This document shows, one piece after another, positions 1 to 64,000 of a DNA stretch of 64,000 bases (within the stretch, counting starts at the first letter, position 1; every line of letters begins with the position of its first letter). The notes under the pieces are model-generated. The model was not told the origin of the DNA, did no database searches, and was given only the letters and a program-made list of their open reading frames with translations. A program made the translations under genes and the position numbers. This stretch comes from Escherichia phage KEP4: sequence record PP047754; one strand, 5' to 3'.

Positions 1-269
1 ATGACGCGTTTACACGTGGTCTGTTCAGCAATGCGGTTCGTCCATATATTCGCCAGCTGGCGAATATGGGCGCGATTTACGATGGTAAAGTCAAGTGTGA
101 TGAAGATAACAACACTGCTGATGTCATTGCGGCAAACCAAATGGTTGCTGGTATCTGGTTGAAACCGGAATACAGCATAAATTGGGTGTATCTTGACTTT
201 GCTGCAGTTCGACCAGATATGGAGTTCAGCGAAATCGAATCCGGTGGCGGCATCGTTGCTGCTTCATAA
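1..269 (+). CDS. tail sheath protein (gp18-like), C-terminal fragment; 5' end upstream of window
   Basis: Open frame runs from the window edge to TAA 267-269; sits immediately upstream of gp19/gp20/gp21/gp22/gp23 in T4 order; followed by a terminator hairpin. Confidence 0.5.
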   Translation, partial: DAFTRGLFSNAVRPYIRQLANMGAIYDGKVKCDEDNNTADVIAANQMVAGIWLKPEYSINWVYLDFAAVRPDMEFSEIESGGGIVAAS

Positions 270-277
270 AATGACCA

Positions 278-298
278 ACCCCGCTTCGGCGGGGTTTT
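278..298 (+). terminator. rho-independent terminator after sheath gene
   Basis: Hairpin accccgc-ttcg-gcggggt followed by TTTT; same core hairpin recurs after gp23 at 6634-6655. Confidence 0.6.
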
Positions 299-326
299 CC
301 TTTGTCTTATTGATTTGAGTTATTGA

Positions 327-785
327 ATGATATACGCATACAAAATTGAAACGATAACTAATGGAAAGGTCTACATCGGTGTGACCAATCACCCACAACG
401 AAGATATGATCAGCATTTTGCGAATGCTTTTCATCATGGAGTCCAAAGTGAATTGTATGATGCCATGCGTAAGTATGGAACATCTGGATTTACTTTCGTT
501 GTAATTGCTCAGACCGATGAAGTCCATAAATGGGAATTAGAGAAGCAACTCATCGCTCAATATAATTCTTATGAGATGGGTTACAACATGAATAAAGGCG
601 GTAATGATGGAAGTCATATGCTGGGTAAAACTGCAGCAAAATTGACATCTACAGGTGAACACATTGGTCTTGTTTCTCTCATAGATCCCCGTTGGGAATT
701 GTGTGAAATCGAACCCGTTTTAAGCAATGTTGACCACGGATTTGATTTTTCTTCCATGAAGATTAAAAGATTGACGACTAATTAG
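327..785 (+). CDS. GIY-YIG family endonuclease (Seg-like homing endonuclease candidate), 152 aa
   Basis: N-terminus IYAYKIETITNGKVYIGVTNHPQRRYDQHF matches the GIY...YIG...R...H motif; inserted between gp18 and gp19, which are adjacent in T4. Confidence 0.6.
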   Translation: MIYAYKIETITNGKVYIGVTNHPQRRYDQHFANAFHHGVQSELYDAMRKYGTSGFTFVVIAQTDEVHKWELEKQLIAQYNSYEMGYNMNKGGNDGSHMLGKTAAKLTSTGEHIGLVSLIDPRWELCEIEPVLSNVDHGFDFSSMKIKRLTTN

Positions 786-815
786 AATTGTGTACTCTTA
801 TTTGGAGATATAAAA

Positions 816-1349
816 ATGGCGACAGTCAATGAGTTTCGCGCAGCCATGTCACGAGGGGGCGGCGTACAACGCCAACACCGCTGGCGTGTGACTGTAAACT
901 TTCCTTCTTTTGTTGCTGGTTCCGACACAATTCGTGACGTGTCCTTGCTGGCTGTAACCACCAACACCCCAACAGGTCAGCTGGGCGAAATTCTGGTGCC
1001 CTGGGGTGGTCGTGAACTTCCGTTCCCAGGGGATCGTCGTTTCGAAGCGCTTCCTGTGACGTTCATTAACGTGGTGAACAACGCTCCATACAATGCTTTT
1101 GAAGTGTGGCAGCAATTCATCAACGGTAGTGAAAACAACCGCGCCAGCGCGAATCCAGATGATTATTTCCGTGATATCATCATGGAACTTCTGGACGCGA
1201 ATGACAACGTGACTAAGACATGGACTTTGCAGGGTGGCTGGCCTCAAAACCTCGGCCAATTGGAACTCGATATGTCGGCAATGGACTCTTACACACAGTT
1301 CACTGTCGACTTGCGTTATTTCCAAGCCGTTTCTGACAAGTCATTGTAA
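816..1349 (+). CDS. tail tube protein gp19
   Basis: 177 aa; C-terminal TWTLQGGWPQNLGQLELDMS pattern resembles T4 gp19; position between sheath and portal. Confidence 0.75.
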   Translation: MATVNEFRAAMSRGGGVQRQHRWRVTVNFPSFVAGSDTIRDVSLLAVTTNTPTGQLGEILVPWGGRELPFPGDRRFEALPVTFINVVNNAPYNAFEVWQQFINGSENNRASANPDDYFRDIIMELLDANDNVTKTWTLQGGWPQNLGQLELDMSAMDSYTQFTVDLRYFQAVSDKSL

Positions 1350-1416
1350 TGTCCTCGGTGCTGGGGGAATGTTATTCCCCCTCACTAATTACAAGAAAAT
1401 GTTGAGGACTTAGATC

Positions 1417-3099
1417 ATGGCTGGATACGGCAGAGGGTTCTTCGGTTTGTTTGGCGGCGGCGGTTTAGTCAATGCCAAAGTCGACACCGATAAGTTAGCC
1501 CAAAAACAAGATGAATTGTTGCTCACCAAGGCGACAGTTGTTGCTCTGGACGATGCTCAAGACGGTTCTATAATCCTTCAGGGCGGTGCAAACACCTACA
1601 ACTATGTTGGCGTTGAGAGTGAACTTCTCAGCGTTAAAACAGTTGTGGAAGAATATCAGTCCATGGCTCAACAGCCTGAAATTCGCAAAGCGGTGGACAT
1701 TATTGTCAATGATGTTGTCACCTGTGAGGAAGATGAAACTCCAGTGACAGTAAACCTTGACAAAGTTGAAGGGATATCTGATACTGTTAAAGAATCTATC
1801 ACCGAATGCTTCAAAGAAGTTATGCACTTGATGGACTTTGACAATACAGCATATCAGAAGATCCGGAAATGGTATGTTGACGGTCGACAAGCATATCATG
1901 TCATCGTTGATCCCACGAATAAAAAAGGCGGGATCAAGAAATTGGTTATGCTTGATTCTCGTTGCATTCGTCCTGTCTATATCGTTGAGAAGGCGATGCG
2001 TGAAGGCGGTATTGAAGCAATAGAATCTGTAACATTGAAGTATTATTACAACCCGAATTATAATCGAAACCAATTCACTGGCCAATCTGGTACTTCCCAG
2101 AACTTCCAGCCTTCACAGCAAGAACTCGTATTCGATGACGAAAGCATTGTTTACATCGATAGTGGTGAAGAGCCATTGGCCAATGGTATTGTCCCAGGCC
2201 TTTTAAATCCTGCTATCCGTCCGTTGAACAACCTGGTTACGACTGAAGATGCGACTGTAATTTATGCCATCACTCGCGCCCCTGAGAAACGCGCATTCTA
2301 TCTTGACGTCGGTACTCTCGGTAAGAAATCTGCTGAAGAATACATGACCATGATGATGGGTAAATTCAAAAACCGCAACGCATATGACCGCACCACTGGT
2401 AAGATAACAGGTAATGCCCATCTTATGGGTATTGCAGAGGATTATTGGTTGCCGCGCCGCGAAGGTCAGAATGCTACAGAGATTGCGACTGTTGGGGGTG
2501 GGAATCAATTGGGCGAAATGGATCACGTGAACTATTTCCGTGAAAAACTCTATGATGCTCTAATGATCCCTAAGAGCCGCCTCCAAGAGGAAGGATCTAT
2601 TAACATTGGGGGTTCTAACCTTGCGGAGATTACACAGGAAGAGCTGCGCTTCAGCAAGTTCTGTGCTGGGTTACGACGCCGTTACTCCCATTTCTTCATG
2701 GAATTCTTGCGCCGCCAGTTAATTTTGAAAGGCGTTACGGATGAAAAGGATTGGAATGAGAAGATCAAACCGTTTATAAAGTTTGAATTCACATCCGATA
2801 GTTACATTCGTGAACAACAAGAAAACGCTATCTTGAATGATCGTCTGGCTTCATTGAACACTGTTGAGCCATTTGTTGGTTCCATTTTCTCCATAGACTA
2901 CGTCATGAGAAATGTATTGCGTATGTCTGATGAAGAAGTTAAAGAACAACAAACGAAGATCGCGGAAGAGAAAAAGAAAGGTCTCTATCCGAAGGTTCAA
3001 GCAGATGAAACTGGCAATTATAGCGGTTCAGATGTTAGTCCGTTGAAGTTTAAACCTGAGACTATCCCATTCTCCGGTTCAACAGACGATAGTATTTAA
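1417..3099 (+). CDS. portal vertex protein gp20
   Basis: 560 aa ORF with RBS; size and position (after gp19, before prohead core/protease/scaffold/capsid genes) match T4 gene 20. Confidence 0.7.
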   Translation: MAGYGRGFFGLFGGGGLVNAKVDTDKLAQKQDELLLTKATVVALDDAQDGSIILQGGANTYNYVGVESELLSVKTVVEEYQSMAQQPEIRKAVDIIVNDVVTCEEDETPVTVNLDKVEGISDTVKESITECFKEVMHLMDFDNTAYQKIRKWYVDGRQAYHVIVDPTNKKGGIKKLVMLDSRCIRPVYIVEKAMREGGIEAIESVTLKYYYNPNYNRNQFTGQSGTSQNFQPSQQELVFDDESIVYIDSGEEPLANGIVPGLLNPAIRPLNNLVTTEDATVIYAITRAPEKRAFYLDVGTLGKKSAEEYMTMMMGKFKNRNAYDRTTGKITGNAHLMGIAEDYWLPRREGQNATEIATVGGGNQLGEMDHVNYFREKLYDALMIPKSRLQEEGSINIGGSNLAEITQEELRFSKFCAGLRRRYSHFFMEFLRRQLILKGVTDEKDWNEKIKPFIKFEFTSDSYIREQQENAILNDRLASLNTVEPFVGSIFSIDYVMRNVLRMSDEEVKEQQTKIAEEKKKGLYPKVQADETGNYSGSDVSPLKFKPETIPFSGSTDDSI

Positions 3100-3140
3100 A
3101 GTTCAACTAAATATAGAAAATTAATTCGGAGATCAAAATC

Positions 3141-3311
3141 ATGAGCGCAATTGATATCGTTCGTGCAGTAATTGACGGTGACACTGAAACTGCTGTTGCA
3201 GAATGCAACATGGAACTTGATGCACGTAGTCAAGAACTATTAAACCAAGGCACCGCATATGTTCTGGATTCTATCGCAGCTGATATGAATTCAAACAACA
3301 ACGGCCAGTAA
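3141..3311 (+). CDS. small prohead core protein candidate (gp67 position), 56 aa
   Basis: Short ORF (below the ORF-track cutoff) with ATG at 3141; sits where T4 gene 67 lies between portal and gp68/gp21. Confidence 0.3.
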   Translation: MSAIDIVRAVIDGDTETAVAECNMELDARSQELLNQGTAYVLDSIAADMNSNNNGQ

Positions 3312-3319
3312 GGAGATGC

Positions 3320-3637
3320 ATGATGGAAATCACAGAGATCGCCACGTTCGCTGATTTCCTGGCCTCTCGTATGGACGAGCAGCGAGTCATCGATAAAGTG
3401 AACGCTCGTGGTAAACGCCGCCGCCGCTTGAAATGTGCCCCTGGGTTCAAATTGTCGGCTGATGGTTCACGTTGTGAAGTTATGGACGCCAGCGAACGTC
3501 GTGTTCGCAAGATCGGCAACCGCAAAGCCCTCCGCTCTAAAAAGCGTATGGGAATGGGCTATCAACGTAAAATCGAGCGCCGCAAGAAAAAGGCTATGAA
3601 GTTCCGCAAAATGATGGGACTGAGTAAGAACAAGTAA
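3320..3637 (+). CDS. prohead core protein candidate (gp68 position), very basic 105 aa
   Basis: AAGGAG RBS at 3311-3316; Arg/Lys-rich; position between portal and prohead protease as for T4 gene 68. Confidence 0.4.
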   Translation: MMEITEIATFADFLASRMDEQRVIDKVNARGKRRRRLKCAPGFKLSADGSRCEVMDASERRVRKIGNRKALRSKKRMGMGYQRKIERRKKKAMKFRKMMGLSKNK

Positions 3638-3644
3638 GGAGTTT

Positions 3645-4313
3645 ATGATGAAACTGTTGCGTGAGATCACAGCGATAGGGAAGGATCTTCAAATCGGTGA
3701 GGCCACAACCTCAACTGGTGGGAAGGCCATGTTCATCGAAGGTCCGTTTGTGATGTGTAACCAAGTCAACCGTAACGGGCGTAACTATGATCTGCAGAAA
3801 GTGGGTATTCCTGCTGTCGAAGCATACGACAAAGAGTATATCCAAGATCGTCGCGCAATCGGTGAAGTCACACATCCTGACTATCCTTTCCCTAATCTGG
3901 TGGAAGCTGCGCTCAAAACCGAATCCCTTCGCTGGGAAGGCACTAATGCCATCGGTCGGGCGCGAATTTTAAATACACCAAAAGGCCAAATCATACGTGC
4001 ATTGGCCGAAGCAGACTTCAATCTGGCCGTGTCTACACGTGGCCTGGGTGAGACCAAGTCAGTAAACGGTTATGATGACGTTCAGCCTGGCTTTATGCTC
4101 ACCGCTGTTGATGCAGTCGACCGTCCTTCTGGACAAGTTTGTTATGTTAAGGCTGTGAGTGAATCTGTTGAATGGCAGCTTGATGAGGCTTCGGGTATTT
4201 GGATGCCTCGTGATGTTAAAGGGAAAGTTGTAGACCAGTTGGTGAAAACCAATATCCAGGTTGAAGACGATTTCCTGCGCCGCCTTGATGCAGCATTGAA
4301 TCATCTGGGCTGA
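3645..4313 (+). CDS. prohead core scaffold/protease gp21
   Basis: 222 aa; T4 gp21-like size and position immediately upstream of scaffold gp22 and capsid gp23. Confidence 0.75.
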   Translation: MMKLLREITAIGKDLQIGEATTSTGGKAMFIEGPFVMCNQVNRNGRNYDLQKVGIPAVEAYDKEYIQDRRAIGEVTHPDYPFPNLVEAALKTESLRWEGTNAIGRARILNTPKGQIIRALAEADFNLAVSTRGLGETKSVNGYDDVQPGFMLTAVDAVDRPSGQVCYVKAVSESVEWQLDEASGIWMPRDVKGKVVDQLVKTNIQVEDDFLRRLDAALNHLG

Positions 4314-4359
4314 ATTTCAGCTCACTAAATACTGAAAAATCGTTCAGAAGGAAACTATC

Positions 4360-5199
4360 ATGAAACCTGAATTGCAAAATCTGTTTGAAGGCGTTAACGG
4401 CATCAGCCCAGATTTCCTGGATAAAGTATCCAATTTGCTGGAATCGAAAGTTGAAGCGGCTCGTCTGAAAGCTATCCAAGAAACCGAAGCAGCTGGCAAC
4501 GTCGAGCGCCTGAATTTGGTAGAATCTCACCAGAAAGAAATCGCCGACCTGAAAGAAAATTTCATTCTGCAATTGGCTGGGAAAGTTGACTCATTCCTCA
4601 ACGCGGTGGTTGAAGAATGGGCTAACAAAAATGCCCCAGCTATTGACGCTCAGATCAAAACTGAAGCTGCTGAACGCTTCCTCACTGGTTTCTCCAACGT
4701 GCTGAAAGAAGCAGGTGTGAGTTTCGCTACTGACCCAGACGGTCAGATTGCTGCCCTCACCAGTCGCCTTGCTGAAGCAGAACAACGCGCCAGCATTGCC
4801 AATACTGAATTGGCTCAGCTCAAAGAAAGTGAAACCAAACGCCAGCGCAATGATGTCATTGATCGTATTTGTGAAGGTATGGTTGACACCAAGAAAGACA
4901 CTGTTGTCAACCTGCTGGAAGGTATTGAATTCCAGACCGAGTCTGAATTTGAATCCCGTGTGCGCACCTTCCGTAACCTGGTAGAAGGCAAAGATGACTT
5001 CTCTGATAAAGTCGGCAAAGACAATGAAAAAGGCAAGCCGGATGGCGACAATTCTGAAAAAGACATCAAAGAAGGTAAAAAACCGAAGAAAGAAGGTGAA
5101 GCCGACGATGATGACGATGACGATGATGACAAAGACGAAGTTGGCAAAGAAGTCAACGAAGCCGTCCGTCGCCAGATCAGTGCTTTGATGAACGGCTAA
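4360..5199 (+). CDS. prohead scaffold protein gp22
   Basis: 279 aa, coiled-coil-like, poly-Asp/Lys-rich C-terminal tail (EADDDDDDDDDKDE); directly upstream of the capsid gene. Confidence 0.7.
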   Translation: MKPELQNLFEGVNGISPDFLDKVSNLLESKVEAARLKAIQETEAAGNVERLNLVESHQKEIADLKENFILQLAGKVDSFLNAVVEEWANKNAPAIDAQIKTEAAERFLTGFSNVLKEAGVSFATDPDGQIAALTSRLAEAEQRASIANTELAQLKESETKRQRNDVIDRICEGMVDTKKDTVVNLLEGIEFQTESEFESRVRTFRNLVEGKDDFSDKVGKDNEKGKPDGDNSEKDIKEGKKPKKEGEADDDDDDDDDKDEVGKEVNEAVRRQISALMNG

Positions 5200-5213
5200 T
5201 TTTAGCAGCCACA

Positions 5214-5237
5214 GCCCTCGAAAGGGGGCTTGATTTT
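5214..5237 (+). terminator. stem-loop / weak terminator after gp22
   Basis: gccctc-gaaa-gggggc hairpin followed by T-rich run. Confidence 0.35.
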
Positions 5238-5290
5238 GAACTACTAAGTAATTTCAACTTAACTGAATATCAATGTAAGGAACGAGCATC

Positions 5291-6613
5291 ATGACTAAGA
5301 AACTTGTAACCGAAGAAATGCGCAAACAGTGGCTGCCAGTTCTCCAAAAAGAATCTGAAGCTATTCAACCTCTGTCTGCCGAAAACGTAACCATCCGTCT
5401 GATGCAGAACCAGGCTGAATGGAACGCAAAAAACCTGGGCGAATCTGACGCACCTGGTTCTGTGAACAGCACTGTCGGTAAATGGCAGCCAGTTCTGATC
5501 GACATGGCAAAACGTCTGGCGCCGATCAACATCGCGATGGACTTCTTCGGTGTTCAGCCGCTGTCTGGTCCTGACGGTCAGATCTTTGCACTGCGCGCTC
5601 GCCAGGGTGTTGGTGACAGTTCCAACACCGCACAGTCTCGTAAAGAACTGTTCATGCAGGAAGCCGATTCCGGCTATTCCGGTGATGGTACTGTACAGGC
5701 TGGCGACCCGTCAGGCTTTAGTCAGGCTGAAATCGAAGGTTCTGGCTCTGGCGTGACCACTATCGGTAAAGGTATGCCGTCAACCGACGCGGAACTGCTG
5801 GGTACTACCACCAATCCGTGGGCGCGTGTTGGTATCACCGTTCAGAAAGCGACCGTTACTGCCAAGTCTCGCGGCCTGTATGCTGATTACAGCCATGAAC
5901 TGCGTCAGGATATGATGGCAATTCACGGCGAAGACGTGGATAATATCCTGTCTGACGTGATGGTAACTGAAATTCAGGCGGAAATGAACCGTGAATTCAT
6001 CCGTACCATGAACTTCAGTGCTGTTCGCTTCAAAAAATTCGGAACCAACGGTGTTGTTGATATCGCGCAGGACATCTCTGGTCGTTGGGCGCTGGAAAAA
6101 TGGAAGTTCCTGACTTTCATGCTGGAAGTTGAAGCGAACGGTATCGGTGTTGACACCCGTCGTGGTAAAGGCAACCGTGTTCTGTGTTCTCCGAACGTGG
6201 CATCCGCTCTGGCGATGTCTGGCATGCTGGACTATGCTCCAGTTCTGCAGGAAAACACTAAACTGGCTGTTGACCCGACTGGCCAGACCTTCGCTGGTGT
6301 TCTGTCCAACGGTATGCGCGTCTATGTTGACCCGTATGCTGTAGCAGAATATATCACTCTGGCATACAAAGGCGCAACTGCGCTGGATGCTGGTATCTTC
6401 TTCGCGCCGTATGTGCCGCTGGAAATGTACCGCACCCAGGGTGAAACCACCTTCGCTCCGCGTATGGCGTTCAAAACCCGTTACGGCATCTGTGCTAACC
6501 CGTTCGTACAGATTCCGGCTAACCAAGACCCGCAGGTTTACGTGACTGCTGACGGTATCGCTCAAGACAGCAACCCGTATTTCCGCAAAGGTCTGATCAA
6601 ATCTCTGTTCTAA
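5291..6613 (+). CDS. major capsid protein gp23
   Basis: 440 aa; motifs GVQPLSGPDGQIFALRA, FAPYVPL and KTRYGICANPF match T4 gp23; strongly biased, highly-expressed-type codon usage. Confidence 0.9.
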   Translation: MTKKLVTEEMRKQWLPVLQKESEAIQPLSAENVTIRLMQNQAEWNAKNLGESDAPGSVNSTVGKWQPVLIDMAKRLAPINIAMDFFGVQPLSGPDGQIFALRARQGVGDSSNTAQSRKELFMQEADSGYSGDGTVQAGDPSGFSQAEIEGSGSGVTTIGKGMPSTDAELLGTTTNPWARVGITVQKATVTAKSRGLYADYSHELRQDMMAIHGEDVDNILSDVMVTEIQAEMNREFIRTMNFSAVRFKKFGTNGVVDIAQDISGRWALEKWKFLTFMLEVEANGIGVDTRRGKGNRVLCSPNVASALAMSGMLDYAPVLQENTKLAVDPTGQTFAGVLSNGMRVYVDPYAVAEYITLAYKGATALDAGIFFAPYVPLEMYRTQGETTFAPRMAFKTRYGICANPFVQIPANQDPQVYVTADGIAQDSNPYFRKGLIKSLF

Positions 6614-6633
6614 TCGACAGGTTTTGATAACAA

Positions 6634-6655
6634 ACCCCGCTTCGGCGGGGTTTTT
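6634..6655 (+). terminator. rho-independent terminator after gp23
   Basis: ccccgc-ttcg-gcgggg hairpin followed by TTTTT; same hairpin core as at 278-298. Confidence 0.65.
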
Positions 6656-6747
6656 CTTTATAGGGATTCACTATAAGACCGCTAATAGTTTTCAATAAAT
6701 GGGCAATGAACGATCATTACCCAACTTTCACAATAGGAATACAACTC

Positions 6748-6942
6748 ATGGCAAAAGAAACTCTTAACAATGAAAACTCCAACTTTGCAGAATGGCATAC
6801 CGAATTAGAGCGCGTTGCCCGTTCTCAACATGGTTCTGCCGCTGATGCAGATGCTTGGCGTGAAGATTATGAATCTGGAAAAACTCCACGTCAGGCTTGG
6901 GAAGACGAATGGGGGTGGGATGATGCCGACTCTAATCCGTAA
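6748..6942 (+). CDS. hypothetical protein, 64 aa, acidic/Trp-rich
   Basis: ATG preceded by an AGGAA leader resembling the conserved cassette leader; start chosen inside ORF-track frame 6706. Confidence 0.35.
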   Translation: MAKETLNNENSNFAEWHTELERVARSQHGSAADADAWREDYESGKTPRQAWEDEWGWDDADSNP

Positions 6943-7153
6943 GATATATCTGGATAAGAACTATTTGGAATCTAAAATCGAAGTTTTCACGGCTCAAAAA
7001 ATATTTGAAGACGGTGAAACGAGATATTATCTGAATCCAGACCTTTATCTCCCAGGAAGTAATTTGAATCGCGACATATCCCAAATAGATGGCACAATCA
7101 TTCGTTGGGAAATAGCGACGCAAGAAGACAACTGTCACAACATAACACTTTGA
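6920..7153 (+). CDS. hypothetical protein, ~77 aa
   Basis: Tandem ATG at 6920/6923 overlapping the stop of the previous ORF; ORF-track frame 6815. Confidence 0.35.
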   Translation: MMPTLIRKIYLDKNYLESKIEVFTAQKIFEDGETRYYLNPDLYLPGSNLNRDISQIDGTIIRWEIATQEDNCHNITL

Positions 7154-7168
7154 AGAGAGAACTACATC

Positions 7169-7615
7169 ATGTCTAAACAAAATTATATCTTTATTAGTCC
7201 AGGACGTTCCCAGTTTTTTCGTAGCGACATCGATACACCTATCGAAGGTTTTCGCATTTTCAAATGCTATAAATTGGCCAGCGGTGACATTGATTATCAA
7301 AGTCACGACAATGACCGCCAAGACTTGGTTGATAACGGTTGGGAAGAAATAGATTCTCCTCAATATCTGACCGTCAACCTTTATTATATGAAGGAAAGCG
7401 GTAAATATTATTCGACTGGGGAGTTGAAAATCCGAGTTTCAGAAGCCCAATCCAATCCAGCAAAAAGTTGGTATGACACGCAAGAGTTAGTGCGTGATCT
7501 CCTGAAGAAAGGCGAACTGCCTGGCTTGGTTAAAGGTTCCCGTTTTGATACCTTCATGTCCTGTGAACAACACCCGTGCTATGTTCCGACTTTATTTAAA
7601 ATCAGCAACATATGA
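7169..7615 (+). CDS. hypothetical protein, 148 aa
   Basis: ATG preceded by gagaactacatc leader (same leader family as the cassette genes). Confidence 0.45.
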   Translation: MSKQNYIFISPGRSQFFRSDIDTPIEGFRIFKCYKLASGDIDYQSHDNDRQDLVDNGWEEIDSPQYLTVNLYYMKESGKYYSTGELKIRVSEAQSNPAKSWYDTQELVRDLLKKGELPGLVKGSRFDTFMSCEQHPCYVPTLFKISNI

Positions 7616-7626
7616 GAGATTAATAT

Positions 7627-8001
7627 ATGAGCAATTTACCACTGCTTCAAGTCGGCGATGTGTTCGTTCTCACAGAAGAAATGACCATTGAAACTCAGGT
7701 GCCTAAACATTTCTTGTATTCTAATTGCAAGGGAGATTGGCAAACGGACTCTGGTTATATCACCCCTGAGGGATTCTTCGGTTACATGCAAGGGCATTAT
7801 GTCGTTACCAAAACAGCTCTACAAGGAGGTAGCGCTGGTCACGACCCATACCCAGACGGTCATCATGTTTGGGCACAGCATACCGAAAATGAACGCATCA
7901 GGATCTGTTTTTATCAGACAGGCAGCTTCAGAAACATGCACCGTAACGTTCCAGTAGTCGGAAAAGCCAAGGCGCAAACATGGACTTGGGAGAAATTATG
8001 A
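7627..8001 (+). CDS. hypothetical protein, 124 aa
   Basis: ORF with ATG start, tightly packed after the previous gene. Confidence 0.45.
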   Translation: MSNLPLLQVGDVFVLTEEMTIETQVPKHFLYSNCKGDWQTDSGYITPEGFFGYMQGHYVVTKTALQGGSAGHDPYPDGHHVWAQHTENERIRICFYQTGSFRNMHRNVPVVGKAKAQTWTWEKL

Positions 8002-8234
8002 GAATCAAAAAGATTGGAGCAAGCCCGTTGACGGGCACTATCTTCCAAGGTACATTGAATACCAAAACCAGTATGTGGGTAGGTGAGAAGACCGACGTGA
8101 CTAACGACTGTGTAGCGGCTACGGCTGAACACATGCGCCACATCAAGAAAGACTACTGCTTCCCTACTAAAGACGGCAAGTTTCTGGTGCTGAGCGCTGA
8201 GGTTCACGACACTCTTCCTGATCGCTTCAAATAA
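7998..8234 (+). CDS. hypothetical protein, ~78 aa
   Basis: ATG at 7998 after GGGAGA; overlaps previous stop by 4 nt. Confidence 0.4.
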   Translation: MRIKKIGASPLTGTIFQGTLNTKTSMWVGEKTDVTNDCVAATAEHMRHIKKDYCFPTKDGKFLVLSAEVHDTLPDRFK

Positions 8235-8245
8235 ATTTAAAATTT

Positions 8246-8337
8246 ATTCAATAAACGGGGTTTACTTCTTCAATAAACCCCGTATACTTCATTCCATAAG
8301 CAGCACAACACTGACTCTGAAATGAAGGAACTACATC
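8246..8337 (+). promoter_or_regulatory. early promoter + stem-loop cassette (PeSL-like), copy 1
   Basis: ttattcaataaa - hairpin cgggg/ccccg - TTTACT (8261-8266) - 17 bp - TATACT (8284-8289) - conserved leader aggaactacatc - ATG. Confidence 0.55.
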
Positions 8338-8802
8338 ATGACAACCGTAAAAATCTCCGTCTGGGCATTCAACAATTTCACCAAATTTGACGCGTTTGTT
8401 AAAAACGCTCTGGGCATCACCAACATAGAATCTTTCACTTCTTATGACCGCGAAGATCAGGTCAAAATGCTTCGTCCTGAAATCGACCTTGATGCAATGC
8501 TGAACGCCATCAAGAATCACGATGACAATCTGGCTGAATTCGAAAACCTCCGCACCTCTATCTTCAAAAAGAATGGTGGCATCCGTAAGCTGAGCAACAA
8601 AACCATCAAATATGTCACCGAAGGGTTCTTTGTGGTGTTCGACTTCATAGAAACCAAGCCGAACGAACTTCGTAAAGATTTAGACGGCAACGTTATCACC
8701 CTGAAAATGTTTGGCGAAGCCAAGGCCGATATGATGCGTGACGGCCTGTGTGATGAGACATTCACATACGACGAATATTGCGATCAGTGCCAAGATCTGT
8801 AA
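8338..8802 (+). CDS. hypothetical protein, 154 aa (cassette-driven)
   Basis: ATG directly after the conserved aggaactacatc leader. Confidence 0.5.
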   Translation: MTTVKISVWAFNNFTKFDAFVKNALGITNIESFTSYDREDQVKMLRPEIDLDAMLNAIKNHDDNLAEFENLRTSIFKKNGGIRKLSNKTIKYVTEGFFVVFDFIETKPNELRKDLDGNVITLKMFGEAKADMMRDGLCDETFTYDEYCDQCQDL

Positions 8803-8870
8803 TTTGTTCTAAACCATTTGAACGGGTATGTTAAAATCATACCCAACCCCTACAAATAGAGGACTATAAC

Positions 8871-9188
8871 ATGGCTTGTAAAACACCAGAAATGAAATTA
8901 GTTGTTTCGTCAAAGGGGCGTCGCAGCCGCAGTCGAAATCTCATCACCCGTTTAGATATTCTACGTCAAAAATATCAAGGTCACAGCGTGTTCACACGCA
9001 TCCGTAACGCATTAAAGGAAGGGCGAATCGAGTTGGAGCTATATCGTCCAAACGGTTCGACTCGTGCGTATCAGACCACCGACGGTTTGCTGGAACTGAT
9101 CCGCCTCTCGGGAATGAGCATAGAACCTCGTTCATCAGGGACTCCCTTGTGCAGCCTGTATGTAATCGGCAATCTTGGGGCGCTGTGA
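8871..9188 (+). CDS. hypothetical protein, 105 aa
   Basis: ORF with GAGGA RBS. Confidence 0.45.
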   Translation: MACKTPEMKLVVSSKGRRSRSRNLITRLDILRQKYQGHSVFTRIRNALKEGRIELELYRPNGSTRAYQTTDGLLELIRLSGMSIEPRSSGTPLCSLYVIGNLGAL

Positions 9189-9193
9189 GTTCT

Positions 9194-9616
9194 ATGAAGA
9201 AGTATATCGTTCTTATAACGGGTTCCCGTTCTATAACTGAGCGGGATAAAATCTTCGCCAAACTGGATGAACTGTTAGATCCCCACGAGATCGAAACTTT
9301 TATAGAAGGTGAAGCGGTTGGTGTGGACTTGATATCTCGTGATTGGTGTGAAATCAATTATGTTCATGTTACACCAATGGAGATCCCTAAGAATTATCAC
9401 ACGATATATGGGAAAGGCGCAGGAAACCAACGTAACAAAGATATGTTAGACAAAGCTACAACCCTGGCCAAACAAAAAGGTCTTGAGGTCTTTGGAATTG
9501 CATTATGGGATGGTTCGTCTACTGGGACGCAAGACATGATTACCCGCATGAAAAAAGCAGGTGTCAATGTCAATATCACTCTCATGGGCAAACCCAAAAC
9601 CAAACGATTGTTATAA
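9194..9616 (+). CDS. SLOG/DUF2493-like Rossmann-fold protein, 140 aa
   Basis: N-terminal KKYIVLITGSRS motif typical of the LOG/DprA/YspA-type SLOG fold; assignment by motif only. Confidence 0.35.
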   Translation: MKKYIVLITGSRSITERDKIFAKLDELLDPHEIETFIEGEAVGVDLISRDWCEINYVHVTPMEIPKNYHTIYGKGAGNQRNKDMLDKATTLAKQKGLEVFGIALWDGSSTGTQDMITRMKKAGVNVNITLMGKPKTKRLL

Positions 9617-9619
9617 ATA
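9612..9619 (+). promoter_or_regulatory. T4-type late promoter TATAAATA
   Basis: Exact TATAAATA about 30 bp upstream of the 9651 ORF. Confidence 0.4.
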
Positions 9620-9650
9620 TGTTTGCCTTCACACCCATATGGAGTTAGCT

Positions 9651-9821
9651 ATGCTGCAATTAATTTTGATTCTTTGTGTCGCTTTTACCATGTACTTTCT
9701 GGCGCGAATCAGTTATATCACACTAAATGATCTGAAAGATACACCACGCGAACCTAAATTTATATTTCTAAAGAAATACACCAAAAAGTTCTGCGAGAAT
9801 TTTATCTATCATCTTCCGTGA
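9651..9821 (+). CDS. small hydrophobic membrane protein, 56 aa
   Basis: GGAG RBS; N-terminal hydrophobic helix LQLILILCVAFTMYFLA. Confidence 0.35.
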   Translation: MLQLILILCVAFTMYFLARISYITLNDLKDTPREPKFIFLKKYTKKFCENFIYHLP

Positions 9822-9822
9822 T

Positions 9823-9830
9823 TATAAATA
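9823..9830 (+). promoter_or_regulatory. T4-type late promoter TATAAATA
   Basis: Exact TATAAATA 22 bp upstream of ATG 9853, overlapping hairpin taccccc-aaaatt-gggggta. Confidence 0.45.
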
Positions 9831-9852
9831 CCCCCAAAATTGGGGGTATTTT

Positions 9853-10581
9853 ATGAACGCACAAATCTACGATGTCCTTTCCTCTGGTAATGCATTTAGC
9901 AACCCGCTTCCGTCCCTCTCCGGTCCCTCACAGGATTTAATCACCAGTGGTAGTACCAATATACCATTGATAACTGCCAACGCGACTCCGGAGATGCAGG
10001 CGGCTATGGTTGCTGGTGGACTAACACCAGAAAAACTCACAGCAGCCACCACCATGTATAGCGCCGCCAACACGGGGATAACGACACTGAACACATATGG
10101 AGACCAAAGTATCAATGACGCGTATTCTCGCATCGGTACTTCCGTGTCATACAAATCAGGTCTGAAGGGTATATCACGAGAGCCAAACAATTGTGATTTG
10201 ATCAACAAGGCTTTTGGTGTTGTTCAGGATTTAGGACGCCAATGGCTGAATGCTATGGAAGGTGCTCTACAGACCGTAACAAACAAGATATCGGAATTGT
10301 ATGACATGATTATGGAAGGTGCCTCAGAAGGGATGGCAAAACTACAGCAATTGGCTGCTGAAGTAACAGGACATATCAATGAGGCAATAACCGCCGTCAA
10401 TGGAGTTATAAACGATATCACCGATGGGATAGCTGCAGAACTTGCTCATATTGAAAGTATGATCAAAGAATGTCTAAACTTCTCTTTTGCGAATGTTCTT
10501 GGAGAATGGGCTAAAGATCTCTGTGCTGGAGGCGTTATTGATAAAATAGGGACTCCAGAATTAAAAGAGTCCCTGAAATAA
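9853..10581 (+). CDS. hypothetical late protein, 242 aa
   Basis: ORF immediately downstream of a consensus late promoter. Confidence 0.5.
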   Translation: MNAQIYDVLSSGNAFSNPLPSLSGPSQDLITSGSTNIPLITANATPEMQAAMVAGGLTPEKLTAATTMYSAANTGITTLNTYGDQSINDAYSRIGTSVSYKSGLKGISREPNNCDLINKAFGVVQDLGRQWLNAMEGALQTVTNKISELYDMIMEGASEGMAKLQQLAAEVTGHINEAITAVNGVINDITDGIAAELAHIESMIKECLNFSFANVLGEWAKDLCAGGVIDKIGTPELKESLK

Positions 10582-11202
10582 TCAATGTCTAGCGGGGAGA
10601 ACTCCCACTGGTTCGATACCTTCCATCACCAGGGAGTTCACCCCAACATCACTCATTCGAATCCATACTTTACCGCCTGGTCTTATTTCATAGATGTTCA
10701 TTTCATTACCCACAGCAGATCCATTAACGAAAACACCCTGAGTGGCAATTCGGATCGGAGATTTGGTGTTATTAACTATCTGAAATGATATTGCAACGTC
10801 TCTGGTGATTTCTACGTCCCTTGCTTGAGTATTCCTTCTGAGTTTGTCAAAGAAAGAAGGGTTGAAAGTCGCTATGATGCTATTATTCTGAGAGTAATAA
10901 ATACTTGCGGATAGATATGGGATCTTTCCTTCGTCACCTTTCCTCAATAGGGGAATCGTGGTTTTCCAGTATGGTCTCAGTGACTGGTTGTTATCATCAA
11001 AACAACCAACAGCTTGAAGAGTCTGGAAGTTCTGAAAATCAGATACTACTTGATTCAGAATATTTTTATTGCATTTATCAATGTCGGCTGAGATGTTAAC
11101 AGGTATGGTTCTGATTTCAGGATCCCAGAGGTCGGTTACAGAAATGACGGACGTGACAAAGATACGGCAACTTGTGAGTGCAAGCACCATTATCATCGTC
11201 AT
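10582..11202 (-). CDS. membrane-anchored or lipoprotein-like protein (start uncertain)
   Basis: 232-codon reverse ORF with no competing forward ORF; hydrophobic N-terminus MTMIMVLALTSC with lipobox-like LTSC; ORF-track start 11280 is a TTG, ATG at 11202 chosen. Confidence 0.4.
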   Translation of the reverse strand: MTMIMVLALTSCRIFVTSVISVTDLWDPEIRTIPVNISADIDKCNKNILNQVVSDFQNFQTLQAVGCFDDNNQSLRPYWKTTIPLLRKGDEGKIPYLSASIYYSQNNSIIATFNPSFFDKLRRNTQARDVEITRDVAISFQIVNNTKSPIRIATQGVFVNGSAVGNEMNIYEIRPGGKVWIRMSDVGVNSLVMEGIEPVGVLPARH

Positions 11203-11265
11203 GATCCATTTTCTGAATCCGCGTATCAGGAACACTAAAACGTTCTCCACAGCAAAGGTGCTAAC

Positions 11266-11760
11266 ATGACAGGTGTACAATTCAAAAACGAAAATCCTAA
11301 TTTCGCGGCTTCCGATAAATGGCGCTTAACTATCGGAGACCTAATATTGCTTACTCGTTCAATACATGACTTCAGTATTCCTGGAGTGTATTCTGAAGGT
11401 ATCGAGGGACCATCCCCTGGCGATGTGCTCAACTCCATACCTTCAGAACGTCTCACGTATGACCCCATCGTATTTACGTTCGTTATCGATGAGAGTTGGT
11501 ACAACTGGGAACAGATTTACAATTGGATTGCGTCCAATGCTGGATCTGATTTAGCTGTTAGCCGTGACATCACCATCGACCTTCTTGATAACATGAATCG
11601 ACCTGTTGGTCTACAATTGTTGTTGGAAGAAGCCCGTCCCACAGCTTTGGACAACGTATTGGTGGATGTGGATGCTGCGGTTCCCCAACTGGTCACGACT
11701 GTCACGTTCAAATATTTGAAACTGACTCCGACTCGCGTCACCCGCGAAATTGATAAATAA
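11266..11760 (+). CDS. hypothetical protein, 164 aa
   Basis: ORF with AAAGGTG RBS. Confidence 0.5.
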   Translation: MTGVQFKNENPNFAASDKWRLTIGDLILLTRSIHDFSIPGVYSEGIEGPSPGDVLNSIPSERLTYDPIVFTFVIDESWYNWEQIYNWIASNAGSDLAVSRDITIDLLDNMNRPVGLQLLLEEARPTALDNVLVDVDAAVPQLVTTVTFKYLKLTPTRVTREIDK

Positions 11761-11801
11761 TAAGTTATAATACAGAGAGTTGAAACAGCAGGGAATAAAT
11801 C

Positions 11802-12257
11802 ATGAGCGAAACAAAACTTGAAACGATGAAAACCGAAGATATAATGGCAGAATTGGAGCCTCTTATTTCGGTAAATCCTGAAGACATGAACTTAGACCAA
11901 ATGTCATTGAAAATTGGTCGTTCGTGGATGACTGTGCAACGCCATTATATTCGTGAAGGAAGATATCTGGAGTATCTAACTGGCAAATTCCGCCAAATAG
12001 ATCTCTATTTACGCCGATTTTATGCAGGGGAATTGCCGCCCAACGTTTATGTTGAACGCCCATTAAAAGTTCGACCCCTGAAATCTGATATAGATGTTTG
12101 GGTAAAAGCAGATGATGATTATATCGAATTGTCTAGCATGCTTCAAGAGCAGAAAGCCAAAGTCAAGTTTATCGAAAGTTGCTTAGATCGTTTGAACAAA
12201 CTCGGATATGAAGTGAAGAATGCTATTGATTGGCGAAAATATTTGGATGGGATGTAA
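11802..12257 (+). CDS. hypothetical protein, 151 aa
   Basis: ORF with ATG start. Confidence 0.5.
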   Translation: MSETKLETMKTEDIMAELEPLISVNPEDMNLDQMSLKIGRSWMTVQRHYIREGRYLEYLTGKFRQIDLYLRRFYAGELPPNVYVERPLKVRPLKSDIDVWVKADDDYIELSSMLQEQKAKVKFIESCLDRLNKLGYEVKNAIDWRKYLDGM

Positions 12258-13003
12258 TGGTTTCTCTACAGGCTTTGCGCAAACTTAATGACTTTGAAAA
12301 TCGTCATCATACATTTCAGCAATATTCCTTGCCGTTTAAGGAACTGACTTGCGTAACTACCGAAAATGGTCGTCACTATGTTTCCCCCACTGGAGTCAAA
12401 CTAACTTCAGTGACGACCATGTTAGGGCGTACTGGTGACCACACATGGTTAGAAGCCTGGCGGGACAAGTTGGGGCATGAAGCTGCTGATATAGAAACAC
12501 ATCGTTGCGCAGACCGTGGGGAAAAACTTCATTTGGCTTGTGAGTTGTATCTCAAAAACAGACCAATGAAGGAAGTTCTGGAAGCTGCAGGGGAATACGT
12601 GTTTATGTTCAAACAGGTTTTCCCCTACCTTAACAAAATGAGCAAGATATATGCACAAGAGATTCCATTATATAGCGAAGTCCTGGGTCTTGCTGGTCGT
12701 GTTGACCTCATCGGGGTTTACGAAGGAATTCCAAGCATAATCGATTTCAAAACATCTAACACCCTAAAAACTCGAAGCATGATAGAAGATTATAGTATTC
12801 AATTGTGTCTATACTCAGTCATGTTTCAACAAATGTTTAATGTCAAGATAGAGCGTTTAATCAATATTATATCCAACGAAAATGCCCTTGTTCCCACCAT
12901 AATCGAATTCGATCGCAAAGACGTTATTTCTAAAATGTTTGACCGTGTCCGTCTGTATCACAAAATGGACAAAGAACAGAAAGGAATCTGGGCGGATCGC
13001 TAA
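12257..13003 (+). CDS. PD-(D/E)XK family nuclease candidate (RecB/Cas4-like), 248 aa
   Basis: GRVDLIGVY ... IIDFKTS (D...E/D.K) and QLCLY motifs; start ATG overlaps previous stop (TAATG). Confidence 0.45.
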   Translation: MVSLQALRKLNDFENRHHTFQQYSLPFKELTCVTTENGRHYVSPTGVKLTSVTTMLGRTGDHTWLEAWRDKLGHEAADIETHRCADRGEKLHLACELYLKNRPMKEVLEAAGEYVFMFKQVFPYLNKMSKIYAQEIPLYSEVLGLAGRVDLIGVYEGIPSIIDFKTSNTLKTRSMIEDYSIQLCLYSVMFQQMFNVKIERLINIISNENALVPTIIEFDRKDVISKMFDRVRLYHKMDKEQKGIWADR

Positions 13004-13032
13004 ATACTCCATAATATTGGGGGAAATTAGTG

Positions 13033-14532
13033 ATGTCTGAGATCCAAATAGTCAAAGTGAACGAAGTTAGAATGCGGATCCTCGCCGAGGATTATATCCG
13101 TGAAGAACTCAACGATTACTTCAAATTTGAAGATCCTAATTTCCAACCGAATCCGTTCAGTAAATGGGACGGCGTAGTGCGGCTGTTCACAAAGAGTTCT
13201 GGGCTTATCGACATCGGCCTGTTATTTGAGGTGTTCAAATTCTGTAAGATGAACGGTTACACCATCAAATTAGATCCGACCTTAAAATATATTCAAGATA
13301 TTCCGGATGAAGAAATTCATGCGTTCATCGATACATTGAATGCGGTGTACCGAGACGAAAACAAACAATATCAAAAAGCGATTGTCCGTGATTATCAATT
13401 TGATTCTGTTGCCACAGCAATACGCCAAAGCAGATGTGTCCTCGAAGCTGCCACGAGTGCTGGCAAATCCTTTATTTTGTACATCATGGCGCGTTACTAC
13501 AGGCAACGCAGAGATGCCCTCGAAAGTAATCTGAGGACGTTAATTGTTGTACCATCCATTCATTTGGTGACTCAGTTGTATGACAACTTCGAAGAATATA
13601 GCCACGGGACAGAATGGAAGCCATTGATGAACGTCCAGACAATATACGAAGGGGCAACGAAAGAGATTTTCAAACCCATAGTTATTTCAACTTGGCAAGG
13701 TATCCAGAACCAACCCAAAGAGTGGTTCCATCAATTTGGAGATATCGTCGTTGACGAAGTACATACATCAAAATCAGATAAATTGTCTTACATCTTGAAC
13801 AACTGTATTAACGCTGATCAACGTTTGGGAGTAACCGGAACCCTGGCGAATACAAAGGTCGCAGGGTTACAAGTCGTTGCTCACTTTGGCGCATATCATA
13901 AAATTATTACAGCGCGCGATTTAATCGATCTAGGATATGCGGCAGACATCAATGTTAATATGATTGAAGTCATACATCCTATGGCAGACTGTATTGAAAT
14001 GCACGGTGCTGAGTATCAAAAGGAAATAGAATTCCTCATTGCTAACGAACGCCGAAATGAATTGATAGCTCGAATGGCTCTATCTTTGAAAGGGAACGTG
14101 GCAGTCATGTTCGAACGTATCGATGCACACATGATGTTGGTTTATGAAATGCTATCGGCAGTCAAGAAAAACGTATTCGTCATCAACGGGGAAGTCAAGA
14201 CAGAAGTTCGTAAACAGATTCAGGCTGCTATGGAAGAAGGGGAAGATATAACACTGTTGGCATCATATGGTACTATGCAACAGGGCGTATCTATCAAAAA
14301 ACTCCATCATCTGATATTGGCCCATCCCAGCAAATCTTATATCCGTGTTATACAGACATTGGGGCGTTTGATGCGTCAGCATTCCTCTAAGGATGTTGCG
14401 CGAATCTGGGACCTGGTAGACAACCTGCGTTACAACGGTTCCTACAACCATGCTCTCAGGCATTCTCATGAGAGATATAAATTTTATCTTATGGAGCGCC
14501 ACCCTGTTAAAATGAAAAAAGTGGCGCTCTAA
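13033..14532 (+). CDS. uvsW: UvsW-like SF2 DNA/RNA helicase
   Basis: 499 aa; Walker A LEAATSAGKS, DEVH box (VVDEVHT); T4 UvsW size; lies after the capsid region as in T4. Confidence 0.75.
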   Translation: MSEIQIVKVNEVRMRILAEDYIREELNDYFKFEDPNFQPNPFSKWDGVVRLFTKSSGLIDIGLLFEVFKFCKMNGYTIKLDPTLKYIQDIPDEEIHAFIDTLNAVYRDENKQYQKAIVRDYQFDSVATAIRQSRCVLEAATSAGKSFILYIMARYYRQRRDALESNLRTLIVVPSIHLVTQLYDNFEEYSHGTEWKPLMNVQTIYEGATKEIFKPIVISTWQGIQNQPKEWFHQFGDIVVDEVHTSKSDKLSYILNNCINADQRLGVTGTLANTKVAGLQVVAHFGAYHKIITARDLIDLGYAADINVNMIEVIHPMADCIEMHGAEYQKEIEFLIANERRNELIARMALSLKGNVAVMFERIDAHMMLVYEMLSAVKKNVFVINGEVKTEVRKQIQAAMEEGEDITLLASYGTMQQGVSIKKLHHLILAHPSKSYIRVIQTLGRLMRQHSSKDVARIWDLVDNLRYNGSYNHALRHSHERYKFYLMERHPVKMKKVAL

Positions 14533-14537
14533 CCATT

Positions 14538-14903
14538 TCAAATATCTTGATTCACATAGGCGGGGGTTGCCTCGCCTTCTTTGTTGGAACCAAATAAACA
14601 GTCGATCGTGCCAATACATTGTTGTAGCACTTTCGGCTCAAGAATCTGAGAAAACAATTCTTCATTAGATGCCAGCAGTGGAACAACTTTCACTTCCCGC
14701 GCCTGGCCTTGTTGAATAATGCCAACATACAGACCTTTGTTATTTGGGAGTAATGGTATCACCAACATCGGTGACACAATAAACCCCGATGTACAGAAAA
14801 GGCTTTGTAAATAAACGCCTTTTAATGACGAACGTTGTTCTGATATGGAAAGAATTGCTTCTTGGTCTTCCCCTACTGCGTATAAACCAACAAATTGCTT
14901 CAT
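14538..14903 (-). CDS. hypothetical protein, 121 aa, reverse strand
   Basis: ATG-initiated reverse ORF convergent on uvsW; no competing forward ORF. Confidence 0.4.
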   Translation of the reverse strand: MKQFVGLYAVGEDQEAILSISEQRSSLKGVYLQSLFCTSGFIVSPMLVIPLLPNNKGLYVGIIQQGQAREVKVVPLLASNEELFSQILEPKVLQQCIGTIDCLFGSNKEGEATPAYVNQDI

Positions 14904-15242
14904 ATATTATTTCTCACGTGTTAGCAAACTTGGCTACATAATAATGTCATGCTCTGTTTAGACCAAATAAAATATTTTACTTGTTGAATAAAAATCGCTT
15001 TCTTGTTGAACAATCCGTGCGTAATATACGAGTTGTGAGCTTTGCGAGCAACGAGTATTATCACGAGCGAAGCGAGTAGACTGATAAAGAAAGGTTTTAT
15101 TAAAACAGAATATTATAAATGCCGTCAGGCATTTATTTATCGCGCGTAGGGCAATTTATCACTTGTTCTATAACTACAAACACGCGATACTAATTTGCGT
15201 CAAATATGACTTGAACCCCACTATATTTTGAGGATACAACTA
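14904..15242. promoter_or_regulatory. 340-bp AT-rich intergenic control region upstream of gp45
   Basis: Largest non-coding gap in the replisome region; contains TATAAATg (15114-15121), clustered GCGAG/CGAGC repeats (about 15038-15078), duplicated cttgttgaa. Confidence 0.4.
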
Positions 15243-15911
15243 ATGCAAGAGATCACTCTCTCCGAACGCACTTTACAACTGCTGGCTAACTTTGAAACCA
15301 TCTGCCCCTCTATCGTTCTGGCACCTGGTAAAAAGTTGCGCACTGTTAACGATTCCAGTACAGTTATCGCTATTGCCGACATTGACGAAGACTTCCCGTT
15401 CGAATTCCCGATTCTGGATCTGACCAAATTGCTGGCAATCCAGCGTCTGCCGAGTTTTAAAGGCGGTAAAATTGAAATGTCGGAAGACCACATTTTGCTG
15501 AAAGGTGAAAACTCCCAACTGCAATTCTGGCGTTCCGCTAAAGAACTGACTGTCGTTCCGGCAGACAGCATCGATCTCCCGTCTGTAGAATTTGAAGCAA
15601 CAGTCACTCCTGAAAAAATGAAAGAGCTGACCCGCGCATGTTCTACTCTGGGCCACAAAACTGTACGCCTGGTTGCCAGCGGCGGTAAAACTCGTCTGGT
15701 GGGCACGACCACTACTATCGACAATTCCAACGATTACACTGTTGAGTTGGGTGAAACAACTCTGGGTGATTTTGCTATGCCTGTTGATGTGGTCAACCTG
15801 AAAATGATCGAAGGCAACTACGTGATCCGCGCCTGTGCCGAAATGCAACTGGTTAACTTCCAATCCGCAGACGGCACCATCAACTATTACGTCGGCATGC
15901 AGCTGGATTAA
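15243..15911 (+). CDS. sliding clamp gp45
   Basis: 222 aa; N-terminus LSERTLQLLANFETICPSIVL resembles T4 gp45 (DTTALLKNFATINSGIML); upstream of clamp loader genes. Confidence 0.8.
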   Translation: MQEITLSERTLQLLANFETICPSIVLAPGKKLRTVNDSSTVIAIADIDEDFPFEFPILDLTKLLAIQRLPSFKGGKIEMSEDHILLKGENSQLQFWRSAKELTVVPADSIDLPSVEFEATVTPEKMKELTRACSTLGHKTVRLVASGGKTRLVGTTTTIDNSNDYTVELGETTLGDFAMPVDVVNLKMIEGNYVIRACAEMQLVNFQSADGTINYYVGMQLD

Positions 15912-15941
15912 TCAATAACGATTCGGCGCTTTATTATCGGT

Positions 15942-15964
15942 GGCGGGGGTTTCCCCGCCCTTTG
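15942..15964 (+). terminator. terminator after gp45
   Basis: ggcggggg-ttt-ccccgcc hairpin followed by T-rich tract. Confidence 0.5.
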
Positions 15965-15989
15965 AAACGTTTTATCTAAAGAGGCTGCA

Positions 15990-16979
15990 ATGTCTAACAT
16001 CACTATCGTCACAGATCAATACGCGTGGGAAAACAAATATCGTCCTGACAATCTGGATGAGATCGTCCTCCCTTCAGACGTCCGTGCAAAAATCCATGGC
16101 TATGTTACATCAGGTAATGGAAACATCCCCTCAATGCTGTTCTATTCCCCTCAGCCTGGTACGGGCAAGACTACTTCTGCTCTGGCTGTGTGCAACGAAA
16201 TCGGTTGTATCAAACCGTTGACGATCAATGCGTCACTGGATAACAGCATTGATGTCATCCGTGACCGTGTTATTCAATACGCAACTGGCGTCAGTGTTTT
16301 CGGTGGCCGCAAAGTCGTTATCCTCGATGAAGTTGAGCGACTTTCCATGGCGGCGCAGGAATCCCTGAAAGGCATCGTAGAGAAAGTCTCAAAAAACTGC
16401 TCCTTCATCCTGACGACTAATGCGAAACAGCGCGTTAACGAACCTCTGCGTTCCCGCTGTCGTGAAATTGATTTTATCTGGTCTGAAAAGGAAGCAGATG
16501 AAGTTAAACTTCAATTCATGCGTCGTTGCGCAACTATCCTGACAGAGGAAGGCATTCCGTATGAAGCTGGTGTAATTGCTTCCATTGTGAAATCATATTT
16601 CCCAGATAATCGCAAAATTATGGGAACTCTTCAGGATAATGCCACCACGTTTGGTAAAATCGATGAACGCGCTCTGGCACAGGTTAAAGCAGGGGAATTC
16701 CAAGCGTTGGTGGATTTCCTAAAAACCAATGATTGGGCTGGGATGAAGCAGTGGGTGACCGACAACCAAAACTACATCACTGAAGATTTTTATTCCCGTT
16801 TCTTCCATTTCTGCGTTCCCCAGAACAAGGAAAAGACTCCTTTGATTCAAAACGAGTCAATCCCTGATCTGGTATGTGTCTGTGGTCAGTCTCAGATTGA
16901 ACATCGTTCCGTCGGCGACGTCTGGTTACACGGCGTTTACTTCTTGACTAACGTCATGCTCAACATCAAATGGAAGTAA
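15990..16979 (+). CDS. clamp loader large subunit gp44 (AAA+)
   Basis: Walker A PQPGTGKTT, Walker B VILDEVERL, SRC motif PLRSRCREI. Confidence 0.9.
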   Translation: MSNITIVTDQYAWENKYRPDNLDEIVLPSDVRAKIHGYVTSGNGNIPSMLFYSPQPGTGKTTSALAVCNEIGCIKPLTINASLDNSIDVIRDRVIQYATGVSVFGGRKVVILDEVERLSMAAQESLKGIVEKVSKNCSFILTTNAKQRVNEPLRSRCREIDFIWSEKEADEVKLQFMRRCATILTEEGIPYEAGVIASIVKSYFPDNRKIMGTLQDNATTFGKIDERALAQVKAGEFQALVDFLKTNDWAGMKQWVTDNQNYITEDFYSRFFHFCVPQNKEKTPLIQNESIPDLVCVCGQSQIEHRSVGDVWLHGVYFLTNVMLNIKWK

Positions 16980-16983
16980 TATT

Positions 16984-17406
16984 ATGGCCGCTCCGTCACT
17001 GTTCGATTACCTCGGTGCGTTGAATAGCACCAAAGAGAATCTGTTGATGACCGAAGACCCCGAAATCAGAAAGGCTTTTGATCCTTTCATGACTCGGCGC
17101 GGCCTTGCTCAGAGTAAAGACACGCTTGTGGTTGCTGAACAAATGAACCGCTTCCATGCCATTACTCCTTGGATGCAATGGAACCTGGCGTTTCATAGCA
17201 TTCCGGCAAAACGTCGCTATGGCAAGTGGTCTAAGAAGGGAGCTATGGATCCTGATGTGAAATTGATTTCTGAGTATTATTACATCAGTCCTGAAAAGGC
17301 TTCAGAATATGTTCGATTCCTGCCGAAAGAAGTCCTGGCTGAAATCAAGGCGAAGGTCGAACGTTCCAACAGCAACGAAAAAGCCAAACCGCGCAAGGCT
17401 AAGTAA
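16984..17406 (+). CDS. clamp loader small subunit gp62
   Basis: 140 aa between gp44 and regA as in T4; KRRYGKWSK motif. Confidence 0.6.
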   Translation: MAAPSLFDYLGALNSTKENLLMTEDPEIRKAFDPFMTRRGLAQSKDTLVVAEQMNRFHAITPWMQWNLAFHSIPAKRRYGKWSKKGAMDPDVKLISEYYYISPEKASEYVRFLPKEVLAEIKAKVERSNSNEKAKPRKAK

Positions 17407-17435
17407 TTCAAATAATTGTTAAAGGGGTATGAGTC

Positions 17436-17900
17436 ATGGCGCGTAATACGCTGGACATCTTAAAACTTTCAGCTGTCAACGATGAGGCCAGCATTGTTGA
17501 CTGTATGGTTGAAGTTCAATTGAACCAAGACAAACCAGGGATTTTCCTGGGTATCAAGGAAACGCTGAGTCGGATAGGGGTTAACACTCGTCAAGAGCCT
17601 AACACCTTGTATCAAACGTGCCATATCCTGCATAAATTTGGCAGATATCACATCGTGCATTTCAAGCATTTGTTCATGCTAGATGGGCACTACAACGGCT
17701 TTACGCGTGAAGATGTCCTGCGTATGAATCGGATTATACGGCTTCTGGAGCAATGGAATATGGTTAAGATCTTGCATCCGGAACAAATAACCGAAGTGGC
17801 TGACATGTCTCGGATCAAAGTTGTAAAACATGACCAAGTTTCTGAGTGGAAATTGGTTCCAAAATACACTATTCGCCCAAGTCGGGCAAAAAGCGAATAA
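17436..17900 (+). CDS. regA: translational repressor RegA
   Basis: Matches T4 RegA in KETLSRIGV ... LYQTCHILHKFGRYHIVHFKHLF ... SEWKLVPKYTI. Confidence 0.85.
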   Translation: MARNTLDILKLSAVNDEASIVDCMVEVQLNQDKPGIFLGIKETLSRIGVNTRQEPNTLYQTCHILHKFGRYHIVHFKHLFMLDGHYNGFTREDVLRMNRIIRLLEQWNMVKILHPEQITEVADMSRIKVVKHDQVSEWKLVPKYTIRPSRAKSE

Positions 17901-17916
17901 CTGGAGTCGCTATATT

Positions 17917-18780
17917 ATGACAACTACATTTAATAAAAACGTGAGATTGAATTTGGCTTTTGGTAATGCGGCTGGAGATATTACAGCCCCTGACTTCGGT
18001 AAAATTCGCAATCAGGCCAAACTGGTTCTGGAAGAGACCCGCGAATTACTGGAAGCGGCTTATTTCGATCATGACATCAAACTTGAGCTGGTGGCAACTC
18101 CAAAAGAAGACACCGATGATGTTGATATGGATAAAATCCTGAAAGCCATCATGGACGCTCAGGGTGATATCACAACTGTTAATGACGGCGTGGCCCATAT
18201 CGCTGGTTTTAATGGTGATGAATGTTTACAACGTGTGTTTGCCTCTAACATGAGCAAATTTATTCGCTCAGAAGATGAAGTCGGTCCGGCACTGGAATAT
18301 TATTATTCACGCGGTTTCCCAGATGGCCAGTTACGCGTTGAAGGTGAATTCCCTCAGGCATGCATCAAAGTGAATGAGACTGTGATGTGGAATGGAAAAG
18401 AATATCCGAAAGGAAAATTCCTGAAAAACATGGCTGTGTTCAAAGAGCCTGATTTCTCTGATATGCTGACGAATACCCCTTCCCGTCAGATCAATGACAT
18501 CGTTGCCAGCATGGCAATTGAAGAAGGTCAGGTATTTGTTGATGATCTGAACGGCGTGGCGTTGGTATCTCCAAAAACGTTGGAAGTAATTCTTTCTATG
18601 GCAGTTGAAAAATCTTCTCGACCCGTAGATGTTAACGGCCAAATTGAAAGTTATGTGCCAGCGTATATCATTAACGATACCAATATGCCTAAGCTGTGTG
18701 GGGTGTGGGGTGCTAATGTTCGTGTATACGCGTGCGCACCTGTTCAAAACACTGTGACACACCTCTCTCGCTTCGATTAA
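17917..18780 (+). CDS. hypothetical protein, 287 aa; N-terminal MazG/all-alpha NTP-pyrophosphatase-like motif (tentative)
   Basis: AKLVLEETRELLEA ... VDMDKILKAIMD resembles the EExxE ... ExxD signature; not verified by search. Confidence 0.3.
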   Translation: MTTTFNKNVRLNLAFGNAAGDITAPDFGKIRNQAKLVLEETRELLEAAYFDHDIKLELVATPKEDTDDVDMDKILKAIMDAQGDITTVNDGVAHIAGFNGDECLQRVFASNMSKFIRSEDEVGPALEYYYSRGFPDGQLRVEGEFPQACIKVNETVMWNGKEYPKGKFLKNMAVFKEPDFSDMLTNTPSRQINDIVASMAIEEGQVFVDDLNGVALVSPKTLEVILSMAVEKSSRPVDVNGQIESYVPAYIINDTNMPKLCGVWGANVRVYACAPVQNTVTHLSRFD

Positions 18781-18804
18781 TATAATCCGTTATTCACTAA
18801 ACAA

Positions 18805-18830
18805 CAGAGGCTATAATGGCCTCTGTTTTT
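18805..18830 (+). terminator. rho-independent terminator
   Basis: cagaggc-tataatg-gcctctg hairpin followed by TTTTT. Confidence 0.6.
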
Positions 18831-18849
18831 GTATTCTAGAGAGGATACC

Positions 18850-20076
18850 ATGAAAGATAAACCGTGTGACATTCCTTATTGCGGTGTTCGGGAAGCTAAA
18901 ATTAAATCTGCACATCCCATGTTAAGCCCATTCCATAAACAACTCGCATACGAATGGATGAGCGAGCGCTATAAGATCCACGTGAGAAAGGACGTCCAGC
19001 GTCTTCCTGCTCCTTGGACGGATAATCCCATACTACGGCAGGTCAAGTTCTGTAACGTCCGGAGAGAGCACGACAGGCAGTCTCTTAACCTGATCAATAA
19101 TATCGTCAAGAACGACGCTCTGAGCATGGCCGACAAAATGTTCAACTGTGTTCTGTTCCGCATGTTCAATCTCTGGGATCCGATCAAGGTGGCGCTCGAG
19201 GGCGCTATGACGATTTCAGACTTTGCTAAAATCAACCTGGACGAGACCCGCGCCCGTCTTCAGAAGTTTGAATCTGAAGGTGGTAAGATCTTCACCAACG
19301 CATTCAACACAGGCGGTCTAAAACAATGTCTGGCGTTCCCCGAACTTGTTGTCAACCACAAGGAGCAGCGCTTCGGTGGCATGATGGTTAAGGTACACCG
19401 TGTTGGCCAGGGTGTCGTGGATGAATTGGATTACAAGGTCGCCAAGAAGCTGGTTGAAGAGAATCCTGGGGAGTACACCATTGAGGGTTGGGAGCCGTAC
19501 ATGCCAATGCGTGTCATCCGCTCTTTGAAGGCATTCGTCAACAAGTACCCCGATTACTTCAATGATCTTTTACGTCTTGACTCTCCGCTGAAAGTTTACC
19601 AGCGCATGTATGATGACATTGAAGGGCTTGGGCCATTCCTGGCATATCAGATCTGGGTGGACTTCACATACATCCCTGAGTATCCATTCAGTGAGAATCA
19701 TTTCACTATTGCTGGTCCAGGTTGCCGTGCGGGTATTGACCTGATGTTCCTGGATAAGGACGGCATGACTCATGAAGAATGCATATTCTGGGTTCGTGAT
19801 CATCAGTATCAATTGTTTGCTCAGTATGGTTATGTCCAAGAGCAGTTCTGGTCAGCCGAAGCGCCGGAAGATCAGTGCATGAACGTCATGCAGCTGGAGA
19901 ACATGTTCTGTGAATTGAGCAAGTACACCCGCTGTGTTGAGGCTATCGAGAGAGGGGAAAAGCCACGCGGCAAGGTCGGTTATGATGGAGGCGGGAGATA
20001 CAAAAATCGATGCGATGAAATTGTCCTCAATCGCGGATCGGTCAATTTATTAGATCGTTTGAAGAAACCTGAATAA
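18850..20076 (+). CDS. hypothetical protein, 408 aa, with helix-hairpin-helix-like motif; candidate DNA base-modification enzyme
   Basis: GAGAGGA RBS; DIEGLGPFLAYQIWVDF fits an hxGhGxxxA HhH signature as in DNA-glycosylase-like folds; no P-loop. Confidence 0.3.
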   Translation: MKDKPCDIPYCGVREAKIKSAHPMLSPFHKQLAYEWMSERYKIHVRKDVQRLPAPWTDNPILRQVKFCNVRREHDRQSLNLINNIVKNDALSMADKMFNCVLFRMFNLWDPIKVALEGAMTISDFAKINLDETRARLQKFESEGGKIFTNAFNTGGLKQCLAFPELVVNHKEQRFGGMMVKVHRVGQGVVDELDYKVAKKLVEENPGEYTIEGWEPYMPMRVIRSLKAFVNKYPDYFNDLLRLDSPLKVYQRMYDDIEGLGPFLAYQIWVDFTYIPEYPFSENHFTIAGPGCRAGIDLMFLDKDGMTHEECIFWVRDHQYQLFAQYGYVQEQFWSAEAPEDQCMNVMQLENMFCELSKYTRCVEAIERGEKPRGKVGYDGGGRYKNRCDEIVLNRGSVNLLDRLKKPE

Positions 20077-20189
20077 AGAATCGCGTTACTTCGTTCTTCA
20101 ATAACTTTTTCAACGTATATATTGACCTCACTTTAACGACGCGCCCCGATAAGGGCGCTCACTTTGAACTGAAACAGGAAGACTATACC

Positions 20190-22205
20190 ATGGCAGAATT
20201 CAAACCCTTCGCAACGGCAGTTAATAACAACGTGCTGGCGATGTCCGCAACTGGTCTGTTCATGACCAATATCGATAAAGATGCTCTTTGGGATCTGTAT
20301 CTGGCATCTTTCCCTGCTGGTACCAACCCGCTCTACCGTGAGCGTACTGAGCACGACTGCACCTGCTGTAAACAATTCATCCGTAACATCGGCGGTGTGG
20401 TCACCATCGACTCCGACCTGAACGTAATTTCTATCTGGGACAACATTGATCTGGGTAATGAATATGACGTGGTGGCTGCGGCTCTTTCCGCGTATGTCAA
20501 ACAACACGCAATCGTCGATGTTTATTTTAACGATTCTGCCAAAGTCGGCCTGTCTCACAATCACGAAATGAAAGACGGCAATGTCCGCACCTACAACCAC
20601 TTCCACACCGACCTGCTGGGTAGCTATGTTCTGCGTCCGGACGCAATCGCTTCGAAAAAAGGTGAAATCCGCCAGGCTATTGAATTGTTTGAACGCGGTC
20701 TGCGTGAAATTACTCTGGAATCAGCTGAAATCGTTCTGGAACTGATTGACCAGAATTCTCTGTATCGCGGCGCAGAACACAAAGCAGCAGTGAAGGGATT
20801 TGTTGAAACCAAAAAGGCATATGAACAAATCCCCGAATCAGCCCGTTCTCTGTGGGCATGGCATACTGGATACCGTTCAAACAATCATGTTCCACACGGC
20901 ATCCGTAACACAGTTATCGGCACTCTGCTGACAGATATCAGCGAAGGCGTGGAACTGGAAAAGGCTGTTAAATCGTTTGAATCCAAAGTTGCTCCGGCGA
21001 ACTACAAACGTCCGACAGCGCTGGTTTCAAAATCCATGATCGAAAACGCTCAGAAAGAAGTTATTGCTCTGGGTTTGGAAGACTCACTGGCGCGTCGTTA
21101 TGCGGTTTATGATGATCTGACAATCAACAACGTTCTGTTCGCAGATCTGGCTGCTCAGAAAGCGATGGATCCGTTTGCTCAGCTGGCTGCCGAAGTGAAA
21201 ACTCCGACCAAGTCCCTGGAAAAAGTTGAAGAGATCAGCGTTGATGATTTCCTGAGCAATGTTCTGCCAAAAGCGCATTCAATGGAAGTGCTTGTAGAGA
21301 ATTCTCATACTAGCAACCTGATGTCCCTGGTTGCTCCGGCGAACCCAGATGCGCCTAACCTGTTCAAGTGGAACAACGGTTTCTCCTGGTCTTACAACGG
21401 TGAAGTGACCGATTCCATTAAAGAACGTGTAAAGGCTGCTGGCGGTAAAGTTGACGGGTATCTGCGCGTTTCCTTGGCGTGGCACAATAACGACGACCTC
21501 GATCTGCATATGTTCAACAACATGGAGCACGTTTACTTCCGCGATCGCCGCTCTATGACAGGTGCCCATCTGGATATCGATATGAACGGTATGGATGGTA
21601 TTGATCCAAACCGCGCTCCGGTGGAAAATATCATCTTTACAGATGAAAGCAAGCTGCGCGATGGTGAATACCGTTTCGAAATCCACAACTACAATCAACG
21701 TGAAAAAATCGACGAAGGGTTTGAAGTCGAAGTAGAATACAAAGGCGCAACGCATCGTTTCAGCCATCCTGGCCTGAAAGATCAGGGACGTATCACCGCA
21801 GTCATCTTGACTGTTAAAGACAAACAAGTTGTTGGCATTAAGTCCGAACTGGCTAATGTTGATAAGTCTAAAGAAGTTTGGGGTATCAAGACAGCGACCT
21901 TCCAGAAAGTACAGCTGGTCCTGAACTCACCAAACCATTGGGATGGCGAGCAGACAGGCAACAAGCACGTGTTCTTCATCCTGGAAGGTTGTGCTAATCC
22001 TGAAGGTACTCGTGGTTTCTACAACGAATATCTGAAGCCAGAACTGGATAAACATCGTAAGGTTTTTGAAATGTTGGGTAGTAAAATGAAAGTCCAGCCG
22101 AATGAAAACCAACTGTCCGGTCTGGGATTCTCGACGACGCAACGCAACCATGTGTTCGTCAAAGTGTCCGGCGCGTTTAACCGTACTGTAAAAGTCATTT
22201 TCTAA
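20190..22205 (+). CDS. hypothetical protein, 671 aa, highly-expressed-type codon usage
   Basis: Strong AGGAAG RBS and cassette-like upstream region; N-terminal Cys cluster HDCTCCKQF; no recognised catalytic motif. Confidence 0.5.
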   Translation: MAEFKPFATAVNNNVLAMSATGLFMTNIDKDALWDLYLASFPAGTNPLYRERTEHDCTCCKQFIRNIGGVVTIDSDLNVISIWDNIDLGNEYDVVAAALSAYVKQHAIVDVYFNDSAKVGLSHNHEMKDGNVRTYNHFHTDLLGSYVLRPDAIASKKGEIRQAIELFERGLREITLESAEIVLELIDQNSLYRGAEHKAAVKGFVETKKAYEQIPESARSLWAWHTGYRSNNHVPHGIRNTVIGTLLTDISEGVELEKAVKSFESKVAPANYKRPTALVSKSMIENAQKEVIALGLEDSLARRYAVYDDLTINNVLFADLAAQKAMDPFAQLAAEVKTPTKSLEKVEEISVDDFLSNVLPKAHSMEVLVENSHTSNLMSLVAPANPDAPNLFKWNNGFSWSYNGEVTDSIKERVKAAGGKVDGYLRVSLAWHNNDDLDLHMFNNMEHVYFRDRRSMTGAHLDIDMNGMDGIDPNRAPVENIIFTDESKLRDGEYRFEIHNYNQREKIDEGFEVEVEYKGATHRFSHPGLKDQGRITAVILTVKDKQVVGIKSELANVDKSKEVWGIKTATFQKVQLVLNSPNHWDGEQTGNKHVFFILEGCANPEGTRGFYNEYLKPELDKHRKVFEMLGSKMKVQPNENQLSGLGFSTTQRNHVFVKVSGAFNRTVKVIF

Positions 22206-22243
22206 TTGATTTTGACCACAAATTCGTAATAAGGAACAATGAA

Positions 22244-22615
22244 ATGTTTGATCAAGCAACCCGTTTAAAACTGCGTTTCAACTCTAACAAAGGTCTGCTA
22301 TCTGTTGAGCAGGTTTGGGATCTGAATCTGAACGCACTGAACGAGCTGGCGAAAGATCTGAGCCGTCAGGTGAAAGAAGCAGCCAGCGATGAAGAAGACT
22401 TCATCGGTGTGAAAAGCGCGGTCGATTCTCAGTTACAACTGCGGTTCGATATCGTGAAAGCGATCATCGGTGTTAAACTGAAAGAACGCGATGAAAGCGC
22501 GACCGCAGCAGAGCGTAAAGCGAACAACCAGGCGATCATGGAACTGATCCAGCGTAAGAAACAACAGGAACTGGAAGGTCTGTCTGTTGAAGAACTGGAA
22601 AAACTCCTGAAATAA
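22244..22615 (+). CDS. hypothetical charged/helical protein, 123 aa
   Basis: AAGGAAC RBS; followed by a strong terminator. Confidence 0.5.
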   Translation: MFDQATRLKLRFNSNKGLLSVEQVWDLNLNALNELAKDLSRQVKEAASDEEDFIGVKSAVDSQLQLRFDIVKAIIGVKLKERDESATAAERKANNQAIMELIQRKKQQELEGLSVEELEKLLK

Positions 22616-22636
22616 TCTGACGGCTCCGGCCTGAGA

Positions 22637-22663
22637 AACCCCGCCGTGTGCGGGGTTTCTTTT
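22637..22663 (+). terminator. rho-independent terminator
   Basis: aaccccgc-cgtgt-gcggggtt hairpin followed by TCTTTT. Confidence 0.6.
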
Positions 22664-22674
22664 GGACAAAAATC

Positions 22675-23085
22675 ATGAAATCTATTACGTGTGATTACTG
22701 CGGTCAACCTGCCCAATACGTCGGGTGTGATGTTGTATACCCCCACCGCCCCGACCTCCGCAATCTGAAGTTCTGGGTATGCTCGCCATGCGACGCTCGT
22801 GTGGGTTGCCATACCCATGGGGATGGTAGACAACCTCTGGGAAGGATGGCGAATGCCGCTCTCCGTGCTGCTAAGCAGGAAGCTCATAGATCGTTTGACC
22901 CTATCTGGAAAGGTGGGCAGAGGAGCAGGAGTGATGCTTACAGCTGGCTGGCTCATAATCTGGGGATCAAGAAGCGCGATTGCCATATCGGCTTGTTCGA
23001 TATCGATATGTGCCGTAAAGTAGTCGCTGTGTGTAATCAACTAAAGGCACAAGATAATGTCAAAGGAAATACAAGAAGCATTTGA
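22675..23085 (+). CDS. zinc-finger protein (phage DUF3268-like), 136 aa
   Basis: CDYCGQPA ... VYPHRPDL ... FWVCSPCDARVGCH Cys-rich pattern. Confidence 0.45.
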   Translation: MKSITCDYCGQPAQYVGCDVVYPHRPDLRNLKFWVCSPCDARVGCHTHGDGRQPLGRMANAALRAAKQEAHRSFDPIWKGGQRSRSDAYSWLAHNLGIKKRDCHIGLFDIDMCRKVVAVCNQLKAQDNVKGNTRSI

Positions 23086-23308
23086 AAATTTATCTCAGGT
23101 AATGACCGACTGTAACCGCCGGAATTATTGTGATGAAGCGTATACCAAATTGAAAACTACTGTTGAAACCGAGCTGGCAGGTCTTTCCGTTTTCAAAGAT
23201 ATTCAGACCGAAGCGCTATATCTGTCGGATGAAGATTTAAGGCGTTGCCCCCGCAAGATTTACCAATTACTGGATCGTTTGGTGAAAGTGGGGGTGAATA
23301 ATGGGTAA
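23057..23308 (+). CDS. hypothetical protein, 83 aa
   Basis: ORF overlapping its neighbours at both ends. Confidence 0.3.
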   Translation: MSKEIQEAFENLSQVMTDCNRRNYCDEAYTKLKTTVETELAGLSVFKDIQTEALYLSDEDLRRCPRKIYQLLDRLVKVGVNNG

Positions 23309-24026
23309 TCGTGAAGGGATTAAACTCACACCAGAACTTCTGAAGTCACATATTGCTGAAGTGATTTATGAAGACCGTGAAGTTGGTGGTCACCGCGTCA
23401 TTACATGCCATTTCAAGATGGACAATGGGTTCGTTGTGTGGGGTAAGAATAGTTCCACATCGGTAGACCCTGCCAACTTCGATGAAGAAATGGGCAAGCA
23501 GCTGGCCTATGAAAAGACCTTTTCTCAACTGTGGGAACTGGAAGCATATCGCGCGATGGTAGAAAAGCAGATCATCGATGTGTCTGCCGAAGATGCTAAG
23601 ATCAACATTGATGAATATGTGTCAGAAAGGGAAGCGATACATGAGATGGGTGGTTCTGAATTTCTTAAGGGTAAAGGACAATCCATCGTGTTTCGTCATC
23701 CCAAAGATCCAAGTCGGGGATTTCGCGTTGAATTTGTTCGCACCGATAATGAACGTTATAACGAACGACGCAATGGTGAGGCACGATCTTTGGTGGAAGC
23801 GTATCTTCGCTCGTTCATGACTTCTGAAGAACTAAATTCTGAACTTGTCTTGCGTTTGGCGAAAACGTGTAATGCTGCTTCAGGGGATTATCCGTGGTGT
23901 GACCTGTCAGAAGACAAACGCCAAGCAGCCTGTGATCGTGTTAAGAAATTCTTGTTAGATCCGAAAGCCCAACCTGGTGATTCCGTAGGGGCACTGTATA
24001 GAGCCATTGTGGTGTCCTACTTGTAA
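23301..24026 (+). CDS. hypothetical protein, 241 aa
   Basis: ORF with ATG start and GGTG RBS. Confidence 0.5.
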   Translation: MGNREGIKLTPELLKSHIAEVIYEDREVGGHRVITCHFKMDNGFVVWGKNSSTSVDPANFDEEMGKQLAYEKTFSQLWELEAYRAMVEKQIIDVSAEDAKINIDEYVSEREAIHEMGGSEFLKGKGQSIVFRHPKDPSRGFRVEFVRTDNERYNERRNGEARSLVEAYLRSFMTSEELNSELVLRLAKTCNAASGDYPWCDLSEDKRQAACDRVKKFLLDPKAQPGDSVGALYRAIVVSYL

Positions 24027-24293
24027 TTCTTCAAAAGTCTTTCAAAATCAATAACGTCCGGCAAAATGCTGGGCGTTTCAATTAATAAGCCAAGGTATAA
24101 TGGCCCAACTGAAAACGCGGGGGAATTTCTTTGTCCAAGCCATTCATTCGTTCCGGAGTTGATTCTCTAGACTCCCAATTTAAGCCGAGCGAAGTTTTAA
24201 TCCAACAAATTGAAACCAATCGTGAATTCATAGAACACATGTTGGCAAAGCCGGAAGGTGAAGCCGCTCAAACCACCAAAGAAGGTAATAACG

Positions 24294-26510
24294 ATGATTG
24301 AATCATTAACATTTAAAAATGCGGTAGCAACCGTCGCGCCGTCTAACCATGTAATCGTTGTGGATATCTCCGGTTCCATGTACCGTTCACTTCCTGAAGT
24401 TCGCAAGCATCTGAAGGAAAATCTCCCGTCTCTGGTTAAACCAGAAGATACCGTCAGCATTCTTTACTTTTCATCCCGTGGTGATTTCGGTACGGTATTC
24501 GCTGGCCGTCAGATCAATAGCGCGACCGATCTCAGTGAAATCAATAAACTGATTGACCGCTTCCTGCAACCGTCCGGTTGTACGGGATTTGTAGAACCTC
24601 TGAAGTTGGCTGCTGAAACCGCGTTGAGCCTGAACAAACCTGGTTATGTCAATAACCTGGCGTTCATGACCGACGGCTATGACAACTGCTGGCGCTCTAA
24701 TGAAATTCTGGCAGCAGCTGAAGTACTGCCCAAGGCGTTCGATAATATTACATTCATCGAATATGGCTGGTATTGTAACCGCGAACTTCTGGCTCTGATG
24801 TCCGAGCGTTCTGGCGCGACTCACGTGTTTGCCGAAGGTCAGACTGAATATCAGACCGAACTGGAAAACGTACTGAAATCATCTACGCCGAAAGTGGTTG
24901 TTGATGTTCCCCTGGTTTACACTCATGCCATCTACGTTGAAAACGGCGTGGCAACTGTGCTAGCCGTACAACCCGATGAAGAACACCCGATTGGCCACGT
25001 CAGCATCCCTGAAAGCGTTTCTCAGCTGTGGGTTGTAAACCCTAACATGATCGACCAGCTGGATAATCTGGCAGACACCCAGGCGGCATACGTGCTGGCA
25101 TTCTATGGCGTGTACACCATGGACGCCGATCTGGTCTGGGCCGCGCTGAAGAAGACGGGTGACGTCCGCTTCATCAAACAATACAGCAACTGTTTCACCA
25201 AGCAGGACTATTCCAACATCAAAGTCGATCTGACCCAGGCTATCGTGGATGAAACTCTACGCGGCGTAGATGGCATCGATTACAATATGGTTCCAGCTGA
25301 AGATGCAACGACCATTGTTGATGTCTTGACCTACCTGGCCGAAGCCGATGTCTCTGTTGTCACTAAGCATCCATTGTTCTCTTACAACAGCATCGGTCGC
25401 GGCACTGTGCAGAAAGTTGATGACACTGAAGACAAGCTGGCTGAACAAATCGCCGAAGCCAAAACCAAAGCAGAGCGTAAAGCGCTGGCTCTCAAACTGG
25501 CTGAGCACGAAGATTGGACACCGGAATTTACTCCGGTTGATGACAAAGGGATTGTCCCAATTAGCAATCTGGTCTACAATTCAGAGCGCCCTAACATCAG
25601 CATTCAGACCGTTCAGCATGGGACGGTTGTTGTGCCGGAGTTCGTACAGAAGAAATATGAACTCCCTGAAGAACTGGGAACCTGGCGTTATCGTAATTAC
25701 ACCATCGTCAAAGATGGAATCATCAACCTGAAGACGATGCCGATTACTGCCGAATCTCCGATTGTCCGAGCTAAGGTTGTCCAAGATTTGATCGCCATGG
25801 GCGTTAATGTATTTGGTGGACCGGAAATCTTCATCGTTAATTTAGAAAGCGTTCCGATGGTCAACCGCGCCATGACCAAGAACATCAGTGCTGCCGAATT
25901 CTTCGCTGACAACGTTCGTCGCGAAGCGCTGAAGGCAAAACAGAAAGTTCTGAAATTCTATCGTGATGAACTGGTTGGCAAAGGCAATGCAACTGGTCTG
26001 GCTTCTAAATATGGTAAAGAAGCCGCCGATTTCTTGTCGGCAAATGGCATTCGCGACTACGGGTTCTCGCCGAAAACTACTTCTGTGGAATCAACCGATG
26101 TCTACATGAGCCGTGAGCTGAATGTGAAAATCAAAGGTGCTTCGTCGCTGCCGAGCATTGCGTCAGTTATCAAAAAGCAAGCAGATGGTAAAAAACTGAA
26201 TGTCGCTGATCAGTTGATTGCCAATGCTTTGGCCGAATACGACGCTTTTGTTAAATCGCCAATGATCACCAGCGTACCTGAAGAGACTCAGAAAAAGCTG
26301 ATTGAAAGCTGGATCGGGGACGCAGCAAAAGCGGCCATTAACGAAGTCCGCGCCCTGAACAAAACTCTGTCTAAAGTAGTTTACGGCATCGTCGCTGGTC
26401 ATGGTTGGTTCACTGATTTGGATCTGGAAGAGTCTACGATGGATGTAGAAGTTGATGGGGTGAAATACACCGTCACTGCCGAACTGGCCGAAAAAGAAAT
26501 CAAAATCTAA
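24294..26510 (+). CDS. von Willebrand factor A (vWA) domain protein, 738 aa
   Basis: MIDAS motif VVDISGSM (DxSxS) near the N-terminus, then MTDGYDN; ORF-track start 24258 is a GTG, ATG 24294 chosen. Confidence 0.6.
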   Translation: MIESLTFKNAVATVAPSNHVIVVDISGSMYRSLPEVRKHLKENLPSLVKPEDTVSILYFSSRGDFGTVFAGRQINSATDLSEINKLIDRFLQPSGCTGFVEPLKLAAETALSLNKPGYVNNLAFMTDGYDNCWRSNEILAAAEVLPKAFDNITFIEYGWYCNRELLALMSERSGATHVFAEGQTEYQTELENVLKSSTPKVVVDVPLVYTHAIYVENGVATVLAVQPDEEHPIGHVSIPESVSQLWVVNPNMIDQLDNLADTQAAYVLAFYGVYTMDADLVWAALKKTGDVRFIKQYSNCFTKQDYSNIKVDLTQAIVDETLRGVDGIDYNMVPAEDATTIVDVLTYLAEADVSVVTKHPLFSYNSIGRGTVQKVDDTEDKLAEQIAEAKTKAERKALALKLAEHEDWTPEFTPVDDKGIVPISNLVYNSERPNISIQTVQHGTVVVPEFVQKKYELPEELGTWRYRNYTIVKDGIINLKTMPITAESPIVRAKVVQDLIAMGVNVFGGPEIFIVNLESVPMVNRAMTKNISAAEFFADNVRREALKAKQKVLKFYRDELVGKGNATGLASKYGKEAADFLSANGIRDYGFSPKTTSVESTDVYMSRELNVKIKGASSLPSIASVIKKQADGKKLNVADQLIANALAEYDAFVKSPMITSVPEETQKKLIESWIGDAAKAAINEVRALNKTLSKVVYGIVAGHGWFTDLDLEESTMDVEVDGVKYTVTAELAEKEIKI

Positions 26511-26518
26511 ATCTAATT

Positions 26519-26540
26519 GGCGGGGAAACCCGCCTTTACT
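26519..26540 (+). terminator. stem-loop after vWA gene
   Basis: ggcggg-gaaa-cccgcc hairpin followed by TTTACTTT. Confidence 0.45.
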
Positions 26541-26548
26541 TTCAGGAA

Positions 26549-26866
26549 ATGAATATGAGCAACAAACCGACTTATGTTGATGTCATGCGCGATTTGGCCC
26601 AATACGCATGTGACAACCTGAACATGGAAACTTGGCGCGACGGCGATCATAAAGAAAAGTTCGATAATATCGACGACAACATCGATGCGTTGGCTCCTCT
26701 TCGGGCCAAGAGCGATCTCGGCGGTGATGATCTTGACATGATTGAACTCATCATGGAAGTTGAAGAACAATATGATGTTGAAATCAGTGATGACTGGGTA
26801 GGCAAACATGGTGATGATCCCACGCTCGGCGAATTAGCTGAATTGGTAGTTGCCCTCAGCAAGTAA
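26549..26866 (+). CDS. acyl carrier protein-like protein with Ser-to-Asp at the attachment site, 105 aa
   Basis: DLGGDDLDMIELIMEVEEQYDVEISDD aligns with E. coli ACP [27 protein letters not shown]; the phosphopantetheinylated Ser is Asp; AGGA RBS. Confidence 0.55.
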   Translation: MNMSNKPTYVDVMRDLAQYACDNLNMETWRDGDHKEKFDNIDDNIDALAPLRAKSDLGGDDLDMIELIMEVEEQYDVEISDDWVGKHGDDPTLGELAELVVALSK

Positions 26867-26874
26867 ACCAAAAG

Positions 26875-26986
26875 AATCCCCAATATTTATTGGGGATTTT
26901 TACTTTTAGGGGTTTACTTCTTCTAAAGAATATCCTATTATTCAATAACTGGCTAACGTGGGGTTGGCTAGAAAAGGAGATACAAA
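26875..26986 (+). promoter_or_regulatory. early promoter + stem-loop cassette (PeSL-like), copy 2
   Basis: Hairpin aatcccc/ggggatt + TTTTT, TTTACT (26913-26918) - 17 bp - TATTAT (26936-26941), ttattcaataa box, AAAAGGAGA RBS. Confidence 0.5.
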
Positions 26987-27226
26987 ATGAAACTACCAGG
27001 TCATATTGAAGTTTATATGCGGTTATACAAAGAAGGTAACGCCGCTGCTAAAGAACTACACGAACTGATTTTGTCATACGGCGTTAAGTCTGTTACAGAA
27101 GTAAAGAACAACAAAATAGACGGCGAATATGTGTCAATCAATGGGCGTGGTCTGAAAACCAACCCAACATATTTTGTGGGTGTCCATTTAGACACAGGGA
27201 AAGAAGTCGTGGAGATCGTGGCATAA
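26987..27226 (+). CDS. hypothetical protein, 79 aa
   Basis: ORF after AAAAGGAGA RBS. Confidence 0.45.
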   Translation: MKLPGHIEVYMRLYKEGNAAAKELHELILSYGVKSVTEVKNNKIDGEYVSINGRGLKTNPTYFVGVHLDTGKEVVEIVA

Positions 27227-27465
27227 TGTCTAATAAGAAAGTTGAAACGACGGTAGAAATTGATCGTAATTGGGGATTACTCCGCGCTAAAGGTTTTCGT
27301 CGTGTTTATATGACCAAGGAAGTTTATGTTCAGCGTCGCGACGTTATTATCAGCAAGAAAGGTAAAGAGTGGGTTGCTGAAGAAGTTGACATTGAAACAG
27401 GTGTCGTGGGCAAAGTAAAAGCGAAGGCGGCTATTTTGTTTTCTCTTCTGAAGCATATCAATTAA
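27226..27465 (+). CDS. hypothetical protein, 79 aa
   Basis: ATG overlaps previous stop (TAATG). Confidence 0.45.
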   Translation: MSNKKVETTVEIDRNWGLLRAKGFRRVYMTKEVYVQRRDVIISKKGKEWVAEEVDIETGVVGKVKAKAAILFSLLKHIN

Positions 27466-27478
27466 TTCTATAAACTCC

Positions 27479-27506
27479 GGCGGGGTATGATTACCCCGCC
27501 TATTTG
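27479..27506 (+). terminator. rho-independent terminator
   Basis: ggcggggta-tgat-taccccgcc hairpin followed by T-rich run. Confidence 0.55.
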
Positions 27507-27549
27507 AAATTGCAGGAACTTATATCATGATCTCTGTCGAGGGTATAAT

Positions 27550-27837
27550 ATGACAAAGGAACAAGAACTCGCTTTGTTCTCTATGGTTCGCAGTAATGTT
27601 AAATTGAGTTTTAGACAAGTGGACTCCATTATTGATCTTATGAAAATTAAGAATTCCATAGATAACGATCATTTGCGCACCGCTCTTTTGGGATTGTTGG
27701 AATTCGTTTTGCGCGGATCTGATCTTGGACCAGTGAATGATATTGACGACCTGACCAAATTGTTAAACACTGGCGGTGATGGTTTCGATACCGCTCGTAT
27801 TCTGATTAACTGTGGTCCTAACAAAGAAGAGGTATGA
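27550..27837 (+). CDS. hypothetical protein, 95 aa
   Basis: ORF with ATG start. Confidence 0.4.
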   Translation: MTKEQELALFSMVRSNVKLSFRQVDSIIDLMKIKNSIDNDHLRTALLGLLEFVLRGSDLGPVNDIDDLTKLLNTGGDGFDTARILINCGPNKEEV

Positions 27838-28029
27838 TGTGGACAAAGATTTGGTTTGGGAAATCGTGAAAGGTATCCTGGTAATAATTGCTGTGGTCTT
27901 TATCCTAGGAGGAAACTTCTTCTATTGGTTATTGCGGTATGAAGAGAAGCGTCGAGAGCGGAAAGAACAGAAGAGAAAAGATCGATGGATGAACTAACTA
28001 AGGGATAACCCTATATCCCGAGGTGTGTC

Positions 28030-28479
28030 ATGTTTCTTACATCCTTTATTGACTGGATGAATATCATAAATGGCCTGAGGATTCCTGTTGGGAATCTTGG
28101 GCTTTCTCGTTCTTCTATGCCGCAAATCGATACCGACAAACAAGAAGATTTTCACAAATATCTTGAAGACAACGGCGTGTCCATAGATGCTGCGCAAGTG
28201 CCCATCAAAATGCTTCGTCTTACCCAGAACGAAATCAATAAAATGAAGGTCTGGAAGATCATGAAGCAAATCAGAAATAAGAAACCTATGGGTAGAGTTT
28301 GGGTGTCTTCTGACAATTACGTTGTTGACGGTTCTCACCGATTTGTCGCTGCGTTGAACATGGATGGTAAACAGCGCATGAAGGTCTACAAAGTTGATTT
28401 GCCTGCGATGGAATTCGTAAAACTCGCCAAACAATTTCATGGTGTGCGGTACAGAACGGTCAGCGATACCCGTTTCTGA
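28030..28479 (+). CDS. ParB-like nuclease domain protein, 149 aa
   Basis: VVDGSHRFVAA resembles the ParB/Srx DGxHR box; GAGGTG RBS. Confidence 0.45.
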   Translation: MFLTSFIDWMNIINGLRIPVGNLGLSRSSMPQIDTDKQEDFHKYLEDNGVSIDAAQVPIKMLRLTQNEINKMKVWKIMKQIRNKKPMGRVWVSSDNYVVDGSHRFVAALNMDGKQRMKVYKVDLPAMEFVKLAKQFHGVRYRTVSDTRF

Positions 28480-28558
28480 ATACGATAGTTTATTGAAACC
28501 CTTTACTCAACATGGTGAGTCGACTATCATTTTATCCAATGAAATAAGGAGAATCACC

Positions 28559-29248
28559 ATGAAACGTTTAATCCTCGGGGTTGTGCTGGCAGGTCTGGCA
28601 TTACCCGCCGCCGCCAAGCTGAACTCCACAGGTGACAAACTGTGGTCTGATCTTTCCTACTGTGCTGGGTTCTCCCAGGCGGTCGCTATCGACAAGTCCG
28701 GTTCCATAGAGAATTTCGCTGAACTTTGGAACACGGGTAACGTCTCCACTGCTGTTGTTAATGCTGGGATTGAGTTCAACCGTTACAAACAGGGAGCCTA
28801 CAACTTGAAAGGCTACCTGAATGACGATGAATTTAACCGAGGAGGCATGGAGGCTGGCGATCTCATCATGACTGGCCGTATGGGCACACAAGGCCGTATG
28901 ACTGTAAGGCAATGCCGTTCTCTCCCCTCTCCGGCATTACAGAAGGGTGTGCAAATCGGGCGTCGACATTTGGATCTGATCAATGATGGCAACCAATGCA
29001 TCAAGGTGTTTGAATATAGTGCCGACCAAGAATCAGATCGACGTTTGAAAAAGGAATGGCGGACACGTGCCCTTGGATTGAGAGCATGGCTCGTAGAAAA
29101 CGATTATTACTACGAGGATCGTGTTCAGAACGGATTGAAAGATCTTTCTACTAATTTGTCTGTCAATCTAGACGACCCAAGGCTTTCGCGTGAACTCAAG
29201 CAAACACGGATTGACTGCGACAATATGATGAAGGAGAACGAAAGATGA
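28559..29248 (+). CDS. secreted/periplasmic protein with signal peptide, 229 aa
   Basis: AAGGAGA RBS; N-terminus MKRLILGVVLAGLALPAAAK is a classic Sec signal peptide. Confidence 0.55.
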   Translation: MKRLILGVVLAGLALPAAAKLNSTGDKLWSDLSYCAGFSQAVAIDKSGSIENFAELWNTGNVSTAVVNAGIEFNRYKQGAYNLKGYLNDDEFNRGGMEAGDLIMTGRMGTQGRMTVRQCRSLPSPALQKGVQIGRRHLDLINDGNQCIKVFEYSADQESDRRLKKEWRTRALGLRAWLVENDYYYEDRVQNGLKDLSTNLSVNLDDPRLSRELKQTRIDCDNMMKENER

Positions 29249-29565
29249 GAAACATAATATTCTTGTTATTCTTTTCTATGTTGGCATCATTCCAAGTTGT
29301 GGCAACTCCGGCTAGCAAATTGAATATCTGTGCGGCCTGGTTGTCTACTTATCAACAATTTCACCCTGATGATAAAGATACATCCATCCTTTTATCAGAT
29401 TATGAAGGTGAGTTGAAACGCCTTGATCTCTACAGCGTGGATCAAATAGAGAATGCTTTGGATTTGCCAATGATGGAGTCCGCTGCCGACAATAGCAAAC
29501 AGACGATCAAAGATCTGACTATGTGTCGGGAAATAGCGACTAATTTCGTTGGAAATCAAAGATAA
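29245..29565 (+). CDS. small secreted/periplasmic protein with signal peptide, 106 aa
   Basis: Overlaps previous gene by ATGA; N-terminus MRNIIFLLFFSMLASFQVVA. Confidence 0.5.
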   Translation: MRNIIFLLFFSMLASFQVVATPASKLNICAAWLSTYQQFHPDDKDTSILLSDYEGELKRLDLYSVDQIENALDLPMMESAADNSKQTIKDLTMCREIATNFVGNQR

Positions 29566-29615
29566 TTTTCAGGTTAAAATTTAACTTCCATTGAACTGAA
29601 AGGAAATACTTCGTG

Positions 29616-30578
29616 ATGATTATTACTAAAAAGATCGCCGAATCGATCGTTGAAAAGAATAAGATGTTCGCGCCCAACAAAGCAAAGGTCATTCTGATTC
29701 ACGAAGACGGGCGCGTCATCTTCGCTGAGAAGTTTGAGCAGGGTTGTGCTTTCTGGTTCGCAGATACTATGCGCGAAAGCAAGCTGCAGGGCATCATCTA
29801 TAAATTGACTCTGGTTGCCAAGCGCAATGATCAGGGTGATTGGGTTACGGTCTGCGATTTCAGCTCTAAAGTTGAAACTAAACCCAAAACCCGCCAAGAA
29901 AGGATTTTAGAGGCTCAGGAAAAACTTCGAGTCGCTCGCACATCATCCGCGGAGAAGCCGGAAATCAAACCAGCCGTTATGCCTGTCACCAAACTGCCTC
30001 CAGTGAGTGAAAAATCTGTTGAGCAGTACGCCGAGAAGCGCAAGGGTGACGGCATGTCTGTTTCTAAGATGTGTAAGATTGTTGAGCCTTTTAAGGGCGA
30101 TTCTCCACATGAGCCGAATCCAGTATCTGAATCCCAGCGTTTGGTGAAACTGGAAGACGGCCATGTTGTGGAGAAGTCTGTTTTGACAGTAGAACCGTTC
30201 TTTCCAGATACAGCAAAAGTCAAATCGCTGGCTGAAAAAGTTCACGGTTCAGAATTCATCTCCCTGCGCGAACTCGAACCACCTACCCGCCGCCGGATCG
30301 CAAATGAGTTATTTGTGTCTTTCAGACCTGACGGGAAGATCATCCTGTGTAAAGCCCTGCGGGATTCTCTACCTTGGACAACCTTGAACATGGTAGTGAC
30401 ACGCGACTTCAATAGATTCGGTATCATGCAAGGCAAGGATTACAACGTTAACCAGAGCGGCACTTACGTCAATCGTGCCATGTGTTCCAAGTTGGTCTTC
30501 CCTGAAGATACCGGAACCATACGTGTTCGTTTAGAATGGGATGAAACCCTGAACATGTATGTTGGTGATATAAAATAA
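29616..30578 (+). CDS. hypothetical protein, 320 aa
   Basis: AAAGGAAA RBS; ATG 29616 (GTG 29613 also possible). Confidence 0.5.
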   Translation: MIITKKIAESIVEKNKMFAPNKAKVILIHEDGRVIFAEKFEQGCAFWFADTMRESKLQGIIYKLTLVAKRNDQGDWVTVCDFSSKVETKPKTRQERILEAQEKLRVARTSSAEKPEIKPAVMPVTKLPPVSEKSVEQYAEKRKGDGMSVSKMCKIVEPFKGDSPHEPNPVSESQRLVKLEDGHVVEKSVLTVEPFFPDTAKVKSLAEKVHGSEFISLRELEPPTRRRIANELFVSFRPDGKIILCKALRDSLPWTTLNMVVTRDFNRFGIMQGKDYNVNQSGTYVNRAMCSKLVFPEDTGTIRVRLEWDETLNMYVGDIK

Positions 30579-30590
30579 TTCAATAACATT

Positions 30591-30620
30591 AAGGCGGTTA
30601 TTATTAAACCGCCTTTTATT
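30591..30620 (+). terminator. rho-independent terminator
   Basis: ggcggtt-attatta-aaccgcc hairpin followed by TTTTATTT. Confidence 0.6.
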
Positions 30621-30635
30621 TGAGAGATCTATATT

Positions 30636-31304
30636 ATGAATAAGAAGAGTCGTATCATCATCGGCGCGGATCAGGGAAATCTGTATTTTGATACAACTGG
30701 TGCTATCGCCCACGCCATCCTTCCAACAGGTATTTCTGTTTATTGCGTCGAACATCCAGATCCAGCGATCAAACGACTTTGTTACATCCATCGTGAAAAG
30801 GGATTGATCGTATTACCAGAAGGCGCAATTATGCGCGCTCGTTTTTGGCCGATTGATTTTAATTCCATGAGCAATAGGGAGATCGACGCCCGTTTCTTCG
30901 CATATAATATGAACCGGACTCTAAAAAATGAAACTCAGAGAGTTGTTCATTTCGACAATGAAACTCATGGAGTGACGTTAGAATTCAGAATTCGTGGTGA
31001 AGCTATTCAGGTGAAGAAATCAAGCTGGAAAACTGAAGGGACGTTCACATATGATTATGCGTTAATCGACAAATTGTGCAATCAGTTTCGCATTAGTCTG
31101 ACTGCCAACGACGATTTAGGTCAGTATGTTGTATGGACAGCCCGTTCACCACATATGAACGGTATCATGATGGAGAGTGAAACTCGTAATCGCGCTGTGC
31201 TCCAACTGCTGCTGTTAGACGCGTATTCTCGCAACCCGTTGGAATATCTGTCTCGGGAACAGATTGATAACGCGCTTTCTCATTGTAACCGTCTGGAGGT
31301 GTAA
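30636..31304 (+). CDS. hypothetical protein, 222 aa
   Basis: ORF with ATG start. Confidence 0.5.
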   Translation: MNKKSRIIIGADQGNLYFDTTGAIAHAILPTGISVYCVEHPDPAIKRLCYIHREKGLIVLPEGAIMRARFWPIDFNSMSNREIDARFFAYNMNRTLKNETQRVVHFDNETHGVTLEFRIRGEAIQVKKSSWKTEGTFTYDYALIDKLCNQFRISLTANDDLGQYVVWTARSPHMNGIMMESETRNRAVLQLLLLDAYSRNPLEYLSREQIDNALSHCNRLEV

Positions 31305-31305
31305 T

Positions 31306-31593
31306 ATGTCCGGCGTATGGTGTGATGTATTATTAGTGAGATTTTCAAATGGGATGGATAACCAGATTATTTCATTCTTTTATCCTGTTCCCTTTTCTTC
31401 TATGGGTCTGACTGTCAAGCGCGTTCTTGACATAGAAGAAAACCTCAACGCTATGCCGTATATGGCGCGACCACACGTGCTGGGTTGTGAACTGTTAAAC
31501 GAAATGATGATTGATGAGAATCTTGTTGAAACAATTATCACGCGTGAACAGATGAAAACCATACTGGCTCAGGGAGAACCCCATGTCGAATAA
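31306..31593 (+). CDS. hypothetical protein, 95 aa
   Basis: ATG after GGAGGTG; ORF-track start 31264 is an alternative codon. Confidence 0.4.
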   Translation: MSGVWCDVLLVRFSNGMDNQIISFFYPVPFSSMGLTVKRVLDIEENLNAMPYMARPHVLGCELLNEMMIDENLVETIITREQMKTILAQGEPHVE

Positions 31594-31903
31594 ACCGTTT
31601 GAACTTAAATTTCGCGTTTGGCATATTCCCCAGGTTCCTGGGATCGCTTTTCATGTTGAGGTTCCAACATTTGAAGAAGCGCAGCGCCTGAAGAATGCTC
31701 TGGGTGATTATGATTTGTTCCAGTTCAACAACAATATCAAGCCGGATTATTGCAATGCTTCGGGCATTCAGATTTATCAACATGATCTGACCGATGATGA
31801 TCTTAATGATATGGGTCTGGATGATCGTTGGGTTGATATGGAAGATGTTGACGAACTCAACGATTATTTCGAGCATCTGCGCAGTACAGGGTGGGAAATA
31901 TGA
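31583..31903 (+). CDS. small acidic protein, 106 aa (DNA-mimic-like composition)
   Basis: AGGGAGAA RBS; C-terminal half very Asp/Glu-rich (DLTDDDLNDMGLDDRWVDMEDVDELNDYFEHL). Confidence 0.45.
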   Translation: MSNKPFELKFRVWHIPQVPGIAFHVEVPTFEEAQRLKNALGDYDLFQFNNNIKPDYCNASGIQIYQHDLTDDDLNDMGLDDRWVDMEDVDELNDYFEHLRSTGWEI

Positions 31904-32208
31904 TTTCAAAATATATTGTAAAGCCTGGGGATACTCTGTCCAGGATCGCTCTAAAATTATATGGTGATGCCCAACAGTATATCAAATTAGCCAGATTCAA
32001 CAATATCCAAAACCCAGGCCATATCACGGTTGGTCAGATTATTTGTTTACCCACACCTGTCGAAGACAAAGAACACATTATGATTCCGGTTCAACCGACT
32101 CAGAAGTGTTTGGATGCGATAGCTGGTTTATTTCGGCCAGGTTTTTGTGATGGAACTATTGAACGTCACATTTATCAAGCGATTGTGGAAAACGCAGGTG
32201 TAAAATGA
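31900..32208 (+). CDS. LysM domain protein, 102 aa
   Basis: YIVKPGDTLSRIALKLYGDAQQYIKLARFNNIQNPGHITVGQIICLP matches the LysM peptidoglycan-binding motif. Confidence 0.6.
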   Translation: MISKYIVKPGDTLSRIALKLYGDAQQYIKLARFNNIQNPGHITVGQIICLPTPVEDKEHIMIPVQPTQKCLDAIAGLFRPGFCDGTIERHIYQAIVENAGVK

Positions 32209-32414
32209 TCGGATTAATTCGTTACCTGTTCATATTCGTAATTTCAACATTCATTTTATTTTTCTTTTTCAAATACTTGAAAGAGACTAAAATCTACCGA
32301 AGTAAACGTTGGCGCAAACGGGTGAGGGTAACTTTCCTGCTGCTGATTTCTTCGGTTACAATAACCGCACTCACATTGGGTGCATATATCTACATTTTTG
32401 AAGGGGTACATTGA
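32205..32414 (+). CDS. small membrane protein with two predicted TM helices, 69 aa
   Basis: Hydrophobic segments LFIFVISTFILFFFF and VTFLLLISSVTITALTLGAYIYIF separated by a basic loop; start and stop overlap both neighbours. Confidence 0.45.
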   Translation: MIGLIRYLFIFVISTFILFFFFKYLKETKIYRSKRWRKRVRVTFLLLISSVTITALTLGAYIYIFEGVH

Positions 32415-33205
32415 TGTTCAAGAAATTGGTGTTCGGTGCAATTATGGTTCTGGCTGCAAGTCTACTTTCTGGTTGTGGCGGCGTTATCGATGAAGGTAAT
32501 GTCGGCGTTCGCACCCAATGGGGTGAAGTAGACATGAACCCTGTAACAGCGGGGATCTACACCAGCTTTGTTTCAAGCGTGGATGTTTACACGACCAAAG
32601 AAGCCGTTGTGAGTCTGACTAAAATGACGCCAAAGGCCAAAGACAACCTGACTCTGGAAGACTTGGATGTGGATGTTTATTACACACCCAATGTCGCAAA
32701 GGTTCCGTGGTTCCATACCAAATTTGCTGGCCAGAGCGCCGAACTCGATGATGGCACGATAGCGGTGGGTTTCAATCTAGTTAAAACTGCTGCAGCATCT
32801 TCTTCGATGGACGCCGTTTCTTCTCTTGATTCTATGACAATTCACACCCAACGTGCTGAATTAGAGAAGATGATTAAAGACCGCACTCAGCAACAATTAG
32901 AGACTGCTGCGCCTGGCATGTTCACAATCACACGCGTGTTGGTCAAAAAGGCGCTGACGGATCCTTCTATTGAGCAGTCTATCCGTGATAATGTTATGGC
33001 GGACAAACGATTGGATACGGCAAGAAAGAACGTTGAAATTCGCGAGCAAGAAGCCCAAGCGAACCAGAAACTGACCACTTCGCTGACGCCTGAATATCTT
33101 CAACATGAATATAACATGGTATTACAATCATGTGCCAATAGTGGAAAATGTACTCTGATCGTTGACGGATCCGGCTCAGGTAAAATGCTGAACGTCGGCA
33201 AATAA
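32414..33205 (+). CDS. SPFH/band-7 (HflK/C-, stomatin-like) lipoprotein, 263 aa
   Basis: Lipoprotein signal MFKKLVFGAIMVLAASLLSGC (lipobox LSGC), then GNVGVRTQWGEV SPFH-type N-terminal motif and coiled-coil region. Confidence 0.5.
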   Translation: MFKKLVFGAIMVLAASLLSGCGGVIDEGNVGVRTQWGEVDMNPVTAGIYTSFVSSVDVYTTKEAVVSLTKMTPKAKDNLTLEDLDVDVYYTPNVAKVPWFHTKFAGQSAELDDGTIAVGFNLVKTAAASSSMDAVSSLDSMTIHTQRAELEKMIKDRTQQQLETAAPGMFTITRVLVKKALTDPSIEQSIRDNVMADKRLDTARKNVEIREQEAQANQKLTTSLTPEYLQHEYNMVLQSCANSGKCTLIVDGSGSGKMLNVGK

Positions 33206-33288
33206 ACGCTTTATTCAATAATATTTGTTAGGTAAGCTGTAGTCCTCTTGTAGTGAAACATTGTAAACAACTAACTGGAGTAATCCGA

Positions 33289-33567
33289 ATGAACCGTACT
33301 GATTTTATCGCTCACATCGCCCAGACTCAGGGTATGACCAAAGGCGAAGCAGAGAAGATCGTGGCATCCTTTATCAACGGCGTAAAAACTGCAGTCGCAG
33401 CTGGCCAATCTGTCCAATTCGTCGGCTTTGGCGCGTTTGAAGTTAAACATCAGGAAGCGCGCACTGGCCGCAACCCGCTGAACGGGCAAGCGATTCAGAT
33501 CGAAGCGAAAAATGTTGTTAAATTCAAAGTCGGTGAAGGTCTGAAAGCTGCTGCCAACGGCCAGTAA
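33289..33567 (+). CDS. HU/IHF-family histone-like DNA-binding protein
   Basis: 92 aa; VQFVGFGAFEVKHQEARTGRNPLNGQAIQIEAKNVVKFKVG matches the HU signature GFGxF...R.GRNP.TG. Confidence 0.85.
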   Translation: MNRTDFIAHIAQTQGMTKGEAEKIVASFINGVKTAVAAGQSVQFVGFGAFEVKHQEARTGRNPLNGQAIQIEAKNVVKFKVGEGLKAAANGQ

Positions 33568-33615
33568 TCACATCCAGAGCGGTCGTGCCTAGCACAGCGT
33601 GTTAGGCTAAAAGAG

Positions 33616-33645
33616 AAAGCCGAGGTTAATGCCTCGGCTTTTTCG
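33616..33645 (+). terminator. rho-independent terminator after HU gene
   Basis: aagccgagg-ttaat-gcctcggctt hairpin followed by TTTT. Confidence 0.65.
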
Positions 33646-33692
33646 TTGTTGGAATTCGGGTAAACTATAACAGAACCCAAAGGAGGAACAAC

Positions 33693-35414
33693 GTGACAGC
33701 ATTTAATCAATACCGAAAGGCGATTGACGCCATAGGCCGTAAGGTTCCTATAGAAGAAATACAAAGCCTTGCCAAAAACGAATTTCCATATGACAAGGCG
33801 AACCAAGGCCAGATGGAATGTATCGTCGAAGCCGTTGATGCCTTGGTCAACAAAAAGGTCAAACACGTGATCATTGAAGCCCCAACTGGCGTGGGGAAAT
33901 CTTTGATTGGGACAACAATTCATAAAGTGATTCGCCATTTGGTTTTACAGGCCGATCCTTATGGGCAATTCCGCACGTCTATCAGTACGCCTACCAAAGG
34001 TCTACAAGATCAGTATGCTGCTGAAAAGGCGGTAGCGATAGACATCCTGAAAGGCAAGAAGAACTATCGTTGCCACGTACACCCAGATGTGTATTACAAC
34101 GCTGTGCAATGCCGTATAGCATGCCGCGACGGGCATTGTAGCAAACGCCGTTGTCCTTATGTACAGGCGCGTAATTTGTGGACGGATATTTCATCATTGC
34201 GTTGTACTAATGCTGCCATGATGATCGAAATGTGTACAACCATCTGCATGAAGCCCGAAAACCGTTCCGATATGCTGATCCTTGACGAGTGCCATAAAAT
34301 GCCCTCTACGCTCCTAGAGCACACGATCATGGAATACAATACAAAGGCCGTGGAGGGGCTGCGTTCTATCCCTGAGGGCAAGGAGATCGTCTCTACCATT
34401 GGTGATATCGTAGAACGTACCAAGGACTATGTCCTGGGCAAGTTATATTCTTTGTCTGGTGAACTACATTCAATGTTTGAAGACCTCCATCTCAAAGTAG
34501 AAAATTTGTTGGAAGTTCTTGAAGAATTGGTCGAAGATGATCGCTTGAGTGAAAGCCAAGTGATGAAACTCGCCGACATTATAGATGTCTTGCATAACTT
34601 GAGTGATTATTGTGGTATTATGTCACAAACCCAAGCAAGTACATTTATTGTGCAAGATAAGGGGGAAGATTTTATCCGGTTTAAACCTGTTATGCCTTCT
34701 GATGTAAGCGAATTCGGGTTATTCCGAAAAGCCGATTATCACGTTCATATGTCAGCAACGATCTGTGGTATAGATTCGTATGCTCGTTCATTGGGTATTC
34801 GACAGGGGGATTATCATTCCATTCAGATCGGCAATCCTATCCCAATTGAAAACAGAAAAGTCAACTATATGCCCATAGTGAAGATGACTAACAATATGGG
34901 CGACTATGAAATGAAAAGGTTGACGGAATATATTGATGAAATAATCGCGTTCCACCCAGGTCAGTCCGGCATTATCCATACAGTGAGTTATGATCGCGCC
35001 TTGGCAATACAAAAATTCAGCAAATATCAGAATTTTATCCATGTTCCGCGTACCCGAAAGGCGTTGATGGATATTATGGAAAATGCTTTTAGAACAAAGT
35101 CCCCATGCGTCATTGCCAGTCCGGCTATGGAAGAAGGTTATGATTTCAAAGGGGATTACAGCCGTTTCCAAATACTGATCAAAGTCCCTTATGATTATCT
35201 GGGCGATCCACTGATAGCACATATCAATTCAGTGGATCCGTCGGCATATTTCCGCAATGCAGTACTGCGCATTGTTCAAATGTGTGGACGTTCGGTCAGG
35301 GGTGTTGATGACTGGGCTGCGACATACATCATTGATTCATCCTTTGAATCTCTTATGATGCGCAACCCAGAATTCTTCCCAACCTGGTTCACCGATGCAG
35401 TGTTTGAGGTTTAA
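33693..35414 (+). CDS. DinG/Rad3(XPD)-family Fe-S helicase, 573 aa
   Basis: Walker A APTGVGKS, DECH box LILDECHKM, four-Cys cluster CHVHPDVYYNAVQCRIACRDGHCSKRRCPY; GTG start 7 nt after AGGAGG. Confidence 0.65.
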   Translation: MTAFNQYRKAIDAIGRKVPIEEIQSLAKNEFPYDKANQGQMECIVEAVDALVNKKVKHVIIEAPTGVGKSLIGTTIHKVIRHLVLQADPYGQFRTSISTPTKGLQDQYAAEKAVAIDILKGKKNYRCHVHPDVYYNAVQCRIACRDGHCSKRRCPYVQARNLWTDISSLRCTNAAMMIEMCTTICMKPENRSDMLILDECHKMPSTLLEHTIMEYNTKAVEGLRSIPEGKEIVSTIGDIVERTKDYVLGKLYSLSGELHSMFEDLHLKVENLLEVLEELVEDDRLSESQVMKLADIIDVLHNLSDYCGIMSQTQASTFIVQDKGEDFIRFKPVMPSDVSEFGLFRKADYHVHMSATICGIDSYARSLGIRQGDYHSIQIGNPIPIENRKVNYMPIVKMTNNMGDYEMKRLTEYIDEIIAFHPGQSGIIHTVSYDRALAIQKFSKYQNFIHVPRTRKALMDIMENAFRTKSPCVIASPAMEEGYDFKGDYSRFQILIKVPYDYLGDPLIAHINSVDPSAYFRNAVLRIVQMCGRSVRGVDDWAATYIIDSSFESLMMRNPEFFPTWFTDAVFEV

Positions 35415-36178
35415 TAACCCGCAATAAACGATAAATGGCACTTGATATTTGGTTCAAGTGTCGTTATCGTGATAATCATATTGTCCACATCTTGGCTGAA
35501 AGATATATTTGCGATCGGTTTGGTTTGAACATGATTATACAGGCTATAAATCAGATCTTCACCACGATAACCGATTTTGCCATCAGTGTCCTGCCAATGA
35601 CCGAGGGTAGACTCTCGAGCGTGTACTCGGAATTCGACCATATGAAACAATGCTTTTGGGATTGTCTTCAGTATGCTGGTCCCAACAACCGGAATATCAA
35701 TAGAAGAGTCGTTGGAGTTTCCTTCATAAACAGATTCCCAACCAAATGTTGGATCCCCACCAGCTACAGGAGTTCTTTTCCAGTATTGGAATTCTGGGTT
35801 TCCGGCGGAGTTCTTTTGTAGGAGTATTACTTCACCGCCTTCAAAATTGGAAGTGTCTATATCGTCCCTTGCTAATAAATCTGCCGGAGAACCAATAAAT
35901 TTCCAAGTTTCGCGATCTAAAATAGACTTATAATGATCGGTGAATACGTTACTGTCGTCAGCTGAATTAATTGCGTCTTTAAGACCTTGACCTGTGACCA
36001 TCTCATTGAGTTTGATCCACATGTTCTTAACAGCTGACGCAGCTGCGACCTGACCTTCAGTCCCACCCGCCGTGTAGTCATATACGATGTCCAGCTTTTG
36101 GATGGAGTCGTTTATGGACAAGAGCAAACGCTCAATTTCTGGGGCGGTCAGACTGAAACGATATGCGCGTTCTGACAT
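35411..36178 (-). CDS. hypothetical protein, 255 aa, reverse strand
   Basis: ATG start with GAGGAAC RBS on the - strand; convergent with the helicase gene, 4-nt overlap. Confidence 0.5.
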   Translation of the reverse strand: MSERAYRFSLTAPEIERLLLSINDSIQKLDIVYDYTAGGTEGQVAAASAVKNMWIKLNEMVTGQGLKDAINSADDSNVFTDHYKSILDRETWKFIGSPADLLARDDIDTSNFEGGEVILLQKNSAGNPEFQYWKRTPVAGGDPTFGWESVYEGNSNDSSIDIPVVGTSILKTIPKALFHMVEFRVHARESTLGHWQDTDGKIGYRGEDLIYSLYNHVQTKPIANISFSQDVDNMIITITTLEPNIKCHLSFIAGY

Positions 36179-36220
36179 GATTCGTTCCTCATCGATAAAA
36201 CCAGTTTGGGATACTTATAC

Positions 36221-36748
36221 ATGATTGAAATATACACTGACGGGGCATCATCCCCTCAGAAGACACAAGCCGCAGGTTGGGCATTTGCTATCAGTCCAAT
36301 CACTGGAGAGCAATGGAAAGTGTTTTATGGGTATTTACCCCCACCGTCAACGAATAATATCGCTGAGTTGCTTGGGGTTATAAACGCCTTGAAGATTCTA
36401 TGGAAATTCTCTAATTGCGGGGAACGCTGTATTCCCCCAGCCCGTATTATATCCGACAGCCAATATGTTATCAATAGTGTTTTGGAGTGGCGTAGAAAAT
36501 GGGAATATGAAGGGATGCCGCCTAAGAACACAGAACTCCTACTCGAATTGTTCAATTATTATGACAAAGTTTGTTCAATTTGTGAACTTGAATTAAAATG
36601 GGTGAAAGGTCATGCGGGGAATATCGGCAACGAAATCGCGGATCAGTGGAGCGTCAGAGCCAAAGAAAATAGCTCGATGGTTCTTGAAAATAATCGTTTC
36701 CTGGTCAGAAAGGTTGTTGGTTCTTTCAATGAATTCATTGGTATTTGA
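36221..36748 (+). CDS. ribonuclease HI (type 1 RNase H)
   Basis: IYTDGAS, NNIAELLGVINAL, KWVKGHAGNIGNEIADQ match the RNase HI DEDD catalytic motifs. Confidence 0.8.
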   Translation: MIEIYTDGASSPQKTQAAGWAFAISPITGEQWKVFYGYLPPPSTNNIAELLGVINALKILWKFSNCGERCIPPARIISDSQYVINSVLEWRRKWEYEGMPPKNTELLLELFNYYDKVCSICELELKWVKGHAGNIGNEIADQWSVRAKENSSMVLENNRFLVRKVVGSFNEFIGI

Positions 36749-36759
36749 GGATTATCACG

Positions 36760-37530
36760 ATGGGTATGAATTTTGTAGACAGGGGTGATAACGTCACCAA
36801 ATATTTCACTGACGAAGATAACGATCGAGTTGTGGGGATATTGCGTGATTGGATCCCTGCTCGTAAAAAGGCATTAGCCGAAGGAACACCCCTACCAAGA
36901 ATCCCCAATTATGTGGCCATGAATGTTCAGATGATAATCAAGAATATGAGTATGCGCTACAACTACCGTGATTATCCATATCGTGAAGACATGGTGAGTG
37001 AAGCGGTTGTGAACATCCTTCGTTACCTTCACACCTTTGATGTTAGCCATATCGGCAAGAAAGGAAAGATCAACTTCTTCTCTTGGGTGACTATGTGTGC
37101 CGATCGCTCATTCGCCAAGAAACTCACGAGTGAAGAAGAACACAACTACATTAAATTGCGTTCCTTTGAAGAAGCAGGTGGGTTCGCAGCTTTATCGGAT
37201 GACCCAGACTTCCAACAACAAACCTTCGTTGATAGCACTGGGATAACGATGGACTTTCGTGAACGCATCGGTAATTTCGAAAATAAGAAAGAAGCCCAGC
37301 GTGAAAAGGAACGCCAAAAGCAAACGGCTATCAAAGAAGAGGAAAAGAATAAGAAAATCCCTCGCGGTATACTTCAATGTCTTACGAAGAGTGAAAATAC
37401 CATTACTGCTGACGCCGAAGATAATTCAGATAATGACTTCGGCTCTACTCAATTTAGTCTTGAAGATATAATGGACAGTCCCACATTGTTAGCCGAATCA
37501 GTTGGAGAAAAGAATAATGGCGATTGCTAA
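36760..37530 (+). CDS. late-transcription sigma factor gp55
   Basis: NYVAMNVQMIIKNMSMRYNYRDYPYREDMVSEAVVNILRYLHTFD parallels the T4 gp55 N-terminal region; adjacent to gp47/gp46 as in T4. Confidence 0.6.
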   Translation: MGMNFVDRGDNVTKYFTDEDNDRVVGILRDWIPARKKALAEGTPLPRIPNYVAMNVQMIIKNMSMRYNYRDYPYREDMVSEAVVNILRYLHTFDVSHIGKKGKINFFSWVTMCADRSFAKKLTSEEEHNYIKLRSFEEAGGFAALSDDPDFQQQTFVDSTGITMDFRERIGNFENKKEAQREKERQKQTAIKEEEKNKKIPRGILQCLTKSENTITADAEDNSDNDFGSTQFSLEDIMDSPTLLAESVGEKNNGDC

Positions 37531-38632
37531 AATTGGCGATTTACACATCGGGAGCCGCAATGGTTCCCGTTACGTTCGTGAATTCATAAAGAATTATCTC
37601 ATCAACTATTTTATTCCCGAATTGGTAGATGCAGACATTAAAGAAGTTTGGCAATTCGGCGACACATTTGATGTTCGTAAATTTATGTACGGGCGCGACA
37701 AAGATTGGTTGAAAGATGAACTGACTCCAGCCCTGAGAAAGGCGGGTATCAAATGGAATGGCATCGTTGGAAACCATGATATCACCTTAGAAGAATCTAA
37801 CCGTATCAACTGGCCATCCTATCTGAATGAATTAGCGCCAGACGTCTATCATTATTACAGTGAACCCACTGAAGTTTCGATTGAAGGCGAAAAGGTATTG
37901 CTTCTCCCATGGATCAATAAAGAGAATTATGATGCATCTGTTAAAGCGATACAAGATACAGACGCCAAGTACTGTTTTGCGCATCTGGAGTTGGCAGGGT
38001 TCAAAATGTACCAGTCCTCTGTTTGTGATAAAGGTCAGATCGACGTGGCGCTCCTTTCCAAGTTCGAACGCGTGGATACCGGACATTTCCATACCCGTTC
38101 GATGGAAGGTAACATTCAGTATATTGGGACTCCTTATCACCTTACCTGGGAAGACCATAAAGACGGGACGAACCGAGGATTCTATGTAGACGACATGAAA
38201 GGCGGGGAATTGTTTATTCCCAACAACGAGCAACAAACGTTGTTCCGATTCATCGAATACGACTACACCCAAATGTCTTCCGACACCGAAGGAAACTGGA
38301 TTGACCCAGATTGGCTAAACAATGGTTTGGGTATTGAAGGGCAAATCGTTAAAGTGATTGTACAGAACCGCGATAATGCCAAGCATTATGAAAAGTTCTG
38401 CGACGCGCTGAAGCGCTGTAAATGCATCGATTACAACTTTATAGATCGGACTATCACAGTCTCGTCTGAGAAGGTAGAAGTCACTGAAGAGATGGTGGCG
38501 ACTGATGCTGTGGAAGTCCTGAAGAAAGATATCCGCGCCGCCAATAATATCCAGCGCCCTGAAAATGTTTGCAAATTAGCAGAACAATTCTATAATGCTG
38601 CCCAACAACGCCTGAACACATTGGATGCATAA
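37517..38632 (+). CDS. recombination endonuclease subunit gp47 (Mre11/SbcD-like)
   Basis: N-terminal IGDLHIG phosphoesterase motif, GNHD; start overlaps the gp55 3' end. Confidence 0.8.
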   Translation: MAIAKIGDLHIGSRNGSRYVREFIKNYLINYFIPELVDADIKEVWQFGDTFDVRKFMYGRDKDWLKDELTPALRKAGIKWNGIVGNHDITLEESNRINWPSYLNELAPDVYHYYSEPTEVSIEGEKVLLLPWINKENYDASVKAIQDTDAKYCFAHLELAGFKMYQSSVCDKGQIDVALLSKFERVDTGHFHTRSMEGNIQYIGTPYHLTWEDHKDGTNRGFYVDDMKGGELFIPNNEQQTLFRFIEYDYTQMSSDTEGNWIDPDWLNNGLGIEGQIVKVIVQNRDNAKHYEKFCDALKRCKCIDYNFIDRTITVSSEKVEVTEEMVATDAVEVLKKDIRAANNIQRPENVCKLAEQFYNAAQQRLNTLDA

Positions 38633-38634
38633 TA

Positions 38635-40968
38635 ATGAGAAACGTAGATCTATTATCAAAATTTGGTTCGCTGTTGAAAGAAGCGGACGCTCCTGTTATT
38701 GTTGAAGCACCATTTGAAATCCGTGGGGATATTACTCACAAACTGACTTTCCATCGTGGTCGCGCTAAGAACTTTCGTTCTATCGGTAATGAATTCATGG
38801 AAATTGATTACCAACGCAATTCGGCAACCTTGGTTACATCCGATGACAATGGCGCTGGTAAATCCACCATGCTTGTCTGGCTGCTGTTCTTCGTTCTGTA
38901 CAACGACACGTACAGCAAGAAAGAGAAGAAAGCCGGATTGGTTAACTCTCAAAACAAAAAAGAATGCGTGGGTGAAGTTGAGTTCTCAACTCGCGGTAGT
39001 GAATGGAAAGTCCGTCGCGGTATCAAACCAGATTTTGTAGAAGTTTATCAGATGGTGGAAGGAGAGTGGAAGCAAGTCGTGAACGATGCGGCCAAAGCTG
39101 ATATGAACAAGTACATCGTGAATCTCATCGGTGTGGACCAGAAGATGTTCGAGAACTCTTTGGTTCTGGGTAAGGAGAAGTTTATTCCTTTCACAGAGAT
39201 GTATACTGCTGACCGCCGCGCCATGGTTGAAACAATTTGGGACTTGGGTTTCTTCAGCCTGATGAATGAGGATGTTAAAGCATCTATCAAGGCGGTAACG
39301 AACGAACTCACGACGGTCACCAATGATTACGCCTTTCATGATGTGAATCTAAAAGGCCAGCAAGCGCAGTTGGAACAGATCAATAATTCCAATGCGATGA
39401 TTCAGCAACAATCTGCGGATATCCTTGTCCAAGAGAAGGAACGTCTGAATAGCCTGAATTCAGATATCGGCGCAGTGCAGGAACAACTGACAGAGTCCCG
39501 TGCTCAAGACTCTAAATTGGAATCAGAATTATCAGAAGTCCGTAATCGTCTGAACGCTGAAATGAAGGTGGATATCGATGCCATCAATGACGAGTATTTT
39601 GCCAAAATTCAAGCGGTTCAGGATGAGGCTGATACCAAGGCTGAAGACTATGAACGTATCGAGGTGTCTGATGGCGAACGTTCATTACAAGAAATTCGGG
39701 AGAGAATGGCGGTAGTCGCGGAACGTAAAAATGATCTGGTCAGCCAACGGAATGCTAACCTGGATGAACTGAACAAAGCATTAGCGCGGCGTCAGCAGGG
39801 TGAGAACTTCCGTATCAAATTCGTAACAGAAATGGAAGGACATGAATCTGCCATCAAACGTTTCCACGATATGGGCACTTGCCCTACGTGTACGCAATTA
39901 GTGTCGGACGATACCAAATCACGCATTGAAAGTCAATATTATCCACAAATCAGTGAACTGACTGACAAGATTCTTCAGGTTGACACAGCCCTAGAAGAAG
40001 TTAATTCCCTGATTGAGAATTACAATGTCAGAGATTCAGAATTATCTTCTCAGATTTCGGTTATTGACAAAGAACTGGATGCTTTGCGCAATGAAATCCG
40101 AGAAGCGGAATCAGCGATCGCAGCTTTAAAACGCGACATCCAAGGATTCTATGATGTCGCTGCTGTTGAGAAAACATCTTTACAGCGGGAACAACAGTCC
40201 AAAATTAACGATATCCTCAAGGCCGTAGACACCCGTTATGAAGATATCACAACTTCTATTCGCCAAGCCCGTGAGCAGCTCTCTAAGAGTATCAACGACA
40301 CGGCTGATAAACTCACCAGCCTGAAATCACGCCGTGCCCCTCTGGAGGCATCCATTGCCGATTTAGAGCGTAAATTGGCGGTTAAGCCGACACCAACTGA
40401 CGCCCTGGAAGAAGAGATCGCTCGCATCACGGCGTTAATGGAAGATCTGAATGCGCGGCGCGTAGAGTTGGATGAGAAATTGCAAGACCTGAACCATCTT
40501 CTGTTCTTCCTAAAAGATGATCAGACCAAGGCTCGAATTATCAGCCTGTATTTGCCTTTCCTCAATAGTAAAATAAACGAGTATCTTGAAGCACTCAATA
40601 TGTTCTTGGATATTGCTGTTGATGATACATTTGAAATCACCATGAGCGCTGCAGGTCGTAAAGGGCAAAGCATCTTCTCATTATCTACTGGTCAGCGTAG
40701 TCGCCTGAACCTGGCTGTGACATTAGCTTTACGCGATGTTGCAAACCTCAAGGCGTCGGTGCAATGTAACCTGTTTGTGTTAGATGAAATCCTTGAGAAC
40801 ATGAGCGAGCGCGGCGTACAAGAATCGGTTGAGATGCTGAAGCATAAATTTGGCGGGAACAATCTGTTCGTTATCAGTCAACGCGAGCAGGAATTCCAAG
40901 AGTATTTCCAACACAACATCCGTTATGGTCTGCGTAATGGCATGACTGAAGTGATTAAGAAGGATTGA
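38635..40968 (+). CDS. recombination endonuclease subunit gp46 (Rad50/SbcC-like ATPase)
   Basis: Walker A NGAGKSTM, long coiled-coil, ABC signature LSTGQRSRL, Walker B LFVLDE. Confidence 0.85.
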   Translation: MRNVDLLSKFGSLLKEADAPVIVEAPFEIRGDITHKLTFHRGRAKNFRSIGNEFMEIDYQRNSATLVTSDDNGAGKSTMLVWLLFFVLYNDTYSKKEKKAGLVNSQNKKECVGEVEFSTRGSEWKVRRGIKPDFVEVYQMVEGEWKQVVNDAAKADMNKYIVNLIGVDQKMFENSLVLGKEKFIPFTEMYTADRRAMVETIWDLGFFSLMNEDVKASIKAVTNELTTVTNDYAFHDVNLKGQQAQLEQINNSNAMIQQQSADILVQEKERLNSLNSDIGAVQEQLTESRAQDSKLESELSEVRNRLNAEMKVDIDAINDEYFAKIQAVQDEADTKAEDYERIEVSDGERSLQEIRERMAVVAERKNDLVSQRNANLDELNKALARRQQGENFRIKFVTEMEGHESAIKRFHDMGTCPTCTQLVSDDTKSRIESQYYPQISELTDKILQVDTALEEVNSLIENYNVRDSELSSQISVIDKELDALRNEIREAESAIAALKRDIQGFYDVAAVEKTSLQREQQSKINDILKAVDTRYEDITTSIRQAREQLSKSINDTADKLTSLKSRRAPLEASIADLERKLAVKPTPTDALEEEIARITALMEDLNARRVELDEKLQDLNHLLFFLKDDQTKARIISLYLPFLNSKINEYLEALNMFLDIAVDDTFEITMSAAGRKGQSIFSLSTGQRSRLNLAVTLALRDVANLKASVQCNLFVLDEILENMSERGVQESVEMLKHKFGGNNLFVISQREQEFQEYFQHNIRYGLRNGMTEVIKKD

Positions 40969-40970
40969 TC

Positions 40971-41279
40971 ATGGGAAGTCTGATTCGTGTTTCTAAGATA
41001 TCCAAGGGCGCTGAAAAGCGCCTGTACAAAGCCGTTCGCCTGATGATCCTCTACAAGTACACTGCTGAGAATCGGTGCTGGCGAAAGAAAACACGTGCCC
41101 GATATCAGTTAGCTCAGTACAATATGAGGCGTCATGTCGTCCGGTTGGCGTTGAAGATCGCGGGGAATTACAAGTATTGGACTTGTGAGGCTGTTGGTAG
41201 CCGCAAGGCTATTGACCTCATAAATGACCGGAATCTGTCTTTCCTGATCAATCTATCGGATTATGAGGACATGTCGTGA
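40971..41279 (+). CDS. hypothetical protein, 102 aa
   Basis: AAGAAGGA RBS; overlaps gp46 stop. Confidence 0.4.
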   Translation: MGSLIRVSKISKGAEKRLYKAVRLMILYKYTAENRCWRKKTRARYQLAQYNMRRHVVRLALKIAGNYKYWTCEAVGSRKAIDLINDRNLSFLINLSDYEDMS

Positions 41280-41605
41280 AAGTCGTCCACTTCAAGAAGG
41301 AGCCATATGACGTCTACATTGGGCGGCCTGGCAAATGGGGTAATGACTTCGAAGTCAAAGACCATGGGCGCGGCGTTTGTATCGAGTTATTCGAAGACGA
41401 TTTGTATGTGCGTCTGATTGAAGGGGAAATCACTGAGGATGAACTCCTTGAACTGGACGGAAAGATTCTAGGGTGCTGGTGTAAACCACGCCCCTGCCAC
41501 GGGGATGTTTACGTCAAAGTGATCGGTCGTATTAAACTATTCCGTAAGTTGGGTAAATCTTTTACTGAATATTTGAGACAAACATATGTCAGAAGAGAAA
41601 GATGA
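41276..41605 (+). CDS. hypothetical Cys/His-containing protein, 109 aa
   Basis: GTG start after GAGGA; CWCKPRPCHGD motif. Confidence 0.35.
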   Translation: MKVVHFKKEPYDVYIGRPGKWGNDFEVKDHGRGVCIELFEDDLYVRLIEGEITEDELLELDGKILGCWCKPRPCHGDVYVKVIGRIKLFRKLGKSFTEYLRQTYVRRER

Positions 41606-41870
41606 AATACAGATTGCTTGTGATATCGCTGTGGAATTATGGAATCAGCGAAATAAACATCATCAGGTAGCATTGACACCAAAACGTTACCTAGAGCAAG
41701 GTGGGTTGATCGTTGTTGACGCCGTCTTGGGTTTCAACAAGTACACAGATATGCAAATCCTCCAAGGGGATTTCATAGTGGCATCAAAATCAGCATGGGA
41801 CGATCCTATGGAATTTGTCTACGGTTGGTTGGAATGCATCGAGGAATCATACCATCTGATCTACGAATAA
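41586..41870 (+). CDS. hypothetical protein, 94 aa
   Basis: ORF with ATG start. Confidence 0.4.
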   Translation: MSEEKDEIQIACDIAVELWNQRNKHHQVALTPKRYLEQGGLIVVDAVLGFNKYTDMQILQGDFIVASKSAWDDPMEFVYGWLECIEESYHLIYE

Positions 41871-41875
41871 GGTGA

Positions 41876-41907
41876 AGGGCACTAAATATCAAGTGCCCTT
41901 TATCTTT
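41876..41907 (+). terminator. rho-independent terminator
   Basis: gggcac-loop-gtgccc hairpin followed by TTTATCTTTT. Confidence 0.5.
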
Positions 41908-41966
41908 TAACCCTGTCAGGAGGCTCAATCGAGCTGCAAGTCGACAAACACATAAGGAACGCCATC

Positions 41967-42584
41967 ATGACGATGACAACGTTGAAGGCCATGGCCTTGT
42001 CCGTGACCTTTACCATTGCCAGCGGGAGTGTGCACGCTTCCCAAAGTACCACCCAATGTGATTACGAATTTTCTGATCAACAACTTTCAACCATGGCCAC
42101 AGCCTATCACATAGGCAAACAACAAGACCTTGGTTTCACCCTCGCCGCGATATCATGGAGGGAAAGCCGCGCCGGAGAAGATGTTGTATCCATGCGGAAT
42201 AACCTGAAATCGGCTAACATGGGGGCATTTCAAAATCGCGTCCAAACCGTCGGGAAACGGGAGGGATGCAAAACACAGAAGTGTTACGCCAACGTGGCGA
42301 TTAAATTGCTGGTCAATCAAGAGTACGCAGCCAATGCTGCCCTTGATGAAATGAATTTCTGGCTAGAATATCATAACCAAAACATCCGCAAATCCCTTTC
42401 CTCTTACAATGCCGGTTTCAGTCGTAACCAAAAATCCAATTCATACGCTGCTGATGTCGTGAAGAAGGCTAAATATCTTCAACGATGTGTGTCTTTCAAA
42501 GGCATGGCAATAAACCCAAAGGTCGACCCAGGAGTGATCGCCATGAATAAGCGCACGATTGAGAAACTCAAGAGGACCCGATAA
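41967..42584 (+). CDS. secreted lytic transglycosylase (SLT domain), 205 aa
   Basis: Signal-peptide-like N-terminus; AISWRESRAG (catalytic ES), GAFQ, SYNAGFS motifs of family-1 lytic transglycosylases; AAGGAAC RBS. Confidence 0.55.
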   Translation: MTMTTLKAMALSVTFTIASGSVHASQSTTQCDYEFSDQQLSTMATAYHIGKQQDLGFTLAAISWRESRAGEDVVSMRNNLKSANMGAFQNRVQTVGKREGCKTQKCYANVAIKLLVNQEYAANAALDEMNFWLEYHNQNIRKSLSSYNAGFSRNQKSNSYAADVVKKAKYLQRCVSFKGMAINPKVDPGVIAMNKRTIEKLKRTR

Positions 42585-43222
42585 TGAATATCACTCCATC
42601 TCAGACCGGATACGAGCACTTAATGGTGTTTATTGCGATTCAGGGGGCAAAAGAAGGCATCATCAGTTCTGAATATTCTGGAACGATGCGCCTGGCTGAT
42701 TATGTTGCTCCCGAAGCGTTTATCAAGAAATGTATCGACGCATGGTGCCTTTATGCTATCGGCACGTATCCTACTCCTCCGGCAGGTGAGCTACTGTTTA
42801 CCGTTCCGACCCCAGCCGCTGGCGACACAGACGCGATCTTTGCTGATATGTTGGCCAAAGGTTATCTGGCATATGATAGTGCTCACAATGTCTATGACTT
42901 CTCGGCATTGAATCGTATCTTCGGATACACCATAACATCCGAAGCCAATATTCCGGACTATGGAATTCTGGCATGGGGTATTGACGGTCTCGGCGCAACA
43001 TATGCGTCTTCTGATGTTGGTCCTGTATTGATTGACACAGGTGTGACAATGGAGCAATACATGTCACAATTCCCTCAGCATAATGTTACCGGAAGCGACA
43101 TCATTATTGTCTATCCTGGTTCTAATGCGTTGTCCCGCCTGGTGGACGGCTGGAAGCCTCAGCTGAAAGACATCGTTGCTGGAATCAGATTTCACATCCC
43201 TGTCGTCAATCCCACACCTTAA
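42584..43222 (+). CDS. hypothetical protein, 212 aa
   Basis: ATG overlaps previous stop (TAATG). Confidence 0.5.
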   Translation: MNITPSQTGYEHLMVFIAIQGAKEGIISSEYSGTMRLADYVAPEAFIKKCIDAWCLYAIGTYPTPPAGELLFTVPTPAAGDTDAIFADMLAKGYLAYDSAHNVYDFSALNRIFGYTITSEANIPDYGILAWGIDGLGATYASSDVGPVLIDTGVTMEQYMSQFPQHNVTGSDIIIVYPGSNALSRLVDGWKPQLKDIVAGIRFHIPVVNPTP

Positions 43223-43326
43223 ATTATTCAATAAAAGGGGCGTTTGCCCCTTTACTTCTTCAATAACCCACGTATAATTCTAAACATAAGCAGTACGACA
43301 CCAACTTGAAAAGCAGGAACTATATC
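43223..43326 (+). promoter_or_regulatory. early promoter + stem-loop cassette (PeSL-like), copy 3
   Basis: ttattcaataaa - hairpin ggggc-gttt-gcccc - TTTACT (43251-43256) - 16 bp - TATAAT (43273-43278) - leader aggaactatatc - ATG. Confidence 0.6.
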
Positions 43327-43695
43327 ATGACCAAAACTGAATTGAACAACATTCTGAACGTTGCTGGGTACAAGAATATTCTTCGTGGGAACAACAAAAT
43401 CGCGCGTGACCGTAGCAACAAAATCATCAAGGGGTTCCCCCTGTGTAAAACTGGTCCGCTCGATATCAGCAACCCGTCCAAGCGCTTGTTTAAAGACTTA
43501 TTGCGTGAACTCGGCACTAAAGGCCTGGTGCTAGATAAAAAGGATGACCTGGTTGACTTTGGCATCGCGGTTATGAAGATTGCCAAATTCAAAATAACTC
43601 TGTGCGTACAGACAATTCAGACATATGACTACTCTGAAGGCCGTGACCCGAATTACGAAACAAAATATGTCAACGTAAGGATTGAAGGGTTATAA
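43327..43695 (+). CDS. hypothetical protein, 122 aa (cassette-driven)
   Basis: ATG directly after the conserved leader. Confidence 0.5.
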   Translation: MTKTELNNILNVAGYKNILRGNNKIARDRSNKIIKGFPLCKTGPLDISNPSKRLFKDLLRELGTKGLVLDKKDDLVDFGIAVMKIAKFKITLCVQTIQTYDYSEGRDPNYETKYVNVRIEGL

Positions 43696-43704
43696 TACGA
43701 ATAT

Positions 43705-43730
43705 GCGGGGGCTTGATGCCCCTTTCTTTT
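43705..43730 (+). terminator. rho-independent terminator
   Basis: gggggc-ttgat-gcccc hairpin followed by TTTCTTTT. Confidence 0.55.
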
Positions 43731-43776
43731 CGCTAATTAAGGAAAACCGCACCGATTTATTATCAGGAGAATTACA

Positions 43777-46164
43777 ATGGCCATCCAATCTTTCTTAAAT
43801 TTCCTTGACGAGTCCAAACAATTGGACGAAGCGTTTAACTCCGCTCCATACGAATTGACTTTCGGCAAGAAAAATGCTGGTGACATTTTCTTCACGTTCG
43901 TAGACGAAGATGAAAAAGAATTCCGCATTCAATTTTATACCCCGCAGGGGCTGGGCAAGAACGTTCGTCAGGTCTTCATAGGCCAGAAACGTGGTTCAAC
44001 CTATCCAGACGCAATCGGTCGTTTCAAAAACCCAATGCGTGTCATCGCATCCATGATCGAAGCGACTAAACAATTCATGGCGACACCGCTGGGTAAAACC
44101 ATTGATGGGTTTGCGATTAACTTCTCCAAGAAAGCTCTAGAACGCGGAACGACGTTACTCCCAAAAATTATTCGTCAATCTGGTCTGAAGCAGAAACTCA
44201 ACGTCATGGATCTGACTTATACCCCAATCCCTGACCGTGCCTTCGTATGGGTTGTACGCAAAGGCAAGGATCCTGCTCAGGTATTCGATGGTCCGAAAAT
44301 GAAAGGCGTGACTTGGGACGACCCAGACAAAGTCGGTGACGTTCCTGACCAGGCTGCTCGTGACGCCGCACTACAAGGTGACATGGATGATTTGAGCCAA
44401 TCCATAAATGCCGATTCTCGCTGGATTCTGACCAAAGCTGATCATACTCAGCCTATGCTGGTCTGGTCTGGTAAAGAACGTGGGCGGACTATTACCGCCA
44501 ATATCGCACCTCACGCGAATGAACCTGGTGTGTATGCTGGTAGTATCATGAACGAGAAACGGATCCGCGCTCAATCCCCAGACGCTATTGTACGCCAACT
44601 GGGATTACCGCAGATCCCTGTGAATATTCTGAATGATTTCACCAAGCAGTCGTCCATCTTCTGGAAAGAGATGACGGGGGATTCTGGAAAAATAGACATG
44701 CAGACTTTGCCAAAAACAGGATCTGTGGATGACTTACGAAATCAGGGTTATATTGCTCGCCTTCTGGGGATTGTAGACACATATGCTCCACAACAGGTCG
44801 GTATGTATGCAGGTGAGAAACTAACACGAATCGGCGCGGGCAAATATCGTACTTCGGGTGGTCTGGACATTCAGGTTTATTTCTGGGGAATTGTCAACGG
44901 AAAACTTTCTGTAGAAGTAGTATCAGATTTGTCTGGTCATGACCAACTTATGCTGGAAGGAGACGTGAAAAACTCCGCTTATGAAATAGTGGGCGCAATC
45001 TCCCGTGCAGCCGATTCTCAATTTGCTGGAGAAGTAGAATGCCGTGTGGTTCCTATCAATAACGCCCCATATCCGATTCAAAAAATTTCCCGTTCCCAGG
45101 GATATTCTTACGTTGATTGTGGTTCTTTCACATTGAAGATCGCTGACGCTCTGCTGAATCGGTTTACCTTGGGCAAGGCGGTCAAACTTGATCTGATGAA
45201 AGAGTTTCCTCGTACAACATTCAAAGTCCGCTATGATTGGCGTGGAAAAGATACTCTGTTGGTTCAATCTTCCGACGAGCGTACTATCTTTGGTGAAATC
45301 AACACCAATTCCAGTGAAAATGCAGTGATCACTGCAAACATCAAAGTACCAAGCAACGCTAAATTTTTTGGTGAAACCGTTCATGGCTTCTCTGTGGCTT
45401 GGGACTTCCAGTTCCCTGCGGGTAGCCAGCTGCAAGCCGCACGGTTCGTTACGAACGTGACTTACGACTTCGATCGTAATAAGGCCAACATCACGACCAT
45501 GCTGACAGAAAATGGCCGAAATGTAGTCAATAGCAGCGGATATGACATTCAGTTATCTGTCAAGTCTGTGCAAGATGCATTGAATGAGACTTCACAACGC
45601 CTGAAAGACGCTGCGGCTCAATTGAGCCACCTCAGTTCATCAAACTATAACCCGAACAAGCTGTTCCTGAATGATATCACCGTCAGTAAGTTTGGTGCAA
45701 TTATGTTCCAAGACAAAGATCTGGCACAGTCCAAAAACCGCACGGCAGTCATTGATGCTTTGGCTCGGGCGAAAGATCAGGTCGCTGGTGGTAAGAATGC
45801 AGGCGATCTGGCCACCTATGCCGGATCCATTCGTGATAGCGCTCCTAATGGACGAGATCTGGATTGGCAGGTATACACAGCCAGTAATGGTACAGTTCTG
45901 AATGTTGCCTGGGATATCACTTTCCGTCGCAATACGACCGAAGGAGCATATCGTGAATTCAAGGATCAGATCAACCGTGCCAACCAATACCTGCAAACGG
46001 TATACAACGACGCGAAATCTAAAGGCTATAATCCTACCGAGCCAAATCTCATGACTCTTGAACGCGCTCGCCAATCCGACGAATGGGCTATGAGTAATGG
46101 TGATAGTGCATACAGTGAATATGAACAATCGCTGGGTGGTAATCTTCAGATTAGTCTGAAATAA
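43777..46164 (+). CDS. large hypothetical protein, 795 aa; candidate capsid-packaged internal protein
   Basis: AGGAGA RBS; N-terminus MAIQSFLNFLDE resembles a T4 capsid-targeting sequence with an LxE cleavage site; shares LGLPxIPxNxLxxF motif with the next gene. Confidence 0.45.
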   Translation: MAIQSFLNFLDESKQLDEAFNSAPYELTFGKKNAGDIFFTFVDEDEKEFRIQFYTPQGLGKNVRQVFIGQKRGSTYPDAIGRFKNPMRVIASMIEATKQFMATPLGKTIDGFAINFSKKALERGTTLLPKIIRQSGLKQKLNVMDLTYTPIPDRAFVWVVRKGKDPAQVFDGPKMKGVTWDDPDKVGDVPDQAARDAALQGDMDDLSQSINADSRWILTKADHTQPMLVWSGKERGRTITANIAPHANEPGVYAGSIMNEKRIRAQSPDAIVRQLGLPQIPVNILNDFTKQSSIFWKEMTGDSGKIDMQTLPKTGSVDDLRNQGYIARLLGIVDTYAPQQVGMYAGEKLTRIGAGKYRTSGGLDIQVYFWGIVNGKLSVEVVSDLSGHDQLMLEGDVKNSAYEIVGAISRAADSQFAGEVECRVVPINNAPYPIQKISRSQGYSYVDCGSFTLKIADALLNRFTLGKAVKLDLMKEFPRTTFKVRYDWRGKDTLLVQSSDERTIFGEINTNSSENAVITANIKVPSNAKFFGETVHGFSVAWDFQFPAGSQLQAARFVTNVTYDFDRNKANITTMLTENGRNVVNSSGYDIQLSVKSVQDALNETSQRLKDAAAQLSHLSSSNYNPNKLFLNDITVSKFGAIMFQDKDLAQSKNRTAVIDALARAKDQVAGGKNAGDLATYAGSIRDSAPNGRDLDWQVYTASNGTVLNVAWDITFRRNTTEGAYREFKDQINRANQYLQTVYNDAKSKGYNPTEPNLMTLERARQSDEWAMSNGDSAYSEYEQSLGGNLQISLK

Positions 46165-46215
46165 GTCATAGCCCCTTCGGGGGCTAAATACATCAAAATC
46201 CTTAGGAGATCCACG

Positions 46216-46761
46216 ATGAAACCGTTTATCGAATATTTTAAAGAACAAGCTCAACAACCGCAAACTCATGGCGGCATACAAGGCAAAAGTGTAACCATCA
46301 CCAAACAGGCCGACGGAACCCAATGGTGTACTGGTGCCACCGTGACCCAGATCACTCCAGATAATCAGGCCGACATCTATAATCTGGAATTGACTAATGG
46401 CAACACCATCAAAGTGAAGCTAACTCCAGACCAGACCCACGGCATTACCCAAGGCCAAGAAGTCGTTGCCGTCCATGATGGTTTTGAATTTTTCTTCGGC
46501 AAGTCAGCTGACAAAGGTCAGGTTACTGAAGCGGAAGGCTGGCGTTTCGTCGGTGACCGTGGCGCTCATATTCTGATGTATGACGCAAAAGTTGGCGGTG
46601 CCTCCACTATCCTTCGCAGTCCAACAGATCGAACCAAATTTGTTGGTGGTCTCATCAACGGTAGAAAAATTTTGGGTAATTCCCCAGAAGAACTGGCGGC
46701 AAAATTAGGTCTTCCAAAAATTCCTGATAATTTATTAAAATCGTTTTTTGGTAAAAAGTGA
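46216..46761 (+). CDS. hypothetical protein, 181 aa; candidate internal head protein
   Basis: N-terminus MKPFIEYFKE closely resembles the T4 internal-protein CTS MKTYQEFIAE; C-terminal LGLPKIPDNLLKSF motif shared with the 795-aa protein. Confidence 0.45.
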   Translation: MKPFIEYFKEQAQQPQTHGGIQGKSVTITKQADGTQWCTGATVTQITPDNQADIYNLELTNGNTIKVKLTPDQTHGITQGQEVVAVHDGFEFFFGKSADKGQVTEAEGWRFVGDRGAHILMYDAKVGGASTILRSPTDRTKFVGGLINGRKILGNSPEELAAKLGLPKIPDNLLKSFFGKK

Positions 46762-46773
46762 TTATAAAATACA

Positions 46774-46805
46774 ATCCCCCTAAATACAGGGGGATTTTCT
46801 TTTTA
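46774..46805 (+). terminator. rho-independent terminator
   Basis: atccccct-aaatac-agggggat hairpin followed by TTTCTTTTT. Confidence 0.55.
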
Positions 46806-46817
46806 GGGGTAAATATC

Positions 46818-47171
46818 ATGGTCAATGCGAGTATATTCATCAACCGTGGACTGCTTGCTATAGCCCACTCTCATGCCCTCCACTTCGTTACAACGTCCTA
46901 TGCCAAGCACAAGGCACTCGGGGAGTTCTACGGGGAACTGGAGGACTTGCTGGATACCTTTACGGAAGCGTATATTGGTGCGGGAGGTATATACATTCCA
47001 GGATTCGAGAACATCAAATTGTACAATCCTGAACCGATATCGTATATCAACAGCGTGGTCATCGACGTTAATGGGATCTACAATCAGTGTGATAGCCATT
47101 TACAAAACACGCTTGATGAAATCAAAACTTTGTGCTATCAAACGATTTACAAACTGAAGCAATTGTCCTAA
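46818..47171 (+). CDS. hypothetical protein, 117 aa
   Basis: ATG within ORF-track frame 46758. Confidence 0.4.
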   Translation: MVNASIFINRGLLAIAHSHALHFVTTSYAKHKALGEFYGELEDLLDTFTEAYIGAGGIYIPGFENIKLYNPEPISYINSVVIDVNGIYNQCDSHLQNTLDEIKTLCYQTIYKLKQLS

Positions 47172-47234
47172 CTCAATAGGATCATCGTCAGGTTATAATT
47201 TTGCCCATTCGTCATCAATAGGATACAGATAACA

Positions 47235-47852
47235 ATGGGCAAAATCTTTATACCTTCTCACTCAGAAGGTTGTCAAATCGCTGCAAAATTTCTACACAAA
47301 CAAATGAATTGTGGTGCTGTGTTCGTAGAACCAAATTCATTCGATAATCGTGAATCCCCTGACGCCATCGGGTTCAGACCTGGGGGTTGTTCTATATTAA
47401 TGGAAGTTAAAGTCTCCCGCGCCGACTTCCTGACAGACAAAAAGAAACCTCATCGCATGAATCCTTCCATAGGCATGGGAGCATATCGTTTCTATGTTTG
47501 CCCAGCAGATGTTATTAAAATTGAAGACCTCCCTCCCAAGTGGGGTTTGTTTTACTTCACCCCCAGAAAATCTTTGAAGCCCGTTCACGTTCCGAATATG
47601 CAATATTCCTCTTTGTCTTCACCGGAACATTATGCATCATATTTGTCTAAATCTTTGGGCAAAAGAAGACCTACAGATATCCCTCCTTATCTATTAGGGT
47701 ACAAACAGATGCTGGAAGAATTCGCCCACTTTGAACGCAATCAGGTTGCGGAACAAAATATTCTGTATGGGGCTTGGCGACAGCTTTGCATAGCTCAAAG
47801 TCGCGGGGTGGATTATAATGTGACAGAAGTGTTCCAGAGGCCAAATATCTAA
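47235..47852 (+). CDS. hypothetical protein, 205 aa (possible PD-(D/E)XK-like core)
   Basis: PDAIGF ... SILMEVKVS arrangement reminiscent of a D...E.K nuclease core; weak. Confidence 0.4.
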   Translation: MGKIFIPSHSEGCQIAAKFLHKQMNCGAVFVEPNSFDNRESPDAIGFRPGGCSILMEVKVSRADFLTDKKKPHRMNPSIGMGAYRFYVCPADVIKIEDLPPKWGLFYFTPRKSLKPVHVPNMQYSSLSSPEHYASYLSKSLGKRRPTDIPPYLLGYKQMLEEFAHFERNQVAEQNILYGAWRQLCIAQSRGVDYNVTEVFQRPNI

Positions 47853-48916
47853 TGAAATTCTTGGACGAACAATACATCAATTTTCTCGCCCCCCGACTTG
47901 ATAAATTCAGTTGGGAACGTGTTGGCGCTGTCGCCAAATTTCGTTGCCCATTATGTGGGGATTCTAAGAAGAGTGCCAACAAGCGTCGTGGTCACTTCTT
48001 TTATGATCGTGATGACGATGTGTTTCGTTTCAAGTGCCACAACTGTAATGAAATGAGCGGTTGGGCGTTTGAATTCTGGTTGAAGAAGTTTGACGAGCGT
48101 CTGTATAATGAATACAACCTTGAAAAATTCAGGATCATGGGGGATACCAGTTCCCGCCCGTTACAAAAACTCAAACCACTACAGCGCCTGACCCAGACAG
48201 CACGTATCGGTTCTCAGGTCGCCAAACGGGATGAAGAGCACCTTGGGAATATGATACGCCTTGATCTTCTTGACCGTGATCATATCGCCCGTCGTTATGT
48301 TGAAGGCAGGGGAATGCCGGAGAGCACGTTATCTTTGTTATATTACAGCAGGAATTTTCGTCAAGATCTTCTGAGTTTTGAAACGGATGTTGAGAAGCAA
48401 AAGAAGATACCCGAAGATGAGCGGCTGGTAATCCCATTCTGGACCCAAGACGGGCGCATGAAGATAGTTCAGGGGCGCGCATTCGGCGATAACCTTCCTG
48501 ATGGGGTATTACGGTATGCCACTGTCAAGCCTAAGAACGAAGACACTAAAATCTACGGGGAAGAGCGCATCATTTGGAACAAAACAAAGTTGGTAGTAGA
48601 AGGTCCAATTGATAGCTTGTTTCTACCCAATTGTCTTGCGACTGCCGATGCCGACTTATTAAGTGCTAAGGGGGATATCTATATCCCCGATAACCAATAC
48701 AGGAACAAACAAGTTTGTGACGGTATACAGAAGATGATAGACAGCGGAGTCAAAGTCGTTCTGTTTCCACCGGAAATACCGTGGAAGGATATCAATGATA
48801 TGGTTCGCCCCGACAAGGGAAATATCCCGATACGGGATCTGCTTCAGATCATAGCCAAGAACGTATATCAGGGACTGTCGGCGTCCTTACGATTTTCTGA
48901 CTTGAGGAAGATATGA
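47852..48916 (+). CDS. DNA primase gp61
   Basis: N-terminal zinc ribbon FRCPLCGDSKK ... FKCHNC and Toprim-like VVEGPIDSLFL. Confidence 0.65.
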   Translation: MKFLDEQYINFLAPRLDKFSWERVGAVAKFRCPLCGDSKKSANKRRGHFFYDRDDDVFRFKCHNCNEMSGWAFEFWLKKFDERLYNEYNLEKFRIMGDTSSRPLQKLKPLQRLTQTARIGSQVAKRDEEHLGNMIRLDLLDRDHIARRYVEGRGMPESTLSLLYYSRNFRQDLLSFETDVEKQKKIPEDERLVIPFWTQDGRMKIVQGRAFGDNLPDGVLRYATVKPKNEDTKIYGEERIIWNKTKLVVEGPIDSLFLPNCLATADADLLSAKGDIYIPDNQYRNKQVCDGIQKMIDSGVKVVLFPPEIPWKDINDMVRPDKGNIPIRDLLQIIAKNVYQGLSASLRFSDLRKI

Positions 48917-49122
48917 TGGATTTGAAAGAACTGAATAGTATGGACGATGAAGAGATTCTTCGCGGGTATATGCAAGCCCGTGAAGGATATGTCCTATCTG
49001 GTTTAGAATCTAAGAGTTTCATCCATGGTTGGAGGAACGGAATGGTGGACTTCGGCGGTTGTCCTATCACTGAAGAACAAATGAATTTGGCTCGCCAGTA
49101 TTTGAAAAAGAAGCCGACCTAA
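48913..49122 (+). CDS. hypothetical protein, 69 aa
   Basis: ATG overlapping primase stop (ATGATG). Confidence 0.4.
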   Translation: MMDLKELNSMDDEEILRGYMQAREGYVLSGLESKSFIHGWRNGMVDFGGCPITEEQMNLARQYLKKKPT

Positions 49123-49150
49123 AACTTTTTAACTCAAAAACCTTCTCTCT

Positions 49151-49321
49151 AGGCCTCATTCTACGAGGCCTTTTAAAATACTTCAAAAATAATTTAAAAA
49201 TTTATTGAAAAAGACTTTACTCTTCAATAATCATGCACTATTATAGTTCACATAGGGCGGTACACAACACCCCGCCGAATGAAAAGTGAAACGACCCAAC
49301 TACATTATGAGGAATTACATC
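49151..49321 (+). promoter_or_regulatory. terminator + early promoter cassette (PeSL-like), copy 4
   Basis: Hairpin aggcctc-attctac-gaggcct + TTTT, TTTACT (49216-49221) - 17 bp - TATTAT (49239-49244), leader aggaattacatc - ATG. Confidence 0.55.
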
Positions 49322-49810
49322 ATGGCTACTACCAAAACTCTGATCACCAACGGCACCATCTCTTTTGAACTGAACACCGAAGTTGCAAAAGTTGAAATGT
49401 TCCGCATCGCTCAGGCAGCTGGTTTCACTGGTGGCAAAACTTCCTTCATGAATCTGCTGAACGGCAAAGTGAAAGCGACCAACGGCTTCACCCTGGTAGA
49501 GCAGGTTGTCGTAGACAAAGCCGTGGTTGCCAAAACTGCTGACAAGGTTGGCATGCTGAAAGACCTGGGCCATGACATCCACGTTGTCGAAGCGAATACC
49601 GAAACTTACGGCACCATCGTAGTCGGTAAAGGTCGCATTCAGCTGAACCCGCTGAACAACGGAACCTTCTCCGTGATGGTATTCCCGAAAAAGGGTTATG
49701 ACAACAGTGATATCGTGAAAGCCGCTGGCGGTGAAGCGAAATCCCAGTATGTCAAAATGGGTAAACTGAGCGCCGACGCAGTAGAAACTCTGGTGAACAA
49801 ACTGGCTTAA
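49322..49810 (+). CDS. hypothetical protein, 162 aa, highly-expressed-type codon usage
   Basis: Cassette-driven; codon usage similar to gp23; followed by a strong terminator. Confidence 0.55.
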   Translation: MATTKTLITNGTISFELNTEVAKVEMFRIAQAAGFTGGKTSFMNLLNGKVKATNGFTLVEQVVVDKAVVAKTADKVGMLKDLGHDIHVVEANTETYGTIVVGKGRIQLNPLNNGTFSVMVFPKKGYDNSDIVKAAGGEAKSQYVKMGKLSADAVETLVNKLA

Positions 49811-49815
49811 CCGCA

Positions 49816-49836
49816 AGGGGGAAACCTCCCCCTTTC
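49816..49836 (+). terminator. rho-independent terminator
   Basis: aggggga-aacc-tccccct hairpin followed by TTC. Confidence 0.55.
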
Positions 49837-49860
49837 AAAGTTTTGGTAGGAGAATGAGAC

Positions 49861-50049
49861 ATGAGTAGAGCAATTATCCAAGCCTCTCCTGGCGCTCTAT
49901 GGGTTGCCGACCGAATTCCCAACGCGCACTTTCCTCAGTTCCAAGAGGAACTGGAACAAACGATGTTGAAAATATTTGAAAAATATGGGTATGATTCCGA
50001 AGTTAGGACTTCCTTCAAAGAAATCATGCCTGTCGTCGTAGTCAGATAA
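49861..50049 (+). CDS. hypothetical protein, 62 aa
   Basis: Short ORF with GGAGAATGAG upstream. Confidence 0.3.
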   Translation: MSRAIIQASPGALWVADRIPNAHFPQFQEELEQTMLKIFEKYGYDSEVRTSFKEIMPVVVVR

Positions 50050-50118
50050 TCGACACTAAATCCTCAAGTTCGACTTTCACTTTAAATACCTTCGCATACA
50101 TTGCGGAGGTATTTTCTT

Positions 50119-50913
50119 ATGGCCATTCTAAAACTTGGCAACCGAGGTTCTGAAGTCAAAGCACTTCAACAAAGCCTCAACAAAATCGGTTTCTCCCTTA
50201 CAGCCGATGGCATATTTGGTAAAGCAACAGAGAATGCAGTCAAATCCGTTCAGGCAGGTGCTGGATTGGTTATTGATGGTATTGCTGGGCCAAAGACCTT
50301 CTATGCTATCCGCAACGCTGGAGACGCTCACCAGGAACATCTGACCGAAGCGGACTTGGTTGACGCAGCACGTGAACTTGGTGTTGAGCTGGCCAGTATG
50401 AAAGCTGTGAATCAGGTAGAATCCCGTGGCACGGGTTTTACCAAAACTGGCAAGATCAAAACTCTGTTTGAGCGCCACATCATGTACAAAAAGGTGACGG
50501 CCAAATTCGGGCAAGCAAGAGCCAATGCTCTGTACCAACTCTACCCAACATTGGTTAACCCCAATTCTGGCGGGTATATCGGCGGAGACGCGGAGTTGGA
50601 ACGCCTTCAGGGTGCAATCGCCCTTGACGAGGACTGCGCTTACGAGAGTGCTTCCTACGGCCTATTCCAGATCATGGGGTTCAACTGCCAAATCTGTGGA
50701 TATCCAAATGCCAAAGAGATGTTCACTGATTTCCTGACTGGTGAACGCGCTCATCTTCTGGCATTTGTCAAGTTCATCAAGGCTGATGCCAATATGTGGA
50801 AAGCCCTGAAGAACAAGAATTGGGCCGAGTTTGCTCGTCGGTACAATGGTCCGGCATATGCGAAAAACCAGTATGATACTAAACTGGCGGCAGCATACAA
50901 GAGTTTCTGCTAA
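50119..50913 (+). CDS. endolysin: N-terminal peptidoglycan-binding domain + C-terminal muramidase-like domain
   Basis: GGAGG RBS; LKLGNRGSEVKALQQSLNKIGF ... DGIFGKATENAVKSVQ (PG_binding_1-like); C-terminal YGLFQIMGFN ... WAEFARRYNGP. Confidence 0.7.
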   Translation: MAILKLGNRGSEVKALQQSLNKIGFSLTADGIFGKATENAVKSVQAGAGLVIDGIAGPKTFYAIRNAGDAHQEHLTEADLVDAARELGVELASMKAVNQVESRGTGFTKTGKIKTLFERHIMYKKVTAKFGQARANALYQLYPTLVNPNSGGYIGGDAELERLQGAIALDEDCAYESASYGLFQIMGFNCQICGYPNAKEMFTDFLTGERAHLLAFVKFIKADANMWKALKNKNWAEFARRYNGPAYAKNQYDTKLAAAYKSFC

Positions 50914-50918
50914 TTCTC

Positions 50919-50944
50919 AAGGCCGGAAACGGCCTTTTTCTTTA
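50919..50944 (+). terminator. rho-independent terminator after endolysin
   Basis: ggccg-gaaa-cggcc hairpin followed by TTTTTCTTT. Confidence 0.6.
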
Positions 50945-51020
50945 TCTGATATACAGGTATGCTGGGCGTGTCGCTTAATTAAAGGTGTCGACAACCCCTG
51001 TAGATATAGGAAGGTTCAAC

Positions 51021-51860
51021 ATGCAATCTGCGTCTAAAGTTGTATCCATGAAGCCAGCGAAGACAAAATCTGCTCGTAAGAAAGACACCATCCAGAAGGA
51101 AGAAGACTGGATGAAGTTTTCCAAAGGCGATTTCAAAATTGCTCCGTTCAATGGCCTCTCAGAAAATCAGAACCTCGCATATCAATCCGCACTCAATGAA
51201 CATCTCACTATCGCTATCGGTCCGGCAGGTACAGGCAAATCCTATTGTGGTGCGTCCGCTGCTGCCAAGCATCTGATTGACAAAACAATCAACAAGATCA
51301 TCATCACACGTTCTCCCCTTCCAACTGGCACCACAGCGGGGTTCCGGCCTGGTGACACATATGAAAAACTGATGCCTTATTTGATGCCGCTCATACAGAC
51401 ATTCAAAAAGGTTCTCAAAACAGATACGGGTTCCGACGGTTTCTTCAACTATCTGTGGGAGAAACGCATCATAGAAATTCAAGACCTTGAAACTGTAAAA
51501 GGGATGACTTTCGATGATTGTTTCCTGATTATCGAAGAGGCGCAGGAATGCGATATGGAGCAGCTGAAAAACTTGTTGACTCGTGCTTCAGATTCTTCGT
51601 ACATCTTCGTAAATGGAGATATCAAACAGTCTAACAAGCGACTGCGTGATAGTGCGTTACAGACGTATGTGGATTCCTTTAAAGACTTCAACAACAAGCT
51701 GGAAACAGGTTCCTTGCAAATTGACGGTGTAGAAATCGGGGATGAATATCCAGAGTGGGTTCAACCATTCAGCATCATCGAATTCGATAAGTCTGATCGT
51801 AATGGTCGCGGCAACTTCACCCGCCTGATGTTAGAAATTAACGACCTGTACAACATTTAA
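51021..51860 (+). CDS. phoH: PhoH-like ATPase
   Basis: Walker A GPAGTGKS, Walker B-like FLIIEEAQ, overall PhoH architecture. Confidence 0.8.
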   Translation: MQSASKVVSMKPAKTKSARKKDTIQKEEDWMKFSKGDFKIAPFNGLSENQNLAYQSALNEHLTIAIGPAGTGKSYCGASAAAKHLIDKTINKIIITRSPLPTGTTAGFRPGDTYEKLMPYLMPLIQTFKKVLKTDTGSDGFFNYLWEKRIIEIQDLETVKGMTFDDCFLIIEEAQECDMEQLKNLLTRASDSSYIFVNGDIKQSNKRLRDSALQTYVDSFKDFNNKLETGSLQIDGVEIGDEYPEWVQPFSIIEFDKSDRNGRGNFTRLMLEINDLYNI

Positions 51861-51944
51861 ATACCACACGAACTTCCCCGCCGCCTTCAATCCATGGAGG
51901 CGGTGTATAATAACAGCCTGCATAAACACAAACCGAGGATCGCT

Positions 51945-54221
51945 ATGATTAACATCATAAAGCGGGACGGATCTTCTGTCCCCTTTGACATTGAAAAACT
52001 CCATACCGTTATTGAACGAGCATGTGACGGCCTTGAAGGAGTATCAGTGTCTGAGGTGGAAGCTGCATCGAAGATTCAATTCACCGATAACATGAAAACC
52101 GAACGCATTCAGGATATCATTATCCAAGCTGCGGCCACCTTAATTTCTGTTGATAAACCCAATTATCAATATGTTGCTGCCCGCCTGAAGTCGTATGACC
52201 TGCGCAAGGTTGTCTATGGTCAGTACAAACCACCTCATTTGCTGGATATCTTTGCAAAGAACACCAAGCTGGGTGTTTATGACCGCGAATTCCTCGAACT
52301 TTACTCTAAAGAAGAATTCGAAGAACTTAACACAGTCATCAACCACAAACGCGACAAGAATTTCACTTGGGCAGCAATGGGCCAGCTGACTCAAAAATAT
52401 CTTTTGCGTGATCGTTCTTCTGACAGCAAAGTGTATTATGAAACCCCTCAAGTCATGTACATGGCAATCGCTATGGCATTATTCTCAGCGTGGGATAAAG
52501 AAAGCAGACTGACAATGGTGAAGAAGTTCTATGAATACGCCAGTACAGGCAAATTCAGTCTTCCAACACCTATTATGTCCGGCGTCCGCACCCCGACCCG
52601 ACAGTTCAGCTCTTGTGTATTGATCAAAACTGGTGATACATTGGACTCAATTAATGCCACTGCGAAAAGCATCGTGGATTATGTTTCCAAACGTGCTGGC
52701 ATCGGATTCGATGTTGGAGCAATTCGTGGCATCGGTAGCCCTATCCGTAAAGGGGAAATGGTCCATACAGGTCTGGTTCCATTCATCAAGTATTTGACTG
52801 GTGCCCTGAAGTCTTGCTCTCAAGGCGGTATCCGTGGTGGATCGGCAACATGCTATGTTCCCATCTGGCATTATCAATTTGATGATGTCGTTGTTCTCAA
52901 AAACAACCGTGGATTGGAAGAGAACCGTGAACGCCGTATCGACTATGGGATTCAGATTAACCGCGTCATGTTCGAGCGCCTGGTGAACAAACAGCCTCTA
53001 TACCTGTTTGATCCAAAAGACAACCGCGAAATGTATGAAGCATTTTTCGCAGACGTCAATAAATTCCGCGAAATGTACGACAATATGATCAAGGCCGCCG
53101 ACGCCGGATTATGTCGTTCCAAAAAGCTGCAAGCTGAAGAAGTGTTCCAAATGCTACTAGACCAGCGTTCTGACACTGGCCGGATCTACATCGCATTCGT
53201 TGATCACATGAACGAGTATAGTCCGTTCAATTTGGACACGATTTATAGCTCTAATCTATGTTTAGAAATCGCGCTCCCGACTCGTGAGTTCCAACAGTAT
53301 GATGATGAAGATGGTCGCATTGCCCTGTGTACACTCGCATCATTTAACCTGACGGCATTTGAAGATCCAACAGAAATGGAAGATGTTGCTTTCGTTCTGG
53401 TTTCAGCTTTGGATATGTTGTTGGAATATCAGGACTACCCAGCTCGCCAAGCCCGTTTGGCCGTAGAAGAATATCGTCCTCTGGGTATCGGTATCGTCAA
53501 CGTCGCACATTTCCTGGCCAAGAATTTCACGGGTTATGGATCGCCTATCGGATTAGAACTTCTAGACAAGTGGATGGCGCATCTTCATTTCTACTTGGTC
53601 AAAGCGTCCAACCGTCTGGCCATGCGTTTCGGATCTTGTAAGAAGTCAACTATCCATGATTCCGGATTTGTAACAGCCGACCTTCAGCCTCTCCCGCTGG
53701 ACATCCTACCCAATGGCAAAAAGCCTGTTGGGCAAGCCTATGGTCTTGACTGGGAAGGTCTTAAGCAGAACCTATCCGAGTATGGGATCCGTAACGCCAC
53801 GTTGTTAGCCGTAGCACCAACTGAAAGCTCCTCTCAGGTGCTGAACGCAACGAACGGTATAGAGCCACCAAAAGGTCTCATCAGCATCAAAGGCAGCAAG
53901 GATGGCGTCTACAAGCAGATCGTTCCGGACGTTGAAACCCTTGGTCCTCTATATGACCTGAAATGGAATCTGGATTGTATTGAATACCTGAAGACGGCTG
54001 CGGTCATACAACGTTGGGTAGATCAATCTATCAGTACCAACACATGGTATGACCCAGAGAAATATCCAGAAGGCAAGATCCCGCGCTCTCTTATGATGCA
54101 GGATATTCTGTCTTTCTACATGTGGGGTGGTAAAACTCTGTATTACAACACCAACAAAGACTCCAAGGAAGATGAAGAGTTGAAACAAGTTGAAGAAATT
54201 TGTGATACCTGTGTTGTTTGA
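51945..54221 (+). CDS. nrdA: ribonucleotide reductase class Ia large subunit NrdA
   Basis: N-terminal ATP-cone MINIIKRDGSSVPFDIEKL; about 758 aa; GAGGA RBS before 51945 (in-frame ATG at 51894 has no RBS). Confidence 0.9.
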   Translation: MINIIKRDGSSVPFDIEKLHTVIERACDGLEGVSVSEVEAASKIQFTDNMKTERIQDIIIQAAATLISVDKPNYQYVAARLKSYDLRKVVYGQYKPPHLLDIFAKNTKLGVYDREFLELYSKEEFEELNTVINHKRDKNFTWAAMGQLTQKYLLRDRSSDSKVYYETPQVMYMAIAMALFSAWDKESRLTMVKKFYEYASTGKFSLPTPIMSGVRTPTRQFSSCVLIKTGDTLDSINATAKSIVDYVSKRAGIGFDVGAIRGIGSPIRKGEMVHTGLVPFIKYLTGALKSCSQGGIRGGSATCYVPIWHYQFDDVVVLKNNRGLEENRERRIDYGIQINRVMFERLVNKQPLYLFDPKDNREMYEAFFADVNKFREMYDNMIKAADAGLCRSKKLQAEEVFQMLLDQRSDTGRIYIAFVDHMNEYSPFNLDTIYSSNLCLEIALPTREFQQYDDEDGRIALCTLASFNLTAFEDPTEMEDVAFVLVSALDMLLEYQDYPARQARLAVEEYRPLGIGIVNVAHFLAKNFTGYGSPIGLELLDKWMAHLHFYLVKASNRLAMRFGSCKKSTIHDSGFVTADLQPLPLDILPNGKKPVGQAYGLDWEGLKQNLSEYGIRNATLLAVAPTESSSQVLNATNGIEPPKGLISIKGSKDGVYKQIVPDVETLGPLYDLKWNLDCIEYLKTAAVIQRWVDQSISTNTWYDPEKYPEGKIPRSLMMQDILSFYMWGGKTLYYNTNKDSKEDEELKQVEEICDTCVV

Positions 54222-54291
54222 TTAGGTCTATACAACACAAACGTTTAATATCAGGGGTGATTCGTCACCCCTTATTCATCAGGAAAGAAAC

Positions 54292-55395
54292 ATGAACGAA
54301 CAAAAGCAATTTTCAGTATTTGACCCATCTTCAGATAATACAGGACTGCCGTTCTTTGGCGACCCTGTGAGCATTCAGCGCTATGACATCGTGGCATGGC
54401 CTTTTGTACAGAAGTGGTATGAGAAAGGTCTCAGCCAGTTCTGGCGTCCGGAAGAAGTGGATGTCACCAAAGACAAAGCAGACTTTGCCACTCTATCCGC
54501 TGCGGAACAACACATCTACTTCAGCAACCTGAAACGCCAAACCATGCTGGACTCTATTCAGGGCGCTGCTCCGTTCGAAGCGTTTGGCCCATGGGCATCA
54601 ACTCCGGAAATCCAATTTGCTATTCTGGAGTGGACGCGCCAAGAAGCCATCCACTCACTATCTTACACGCATATCCTTCGTAACACAGTGAATGATCCTG
54701 GTATCGTTTTTGACCATGTTCTGGACGTTCAGGAGATCGTCGATTGCGCCGGACAGATCAGCGTGTACTACGACGACATGGTGCGTTACAGCGGGATGCG
54801 TATGGCTGGACGCGCGTTCACCCGTGAAGACATCATGAACGCCAAGCGTGCATTCTGGCGTGCTCTGTTTGCTGCTAACTCCCTCGAAGGCGTTCGTTTC
54901 TATGTTTCATTTGCGTGTTCTTGGGCATTCATGCAATTCCTCAACAAAATGGAAGGCAACGCTAAAATCATCCGTCAGATTGCTCGTGATGAGCAAGATC
55001 ACCTCATCCTGACCCAGACTTTCCTGAACCGTCTGCCGCTGTTGGACCCTGATTTTGCCATTATTAGAGAAGAACTGCGCGGCGAAATGACCCAGATGTA
55101 TGTCGACGTTGTCAACCAAGAAAAAGAATGGGCGAATTATCTGTTCAAAGACGGCTCAATGCTGGGACTGAATGCCAATATCCTTCATCAAATGGTGGAC
55201 TGGTTGGCAACACATCGTATGGGGGCTATTGGCCACCCATACCCAGGACAAGCCCGTAAAGACAATCCGGTGCCATGGATAAATGAGTGGCTAGATAATA
55301 AAACAATGCAATATGCATTACAGGAAGCGGAAGCTCCTGATTATCTGACTGGTGTCCTTACTGGATCAGTCTCCGACGGTCTGAAATTTGCCTAA
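54292..55395 (+). CDS. nrdB: ribonucleotide reductase small subunit NrdB
   Basis: 367 aa; di-iron ligand motif EAIHSLSYTHI; directly downstream of nrdA. Confidence 0.9.
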   Translation: MNEQKQFSVFDPSSDNTGLPFFGDPVSIQRYDIVAWPFVQKWYEKGLSQFWRPEEVDVTKDKADFATLSAAEQHIYFSNLKRQTMLDSIQGAAPFEAFGPWASTPEIQFAILEWTRQEAIHSLSYTHILRNTVNDPGIVFDHVLDVQEIVDCAGQISVYYDDMVRYSGMRMAGRAFTREDIMNAKRAFWRALFAANSLEGVRFYVSFACSWAFMQFLNKMEGNAKIIRQIARDEQDHLILTQTFLNRLPLLDPDFAIIREELRGEMTQMYVDVVNQEKEWANYLFKDGSMLGLNANILHQMVDWLATHRMGAIGHPYPGQARKDNPVPWINEWLDNKTMQYALQEAEAPDYLTGVLTGSVSDGLKFA

Positions 55396-55404
55396 AGGTG
55401 AGAA

Positions 55405-55629
55405 ATGATTACGATTTATTCCAAACAAGGTTGTGCGCAATGTTTACAAGCTGAAAACATCTGTCGCATTCGCGGTATTGAACACCAAATTCTGAAGCTA
55501 GACAAAGACTACAAGCTGGAAGAATTACAGAAAATCACTGGTAAGCAACGCATGTCTATGCCCGTGATTGTTCTGGCTGACCAAACCGTGACCGACGTTA
55601 CTGGACTCGCCGCAAGTTTGAAACGCTGA
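55405..55629 (+). CDS. glutaredoxin/NrdH-like redoxin, 74 aa
   Basis: MITIYSKQGCAQC CxxC active site; adjacent to nrdAB. Confidence 0.6.
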   Translation: MITIYSKQGCAQCLQAENICRIRGIEHQILKLDKDYKLEELQKITGKQRMSMPVIVLADQTVTDVTGLAASLKR

Positions 55630-55637
55630 TCTTTCAA

Positions 55638-55735
55638 AGCCCCTCAATGAGGGGCTTTACTTTTGAAACCTTTCCGCCTATACTTCCCAGTAATTCATTG
55701 GCAAACGCCACAAATTGAATAGCAGGAACTATATC
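55638..55735 (+). promoter_or_regulatory. early promoter + stem-loop cassette (PeSL-like), copy 5
   Basis: Hairpin agcccctc-aat-gaggggct, TTTACT (55656-55661) - 17 bp - TATACT (55679-55684), leader aggaactatatc - ATG. Confidence 0.6.
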
Positions 55736-55969
55736 ATGACCAACTCTGAAATATATCATGCTTCTATGCATTATCACGACCTACGCGCCCGTCCAGGACA
55801 CGCCAAACAAAAAGCATTCTGGGTGGCAGAACTCAGATTACGCCGTGCTGTCGTTAACCACCAAATAATCATGAATCGGAAAAACGACAAATCACCGTTG
55901 TTGGCAGATTCTTATCTTGAACTCCGCACAGCCTATGAACAAGCCAAACAGCACGTAATAGGAGCATAA
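55736..55969 (+). CDS. hypothetical protein, 77 aa (cassette-driven)
   Basis: ATG directly after the conserved leader. Confidence 0.45.
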   Translation: MTNSEIYHASMHYHDLRARPGHAKQKAFWVAELRLRRAVVNHQIIMNRKNDKSPLLADSYLELRTAYEQAKQHVIGA

Positions 55970-55970
55970 T

Positions 55971-56432
55971 ATGTCCAACAAATTACTCACCAACCCCCGC
56001 CACAACTTTGGTTATATCCAATTACCAGAAGTGATAGACACGTTGTTTGCTGAAGACAAGGAAGAAGTTTGTTGGGCACCAGCGACCCTTATTGAACGCG
56101 AAATTTTCAAATCTGAAGTAGACGTGATGTTCCGCATCGGTTCATCCGGAGACCTCCATTATTTGGGGAAAGTGACCGAGTTAAAGACCTGCCATGCTCA
56201 AAGATTTTTGCGCATTGACACCACTCAATGTGAAGACTTTTCATTCAGCATTCTGCGTGAATATGTTCAGGTCAACCGTCCTGTGTATCAACACCGTCCT
56301 TATTTGACGTCGATGCATATAGACAATTATATTTCTGACATTCATTTACGTGCATCAACTATCCATGAAGAAGATTCTGGTGTCGCGGTTGATACGGTAC
56401 TCAACATGATTGTGATTACGTTGGTGCCATGA
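55971..56432 (+). CDS. hypothetical protein, 153 aa
   Basis: ATG overlapping previous stop (TAATATG). Confidence 0.45.
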   Translation: MSNKLLTNPRHNFGYIQLPEVIDTLFAEDKEEVCWAPATLIEREIFKSEVDVMFRIGSSGDLHYLGKVTELKTCHAQRFLRIDTTQCEDFSFSILREYVQVNRPVYQHRPYLTSMHIDNYISDIHLRASTIHEEDSGVAVDTVLNMIVITLVP

Positions 56433-56433
56433 T

Positions 56434-56772
56434 ATGTATAAATTCCCGATATTAGAGACGGTGTATTCCGTCAATAACAAAGAAGAACCTTTATTTGAAA
56501 ATTTAGATATCCTGTTAAAGGAAAGCGCACATGTTCCTCTTGTCCTCAAAGGGAAAGAAATAGGGTACAGCCATGACTGTCAAATAATGCGTTCTGAAGG
56601 CAGTGATGTCCTGCGCATTCGTTTAACATTTGTGTTGACGGGGAGACTAGATGGTATGGTGGTTAACCTAAAGCCAACCACCATAGTCCATAGAATAGGT
56701 GGGAAATTACTGTACCGTTTACTGACGCATTTTGAAATAATTACCAACCGCTCCAATACCAACGCACCTTAA
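56434..56772 (+). CDS. hypothetical protein, 112 aa
   Basis: ATG overlapping previous stop. Confidence 0.45.
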   Translation: MYKFPILETVYSVNNKEEPLFENLDILLKESAHVPLVLKGKEIGYSHDCQIMRSEGSDVLRIRLTFVLTGRLDGMVVNLKPTTIVHRIGGKLLYRLLTHFEIITNRSNTNAP

Positions 56773-57153
56773 TCAGTTTGTGCGTTTTAACCATATGGTG
56801 TCTGTTATCGGCTCTGGGTTGTTGACCACATAGAACGTGATGGTTACGCCCAGAGAATGATAATCGTCCGACAATGATACATCAACAGATTGCAATTCAG
56901 CTCTTGGCTCAAAAAGAGCAATGGCATCTTCAACTTTGTTCTTCACGTCGACCTGTATCGTGGGATTTGTGTTTTCCCCCAACATGGTATACAACCCTGC
57001 CCCAATACTCGGATACGTCGGCCAATCACCTACCGTCGACATCACTATATTACGCACAGATTGTAGTACAGCATAAATGCCTGTTTTCTTAGTGACATCT
57101 TTGGTGACCGGATGCATGCCAAACTTCAGGTCAATGTCCTTGTACTCTTTCAT
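56773..57153 (-). CDS. baseplate wedge protein gp25 (GpW/lysozyme-like fold)
   Basis: 126 aa; PSIGAGLYTMLGEN ... VEDAIALFEPRAEL pattern parallels T4 gp25 (FGCDLSDQLFEN ... YEPRIDKL). Confidence 0.65.
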   Translation of the reverse strand: MKEYKDIDLKFGMHPVTKDVTKKTGIYAVLQSVRNIVMSTVGDWPTYPSIGAGLYTMLGENTNPTIQVDVKNKVEDAIALFEPRAELQSVDVSLSDDYHSLGVTITFYVVNNPEPITDTIWLKRTN

Positions 57154-57217
57154 GTTAAACCCCTTTGGATATTGCCTCTCCAGCACGAGAGGGCATTATC
57201 TGCCCTCACCAGTGTAA

Positions 57218-58843
57218 TCATGCGCCTTTACCACCAAAATTGCCGCCGTTATCCTCTAACTCCGGTTTTATATCAATTGGACCTGGGCCTGTAGTTGTTA
57301 CAGGAGTTGCCCCCGCACGTGAGGCGGCGCGACCAGCGCCTTCAGCATATTTGATGTTGCCTTCAATAGTCTGCGCCACCGACAACTTATCACAAACTAT
57401 TTCACTAGCCAGTATTTTAGGCACTTTCAAAGTATTGGAAACTTCCAACATTTCACAGATGAGACGCAACACGTTCTGTGCCTGTATCTCTGCCAATTGG
57501 GAAAATTTCATCAACGCCGTGCCAGCGACCACATTGGAGTAGTTAGAAGAGTGCAAGTGGTAAACTTCTCCTGTCTTACGCTGTACTTCAGTCCCGCCGA
57601 TAGTCAGGTTGTGATCACGACCAACATAGTAACGTTTGTCAAACATCGTCAGATCATAATGATCTTTGACTGATTTATTGACCACGTCCCCGTCAGGAAG
57701 CATCTGCTTATAAGACCCCGAGGAGTGCATCCAATGGAGACGTTCCCCGCCTGGTGTGTCATCAACCTCCATAATATGCCCCGACCGAGATGCCATGACA
57801 TTGTTGTAAGGATAACGAGACCCGCCAGCAGAAGGAACCGACACCTCTCCTGTGTTATCAATATCTTGAACACGCCCAGAAGGAGGCGGAGTTTCCTGAA
57901 CTTTTGGTGTACGATCAGGGATTGGCTCAGACCATTTACCATTTTGTTGTGTAGGAGCCGCCGATGCTGTCGTAGCAGGACCAGGCCAACGATAACCCAA
58001 CACAGATGAGCGGCTGAAGCGACTCACCTTCACAGAATCTGATTGGTTGCCTCCAATACACCAAACATAATTGGCATCGAATTTCTGCACGAACGCAACG
58101 TGTCCGAATGTTGGGTTGTTGCCACGCCGGAATACAACAACAGCGCCGTAGCGGGGTTCCGACAAAGGGGAACCCCATTGCAAATATGAACGAGCCAAAG
58201 CCGAGCGCGTTGAAGTGTATCCTGCTTGGATCAACACCCATCCCACAAATGAAGCGCACCAGCTGACTTCATCTTCCGAAGCGCCCAAAGATGTTGTCTT
58301 GTGATATTCCAAAATCCTTGGGTTATTATTGAATTTGCCAGAATATTCTTTGACACCTAATTCACCACGAGCCACTGTCATCCATTTCTCAGGATCATAA
58401 CCGTCTACAGGCGGTTGAGGTTCTGGTTGTGGGTCGTCTTCAATCTTGACAGGAACATTTTCAACGGCGTTATATTTCTGTCTTTCTATAGATTGAACAA
58501 CCTGGCCCAGCGCCAACGGGTTTGTGTCTGAACCATCCGTTGGTGTCGCCGCTGGCCAAACCCAGGCGATACGAATATTTTGGTATGCTTCATCCAAAGC
58601 AAATCCCATAACATCCGACCCGACTGTAATACCCGTTGGAGACCAGCCTAAACCTGCCGAGGAGGCGTTGGATGCTGGCATGAGCATTTTACCCCAAGGC
58701 AATAATTCGGTAGGTAAGAGAGTGGTATCTTCCGTGTGTACACCATAGATGCGCACAGCGACGCGCCCGTTCTGGTCGGGATCATTCACGTCTTCAACGC
58801 GCCCGTAAAACCAACGCAAGTTGTCTAACATATTGAAACCCAT
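57218..58843 (-). CDS. baseplate central spike/hub protein gp5 with CHAP/NlpC-P60-like peptidase domain
   Basis: N-terminus LRWFYGRVEDVNDPDQNGRVAVRIYGVHTEDTTLLPTELLPW matches the gp5 OB domain; middle VSWCASFVGWVLIQAGY ... GHVAFV resembles a Cys/His CHAP core, not a T4-lysozyme domain. Confidence 0.65.
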   Translation of the reverse strand: MGFNMLDNLRWFYGRVEDVNDPDQNGRVAVRIYGVHTEDTTLLPTELLPWGKMLMPASNASSAGLGWSPTGITVGSDVMGFALDEAYQNIRIAWVWPAATPTDGSDTNPLALGQVVQSIERQKYNAVENVPVKIEDDPQPEPQPPVDGYDPEKWMTVARGELGVKEYSGKFNNNPRILEYHKTTSLGASEDEVSWCASFVGWVLIQAGYTSTRSALARSYLQWGSPLSEPRYGAVVVFRRGNNPTFGHVAFVQKFDANYVWCIGGNQSDSVKVSRFSRSSVLGYRWPGPATTASAAPTQQNGKWSEPIPDRTPKVQETPPPSGRVQDIDNTGEVSVPSAGGSRYPYNNVMASRSGHIMEVDDTPGGERLHWMHSSGSYKQMLPDGDVVNKSVKDHYDLTMFDKRYYVGRDHNLTIGGTEVQRKTGEVYHLHSSNYSNVVAGTALMKFSQLAEIQAQNVLRLICEMLEVSNTLKVPKILASEIVCDKLSVAQTIEGNIKYAEGAGRAASRAGATPVTTTGPGPIDIKPELEDNGGNFGGKGA

Positions 58844-59350
58844 TAGTCAATTAGAATCATGGGTTATTTATGGCGGGGATTTGAAATCTGTCGAATAGTA
58901 ATATTATAGGAAGCTCTGCTTCCGTTCAATTTTATTCTTTTCGTTTCTACTCGCTGAAGCTCGTAACACCGCCTTGACAGGCAGTCCCATTCCAATGCCA
59001 TGGAGGCATAAAGGCGAGGAAAATACTGTACACCTCAGAACATGCGTAGAAAAGGATTATTTTTGCTTCAAAACAAATTCAAACCCCAATTTACACAACA
59101 CTTACTTCAGCAACAACGGTGTTATAGCAATTTAAGGTTAAACGTTCCTGTCTTAACCTATAAAACAGGTAAGCAAAGAAAACCCCACATTACGTGGGGT
59201 TGGAAGATTTCTTGGACAAACGTATCTTTAGTGTCTCTGTTAGCAAATCAAGATGCCAAGGCATCGACTCGCTTATTTCAAATATGCTATAGCCATGTGC
59301 CTTTAATTCGTCACACATCACAAAGTAGGAGAGTAAATCAATTTCAAAAA

Positions 59351-60154
59351 TTAAATGAAAATTTCAGTGACACTGTTAAATTTGACTTCATGTTCTTTCC
59401 CACACGAAGGACATTTAATTTTCGTCGCGTAACGGATACGAGGAATCTTTTTAAAGAAATCGTCGGATATATCTTGAACAATCTCAGATTCAATATTTTC
59501 CCCCACCCATTTAACAAATTCATCTTTGACGCGTTGACGTTCTTTAGCAACATCAGGTGCTATGCCAGGCTCTGCCGGATTCTCTACTTTCCAAACCTGA
59601 CCATCATCGTCATACAAACAATCAATAAATGTCGCGATCATTTGCTCCACAGATGATGCTTCGTTGAGCACTGAGGCGTCCGAGAAGGACGGTTGACGCA
59701 TCTTGATGTGATAGCCACCAGGGAGGTCAAATGTTTCCCTGAAGCCTTCTGGGGACACGCATTTCACTTGGTTGAGGGGGATCGGTAAAACAAGTTCTTG
59801 ACCACATTCTTTAAGGCCAGAAACTGGTTCTTCACCTTCATTTGTGTCGGATGGAACTTTGTTGTTACATTTGTATCGTATCTTCATGACCTCGCCGATA
59901 GATATACAGCGCATCTTTAAAAATACTTCTTCAGTAACACCGATTGGCAGTTTACTAAAGGGAACCCCAGCGTCAACACAACTATCAAACAGTTGCTCCA
60001 GCGTCGCCACACGTTCACTCATAGGAGTGTTCGGATCAGCAACCTGAAGTAACATGGTCTGTTGCCCTGCTGTGAAAGCGCGGTATTTAATCACCGTCGG
60101 CCAGAAATCACTTTTGTGTGTTCTCTCAGTTTTGGGCAATGATGGTAAATTCAT
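59351..60154 (-). CDS. late structural protein, probable baseplate component (identity uncertain), 267 aa
   Basis: GGAGA RBS and TATAAATA late promoter upstream on the - strand; co-oriented with gp5 and gp25; C-terminal CPSCGKEHE zinc-ribbon-like motif; ORF-track start 60247 not used. Confidence 0.4.
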   Translation of the reverse strand: MNLPSLPKTERTHKSDFWPTVIKYRAFTAGQQTMLLQVADPNTPMSERVATLEQLFDSCVDAGVPFSKLPIGVTEEVFLKMRCISIGEVMKIRYKCNNKVPSDTNEGEEPVSGLKECGQELVLPIPLNQVKCVSPEGFRETFDLPGGYHIKMRQPSFSDASVLNEASSVEQMIATFIDCLYDDDGQVWKVENPAEPGIAPDVAKERQRVKDEFVKWVGENIESEIVQDISDDFFKKIPRIRYATKIKCPSCGKEHEVKFNSVTEIFI

Positions 60155-60182
60155 AATGTATCTCCACGGTATATTGTAACCA

Positions 60183-60190
60183 TATTTATA
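60183..60190 (-). promoter_or_regulatory. T4-type late promoter TATAAATA (reverse strand)
   Basis: Forward tatttata = TATAAATA on the - strand, about 29 bp upstream of reverse ATG 60154. Confidence 0.45.
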
Positions 60191-60203
60191 ATGAGGACCG
60201 AAA

Positions 60204-60728
60204 ATGCACGCGTTCTGTTTCAGTAAAGTTGGAGAACAACTTACCATTAATTATCCGGATACAAATACGGATTTCTTTGTATTGCTAACGGATTTCGCAA
60301 ATAAATTGGGGATCAAGAATATCGCCATGACTGTGGACGATATGAAATTTGGTCGTCTGGGTGTAAAAGATTTATTGAATTACGGATTCAACGTAATCAT
60401 CGTCGATCAGACATACAGCCCAATTGACGAGGAAGATGTTATTCCAGTTTGGGTTCAACGAGACATAAACACTCTGGATAAACATTATCCCGATTGTGTC
60501 ATCATTGGCGAATTAATACTATATTTTCATAAACGTCGTCGGCTTGAATCAATTAAAAGTTATTTTCAAGATAGCGATGACGGATATAAAATGGATGTCC
60601 TTACGAGCGGTTGGGTTGTGAAGAATACCACAGGCAATGCCGACCGAATTACTTCCCGTCTTTATGAATATGTTAAAGAACGGGATTATGAACTGGAGAA
60701 CAATAATGCCAAACGTAGAACGCGCTGA
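60204..60728 (+). CDS. hypothetical protein, 174 aa
   Basis: ATG after GAGGA RBS; divergent from the baseplate gene. Confidence 0.45.
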   Translation: MHAFCFSKVGEQLTINYPDTNTDFFVLLTDFANKLGIKNIAMTVDDMKFGRLGVKDLLNYGFNVIIVDQTYSPIDEEDVIPVWVQRDINTLDKHYPDCVIIGELILYFHKRRRLESIKSYFQDSDDGYKMDVLTSGWVVKNTTGNADRITSRLYEYVKERDYELENNNAKRRTR

Positions 60729-61191
60729 TATTCAGCAGGTACAAGACGTCATCCTTCAACGCCTCCGCGCTGTGATCACAAATGAAAAGGGAGAAATTGC
60801 GCCAGGGTTTGAAGGCGCATTCGACAGTTTCGTTGCCGATGACCAGGGGAACCCCGTTGTACAAACGATCGCTGGCATGATTATGCTGAATAGCGAATTT
60901 ATGGCTGATGGTAAAATCCATTATTCTCCCAATCTCAGTGTTGACGGAGAATCTTTGGCTTCCGAAGTGGTTGATTTAACGGTTGCCGTTGGTGAGTTGG
61001 GTTATGTTTTGATGGTTTGCACCGCGCATTATGTGGACGCCAACGGCCATGTGTCATATGGTGATGAAGCGCGGGGAATCAAACGTCATGTAGATACTGC
61101 GGCGGTTCTGCAGCAGATCCGTCAGATGCAAGACAATATGGATTCCAAACCCCGCCTGATTTTGCCAGATAGTAAAATCGTGACAAGATAA
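60706..61191 (+). CDS. hypothetical protein, 161 aa
   Basis: ATG after GGAGAA; overlaps previous gene by 23 nt. Confidence 0.4.
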   Translation: MPNVERADIQQVQDVILQRLRAVITNEKGEIAPGFEGAFDSFVADDQGNPVVQTIAGMIMLNSEFMADGKIHYSPNLSVDGESLASEVVDLTVAVGELGYVLMVCTAHYVDANGHVSYGDEARGIKRHVDTAAVLQQIRQMQDNMDSKPRLILPDSKIVTR

Positions 61192-61240
61192 TCCGGTCTA
61201 AATACCCATAACACAATGAAACTTCGTTATGGGTATTTTT

Positions 61241-61840
61241 ATGAAATTTTGCGGAATCGACTATTCTTATGGCTGTCCTGCCATGTGCTTCTGGGATGAT
61301 AAAGATCCTTTGGATTTTGACCATCTTCATTTCTATGCGCATCATACTGTAGAAAAACATTGTCGTCAGGTACGGCATAACATCCTCATTTTACGCCAGC
61401 CGAAATATGAATCCCCAGAAGAACGCTTCTACAATATCTCCAAATGGGCCGAAGCTGTTCTTCTAACCGAGAAGCCTGATTTCATCACCCTTGAGGGGTA
61501 CGCAATGGGCAACTCGAAGAATTCCAATAACATATGCCAGACTGCTGAAAATACATCTTTATTGAAGCAAGCAATGCGCCGGAATAATATGGAATTCCAG
61601 ATCGTCACTCCTTCTTTCGTTAAAAAGCATTTCTGTGGTAAAGGAAACGCCGATAAATTGGTAATGATCGATCATTTCGAGAAGCTGTTCAACGTTAAGA
61701 TGCGTGGTATAATGGACATGTTGGACGTGAAGGATCCAAAGCCTATCGATGATCTTGTAGACTCATTCGCAAACATGGTGTCTGGACCTTACTTCATAGA
61801 AAATTATCCCGATTTCAATAGAGGTGTAAGAAATGATTAA
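61241..61840 (+). CDS. RuvC-like Holliday junction resolvase candidate, 199 aa
   Basis: N-terminal FCGIDYS (cf. RuvC ILGIDPG catalytic Asp) and downstream FITLEGYAMG acidic motif; by eye only. Confidence 0.35.
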   Translation: MKFCGIDYSYGCPAMCFWDDKDPLDFDHLHFYAHHTVEKHCRQVRHNILILRQPKYESPEERFYNISKWAEAVLLTEKPDFITLEGYAMGNSKNSNNICQTAENTSLLKQAMRRNNMEFQIVTPSFVKKHFCGKGNADKLVMIDHFEKLFNVKMRGIMDMLDVKDPKPIDDLVDSFANMVSGPYFIENYPDFNRGVRND

Positions 61841-62129
61841 TTACTGGCTGTTGGCAGACATACTGCTTTTCGCCTTGCTGTTGATAACGGCATTTATTTG
61901 GGTTAAGGGATTTCTGACATTCCTACACTCGTTGAGTGCCATGATATCTTTCTATGCTGTGTCCCCCCATAGTGACGTCAATGTACGAGCAGCAAATCAA
62001 TCTGACATGTTGGCTGAATACGTCATGATGCGTGATAAAGCAACCAGGATCGTCCTGTTTTCTACACTGGCGGGGGCGGTTATTATATTCATACAACACG
62101 TCTTGGAGGCAACTCATGCCGTTTTATGA
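61833..62129 (+). CDS. small membrane protein, two predicted TM helices, 98 aa
   Basis: GAGGTG RBS; hydrophobic segments WLLADILLFALLLITAFIWV and IVLFSTLAGAVIIFI. Confidence 0.4.
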   Translation: MINYWLLADILLFALLLITAFIWVKGFLTFLHSLSAMISFYAVSPHSDVNVRAANQSDMLAEYVMMRDKATRIVLFSTLAGAVIIFIQHVLEATHAVL

Positions 62130-62361
62130 TTATGCCTGTACAGGTTGTGGTAATTCTTTCAGTACCAGAAGGTCTTGTGCTGAACGCCATACGCCTGAAT
62201 TAGATCCATGTTCTGAATGTGGCGGTGAAATCAAAATGGTCATTGGAGCACCAAAGATCGTATCTGGTGTCCGTGGCCCACAATCCGCACCTGATGGCTT
62301 CAAAGACGTATTGCGTCATATTAAGAAGCAGTCTGGGAAGGGGAATACAATCGATGTCTGA
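62116..62361 (+). CDS. FmdB-type zinc-ribbon protein, 81 aa
   Basis: GGAGG RBS; MPFYDYACTGCGNSF ... CSECGG has the CxxC...CxxC zinc-ribbon pattern. Confidence 0.45.
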   Translation: MPFYDYACTGCGNSFSTRRSCAERHTPELDPCSECGGEIKMVIGAPKIVSGVRGPQSAPDGFKDVLRHIKKQSGKGNTIDV

Positions 62362-62596
62362 TCAACAAATAGCACAAGTGCTCACACCAGATTCTTTTTC
62401 TGAATTGGTGTTGATGAGAGCAAGCCAACGCAAGGAATCAATCCTTGAAACGATGGCCAGTGTTTGTGAAGAGTATGACATCGAAGAAGCAAAGGTCAAA
62501 AAATTGATCACGCCTCCTCTTCTGTCAAGGCTAACAGCTGAATGTTCTGATGCTCGGTTGTTGAAGGGTGAATTGAAATCTAAAAAACTCATTTAA
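62354..62596 (+). CDS. hypothetical protein, 80 aa
   Basis: ATG after AAGGGGA; overlaps previous stop. Confidence 0.35.
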   Translation: MSDQQIAQVLTPDSFSELVLMRASQRKESILETMASVCEEYDIEEAKVKKLITPPLLSRLTAECSDARLLKGELKSKKLI

Positions 62597-62605
62597 GGTT
62601 GTAAC

Positions 62606-62845
62606 ATGAGCAAAGAGCAAATCTATAAAATGTTGAAGGCGCAAGAGTATCTGCCAGGTTCTATCCGCTGGCGTCATGGTAGCCTCAATGAACATGCTGA
62701 TGATATGGATCGTGTACGTTACACGACGCCGGAAGGTAAATCCTATGTCATCGAATACCATACATTCTTGGAAGGACACAAAACCTTCTCAGATGTGTAC
62801 GACATTATTGAAATAGACCCAGCAAAACAAATGATTGCGGGTTAA
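62606..62845 (+). CDS. hypothetical protein, 79 aa
   Basis: ORF with ATG start. Confidence 0.4.
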   Translation: MSKEQIYKMLKAQEYLPGSIRWRHGSLNEHADDMDRVRYTTPEGKSYVIEYHTFLEGHKTFSDVYDIIEIDPAKQMIAG

Positions 62846-62941
62846 CTCAATAGCAAAACGCAGTATAATTACACCGTCGGAATAATTGACAAATACATTT
62901 ACAGAATAGCCCGAAGGGGCGGATTATAGAGGAATATTAAA

Positions 62942-63973
62942 ATGGGTAATTTATTTGATCGTCTTAAACAATCTCGTGGCCAACAAGCCGAAGCTATGCA
63001 ACAGCGACTCGCTCAGCAAGGCCAGCGTGTTGGTGGCGGTCGTGACCCACGCATCTGGAAGTGGACCTGGAATGACAAGGGTACTTCTGAAAACATCATT
63101 CGTTTCCTGCCGATCCCTTTGGTGGACATGAAGGCTCAAGAAGAAGGCACTATCCCTGAAGATGCTGTGTTAACTCCGTGTGCCATGATCATGAAACACG
63201 CATTCCAGGGCGCTGGCGGCTGGTATATCGAAAACTCTCCGCAGACTTTCGGTAACGATGATCCTGTTCGTGACCACGATCGTCCTCTGTGGGCACAACA
63301 GAAAGAAACGAATGATGAAAAGCTGAAAACAGTTCTCAAAAAACGTCTGCCGGACACCAAATACTACGCCAACATCCTGGTGATCAAAGATGGCAACAAT
63401 CCGGAAAACAACGGCAAGGTCTTCTTGCTTGAGTTCGGTAATGCCGTCAAGAAAATCCTGGATTCGGCTCAGAATCCTAAGTTCTCAACTGACCCTAAAT
63501 TCGACCCGTTCGATATGTGGGAAGGCGCGAACCTGATTCTGAACCTCTTTGGCGAAGAGAAAGAGTTCGGCAACTGGAAAGGTCTGGTGGCCAACTTCAC
63601 CAATGTGAAGTGGGATACTCCGGCACCTTTGGGGACAGACGAATACATTGAAGAGATCTGGGAAAAAGAACACAGTCTGTTTGAGTTCTTTAATCCGGCC
63701 AACTTCAAATCGTACGAAGATCTGGAAAAACGTTTGCGCAAAGTTCTGGCCATCCCTGATAATCAGCCTCTGGTTGAAGGTGGTGCTTCTACTATGGCAC
63801 ATGCGCCTACCCAGTCTCAGGAACCCCAGCGCCCAACAGCGCAGGAAAGTCTGAACCAACAACAATCTCAGCCTTCTAATGCACAGCAATCTGTTCCAGC
63901 CAATAATGGTGGTGCCGATGCGAAACAGACGGCTTCCATTGATGAGTTCGAGCAGTTCCTGAAGCAAGACTAA
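62942..63973 (+). CDS. single-stranded DNA-binding protein gp32
   Basis: IIRFLP, GWYIEN, GKVFLLEFG, DMWEGANLILNL, FEFFNPANFKSYEDLEKRLRK and acidic C-terminal tail parallel T4 gp32. Confidence 0.85.
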   Translation: MGNLFDRLKQSRGQQAEAMQQRLAQQGQRVGGGRDPRIWKWTWNDKGTSENIIRFLPIPLVDMKAQEEGTIPEDAVLTPCAMIMKHAFQGAGGWYIENSPQTFGNDDPVRDHDRPLWAQQKETNDEKLKTVLKKRLPDTKYYANILVIKDGNNPENNGKVFLLEFGNAVKKILDSAQNPKFSTDPKFDPFDMWEGANLILNLFGEEKEFGNWKGLVANFTNVKWDTPAPLGTDEYIEEIWEKEHSLFEFFNPANFKSYEDLEKRLRKVLAIPDNQPLVEGGASTMAHAPTQSQEPQRPTAQESLNQQQSQPSNAQQSVPANNGGADAKQTASIDEFEQFLKQD

Positions 63974-63980
63974 TTTCGCT

Positions 63981-64000
63981 AAAGCCCCTTCGGGGGCTTT
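63981..64000 (+). terminator. stem-loop after gp32 (runs to window edge)
   Basis: aaagcccc-ttcg-ggggcttt hairpin; T-run not visible. Confidence 0.4.

What the first reader, a model, noticed from the sequence alone, without database searches (positions are those of the whole stretch)
1..64000. Extensive module shuffling relative to T4 and dispersed lysis genes
The head block keeps T4 order, but the replisome block (45-44-62-regA) is inverted relative to T4 and placed after uvsW. The gp55-47-46 block, primase, PhoH, RNR and gp32 follow on the same strand, while gp25, gp5 and another late gene lie between RNR and gp32 on the opposite strand. Wall-degrading functions are scattered (transglycosylase 41967, endolysin 50119, gp5 peptidase 57218) with no adjacent holin. 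Module boundaries often coincide with the promoter/stem-loop cassettes.
Basis: partly seen in the sequence, partly recalled or inferred. Interest (0 to 1): 0.4.

Follow-up and report, generated by a model that had tools for sequence, protein, structure and literature searches.

The report
Standard Kuttervirus (ViI-like) genome backbone
This 64-kb stretch is an ordinary piece of a ViI-like Salmonella/E. coli phage (genus Kuttervirus), and its T4-type genes sit in the same order as in the rest of its virus family, an order already published as very different from T4.

Summary
The gene calls in the finding are correct. The window is 94-98% identical over about its full length to more than 140 Kuttervirus genomes (SE14, ISTP3, sal1, CBA120, ViI).

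At protein level, signed breakpoints between consecutive shared genes were:
- CBA120: 0 of 87
- Dickeya Limestonevirus (a different subfamily): 0 of 46
- Vibrio Vapseptimavirus: 23 of 24 shared genes collinear
- T4: 10 of 20

So the "shuffling" is an old, fixed difference between Ackermannviridae and T4. It was published in 2011-2012.

The wall-degrading genes are scattered and no holin sits next to the endolysin. T4's own lysis genes are scattered too.

The promoter/stem-loop cassettes are real: TTTACT-N16/17-TATNNT occurs 6 times against 0.28 expected. They do not mark T4-module edges: 0 of 30 junctions at a T4-block edge carry one. All six lie inside accessory regions in front of unrelated genes of unknown function. 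Five of six coincide with gene insertion or replacement sites among Kutterviruses (p about 0.01; p = 0.076 when only long intergenic gaps are compared). That resembles the PeSL cassettes of T4-like phages. This is the only mildly new point.

Verdict: observation largely right, already known, low interest.

The parts
1..6613 (+). Late head/tail block in T4 order: gp18 C-terminus (1-269), Seg-type homing endonuclease (327-785), gp19 (816-1349), gp20 portal (1417-3099), 56-aa ORF at the gp67 position (3141-3311), gp68 (3323-3637), gp21 (3648-4313), gp22 (4360-5199), gp23 (5291-6613).
   Evidence: tblastn to T4; CBA120 annotation at 99-100% protein identity.
6614..11265 (+). Accessory region of about 12 small genes of unknown function, one on the - strand (10582-11235). 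Contains cassette c8261 and two indel sites that vary within the genus (6667-6683 and 8345-8981).
11266..14532 (+). gp3 tail completion (11266-11760), UvsY (11802-12257), PD-(D/E)XK exonuclease (12257-13003), UvsW helicase (13033-14532).
   Evidence: the same run is present in Vibrio phage BX-1.
14538..14903 (-). Opposite-strand gene (phrog_4255, function unknown), convergent with uvsW. It is followed by a 339-nt non-coding divergent region (14904-15242) upstream of gp45.
   Evidence: hairpin at 14558-14577; the stretch carries no annotated CDS in CBA120.
15243..17900 (+). Clamp and clamp-loader block: gp45 (15243-15911), gp44 (15990-16979), gp62 (16984-17406), RegA homologue (17436-17900).
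   Evidence: tblastn to T4 (gp44 4.6e-41, gp62 1e-6, regA 6e-28); gp45 matches phrog_223 at 1.6e-65.
17917..26866 (+). Block right after regA that carries two nucleotide/DNA-modification genes plus large unknowns: MazG-like pyrophosphatase (17917-18780), 5-hmdU DNA kinase (18850-20076), a 671-aa unknown (20190-22205), a VWA-domain protein (24294-26510), and a gene annotated as acyl carrier protein in phage PS5 (26555-26866).
   Evidence: Pfam HMUDK_hel 1.4e-83 and VWA; PHROGs; PS5 annotation.
26867..33567 (+). Hyperplastic accessory region. Holds cassettes c26913 and c28502, the pair annotated as spanins in phage PS5 (28559-29248 and 29245-29565), a LysM protein (31900-32208), a 69-aa protein with two transmembrane segments (32205-32414), an SPFH lipoprotein (32414-33205) and a DNA-binding protein annotated as HU-beta in Ds23CZ (33289-33567).
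   Evidence: Most within-genus indels fall here. The run from regA to the helicase is about 16 kb here and about 1 kb in Vibrio phage BX-1.
33693..40968 (+). Helicase (33693-35414), a conserved - strand gene (35411-36178), RNase HI (36221-36748), gp55 late sigma factor (36760-37530), gp47 (37517-38632), gp46 (38635-40968).
41276..42584 (+). NrdA.1 homologue (41276-41605), a small gene of unknown function (41586-41870), and the Vs.1 homologue with a marginal SLT transglycosylase domain (41967-42584).
   Evidence: tblastn to T4 nrdA.1 (1.8e-17) and vs.1 (2.6e-17); SLT E = 2e-4; phrog_600.
43223..43776 (+). A complete variable slot. It consists of a hairpin, a TTTACT...TATAAT promoter, a conserved leader (43223-43329), a gene of unknown function (43327-43695) and a terminator (43707-43723).
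   Evidence: Homology to CBA120, PS5, SeB, SeE and SeJ breaks at 43330/43341 and resumes at 43718-43723. The allele is present at 99% or more in 41 records.
46818..48916 (+). rI.-1-like gene (46818-47171), an unknown gene (47235-47852), gp61 primase (47852-48916).
50119..50913 (+). Endolysin with PG_binding_1 plus an N-acetylmuramidase domain (PF11860). It has no neighbouring membrane protein. A TTAAATAC motif lies 37 nt upstream of the ATG.
51021..55629 (+). PhoH (51021-51860), NrdA (51945-54221), NrdB (54292-55395), glutaredoxin (55405-55629).
56773..60154 (-). Baseplate genes on the opposite strand: gp26 (59351-60154), gp5 with OB and CHAP domains (57218-58843), gp25 (56773-57153). A 507-nt non-coding gap (58844-59350) separates gp5 from gp26.
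61229..63973 (+). RuvC-like endonuclease (61229-61840), a 98-aa membrane protein with two transmembrane segments (61833-62129), FmdB-like protein (62116-62361), gp33 (62354-62596), a 79-aa ORF (62606-62845), gp32 (62942-63973).
8235..8340 (+). Cassette c8261: GGGG...CCCC hairpin, TTTACT-N16-TATACT promoter, leader ending AGGAACTACATCATG.
26867..26986 (+). Cassette c26913: hairpin at 26875-26898, then TTTACT-N17-TATTAT.
28480..28558 (+). Cassette c28502: TTTACT-N17-TATCAT with no hairpin. Insertions of 298-858 nt in relatives lie just upstream, at 28461-28470.
49123..49324 (+). Cassette c49216: hairpin at 49151-49171, an AT-rich tract, TTTACT-N17-TATTAT, and a leader ending AGGAATTACATCATG.
55630..55738 (+). 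Cassette c55656: hairpin at 55636-55658 overlapping the -35 hexamer, TTTACT-N17-TATACT, and a leader ending AGGAACTATATCATG.

Best explanation
The window is about 40% of a Kuttervirus genome (Ackermannviridae, Cvivirinae; the ViI/CBA120 group). Its gene order is the fixed backbone of that family.

Ackermannviridae share operon-sized blocks of T4 core genes: 18-19-20-68-21-22-23, 45-44-62-regA, 55-47-46, nrdA-nrdB, 33-32 and 26/25. Compared with T4 these blocks have been relocated and re-oriented, so that nearly all genes here are transcribed from one strand (87 of the 92 mapped genes; one further - strand gene was recognised later).

I infer that the rearrangements are old, pre-dating the split of the family's subfamilies, and that they are not ongoing.

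I also infer that timing is set by promoter class rather than by strand. T4-early-type sigma-70 promoters (TTTACT-N16/17-TATNNT), usually fused to an upstream GC-rich hairpin terminator, drive accessory and early units. A T4-late-like nTAAATA motif sits 28-39 nt upstream of late genes, including the endolysin.

The wall-degrading functions are separate genes with separate roles. gp5-CHAP would act at entry and the muramidase endolysin at exit; the role of the Vs.1/SLT-like protein is unknown. As in T4, they are not organised as a lysis cassette.
For: Shown:
- Megablast identity of 94-98% over 96-100% of each third of the window to more than 140 Kuttervirus records.
- A single collinear blastn chain to CBA120, PS5, SeB, SeE and SeJ.
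- Protein synteny: 0 of 87 breakpoints against CBA120, 0 of 46 against Limestonevirus Ds23CZ, 23 of 24 shared genes collinear with Vapseptimavirus BX-1, and 10 of 20 breakpoints against T4, with 8 genes in the same and 13 in the opposite orientation (annotations).
- Published statements: gene order "very different" from T4 and "remarkable synteny" among CBA120, ViI and AG3 (PMC3184105); gene order "strongly conserved" in LIMEstone1 (PMC3296691).
- The promoter pattern occurs 6 times against 0.28 expected, always on + and always intergenic. Five copies sit at the same junctions in Ds23CZ.
- The same pattern hits intergenic sites on the early strand of T4, including the annotated early promoter Pe133295.
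- nTAAATA lies 28-39 nt upstream of 11 start codons.
- T4's own lysis genes are dispersed.
Against: No transcription data were available, so the promoter classes and their timing are inferred from sequence only. The plain CTAAATA count is not above chance for the whole window (9 found, 6.5 expected); only its strand, its intergenic placement and its spacing are suggestive. No single database record is identical to the window, and the best-matching relative changes between segments, so the exact isolate is not identified.
Confidence: 0.93

Rival explanations
1. PeSL-like reading of the cassettes. The hairpin + early promoter + leader units would serve as short homology patches at which unrelated accessory genes are inserted, deleted or swapped among Ackermannviridae by homologous recombination, as shown for RB49/phi1. 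On this reading they drive small-scale plasticity. They do not explain the large T4-versus-Ackermannviridae rearrangements.
For: - Five of 6 TTTACT junctions carry a within-genus indel or replacement boundary, against 23 of 85 other junctions (one-sided Fisher p = 0.0099; p = 0.017 when only non-T4 regions are compared).
- Homology breaks 3-14 nt after the ATG at c43251 and c8261 and resumes inside the downstream terminator.
- c8261 and c43251 are 80% identical over 56 nt, and c43251 and c55656 are 90% identical over 40 nt, yet the downstream proteins are unrelated.
- The leader motif AGGAAYTWYATCATG occurs 4 times against 0.02 expected, always behind a cassette.
- Three of 5 genes placed first behind a cassette have no homologue in Limestonevirus.
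- All the downstream genes belong to PHROG families of unknown function.
Against: - The numbers are small, and the five comparison genomes share ancestry, so events are not independent.
- The association weakens to p = 0.076 when only intergenic gaps of 50 nt or more are compared.
- The cassettes sit at fixed, conserved positions across subfamilies, which fits ordinary conserved promoters placed in front of fast-evolving genes.
- Many indels lie at plain terminators or are homing-endonuclease insertions with no cassette.
Confidence: 0.4
2. The promoter/stem-loop cassettes mediated the shuffling of T4 core modules, so module boundaries coincide with cassettes.
For: Two cassettes follow the ends of functional units, after primase plus one small ORF and after NrdA-NrdB-glutaredoxin. 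Hairpins occur at some block ends, for example after gp18 and after gp23.
Against: None of the 30 junctions next to a T4-homologous block carries a TTTACT promoter; all 6 lie inside non-T4 regions. Hairpins are no more frequent at block edges (6 of 30) than elsewhere (20 of 61; odds ratio 0.51, p = 0.23). Hairpins also occur inside conserved blocks: gp19|gp20, gp45|gp44 and nrdA|nrdB.
Confidence: 0.07
3. The order is a recent, lineage-specific mosaic or an assembly chimera peculiar to this sequence.
For: The best-matching relative differs by segment: SE14 for 1-25000, sal1/SeF3a for 24001-40000, ISTP3 for 39001-64000. That suggests recombination within the genus.
Against: More than 140 independent isolates cover each segment in one collinear place. 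There are no breakpoints against CBA120 or against a phage of another subfamily.
Confidence: 0.02

Closest known systems
Kuttervirus genomes (Salmonella phage ViI/Vi01, Escherichia phage CBA120, Salmonella phages SE14, ISTP3 and sal1); family Ackermannviridae
   Same: Nucleotide identity of 94-98% over the whole window. Eighty-eight of 92 genes are shared with CBA120 in identical order and orientation. The regulatory cassettes sit at the same positions.
   Different: Only small accessory-gene indels and replacements at about 22 sites. The window is not identical to any single record.
Escherichia phage T4 (Straboviridae) genome organisation
   Same: Twenty-one window genes have a tblastn homologue in T4 at E < 1e-4, and more are detected by profile searches. 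Gene order inside operon-sized blocks is conserved. The lysis functions are dispersed in both. The early promoters share a TTTAC -35 element and the late motif is TATAAATA-like.
   Different: - Ten of 20 adjacencies between shared genes are broken, and the replication and recombination blocks are co-oriented with the head genes.
- gp5 carries a CHAP domain in place of the lysozyme domain of T4 gp5.
- The endolysin is a PF11860 muramidase with a PG_binding_1 domain, and neither it nor any other window ORF gave a tblastn match to T4 e or the holin gene t at E < 1e-3.
PeSL cassettes (promoter-early stem-loop) of RB49/phi1, T4/PST and KVP40/nt-1 (Arbiol 2010, PMC2839356; Comeau 2014, PMC4122927)
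   Same: A composite of a GC-rich (GGGG...CCCC) hairpin plus a sigma-70-like early promoter, sometimes preceded by an AT-rich tract. The cassettes lie in accessory regions in front of genes of unknown function. They coincide with insertion and replacement boundaries between close relatives.
   Different: There are only 6 strict copies in 64 kb. Their positions are conserved across subfamilies. A conserved leader and start-codon context is part of the repeat. Promoter and terminator activity and mini-circle formation are untested. I found no paper in the searchable library that mentions PeSLs together with Ackermannviridae.

Membership tests
Kuttervirus / Ackermannviridae genome | High nucleotide identity to type members over the compared length. 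The 70% genome-wide identity threshold for a genus is quoted from my own knowledge of ICTV practice. | tested here: met
   94-98% identity over 96-100% of each of three overlapping segments to CBA120, Vi01 and more than 140 others.
Kuttervirus / Ackermannviridae genome | Conserved family gene order | tested here: met
   0 of 87 breakpoints against CBA120, 0 of 46 against Limestonevirus Ds23CZ, and 23 of 24 shared genes collinear with Vapseptimavirus BX-1.
Kuttervirus / Ackermannviridae genome | Thymidine hypermodification genes (5-hmdU DNA kinase) | tested here: met
   18850-20076 matches Pfam HMUDK_hel at 1.4e-83. That ViI carries a hypermodified thymidine is from my own knowledge.
Kuttervirus / Ackermannviridae genome | Cluster of multiple tailspike genes forming the branched receptor-binding complex | not testable with these tools
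   The tailspike locus lies outside this 64-kb window.
T4-type genome organisation (Straboviridae-like gene order) | T4 core gene set (head, tail, replisome, late transcription) | tested here: met
   gp18, 19, 20, 21, 23, 3, 25, 26, 5, 44, 62, regA, 46, 47, 61, 32, uvsW and nrdA/B by tblastn; gp45 and gp55 by PHROGs; gp22, gp68, gp33 and UvsY by annotation transfer.
T4-type genome organisation (Straboviridae-like gene order) | T4 order and strand arrangement of the core modules | tested here: not met
   10 of 20 signed breakpoints, and 13 of 21 shared genes in opposite relative orientation.
PeSL (promoter-early stem-loop) cassettes | Repeated sigma-70-like early promoter motif | tested here: met
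   TTTACT-N16/17-TATNNT occurs 6 times against 0.28 expected, always on + and always intergenic. This is a sequence-level test only.
PeSL (promoter-early stem-loop) cassettes | Adjacent GC-rich stem-loop that forms a composite element with the promoter | tested here: met
   Five of the 6 promoter junctions also hold a perfect hairpin of at least 6 bp with at least 4 GC pairs. c28502 has none.
PeSL (promoter-early stem-loop) cassettes | Location in hyperplastic regions next to genes of unknown function | tested here: met
   All 6 lie in the interior of non-T4 regions. The downstream genes are unrelated to one another and belong to PHROG families of unknown function.
PeSL (promoter-early stem-loop) cassettes | Indel and replacement boundaries between close relatives fall at the cassettes | tested here: inconclusive
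   5 of 6 against 23 of 85 junctions, p = 0.0099, but p = 0.076 when restricted to intergenic gaps of 50 nt or more. Only five related comparison genomes were used.
PeSL (promoter-early stem-loop) cassettes | Demonstrated promoter and terminator activity, and recombination products (mini-circles) | not testable with these tools
   Needs reporter assays and inverse PCR on infected cells.
Canonical contiguous lysis cassette (holin-endolysin-spanin) | A holin or other small membrane protein and spanins adjacent to the endolysin | tested here: not met
   No transmembrane segment was found in the neighbours of 50119-50913. The only spanin-family hit, 29245-29565 (phrog_3843), is 20 kb away.

The most novel reading that the evidence does not exclude
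Ackermannviridae may carry their own PeSL-like system. In it, roughly 100-nt units (GC hairpin, T4-early-type promoter, conserved leader ending AGGAAYTAYATCATG) at fixed backbone positions would act as docking sites where unrelated genes of unknown function are exchanged by homologous recombination. This would extend the "mobile regulatory cassette" mechanism beyond the T4-like Straboviridae. I found no report of this for the family in the searchable literature.
Probability: 0.35. Interest if true: 0.35.

Novelty: already known. Interest (0 to 1): 0.12.

Why it matters
It matters little as a discovery. The architecture was described when ViI, CBA120, AG3 and LIMEstone1 were sequenced.

The useful outcome is a negative one. 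The apparent "shuffling" is a fixed, family-wide backbone, not evidence of recent mosaicism. The cassettes do not mark the T4 breakpoints.

Two modest leads remain:
- Kutter et al. (2011) reported that they could not identify early promoters in CBA120. The TTTACT-N16/17-TATNNT sites and the nTAAATA motif give concrete candidates for the early and late promoter sets, testable by 5'-end transcript mapping.
- The cassettes mark variable gene slots and may work like PeSLs.

In the papers I could read, no holin had been identified for this group. That is an open annotation gap. The scattered gene arrangement is shared with T4 and is not itself an anomaly.

Tried and rejected
- An exact 16-mer scan of IMG/VR with TTTACTTCTTCAATAA returned mostly chance hits in unrelated contigs. 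Only about five contigs had Kuttervirus length. It was uninformative, and one scan was wasted.
- The generic sigma-70 and terminator scans were only slightly above the shuffled expectation and too noisy. I replaced them with the specific TTTACT pattern and a strict hairpin rule.
- CTAAATA alone is not enriched in the window as a whole. Only its strand bias and its spacing from start codons are suggestive.
- Rfam found nothing in the window, including the two large non-coding gaps. No tRNAs were found.
- I tested whether the genes behind the cassettes are paralogues, which would explain the shared 5' ends. They are not.
- The 204-aa ORF at 59042-59656 in the gp5|gp26 gap has no PHROG match and overlaps gp26, so I treated it as spurious.
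- The Viunalikevirus genus-proposal paper by Adriaenssens et al. (Arch Virol, 2012) could not be retrieved. Nothing in this report rests on it.
- My first codon-usage gene caller missed regA and several small genes. I replaced it with annotation transfer from CBA120 and PS5.

Full report
**Identity of the window.** Megablast of three overlapping segments (1-25000, 24001-40000, 39001-64000) against 50,697 phage records gave 279-292 matching records per segment. In 140-164 of them a single place covered at least 80% of the segment. All the best hits are Kuttervirus (Ackermannviridae, Cvivirinae): SE14 at 97.2%, sal1 and SeF3a at 98.4%, ISTP3 at 97.9%, CBA120 at 94.7-96.3%, and Vi01 at 97.6% over the middle segment. 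The G+C content of 41-48% fits this group; CBA120 is 44.5%. There are no tRNAs and no Rfam matches. No record is identical to the window, and the best relative changes from segment to segment.

**Gene map.** I transferred the CBA120 and PS5 annotations onto the window by tblastn and added a few ORFs. This gave 92 genes, 87 on the + strand, covering 92.6% of the sequence. A 93rd gene, on the - strand (14538-14903, phrog_4255), was recognised later.

**tblastn against T4.** I fetched the complete T4 genome and searched the window ORFs against it. Homologues were found for gp18, 19, 20, 21, 23, gp3, UvsW, gp44, gp62, RegA (45% identity, E = 6e-28), gp47, gp46, NrdA.1, Vs.1, rI.-1, gp61, NrdA, NrdB, gp25, gp5, gp26 and gp32.

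**Profile searches.**
- gp45 matches phrog_223 and gp55 matches phrog_234.
- gp26 matches Pfam T4_baseplate.
- The endolysin has PG_binding_1 plus the Muramidase domain PF11860.
- gp5 has Gp5_OB plus CHAP.
- The Vs.1 homologue has a marginal SLT hit.
- A 5-hmdU DNA kinase, a VWA protein, a helicase and a PD-(D/E)XK exonuclease were also identified.

The unnamed "another late gene" is gp26.

**Is the order unusual?** It is unusual relative to T4. Of 20 adjacencies between consecutive shared genes, 10 are signed breakpoints. Thirteen of 21 shared genes have the opposite orientation relative to T4. In T4 the head genes are on the + strand and 55-47-46-45-44-62-regA are on the - strand. Here both sets are on +. 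The replisome block is thus inverted relative to the head block while keeping its internal order.

**It is not unusual for its own lineage.**
- CBA120: 88 of 92 genes shared, 0 of 87 breakpoints.
- Dickeya phage Ds23CZ (Limestonevirus, subfamily Aglimvirinae): 47 shared genes in the 42 kb fetched, 0 of 46 breakpoints.
- Vibrio phage BX-1 (Vapseptimavirus; its gp46 is only 33% identical): 23 of 24 shared genes collinear.

BX-1 carries a compressed version of the same backbone: head block, gp3-UvsY-exonuclease-UvsW, 45-44-62-regA, helicase, RNase H-55-47-46. The stretch from regA to the helicase is about 16 kb in the window and about 1 kb in BX-1.

**What was already published.** Kutter et al. 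[quoted passage not shown] Adriaenssens et al. 2012 wrote that gene order is "strongly conserved" in LIMEstone1, and that the order of the structural region is largely conserved with T4 (PMC3296691). The finding's own refutation criterion, collinearity with a well-described genus, is met.

**Lysis genes.** The three wall-degrading genes are real and far apart: 41967, 50119 and 57218. The endolysin's neighbours have no transmembrane segment. The only spanin-family match is 29245-29565 (phrog_3843), about 20 kb away. Phage PS5 annotates 28559-29248 and 29245-29565 as i- and o-spanin. However, the first looks like a secreted protein and the second lacks a canonical lipobox (sequences). Those labels are therefore uncertain.

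Small membrane proteins that could be holin candidates are 32205-32414 (two transmembrane segments, between a LysM protein and an SPFH lipoprotein), 61833-62129, 27839-27997 and 9651-9821. None has an informative family.

Dispersal is also the T4 condition: e lies at 66.5 kb, t at 160.2 kb, pseT.2/pseT.3 at 135 kb and rI at 59 kb. The CBA120 and AG3 papers already reported that no holin could be found. A 2022 study lists phrog_600 as lysozyme-like, plus an endolysin and an Rz-like spanin, as the Kuttervirus lysis arsenal (PMC9409062).

**The cassettes exist.** Listing all intergenic regions showed a recurring unit. It is a GC-rich hairpin (often GGGG...CCCC), then TTTACT, then 16-17 nt (often TCTTCAATAA...), then TATNNT.
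- The pattern TTTACT-N16/17-TATNNT occurs 6 times against 0.28 expected. All copies are on + and intergenic: 8261, 26913, 28502, 43251, 49216 and 55656.
- The octamer TTCAATAA is enriched, 19 found against 4.4 expected.
- Four cassettes continue into a conserved leader ending AGGAAYTWYATCATG, 4 found against 0.02 expected.
- c8261 and c43251 are 80% identical over 56 nt, and c43251 and c55656 are 90% identical over 40 nt. The proteins they precede are unrelated.

The same pattern hits intergenic sites on the early (-) strand of T4, including the annotated early promoter Pe133295. It therefore looks like a T4-early-type promoter. Five of the sites are at the same junctions in Limestonevirus. 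The LIMEstone1 paper reported finding early, middle and late promoters by T4 consensus. Kutter et al. reported being unable to identify early promoters in CBA120.

**A late-promoter candidate.** An nTAAATA motif, including exact TATAAATA copies upstream of gp26 and of the gene at 9853, lies 28-39 nt upstream of 11 start codons. These include gp22, gp5, gp26 and the endolysin. I read it as the late promoter. This is inference only, because the plain CTAAATA count is not above chance.

**Do cassettes mark module boundaries?** I classified the 91 gene junctions into three classes: inside a T4 block (10), at the edge of a T4 block (30), and inside non-T4 DNA (51). Strict hairpins occur in 3, 6 and 17 of these. 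TTTACT promoters occur in 0, 0 and 6. Edge against the rest gives an odds ratio of 0.51 (p = 0.23) for hairpins, and no promoter at any edge. Hairpins also occur inside conserved blocks: gp19|gp20, gp45|gp44 and nrdA|nrdB. The claimed coincidence with T4-module boundaries is not supported. With a hairpin at 26 of the 91 junctions, any boundary region spanning several genes is likely to contain one.

**What the cassettes do coincide with.** I chained blastn alignments of the window to CBA120, PS5, SeJ, SeB and SeE. This gave about 22 distinct indel or replacement sites. Five of the 6 TTTACT junctions have such a boundary within 40 nt of the intergenic region, against 23 of 85 other junctions:
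- one-sided Fisher p = 0.0099 overall
- p = 0.017 when only non-T4 DNA is compared
- p = 0.076 when only intergenic gaps of 50 nt or more are compared

The clearest case is 43223-43776. Homology to all five relatives runs through the hairpin, promoter, leader and ATG. It stops at 43330/43341 and resumes inside the terminator at 43718-43723, with a different gene in between. The window's allele is present at 99% or more in 41 records. A 36% allele occurs in others, and homologues at about 31% occur in T4-like Proteus phages. Three of the 5 genes placed first behind a cassette have no homologue in Limestonevirus.

This matches the published description of PeSLs, which are hairpin plus early-promoter cassettes flanking genes of unknown function at indel sites (PMC2839356 and PMC4122927). 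No paper in the searchable library mentions PeSLs together with Ackermannviridae. The evidence is suggestive but weak. The numbers are small and the comparison genomes are related. The fixed positions of the cassettes also fit ordinary conserved promoters placed in front of fast-evolving genes.

**Verdict.** It is the known, conserved architecture of a well-studied phage genus. The proposed link between cassettes and T4 synteny breakpoints fails. Novelty: already known. The only residual novelty is a possible PeSL-like role of the cassettes in small-scale gene turnover, which I put at a probability of about 0.35 and modest interest.

Noticed in passing
window 17917-26866: A MazG-like pyrophosphatase (17917-18780) and a 5-hmdU DNA kinase (18850-20076, Pfam HMUDK_hel 1.4e-83) sit directly after regA. 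This looks like the thymidine-hypermodification cluster known for ViI-like phages (that link is from my own knowledge). The adjacent 671-aa protein (20190-22205) is only partly conserved in Limestonevirus Ds23CZ.
   Followed up: partly
window 14533-15242: The 710-nt stretch between uvsW and gp45 has no annotated CDS in CBA120. It holds a - strand ORF (14538-14903) that matches phrog_4255 at E = 1e-61. A 339-nt non-coding divergent region follows. Phage SeJ has replaced 14579-14872 with unrelated sequence.
   Followed up: partly
window 58844-59350: A 507-nt non-coding gap lies between gp5 and gp26 on the - strand. It contains a strong - strand hairpin at 59181-59201 and has no Rfam match. Its function is unknown; an origin of replication or a non-coding RNA is possible.
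   Followed up: no
window 8326-8340, 43315-43329, 49310-49324, 55724-55738: The conserved start-codon context AGGAAYTWYATCATG occurs 4 times against 0.02 expected, always at the first gene behind a TTTACT cassette, and the downstream proteins are unrelated. It could be a shared translational operator, and this phage does encode a RegA homologue.
   Followed up: partly
window 3107, 4325, 9613, 9824, 13000, 46184, 46780, 50082, 61198 (+ strand); 58871, 60189 (- strand): An nTAAATA motif, including exact TATAAATA copies at 9823 and 60190, lies 28-39 nt upstream of start codons of late-type genes: gp22, gp5, gp26, the endolysin and others. It is a candidate late-promoter consensus for this group.
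   Followed up: partly
window 17436-17900: A clear RegA homologue (45% identity to T4 RegA, E = 6e-28) is labelled only "conserved hypothetical phage protein" (orf160) in the CBA120 record.
   Followed up: yes
window 28559-29565: The i-spanin and o-spanin labels carried by phage PS5 look doubtful. 28559-29248 (229 aa) starts with a signal-peptide-like segment ending AAA. 29245-29565 (phrog_3843, Rz-like) has an N-terminal hydrophobic segment but no canonical lipobox.
   Followed up: partly
window 31583-33205: A run of five genes has no hit in Limestonevirus Ds23CZ: one annotated as superinfection exclusion in PS5, a LysM protein, a 69-aa protein with two transmembrane segments, and an SPFH lipoprotein, plus 30636-31304 just upstream. 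The LysM gene is also missing from CBA120, SeB, SeE and SeJ. The two-transmembrane protein is a holin-like candidate.
   Followed up: partly
window 43327-43695: The variable-slot gene (phrog_13016, function unknown) has homologues at about 31% identity in the Proteus phages Pm5461 and PM2 (which I recall as T4-like). This hints at exchange of accessory genes across families.
   Followed up: partly
window 1-64000: The closest database relative changes along the window: SE14, then sal1/SeF3a, then ISTP3. This suggests a homologous-recombination mosaic within the genus.
   Followed up: no
window 327-785; 36744-36765; 47848-47852: Homing-endonuclease-type insertions account for some variable sites. 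The Seg-like gene between gp18 and gp19 is replaced in SeJ. SeJ also has insertions of 746 nt between RNase H and gp55 and of 658 nt in front of the primase gene. Ds23CZ annotates a homing endonuclease at that last position.
   Followed up: partly

What the first reader, a model, noticed from the sequence alone, without database searches (positions are those of the whole stretch)
327..785. GIY-YIG endonuclease gene inserted between sheath and tube genes, flanked by duplicated terminator hairpin
gp18 and gp19 are adjacent in T4; here a 152-aa GIY-YIG ORF sits between them. The terminator hairpin after gp18 (278-298) has the same ccccgcttcggcgggg core as the one after gp23 (6634-6655), which could provide homology for recombination. 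At 152 aa the protein is short for a full Seg-type enzyme, so it may lack a DNA-binding domain or be degenerate.
Basis: partly seen in the sequence, partly recalled or inferred. Interest (0 to 1): 0.5.

Follow-up and report, generated by a model that had tools for sequence, protein, structure and literature searches.

The report
Short GIY-YIG homing endonuclease gene
A small, intact selfish-nuclease gene sits between the tail sheath and tail tube genes of a Vi01-like Salmonella phage, at a spot where related phages carry nothing or other nuclease genes; it is real, but already annotated in about 200 published phage genomes.

Summary
The window comes from a Kuttervirus (Vi01-like Ackermannviridae, 99.5% identical to Salmonella phage BSP101), not from T4. 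ORF 327-785 is a genuine 152-aa GIY-YIG nuclease of the I-TevI class, with every catalytic residue present. It fills the gap between the sheath-gene terminator and a conserved CTAATTAG motif just upstream of the tube gene.

That gap is empty in Shigella phage Ag3, Erwinia phage Bue1 and Vibrio relatives. In other relatives it holds at least six other nuclease arrangements, so it is a homing-endonuclease hot-spot.

The protein lacks the roughly 95-aa NUMOD3/HTH-like C-terminus of the longer paralogues found at the same site. It keeps one copy of a "DPRW" module that is tandemly repeated in other phage nucleases.

It is not degenerate. dN/dS is about 0.1 across three genera, and its synonymous divergence tracks that of the adjacent tube gene.

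The "flanking duplicated hairpin" is wrong. The second copy lies 6.3 kb away, after the capsid gene, and such terminators also occur at empty sites.

The gene is already annotated (Vi01, PhiSH19 2011, PHROG 5123). Cleavage, target site and mobility remain untested.

The parts
3..269 (+). 3' end of the tail sheath gene (partial CDS, cut by the window start)
   Evidence: PHROG 23 tail sheath E=2.5e-18. Annotated as tail sheath in BSP101 and many relatives.
277..300 (+). Intrinsic-terminator-like hairpin AACCCCGCTTCGGCGGGGTT plus T-run ('type A') after the sheath gene
   Evidence: Terminator scan: 8 pairs, 6 GC, UUCG loop. Dominates the predicted RNA fold of 265-350. Annotated as a terminator at the same place in Klebsiella phages May and Menlow. 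A different hairpin ('type B', ATGCCCTCTTCGGAGGGCAT) occupies this place in Ag3, KE27, rabagast, phiMAM1, fGh-Ecl02 and YEP3.
317..319 (+). Weak Shine-Dalgarno-like GAG, 7 nt upstream of the ORF start
   Evidence: Read from the sequence. Taipeivirus orthologues have GGAG here. No promoter-like site lies between the terminator and the ATG.
327..785 (+). 152-aa GIY-YIG nuclease gene (free-standing homing-endonuclease family, short form)
   Evidence: 100% identical proteins are annotated as GIY-YIG or homing endonuclease in many Kuttervirus records. No Rfam family, including group I introns, reaches threshold in 1-1500.
327..605 (+). Catalytic GIY-YIG domain, aa 1-93 (Y5, Y16, G18, R26, H30, E72, N87)
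   Evidence: Residue-by-residue alignment to I-TevI 1mk0/1ln0. These residues are invariant in 63 homologues. AF2 pLDDT is above 90. Foldseek best hits are the I-TevI catalytic domain: TM 0.82-0.83, rmsd 1.8-2.0 A, prob 1.00.
618..719 (+). Single 'DPRW' module, aa ~98-131 (GKTAAKLTSTGEHIGLVSLIDPRWELCEIE): beta-hairpin, short helix, strand; putative minimal DNA-binding element
   Evidence: Most conserved stretch of the family. AF2 pLDDT ~90. The same module occurs as 4-6 tandem repeats in other phage nucleases. No Pfam or NCBIfam model covers it. DNA binding is inferred, not shown.
720..782 (+). C-terminal tail, aa 132-152, specific to the short form; it replaces the ~95-aa NUMOD3/HTH-like region of the long paralogues
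   Evidence: Alignment with long forms. Low model confidence, pLDDT 67 falling to 45. Still under purifying selection.
778..795 (+). Conserved motif CTAATTAGAATTGTGTAC overlapping the ORF stop codon; putative late-promoter element of the tube gene
   Evidence: Present upstream of the tube gene in nearly all relatives, including the empty junctions of Ag3 and, as CTAAATAGA, Erwinia Bue1. CTAAWTA lies 30-44 nt upstream of late-gene starts throughout the window, 12 of 13 on the + strand. Promoter function is inferred.
816..1349 (+). Tail tube gene (RBS GGAG at 804-807)
   Evidence: PHROG 45 tail tube E=6e-57. Annotations in relatives.
6632..6653 (+). Second copy of the same terminator hairpin, after the major capsid gene; not part of the element, listed because the finding invokes it

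Best explanation
ORF 327-785 is a free-standing (Seg-like), I-TevI-class GIY-YIG homing-endonuclease gene in a minimal form. It has an intact catalytic domain, one 'DPRW' module that probably contacts DNA, and a short flexible tail.

It occupies a defined slot between the sheath-gene terminator and the late-promoter-like motif of the tube gene. That slot is a hot-spot for nuclease-gene insertion in enterobacterial Ackermannviridae.

Proposed mechanism:
1. The gene is transcribed weakly and late, by read-through of the sheath terminator, and translated from a weak RBS.
2. In mixed infections the enzyme nicks or cuts the DNA of a co-infecting relative that lacks it, near the sheath-tube junction.
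3. Recombinational repair from the carrier genome copies the gene and its neighbouring markers into the cut genome. This is homing, also seen as marker exclusion.

Shown here: family, fold and catalytic residues; the slot anatomy; presence/absence and replacement polymorphism; purifying selection; long-term linkage to the tube gene; mosaic flanks.

Inferred: expression route, DNA binding by the DPRW module, cleavage, target site and present-day mobility.
For: Family and integrity:
- Pfam GIY-YIG above threshold; PHROG 5123 full length.
- Closest NCBIfam model is group I intron endonuclease TIGR01453, matching the catalytic part below that model's cut-off (46.8 bits against 56.05).
- The I-TevI catalytic residues all align and are invariant in 63 homologues.
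- The AF2 model (pLDDT 87) superposes on I-TevI at 2.0 A, TM 0.82.

Free-standing: the ORF lies between two separate genes, and no intron or other Rfam family is found.

Insertion polymorphism at the sheath-tube junction:
- Empty in Ag3, Erwinia Bue1, Vibrio K364 and VPALA.
- Short form only in the window, BSP101, May and IME250.
- Long forward GIY-YIG only in KE27, fGh-Ecl02, YEP3 and Menlow.
- Long plus short in rabagast and phiMAM1.
- Reverse-strand 262-aa GIY-YIG plus short in GOT and PhaxI.
- Reverse GIY-YIG only in SilasIsHot and Se-N.
- Reverse Hef-like 590-aa nuclease in LIMEstone1, maane and PC3.

Position specificity: every short-form homologue found, down to 54% identity and including metagenomic ones, sits sheath | short | tube.

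Selection: dN/dS is 0.08-0.12 against Taipeivirus orthologues at dS above 1, in both the catalytic part and the C-terminal part.

Mosaic flanks: the last 200-400 nt of the sheath gene fall to ~85% identity (pS 0.58) between Kutterviruses with different upstream cassettes. The rest of the gene is 98-100% identical. This matches the co-conversion described for T4 Seg enzymes (PMC2988022).

DNA-binding candidate: the DPRW module is repeated 4-6 times in other phage nucleases with different catalytic domains. Barth et al. 2023 describe comparable beads-on-a-string DNA-binding repeats in phage homing endonuclease genes.
Against: - No cleavage, target site or mobility data exist.
- The protein lacks the NUMOD3/HTH-like C-terminal region that its long paralogues have, and which in I-TevI supplies most of the site specificity (PMC2988022).
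- Its synonymous divergence equals that of the neighbouring tube gene in every pair tested. This looks like old vertical inheritance, not recent spread.
- No carrier-versus-non-carrier diagnostic substitutions were found in the flanking genes, so no target or immunity site can be named.
- Mosaic patches also occur away from the junction, in the portal and the middle of the tube gene. The flank mosaicism is therefore suggestive, not specific.
Confidence: 0.6

Rival explanations
1. Resident, domesticated nuclease. The short form is no longer a mobile element. It is a long-fixed gene kept because it benefits the phage in some way other than copying itself, for example a general DNA-processing role or a role with a partner protein.
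For: - pS of the ORF tracks pS of the tube gene in all pairs: 0.12 vs 0.09, 0.03 vs 0.04, 0.64 vs 0.67.
- dN/dS is about 0.1 over dS above 1.
- Present in at least ~197 of ~282 records that carry a related tube gene.
- Found only at this one locus.
- Lacks the long forms' DNA-binding C-terminus.
- A purely selfish element that is fixed and inherited vertically is expected to decay. Only one frameshifted copy was seen, in SE14.
Against: - Viable Kutterviruses lack it (KE27, SilasIsHot, Se-N, maane), so it is dispensable.
- It lies behind a terminator with a weak RBS, an odd placement for a needed enzyme.
- Its nearest relatives are all homing-endonuclease-type proteins.
- Purifying selection can also be kept up by recurrent homing or exclusion in mixed infections.
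Confidence: 0.22
2. Decaying remnant. The ORF is a truncated leftover of a full-length (~230-245 aa) GIY-YIG homing endonuclease that lost its DNA-binding domain and is on its way to loss.
For: - It aligns over aa 4-132 with the 230-aa Menlow/BRM13314-type protein at 57% identity, then stops.
- One isolate (SE14) has a frameshift in a T-run.
- LIMEstone1 retains a 3' remnant of a long form, so decay does occur at this site.
Against: - dN/dS is 0.08-0.12, including the short-form-specific tail.
- The length of 151-156 aa and the tail motif NVxHxF...IKR are conserved in Kuttervirus, Taipeivirus and Miltonvirus.
- All catalytic residues are invariant.
Confidence: 0.06
3. EndoII-like host-DNA nuclease. 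This would be a small GIY-YIG enzyme that degrades unmodified host DNA while the phage's hypermodified thymidines protect its own genome, as T4 endonuclease II does. The T4 comparison rests on my own knowledge.
For: - Small size without a large DNA-binding domain.
- Ackermannviridae DNA carries 5-NeOmdU in place of ~40% of T (PMC11721090).
Against: - Sequence and fold are closest to I-TevI. No EndoII entry appears among the PDB sequence hits or the top 50 fold hits.
- It sits in the late structural module behind a terminator.
- It is absent from many relatives.
- Its closest paralogues are modular homing endonucleases at the same site.
Confidence: 0.04
4. One reading: the duplicated terminator hairpin (after the sheath gene and after the capsid gene) provided the homology through which the gene was inserted or moved.
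For: The 16-nt core is identical at the two sites and 30 of 33 nt match; chance expectation is 0.
Against: - Only one copy adjoins the ORF, and there is no repeat on the tube side.
- The two copies are direct repeats 6.3 kb apart around essential genes, so recombination between them would be lethal.
- A terminator hairpin sits after the sheath gene at the empty junctions too (Ag3, Bue1), and type A or type B accompanies every kind of cassette.
- Strong GC-stem/UUCG-loop terminators after highly expressed late genes are an ordinary design.
Confidence: 0.03

Closest known systems
I-TevI (phage T4 td-intron GIY-YIG homing endonuclease)
   Same: Same catalytic fold and residues: Y5/Y16/R26/H30/E72/N87 correspond to I-TevI Y6/Y17/R27/H31/E75/N90. 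The model superposes at 1.8-2.0 A, TM 0.82-0.83.
   Different: - I-TevI is intron-encoded and 245 aa. It has a 75-aa linker with a zinc finger and a C-terminal DNA-binding domain (PMC2988022).
- This protein is free-standing and 152 aa. It has no zinc finger or HTH, only a single DPRW module.
- Sequence identity is only ~24%.
T4 Seg proteins (SegA-G), the free-standing GIY-YIG homing endonucleases
   Same: - GIY-YIG catalytic domain.
- Intergenic position between conserved genes.
- Presence/absence polymorphism among relatives.
- Diverged flanks compatible with co-conversion (review PMC2988022).
   Different: - Seg enzymes have demonstrated cleavage and preferential inheritance. Nothing has been tested here.
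- This protein is shorter. T4 Seg proteins are roughly 170-225 aa by my own recollection, not checked here.
- It shows vertical co-divergence with its neighbour gene.
Long GIY-YIG paralogues at the same junction (Menlow gp063 / BRM13314 type, 230 aa; KE27 / rabagast / phiMAM1 type, 225-245 aa)
   Same: - Same slot and same strand.
- 37-57% identity over aa 1-132, including the DPRW module.
- ORF ends run into the same CTAATTAG motif.
   Different: They continue for ~95 aa, with a weak NUMOD3 signal and an HTH-like C-terminal domain ending in TTGWQLIRIV. The short form replaces this with a 20-aa tail.
F-LimVIII / F-LimVII Hef-like endonucleases of Dickeya phage LIMEstone1
   Same: They occupy the same sheath-tube junction in LIMEstone1, maane and PC3. 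They are described as free-standing homing endonucleases in PMC3296691.
   Different: An unrelated protein family (~590 aa, DUF7487 repeats plus a DUF559/MTES_1575-like nuclease), encoded on the opposite strand.
PHROG 5123 / the GenBank annotation 'homing endonuclease with GIY-YIG motif' (Vi01, PhiSH19, BSP101 and others)
   Same: This is that gene. Full-length profile match E=2e-93. 100% identical proteins exist in several records. It is listed as a 152-aa GIY-YIG endonuclease in the PhiSH19 paper (PMC3220722).
   Different: Nothing differs. The annotations carry no functional data.

Membership tests
GIY-YIG nuclease superfamily (Pfam PF01541), I-TevI class | Profile match above the curated threshold | tested here: met
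   PF01541 E=1e-10, 42.2 bits against a cut-off of 22.6, residues 2-87 covering profile 2-78/78.
GIY-YIG nuclease superfamily (Pfam PF01541), I-TevI class | Catalytic constellation: two Tyr of GIY/YIG, Arg, His, Glu, Asn | tested here: met
   Y5, Y16, R26, H30, E72 and N87 align to I-TevI Y6, Y17, R27, H31, E75 and N90. They are invariant in a 63-sequence alignment.
GIY-YIG nuclease superfamily (Pfam PF01541), I-TevI class | GIY-YIG alpha/beta fold | tested here: met
   AF2 model, pLDDT above 90 over aa 1-93. Foldseek hits 1mk0/1ln0 at prob 1.00, TM 0.82-0.83, rmsd 1.8-2.0 A.
Free-standing (Seg-like) homing endonuclease | Gene lies between host genes, not inside an intron or intein | tested here: met
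   The ORF lies between the sheath stop (269) and the tube start (816). No group I intron or other Rfam family reaches threshold in 1-1500.
Free-standing (Seg-like) homing endonuclease | Presence/absence polymorphism at a fixed site among related genomes | tested here: met
   Empty junction in Ag3, Bue1, K364 and VPALA. At least seven occupied states in other relatives.
Free-standing (Seg-like) homing endonuclease | Separate sequence-specific DNA-binding region (NUMOD/HTH/zinc-finger modules) fused to the nuclease domain | tested here: not met
   No Pfam hit outside aa 2-87. The NUMOD3/HTH-like ~95-aa region of the long paralogues is absent. Only a single uncurated DPRW module remains, and its DNA binding is inferred.
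Free-standing (Seg-like) homing endonuclease | Site-specific cleavage of the endonuclease-less allele | not testable with these tools
   Needs purified protein and junction DNA. A search for diagnostic target or immunity substitutions found none.
Free-standing (Seg-like) homing endonuclease | Preferential inheritance with co-conversion of flanking markers | tested here: inconclusive
   The sheath 3' end is mosaic (~85% against 98-100%; pS 0.58 against 0.04-0.09 for the tube gene), and this correlates with the upstream cassette. However, the short ORF itself co-diverges with the tube gene, and mosaic patches also occur elsewhere.
PHROG 5123 (short Ackermannviridae GIY-YIG family) | Full-length profile match | tested here: met
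   E=2.3e-93, residues 1-152 on profile 1-152/152.
T4 endonuclease II (DenA)-like host-DNA nucleases | Closest sequence or fold relationship to EndoII rather than to homing endonucleases | tested here: not met
   PDB sequence search returns only I-TevI. The top fold hits are I-TevI, then UvrC. No EndoII entry appears in the top 50.

The most novel reading that the evidence does not exclude
The short form is not a dying remnant. It may be a long-lived, selected 'minimal' homing endonuclease: a catalytic domain plus a single DPRW module. It has stayed linked to the tail tube gene since before Kuttervirus, Taipeivirus and Miltonvirus split. It may be kept because it excludes competitor genomes in mixed infections, or because it has been co-opted for another role. 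On this reading the DPRW unit would be a previously uncurated, repeatable DNA-binding module used by several nuclease classes (I-TevI-like GIY-YIG, SegE-like GIY-YIG, HNH-like).
Probability: 0.25. Interest if true: 0.45.

Novelty: already known. Interest (0 to 1): 0.27.

Why it matters
As a gene call it adds nothing. The same protein is annotated as a GIY-YIG or homing endonuclease in Vi01-like phages since 2010-2011 and has its own PHROG family.

Two points could interest people who work on homing endonucleases:

- The sheath-tube gap of Ackermannviridae is a compact natural experiment. One ~15-nt slot between a terminator and a promoter-like motif is found empty or filled by at least seven different nuclease arrangements.
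- The short form has persisted under purifying selection without the usual DNA-binding domain. This runs against the standard invade-fix-decay cycle of homing endonucleases. It could be tested directly by crossing readily available Salmonella phages.

There is also a practical point. These phages are used for biocontrol and therapy, and cocktails that mix carriers with non-carriers may exchange tail and head gene segments at this site.

Tried and rejected
- First structure prediction, from the 9-sequence family alignment, gave pLDDT 55.8 and an uninterpretable C-terminus. It was replaced by a 63-sequence alignment, which gave pLDDT 87.3.
- Search for paralogues in the window. An HMM built from all GIY-YIG cassette proteins, and phmmer with the Hef-like proteins, were run against all six-frame ORFs. 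Only the ORF itself was found.
- Search for a target or immunity site. No nucleotide position in the tube CDS or the last 267 nt of the sheath gene separates carriers from non-carriers. Two positions did so in a 7-genome Kuttervirus subset, which is too few genomes to mean anything.
- Literature check of my recollection that CTAAATA is the published late-promoter motif of Vi01-like phages. It was not confirmed. The Ag3 paper searched with T4's TATAAATA. The promoter reading therefore rests only on the positional pattern seen here.
- Literature search for the DPRW motif found nothing relevant.
- RBS sequestration. The predicted fold of 265-350 is dominated by the terminator, with only a weak extra helix (z = -1.8), so there is no convincing regulatory hairpin.
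- Rfam scan of 1-1500 gave only sub-threshold chance hits.
- Hairpin-mediated insertion was rejected; see the rival explanations.
- I considered reading the sheath 3' mosaic as proof of homing. I rejected that, because similar diverged patches occur in the portal and in the middle of the tube gene.
Full report
**What the window is.** Bases 1-1500 are 99.5% identical to Salmonella phage BSP101 and 98-99% identical to dozens of other Vi01-like phages (Ackermannviridae, Cvivirinae, Kuttervirus). The gene order is sheath, ORF, tube, portal, prohead core and protease, scaffold, major capsid. That order is T4-like, but the phage is not T4.

**Check of the observation.**
- The ORF is exactly as described: ATG at 327, TAG ending at 785, 152 aa, + strand.
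- It passes Pfam GIY-YIG (E=1e-10, 42.2 bits against a 22.6 cut-off).
- It matches PHROG 5123 'homing endonuclease with GIY-YIG motif' over its full length (E=2e-93).
- The hairpin core CCCCGCTTCGGCGGGG occurs exactly twice in 64 kb, at 279-294 and 6635-6650, with none expected by chance. Both copies look like intrinsic terminators, and 30 of 33 nt match.
- The ORF is not flanked by them. One copy precedes the ORF. The other follows the major capsid gene 6.3 kb away. No repeat lies on the tube side.

**Is the nuclease intact?**
- Alignment to the I-TevI catalytic domain pairs Y5, Y16, R26, H30, E72 and N87 with I-TevI Y6, Y17, R27, H31, E75 and N90.
- The same positions are invariant in a 63-sequence alignment of homologues.
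- With that alignment AlphaFold2 gives mean pLDDT 87.3, above 90 over aa 1-93.
- Foldseek's best PDB matches are the I-TevI catalytic domain: TM 0.82-0.83, rmsd 1.8-2.0 A, probability 1.00. UvrC follows well behind. No T4 endonuclease II entry appears in the top 50.

**Why it is short.** The same junction in relatives holds longer GIY-YIG proteins of 225-262 aa.
- The 230-aa Menlow/BRM13314 type is 57% identical to the window protein over aa 4-132.
- The KE27, rabagast and phiMAM1 types are 37-43% identical over the same span.
- All of them continue for ~95 aa with a weak NUMOD3 signal and an HTH-like C-terminal domain. The short form stops after a 20-aa tail.

What remains after the catalytic domain is the most conserved stretch of the family: GKxAAKLxSTGEHIGxVSLxDPRWExxEI, aa ~98-131.
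- It is modelled with pLDDT ~90 as a beta-hairpin, a short helix and a strand.
- An exhaustive profile search of 1.84 billion representatives found only two clusters at E<1e-30: the short family and the Menlow type.
- The same search showed that this ~35-40-aa 'DPRW' unit occurs as 4-6 tandem repeats in other phage proteins. Their N-termini are SegE-like GIY-YIG or HNH-like.
- No Pfam or NCBIfam model covers it.
- A module reused in tandem behind different nuclease domains is what one expects of a DNA-binding repeat. Barth et al. 2023 describe the same beads-on-a-string logic for other phage homing endonucleases. DNA binding here is an inference.

**The junction in relatives.** The sheath-tube junction is empty in these phages:
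- Shigella phage Ag3, 78-nt spacer.
- Erwinia phage Bue1, 77 nt.
- Vibrio phages K364 and VPALA, 16 and 9 nt.

The insert is therefore derived. The occupied states are:

| State | Phages |
|---|---|
| Short form only | window, BSP101, Klebsiella May, Serratia IME250 |
| Long forward form only | KE27, fGh-Ecl02, YEP3, Menlow |
| Long forward plus short, in tandem | rabagast, phiMAM1 |
| Reverse-strand 262-aa GIY-YIG plus short | GEC_vB_GOT, PhaxI |
| Reverse GIY-YIG only | SilasIsHot, Se-N |
| Reverse Hef-like ~590-aa nuclease | LIMEstone1 (F-LimVIII), maane, PC3 |

- About 197 phage records encode a protein at least 80% identical to the window ORF. About 282 records encode a tube protein at least 60% identical. 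Both counts include GenBank/RefSeq duplicates.
- Even the most divergent short-form homologues, from metagenomes at 54-60% identity, sit sheath | short | tube.

**Anatomy of the slot.**
- After the sheath stop every genome examined, apart from the two Vibrio phages with their 9- and 16-nt spacers, has a GC-stem/UUCG terminator. 'Type A' has a CCCCGCTTCGGCGGGG core, as in the window. 'Type B' is ATGCCCTCTTCGGAGGGCAT, as in Ag3 and the long-forward carriers. Bue1 has its own variant.
- About 35-40 nt before the tube start nearly every genome has CTAATTAGAATTGTGTAAC. The empty junction of Ag3 has it, and Bue1 has CTAAATAGA.
- The forward cassettes lie between these two landmarks, and their ORF ends run into the motif. 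The short form's stop codon is the TAG of CTAATTAG. The long forms read it as ...QLIRIV.
- In the genomes with a reverse-strand cassette only (SilasIsHot, maane, PC3) the motif is replaced by other sequence containing CTAAATA.
- In the window CTAAWTA is found 12 of 13 times on the + strand. In 10 cases it lies 30-44 nt upstream of an ORF start with an RBS, including tube, portal, the ORF at 3141 and scaffold.
- I read this as the -10-type late promoter of these gp55/gp33-encoding phages. That is my inference. The total motif count is not above chance, and I could not confirm the motif in the literature.
- No promoter-like site lies between the terminator and the ORF's ATG. The Shine-Dalgarno is weak (GAG at 317-319).
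- Expression therefore probably depends on terminator read-through. This fits the general theme of restrained, late expression of T4 homing endonucleases (PMC2988022).

**Evolution.**
- Against Taipeivirus orthologues (dS above 1), dN/dS is 0.08-0.12 in both the catalytic part and the C-terminal part.
- Length and tail motif are kept in three genera.
- Only one frameshifted copy was seen: SE14, a 1-nt loss in a T-run, which may be a sequencing error.
- 'Degenerate' is therefore not supported.
- The ORF's synonymous divergence equals that of the adjacent tube gene in every pair: 0.12 vs 0.09, 0.03 vs 0.04, 0.64 vs 0.67, 0.62 vs 0.67. The short gene and the tube gene have travelled together for a long time.
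- The last 200-400 nt of the sheath gene behave differently. They drop to ~85% identity (pS 0.58, close to the between-genus level) between Kutterviruses that differ in the upstream cassette. The rest of the gene is 98-100% identical.
- That pattern looks like co-conversion accompanying arrival of the upstream cassettes.
- Caution is needed, because diverged patches also occur in the portal and in the middle of the tube gene.

**Mechanism and rivals.**
- Best reading (0.6): a Seg-like free-standing homing endonuclease in a minimal form. It is weakly and late expressed, cuts or nicks non-carrier DNA near the junction in mixed infections, and is copied in by recombinational repair together with neighbouring markers.
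- Main rival (0.22): it is now a resident, selected nuclease that no longer moves.
- The hairpin idea fails for three reasons. The second hairpin is not adjacent to the ORF. A crossover between the two direct repeats would delete five essential genes. Terminator hairpins also stand at empty junctions, although not the window's type A version.

**Known or new.**
- The gene is listed as a 152-aa GIY-YIG endonuclease between tube and sheath in the PhiSH19 paper, with 95% identity to Vi01 and no orthologue in Ag3 (PMC3220722).
- The Hef-like occupant of the same junction is described for LIMEstone1 (PMC3296691).
- The finding is therefore already known as an annotation.
- In the papers I could search I did not find three points: the multi-state hot-spot, the conserved short architecture and the DPRW repeat. 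They are incremental, and none has been tested experimentally.

Noticed in passing
window 778-784, 1385-1391, 3107-3113, 4325-4331, 13000, 43733, 46184, 46780, 61198 (+ strand): CTAAWTA lies 30-44 nt upstream of ORF starts with an RBS, including tube, portal, a small ORF and scaffold. 12 of 13 occurrences are on the + strand. It is probably the late-promoter -10 element of this phage group. The total count is not above chance, so only the position and strand bias carry weight.
   Followed up: partly
L002 (Dickeya phage LIMEstone1), ~2480-2520, just upstream of the tube gene: The DNA still encodes ...RLKTTGWQLIRIV*. This is the 3' end of a long forward GIY-YIG endonuclease, left downstream of the reverse-strand Hef-like F-LimVIII. 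It is a fossil of an earlier occupant of the slot.
   Followed up: partly
L004 / L009 / L016 / L006 sheath genes compared with L017 (BSP101); window 1-269: The last 200-400 nt of the sheath gene are ~85% identical (pS 0.58) between Kutterviruses with different upstream cassettes. The rest of the gene is 98-100% identical. The terminator type (A or B) switches along with it.
   Followed up: yes
proteins P0012, P0016, P0019, P0023, P0028, P0102 (metagenomic): A ~35-40-aa 'DPRW' unit (STGExLGxVsLxDPRWxTGEI) is repeated 4-6 times behind SegE-like GIY-YIG or HNH-like N-termini. No Pfam or NCBIfam model covers it.
   Followed up: partly
L021 (Salmonella phage SE14), equivalent of window ~427-430: A one-base deletion in a TTTT run frameshifts the ORF, and the annotated CDS is cut to 110 aa. 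This is either real decay or a homopolymer sequencing error.
   Followed up: partly
window 352-358 and 716-755 compared with L004 (rabagast): Differences between the window and rabagast alleles of the ORF cluster in two short patches (5 and 10 mismatches). The rest of the gene is nearly identical. This suggests small gene-conversion patches inside the endonuclease gene.
   Followed up: no
window 198-214 and 624-640: A 17-nt inverted repeat (88% complementary) links the sheath 3' end and the DPRW-coding part of the ORF. It is probably chance.
   Followed up: no
GenBank records MN871475 ('Pseudomonas phage Pa-sanjiao') and OR844942 ('Enterococcus phage Efm 3-10'): Both are ~99% identical to Salmonella Kutterviruses across this region. 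The host labels are probably wrong, or the samples were contaminated.
   Followed up: no
L006 (Salmonella phage maane) 756-1118 and L013 (PC3) 253-609: A ~120-aa hypothetical ORF with no Pfam hit accompanies the reverse Hef-like endonuclease in the slot. Its function is unknown.
   Followed up: no

What the first reader, a model, noticed from the sequence alone, without database searches (positions are those of the whole stretch)
8246..8337. Repeated early-promoter + stem-loop cassette with conserved leader, at least five copies
A near-identical module recurs at 8246-8337, 26875-26986, 43223-43326, 49151-49321 and 55638-55735, with a degenerate copy at about 20081-20189. Each has a GC hairpin (terminator for the upstream gene), a TTTACT -35-like hexamer, a 16-17 bp spacer often containing cttcaataa, a TATAAT/TATACT/TATTAT -10, then a leader ending aggaactaYatcATG. 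The ttattcaataa box also occurs at 33222-33232 and 24047-24060. Every copy drives a small or unknown ORF. This matches the mobile promoter-early stem-loop (PeSL) cassettes described in some T4-type genomes and implicated in modular gene shuffling, which would explain the scrambled order here.
Basis: partly seen in the sequence, partly recalled or inferred. Interest (0 to 1): 0.6.

Follow-up and report, generated by a model that had tools for sequence, protein, structure and literature searches.

The report
Repeated promoter–terminator cassettes in Kuttervirus
A ViI/CBA120-like Salmonella phage carries short intergenic cassettes (terminator hairpin, T4-early-type promoter, strong ribosome site) that are better conserved than the neighbouring genes and sit in front of slots where small unknown genes get swapped, which is the 'PeSL' design known from T4-like phages, seen here in a different phage family.

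Summary
TTTACT-N16/17-TATNNT occurs 6 times in the window against 0.28 expected, always on the + strand and always intergenic. An unbiased repeat search ranks the cassette's ribosome-site block as the largest repeat family.

The window is not a T4-type genome. It is a Kuttervirus (Ackermannviridae; 96-99.6% identical to CBA120, Mutine and BRM 13312).

Five full cassettes (8244, 26872, 43224, 49151, 55636) combine a GC hairpin, a T4-early-like sigma-70 promoter, an unstructured leader and AGGAACTAYATCATG. The 'degenerate' copy at 20081 belongs to a second, unnoticed class: TTCAATAA-N11-13-TATAAT, mostly with a hairpin over or just after the -10, about six copies in the window.

The sequence family is confined to Ackermannviridae (~280 genomes). 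It is 86-98% conserved across genera, where adjacent coding DNA is 75-82%. Three unrelated gene families follow cassette 1 and five follow cassette 3. One cassette+ORF+terminator module sits at three different loci.

Homology breakpoints against 7 relatives favour cassettes only modestly (p 0.01-0.1). The anatomy matches PeSLs. Early timing and a recombination role are inferred. The 'scrambled gene order' claim is not supported.

The parts
8244..8340 (+). Type I cassette C1. Box TTATTCAATAA 8244-8254; 10-bp inverted repeat/hairpin 8255-8283 enclosing the -35 (8261-8266) and spacer box CTTCAATAA; -10 TATACT 8283-8288; leader from about 8296; SD AGGAAC 8326-8331; ATG 8338.
   Evidence: (-14.0 kcal/mol, z -5.4). 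It is 92-98% identical across genera.
26872..26989 (+). Type I cassette C2. Terminator hairpin 26872-26901; -35 TTTACT 26913-26918; spacer 17; -10 TATTAT 26936-26941 overlapping box TTATTCAATAA 26938-26948; SD AAGGAG; ATG 26987.
   Evidence: (-16.4 kcal/mol). Homology to 6 of 7 relatives breaks at 26965-26974.
43224..43329 (+). Type I cassette C3. Box 43224-43234; terminator hairpin 43234-43253 whose T-run is the -35 TTTACT 43251-43256; spacer box 43258-43266; -10 TATAAT 43273-43278; leader CATAAGCAGTACGACACC; SD 43315-43320; ATG 43327.
   Evidence: top-scoring sigma-70-like site, 10/12; -13.6 kcal/mol. Breakpoint at 43330-43341 in 7 of 7 relatives.
49151..49324 (+). Type I cassette C4. Terminator hairpin 49151-49171; AT-rich UP-like tract with TTTATTGAAAAAG 49186-49215; -35 49216-49221; spacer 17 with CTTCAATAA; -10 TATTAT 49239-49244; leader hairpin about 49255-49276; SD 49310-49315; ATG 49322.
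   Evidence: (-12.1 kcal/mol).
55636..55738 (+). Type I cassette C5. Terminator hairpin 55636-55658 overlapping the -35 TTTACT 55656-55661; spacer 17 with no box; -10 TATACT 55679-55684; SD 55724-55729; ATG 55736.
   Evidence: (-16.6 kcal/mol).
28489..28561 (+). Weak type I copy. TTTATTGAA 28489-28497; -35 TTTACT 28502-28507; -10 TATCAT 28525-28530; ATG 28559. No hairpin and a different ribosome site.
   Evidence: CBA120 has a 298-nt insertion immediately upstream, at 28461-28468.
20097..20192 (+). Box TTCAATAA 20097-20104; -10 TATATT 20118-20123; leader hairpin 20138-20160; ATG 20190.
   Evidence: The right edge of a 478-1273-nt indel in 7 of 7 relatives lies at 20069-20097.
27466..27529 (+). 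Type II cassette. Box TTCTATAA 27466-27473; hairpin 27479-27500 carrying the -10 TATGAT 27486-27491; leader end and ribosome site TTGAAATTGCAGGAACTTATATCATG up to 27529.
   Evidence: -19.5 kcal/mol. Homology to all 7 relatives stops at 27530. CBA120 has such units on both sides of orf140.
30579..30638 (+). Type II cassette. Box TTCAATAA 30579-30586; hairpin 30591-30615 carrying the -10 TATTAT 30599-30604; ATG 30636.
   Evidence: -14.3 kcal/mol, z -5.0.
18793..18852 (+). Type II cassette. Box TTCACTAA 18793-18800; hairpin 18803-18827 with the -10 TATAAT 18812-18817 in its loop, then a T-run; ATG 18850.
   Evidence: -15.9 kcal/mol. Annotated only as a terminator in phage Mutine.
15911..15992 (+). 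Type II cassette upstream of the clamp-loader gene. Box ATCAATAA 15911-15918; -10 TATTAT 15932-15937; hairpin 15942-15959 downstream of the -10; ATG 15990.
24077..24133 (+). Type II-like promoter. Box TTCAATTA 24077-24084; -10 TATAAT 24096-24101; no significant hairpin; start codon at 24131.
   Evidence: z 0.2.
43327..43723 (+). Cargo of C3: ORF 43327-43695 (122 aa, unknown function) plus its own terminator hairpin 43707-43723. It is a self-contained promoter-ORF-terminator unit.
   Evidence: Relatives carry 4 other unrelated genes in this slot. Homology resumes at 43719-43723.
8338..8802 (+). Cargo of C1: 154-aa ORF of unknown function (phrog_6516).
   Evidence: Two unrelated families occupy the same slot in other genomes.
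6627..6659 (+). Repeated terminator AACCCCGCTTCGGCGGGGTTTT after the major capsid gene. Further copies lie at 271-303 and, more diverged, 22631-22663. In other Ackermannviridae this terminator flanks inserted cassette+ORF modules as a direct repeat.
   Evidence: (family D2).
33211..33221 (+). Isolated TTATTCAATAA box upstream of the DNA-binding-protein gene, with no recognisable -10 at the type I or type II distance. A further isolated TTCAATAA lies at 6691-6698, beside an indel edge.

Best explanation
The cassettes are compact, self-contained expression boundaries of an Ackermannviridae phage. They are built like the PeSL (promoter-early stem-loop) cassettes of T4-like phages.

In the five type I copies, a GC-rich intrinsic-terminator hairpin stops transcription coming from upstream. 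Its U-tract is encoded by the same T-run that forms the -35 hexamer TTTACT of a host sigma-70-type promoter, which has a 16-17-bp spacer and a -10 of TATAAT, TATACT or TATTAT. An A/T-rich, UP-like TTATTCAATAA / TTTATTGAAAAAG tract lies 42-62 bp upstream of the presumed start. The promoter launches a 40-75-nt unstructured, A/C-rich leader ending in the strong ribosome site AGGAACTAYATCATG, followed by 1-3 small ORFs of unknown function, often closed by another hairpin.

These are most likely the immediate-early promoters used by unmodified host RNA polymerase.

A second class (type II) has TTCAATAA in the -35/-30 region, 11-13 bp of spacer and then TATAAT. In most copies a hairpin lies over or just after the -10. 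It serves larger genes, several of them replication genes, and may be weaker or factor-dependent.

On the evolutionary scale the cassettes and their stem-loops act as conserved linker sequences. Homologous recombination in them lets promoter-ORF-terminator units be inserted, deleted or exchanged without disturbing the neighbours.

Shown: the sequence anatomy, its statistical significance, the fold energies, the conservation, the gene swaps and the module at three loci. Inferred: promoter and terminator activity, early timing, and recombination within the cassettes.
For: Anatomy and significance.

Whole CBA120 genome:
- All 8 exact TTTACT-type sites are intergenic and on the coding strand.
- The strict ribosome-site motif occurs only 7 times. 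Five follow a type I promoter and two follow a type II hairpin.

Leaders are unstructured around the SD and AUG.

Type II class: 3 exact hits vs 0.08 expected, plus about 20 in CBA120 when one mismatch is allowed in the box and in the -10. In the window, the hairpin lies on the -10 in three copies and downstream of it in two.

Conservation:
- The family is found in 276-280 phage records, all with enterobacterial-phage names typical of Ackermannviridae, with 2-4 BLAST-detectable copies per genome.
- C1 is 92-98% and C3 86-92% identical to Limestonevirus, Taipeivirus and Agtrevirus copies, where the upstream coding DNA is 75-82%.
- In C3 orthologues the stem GGGGC/GCCCC is invariant while the loop varies freely (GTTT, AAAA, AAAC, TTTT, TTTC).

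Gene swapping:
- Breakpoints lie at the start codon of C1 (8345), C3 (43330) and 27530, in the C2 leader (26965-74) and at the box of 20097.
- Three unrelated ORF families follow C1 and five follow C3, distributed across genera incongruently with taxonomy.

Mobility of a whole unit:
- A C3-like cassette plus an ORF of the o43327 family lies in the C3 slot here, after the tail-sheath gene in a UViG (L195), and after the capsid-gene terminator in Klebsiella phage Menlow (L164).
- In the last two it is bracketed by direct repeats of the ACCCCGC-N4-GCGGGGTTTT terminator.

Other traces of exchange or slippage:
- Tandem duplication of TTTACTTCAATAAAAC in CBA120.
- In CBA120, repeated hairpin+ribosome-site units flank orf140, which the window lacks.

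Literature: the PeSL definition, including five subclasses by stem-loop position, fits all the variants seen.
Against: - There is no experimental evidence of any kind. No transcriptome or TSS map of an Ackermannviridae phage was found in the held literature.
- Kuttervirus DNA is reported (from my own knowledge, not checked here) to carry hypermodified thymidines, so sigma-70 recognition of T-rich hexamers is not guaranteed.
- Breakpoint enrichment is weak: 3 of 5 type I junctions vs 18 of 86 others (p = 0.08), and 5 of 12 for all cassettes (p = 0.10). Only counting two borderline cases gives p = 0.01.
- C4 and C5 show no variation in 7 relatives.
- At the swapped slots the break is at the ATG, not in the stem-loop, and junctions A and C show no flanking cassette repeats.
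- Purifying selection on a strong promoter and ribosome site, plus ordinary recombination in any conserved flank, would give the same pattern.
- The cassette in the relocated modules is 79-92% identical while the cargo protein is only 30% identical. The move is therefore old, or the cassettes are homogenised separately.
- Type I density (about 9-10 per 157-kb genome) is lower than described for RB49 hyperplastic regions.
Confidence: 0.65

Rival explanations
1. The cassettes are only very strong, strongly selected promoter/terminator/ribosome-site units. They have no special role in recombination. Genes downstream vary because accessory genes are dispensable, and breakpoints appear at the cassette edge because the cassette is the first conserved sequence next to a variable gene.
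For: - Enrichment of breakpoints is marginal.
- Most variable loci are not at cassettes: homing-endonuclease insertions at 36765, 47850 and 51912, plus gene-gene junctions and intragenic divergence.
- The break is at the ATG, not inside the repeat.
- Junctions at 6667/6683 and 19991/20097 show no flanking direct repeats.
- A looser form of the ribosome site is also used by the major capsid gene.
Against: - The same cassette+ORF family sits at three unrelated loci, flanked by duplicated terminators.
- Leader variants are shared between the C1 and C3 copies, and across subfamilies against taxonomy.
- There is a tandem duplication of the -35/box unit.
- Repeated units flank orf140 exactly where the window has a deletion or replacement.
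Confidence: 0.25
2. TTCAATAA (near-palindromic as TTATT-C-AATAA) is the binding site of a phage-encoded transcription factor. In type II promoters it sits where T4 has its MotA box (a box, about 12 bp, then TAnnnT) and would recruit polymerase, giving middle-mode promoters. In type I cassettes the boxes in the spacer and upstream would let the same or another factor switch the early promoter off.
For: - The box is enriched 4-fold, and all + strand copies are intergenic.
- TTCAATAA-N11-13-TATNNT: 3 vs 0.08 expected, with about 20 in CBA120 and poor -35 hexamers.
- The geometry equals that of T4 middle promoters, as recalled from the literature cited.
- TTTACTTCTTCAATA is invariant in all C1 and C3 orthologues, whereas the 3' half of the spacer varies.
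- Several type II copies precede replication genes: clamp loader here, and the ligase, gp59 and thymidylate-synthase regions in CBA120.
- The 10-nt difference in box-to-promoter distance between C1 and C3 preserves helical phase.
Against: - No MotA or AsiA homologue is known in this family (Kutter 2011).
- The offset of the box from the -35 varies by 0-2 nt among type I paralogues, and the box is absent from the C5 and C2 spacers.
- An A/T-rich UP element and common ancestry of the copies explain the box without a factor.
Confidence: 0.2
3. The similarity is a chance product of AT-rich intergenic composition and generic promoter consensus.
For: Short A/T-rich hexamers are common. The generic sigma-70 scan finds 41 sites vs 30.7 expected in 18 kb.
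Against: - 6 vs 0.28, 9 vs 0.99 and 19 vs 4.4 expected.
- Strand and intergenic exclusivity.
- A 56-nt pair at 80% identity.
- 92-100% conservation in 258 of 280 genomes.
Confidence: 0.01
4. The cassettes are autonomous or enzyme-driven mobile elements, MITE-like or moved by a site-specific recombinase that recognises the GGGG..CCCC stem-loop.
For: Modules are flanked by directly repeated stem-loops. Direct repeats of TTCAATAA(A) bracket the hairpin and -35 in C1 and C3.
Against: - There are no terminal inverted repeats or target-site duplications of fixed length.
- Copy number is low and positions are orthologous across genera.
- No dedicated recombinase is associated with them.
- T4-like recombination needs only short homologies (Arbiol 2010).
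Confidence: 0.05

Closest known systems
PeSL (promoter-early stem-loop) cassettes of T4-like phages: RB49/phi1, T4/PST, KVP40/nt-1 (Arbiol 2010, PMC2839356; Comeau 2014, PMC4122927)
   Same: [quoted passage not shown]
- AT-rich tract, sigma-70-like promoter and a GGGG..CCCC stem-loop whose register relative to the promoter varies: upstream, over the -35, over the -10, or downstream.
- SD and ATG at the 3' end, several copies per genome, small ORFans downstream.
- Copies sit next to indels and replacements, and degraded or duplicated copies occur.
- The hexamers fit the T4/PST version TTTACW-N17-TAYWAT.
   Different: - The host genome is Ackermannviridae, not Straboviridae.
- There is no sequence homology to T4-like PeSLs beyond the promoter consensus; BLAST finds the family only in Ackermannviridae.
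- There is a family-specific TTCAATAA box, and the leader and ribosome site are conserved.
- Cross-genus conservation is much higher than that of neighbouring genes.
- Type I density is lower.
- Promoter, terminator and mini-circle activities are untested.
T4 early promoters (sigma-70 dependent, -35 GTTTAC type with upstream A-tracts; Liebig & Rueger 1989, cited)
   Same: (G/C)TTTACT at the -35, a 16-17-bp spacer, a near-consensus -10, an A/T-rich upstream region, and an extended conserved context that includes a consensus ribosome site.
   Different: - A different phage family.
- The spacer carries a conserved TTCAATAA.
- The -10 is TATACT in two copies.
- Kutter 2011 reported being unable to find early promoters in CBA120 by informatics.
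T4 middle promoters (MotA box centred at -30, about 12 bp, TAnnnT)
   Same: Type II cassettes have an 8-9-bp conserved box, an 11-13-bp spacer and a -10, with a poor -35. Some precede replication genes.
   Different: The box sequence is unrelated (TTCAATAA vs TGCTT). No MotA or AsiA homologue is known in the family. The hairpin overlaps the -10. Timing is unknown.
Morons of lambdoid phages (promoter-gene-terminator units inserted between conserved genes)
   Same: The C3 unit here, and its relatives in Menlow and in a UViG, are self-contained promoter-ORF-terminator insertions between conserved (even late structural) genes.
   Different: This is a virulent phage. The promoters belong to one conserved family rather than being diverse. 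Expression from a prophage is not at issue.

Membership tests
PeSL cassettes (Arbiol 2010; Comeau 2014) | sigma-70-like promoter (-35, 16-18 bp, -10) in an intergenic region | tested here: met
   TTTACT-N16/17-TATNNT gives 6 hits vs 0.28 expected, all intergenic and on the coding strand. C3 is the top hit of the generic scan.
PeSL cassettes (Arbiol 2010; Comeau 2014) | [quoted passage not shown] | tested here: met
   TTATTCAATAA or AAAATTTATTGAAAAAG lies upstream of the -35 in C1, C3, C4 and the weak copy. In C2 and C5 the hairpin abuts the -35.
PeSL cassettes (Arbiol 2010; Comeau 2014) | Stable stem-loop (often G-run...C-run) in or beside the promoter, in one of several registers | tested here: met
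   Type I: -12.1 to -16.6 kcal/mol, z -3.2 to -5.4. Type II: the -10 lies inside the hairpin, -14.3 to -19.5 kcal/mol. The registers correspond to the published subclasses. There is no significant hairpin at 24077 and none upstream at 20081.
PeSL cassettes (Arbiol 2010; Comeau 2014) | Bounded by the upstream stop codon and the downstream SD + start codon | tested here: met
   Intergenic map of the window.
PeSL cassettes (Arbiol 2010; Comeau 2014) | Many copies, concentrated in hyperplastic regions rich in ORFans | tested here: inconclusive
   5-6 type I plus about 6 type II copies in 64 kb. CBA120 has about 9-10 type I and about 20 type II in 157 kb. The clearest cluster is at 26.9-28.6 kb; other copies are isolated between conserved genes.
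PeSL cassettes (Arbiol 2010; Comeau 2014) | Lie at the edges of insertions, deletions or replacements between close relatives | tested here: inconclusive
   3 of 5 type I junctions vs 18 of 86 others (p = 0.08). All 12 cassettes: 5 of 12 (p = 0.10), or 7 of 12 with borderline cases (p = 0.01). Qualitatively strong: 3 and 5 unrelated gene families lie behind C1 and C3, and one module sits at three loci.
PeSL cassettes (Arbiol 2010; Comeau 2014) | Demonstrated promoter and terminator activity; formation of mini-circles by recombination between copies | not testable with these tools
   Requires reporter fusions, transcript mapping and inverse PCR.
PeSL cassettes (Arbiol 2010; Comeau 2014) | Described host range: T4-like myoviruses (Tevenvirinae/Straboviridae) | tested here: not met
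   The window is Kuttervirus, Ackermannviridae. This is a property of where PeSLs were described, not of the element itself.
T4/PST-type early promoter consensus TTTACW-N17-TAYWAT (Comeau 2014) | Match of both hexamers and the spacer | tested here: met
   The -35 TTTACT is exact in all 5 strong copies. The spacer is 16 (C1, C3) or 17. The -10 fits in C2, C3 and C4; TATACT in C1 and C5 departs at position 5.
T4 middle (MotA-dependent) promoters | MotA box TGCTT at -30 and MotA/AsiA encoded by the phage | tested here: not met
   There is no TGCTT box; the box is TTCAATAA. MotA and AsiA are absent according to Kutter 2011. Only the geometry of type II resembles this class.
Rfam RNA families | Leader or hairpin matches a curated RNA family | tested here: not met
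   0 matches at gathering threshold in the whole window.

The most novel reading that the evidence does not exclude
The cassettes may be regulated and exchanged through a dedicated recognition element, rather than being passive promoter/terminator units.

The candidate elements are the near-palindromic TTATTCAATAA box (two copies per full cassette, one helical turn apart between C1 and C3) and the invariant 29-bp inverted repeat over the C1 promoter.

On this reading they are operator or activator sites for an unidentified Ackermannviridae factor that does the job MotA/AsiA do in T4. It would switch off type I (early) units and switch on the TTCAATAA-N12-TATAAT (type II) units. That would define a new early-to-middle transcription switch in a family for which none is known.
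Probability: 0.15. Interest if true: 0.7.

Novelty: new member of a known kind. Interest (0 to 1): 0.45.

Why it matters
Kutter et al. (2011) stated that early promoters of the ViI/CBA120 group could not be identified by informatics and that no MotA/AsiA-type control is evident.

The type I cassettes give about ten concrete, testable early-promoter candidates per genome. The TTCAATAA-N12-TATAAT class gives about twenty more. Together they would outline the pre-replicative transcription map of a family widely used for biocontrol and for reporter phages.

They also extend the PeSL idea (regulatory cassettes acting as recombination linkers for ORFan exchange) beyond the T4-like phages. They point to defined slots behind C1, C2 and C3, and after the capsid and tail-sheath terminators, where foreign genes are naturally accepted. 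That is useful for phage engineering.

The unknown ORFs behind the cassettes are the obvious candidates for host-takeover or anti-defence functions.

Tried and rejected
- MAFFT of the six loci misaligned the promoters (51% column identity). I anchored the comparison on the hexamers instead.
- Scanning IMG/VR for the 16-mer TTTACTTCTTCAATAA gave mostly chance hits. The leader 16-mer ATAAGCAGYACRACAC also gave many, but filtering for an upstream TTTAC isolated the Ackermannviridae copies.
- Rfam found nothing in the window.
- Folding the leaders showed no significant structure in C1, C2, C3 or C5, so a riboswitch or attenuator reading was dropped.
- I first read the ribosome site AGGAAC..ATCATG as generic, since 7 of 92 genes including the capsid gene have the loose form. 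The strict 15-mer, however, is tied to cassettes genome-wide.
- I first treated 27466-27529 and its CBA120 counterparts as 'half cassettes' without a promoter. They turned out to be type II units with the -10 inside the hairpin.
- I looked for direct repeats at the indel junctions 6667/6683 and 19991/20097 and found none.
- Literature searches for TTCAATAA, for Ackermannviridae promoters or transcriptomes, and for PeSL together with Salmonella phages found nothing relevant.
- The 2012 'Viunalikevirus' genus paper is not held. From memory, its abstract mentions 'conserved regulatory sequences', so part of this may already be described there.
- The LIMEstone1 record annotates the C3 intergenic region as a terminator plus a 'putative middle promoter', but at coordinates that do not coincide with the elements read here.
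- Pfam and PHROGs gave no function for any cassette-driven ORF.
Full report
**What the window is.** A 3-kb piece around the finding is 99.6% identical to Salmonella phage BRM 13312, 99.2% to Mutine and 95.8% to Escherichia phage CBA120. All of these are Kuttervirus, family Ackermannviridae. The window is collinear with CBA120 positions 41.5-106.4 kb on the opposite strand. It runs from the tail tube, portal and capsid genes through replication, recombination and nucleotide-metabolism genes to gp32. It is therefore related to T4 only distantly and is not a T4-type genome in the sense used in the PeSL papers.

**Checking the observation.**
- The sequences at all six coordinates are as described.
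- The composite pattern TTTACT-N16/17-TATNNT occurs 6 times (8261, 26913, 28502, 43251, 49216, 55656) against 0.28 expected, and no shuffle reaches 6.
- Every hit is on the + strand and in an intergenic gap of my gene map.
- The 16-mer TTTACTTCTTCAATAA is exact at 8261 and 43251. With up to 3 mismatches it gives 9 hits vs 0.99 expected.
- TTCAATAA gives 19 hits vs 4.4, and all ten + strand hits are intergenic.
- A blind repeat search returns the ribosome-site block of the cassettes as its largest family, and the C1/C3 promoter+leader as a 56-nt pair at 80% identity.
- In the complete CBA120 genome the eight exact TTTACT-type sites are all intergenic and on the coding strand. One or two more appear when one mismatch is allowed.
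- Chance is excluded.

**Anatomy of the five full (type I) cassettes.**
- C2, C3, C4 and C5 have hairpins of -12 to -17 kcal/mol, significant against shuffles.
- In C3 and C5 the T-run that follows the stem is itself the -35 hexamer TTTACT, so terminator and promoter share bases.
- In C1 a perfect 10-bp inverted repeat (ACGGGGTTTA...TAAACCCCGT, -14 kcal/mol) encloses the -35 and the spacer box.
- The spacer is 16 bp (C1, C3) or 17 bp. The -10 is TATAAT, TATACT or TATTAT.
- Upstream lies TTATTCAATAA (C1, C3) or its complement inside an A/T tract (C4), at roughly -42 to -62 from the inferred start. This is where a UP element would sit.
- The 10-nt difference between C1 and C3 keeps the box on the same face of the helix (inference).
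- The leaders are A/C-rich and unstructured around the ribosome site.
- The strict ribosome-site motif occurs only seven times in all of CBA120, always behind a cassette.
- All ORFs driven by the cassettes are of unknown function.
- C3 with its ORF and the hairpin at 43707-43723 forms a monocistronic promoter-ORF-terminator unit.

- The 'degenerate copy' at 20081, the box at 30579 and what I first took for promoter-less half cassettes (27466 here; two in CBA120) share a different layout: TTCAATAA (or one mismatch), 11-13 bp, then TATAAT-like.
- Exact matches number 3 vs 0.08 expected. With one mismatch allowed there are six to seven in the window and about twenty in CBA120, on both strands and in front of genes.
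- In three window copies the -10 lies inside a strong hairpin: 18803-18827, 27479-27500 and 30591-30615, at -14 to -19.5 kcal/mol. In two more (15911, 20097) a hairpin follows the -10, and 24077 has none.
- That is the commonest PeSL subclass in RB49/phi1, 'overlapping the -10 box', with poly-G and poly-C stems.
- Their -35 region is poor.
- The geometry (a box, about 12 bp, then the -10) is that of T4 middle promoters. Several precede replication genes.
- Whether they need a phage factor cannot be decided here.

**Distribution and conservation.**
- BLAST of C3 and of C1 against 50,697 phage records finds 276 and 280 records, all with hosts and names typical of Ackermannviridae, usually with 2-4 detectable copies each.
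- C1 is at least 99% identical in 126 records and at least 90% in 258, including Dickeya (Limestonevirus), Shigella/Enterobacter (Agtrevirus) and Klebsiella (Taipeivirus) phages.
- Against distant genomes, C1 is 92-98% and C3 86-92% identical, while the 300 nt of coding DNA upstream is 75-82%.
- From TTCAATAAACGGGG to TATACTTCATT, no C1 copy retrieved shows a substitution (one carries a single-base deletion in the upstream box).
- In C3 the stem is invariant and the loop varies freely, as expected for a structure under selection.
- Two leader variants exist. One is shared by C3 everywhere and by C1 of the Klebsiella phages. The other is shared by C1 of Kuttervirus and Limestonevirus. This distribution does not follow taxonomy and suggests exchange or conversion between copies (inference).

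**Are the cassettes linked to gene flux?**
- I aligned the window with seven Kuttervirus genomes and scored 91 gene junctions.
- Break ends fall at the start codon behind C1 (8345, two genomes) and behind C3 (43330-43341, all seven).
- They also fall behind the 27466 unit (27530, all seven), in the C2 leader (26965-26974, six genomes) and at the box of 20097 (all seven).
- C4 and C5 are invariant.
- Fisher tests give p = 0.08 for the five type I junctions. For all twelve cassettes p is 0.10, or 0.01 if two borderline cases are counted.
- Many other breaks are unrelated to cassettes, including three homing-endonuclease insertions. The statistical case is suggestive only.

**The qualitative case for gene flux is stronger.**
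- Across the family, C1 is followed by three mutually unrelated ORF families and C3 by five. The same alternatives recur in different genera.
- The window's C3 cargo is absent from all seven relatives.
- That cargo is present at 99% identity or more in the same slot of 41 other Kuttervirus genomes, with 30-37% relatives elsewhere, including Proteus T4-like phages.
- A C3-like cassette followed by a member of that protein family (30% identity, E = 1e-11) lies after the tail-sheath gene in one uncultivated Ackermannviridae genome (L195).
- A similar unit lies directly after the capsid-gene terminator in Klebsiella phage Menlow (L164).
- In both, the unit is bracketed by direct repeats of the terminator ACCCCGC-N4-GCGGGGTTTT.
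- That same terminator is repeated in this window at 271-303 and 6627-6659, the two corresponding sites.
- This is the footprint expected if a promoter-ORF-terminator unit integrates by recombination within a stem-loop, as proposed for PeSL mini-circles.
- A tandem duplication of TTTACTTCAATAAAAC in CBA120, and repeated units on both sides of CBA120 orf140, which the window lacks, point the same way.
- Against a recent transposition: the cassettes of the relocated units are 79-92% identical to C3 while the proteins are only 30% identical.

**Mechanism, with what is shown and what is inferred.**
- Shown: the elements, their significance, the fold energies, the conservation above coding level, the variable cargo, and the relocated modules with duplicated terminators.
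- Inferred from established knowledge of sigma-70 promoters, intrinsic terminators, T4 early promoters and the PeSL papers: the hairpins terminate upstream transcription.
- Also inferred: TTTACT/TATAAT is used by unmodified host polymerase immediately after infection, and the leader and ribosome site give strong translation.
- Also inferred: the conserved cassettes and stem-loops serve as homology patches for exchange of accessory genes.
- The alternative that selection alone explains the pattern remains viable (about 0.25).

**Comparison with what is known.**
- The elements work like PeSLs and satisfy every sequence-level criterion of that class. The experimental criteria cannot be tested.
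- The density and indel-association criteria are only partly met. The host family differs.
- No paper in the held library connects PeSLs with ViI-like phages.
- Kutter et al. 2011 explicitly failed to find CBA120 early promoters.
- The LIMEstone1 record marks a terminator and a 'putative middle promoter' in the C3 gap.
- A 2012 genus paper that I could not read mentions conserved regulatory sequences, as far as I remember.
- I therefore rate this as a new member of a known kind, of moderate interest.

**Verdict.**
- The gene order of this family is conserved among its members (also stated for four genera). The cassettes therefore do not explain a 'scrambled' order; they mark local accessory-gene slots.

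Noticed in passing
window 15911-15992, 18793-18852, 20097-20192, 24077-24133, 27466-27529, 30579-30638: A second promoter-like class: TTCAATAA (0-1 mismatch), 11-13 bp, then TATAAT-like, with a poor -35. In three of the six copies the -10 lies inside a GC hairpin. There are about 20 more in CBA120, on both strands. The geometry resembles T4 middle promoters.
   Followed up: partly
window 3107, 4325, 13000, 41882, 46184, 46780, 61198 (also 26005 and 42469, which are inside genes): CTAAATA occurs 9 times, all on the + strand, and 7 of the 9 are in intergenic gaps, several upstream of structural genes. It is a candidate late-promoter core (compare T4 TATAAATA). The total count is not above shuffles (9 vs 6.5).
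   Followed up: partly
window 271-303, 6627-6659, 22631-22663: A repeated terminator, AACCCCGCTTCGGCGGGGTTTT, lies after the tail-sheath and capsid genes. The same sequence flanks inserted cassette+ORF modules in Klebsiella phage Menlow (L164 about 800-835 and 1287-1322) and in a UViG (L195 about 9373-9395 and 9865-9887).
   Followed up: yes
window 327-785; insertion sites at about 36765, 47850 and 51912 in relatives: There is a GIY-YIG homing-endonuclease gene between the tail-sheath and tail-tube genes. Mutine and Se-N carry extra insertions of about 660-750 nt (annotated in Mutine as an endonuclease and a homing endonuclease) before the gp55, primase and nrdA genes. These account for several non-cassette breakpoints.
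   Followed up: partly
window 27530-27989 vs CBA120 77019-77850: The window lacks CBA120 orf140 (annotated in RefSeq as an RNA polymerase ADP-ribosylase). In its place are ORFs 27550-27837 (28% identical to CBA120 orf138) and 27812-27997.
   Followed up: partly
window 58832-59350 and 14904-15242: Two unusually long non-coding gaps (519 and 339 nt) lie between baseplate genes and between divergent genes upstream of gp45. There is no Rfam hit, and their function was not examined.
   Followed up: no
window 43327-43695: This 122-aa cargo protein (phrog_13016) has 30-32% relatives in T4-like Proteus phages (PM2, Pm5461, SJ_PmiM). The gene family is therefore shared between Ackermannviridae and Straboviridae.
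   Followed up: partly
CBA120 30500-30540 (L004), outside the window: A tandem duplication of the 16-nt unit TTTACTTCAATAAAAC lies inside a type I promoter, suggesting slippage or unequal exchange at the box.
   Followed up: no
window 6614-6705: All seven relatives carry a 676-680-nt, two-ORF insertion between the capsid terminator and a retained TTTTCAATAAATGGG. The window has about 20 nt of unique filler there instead, and no flanking repeat is visible.
   Followed up: yes
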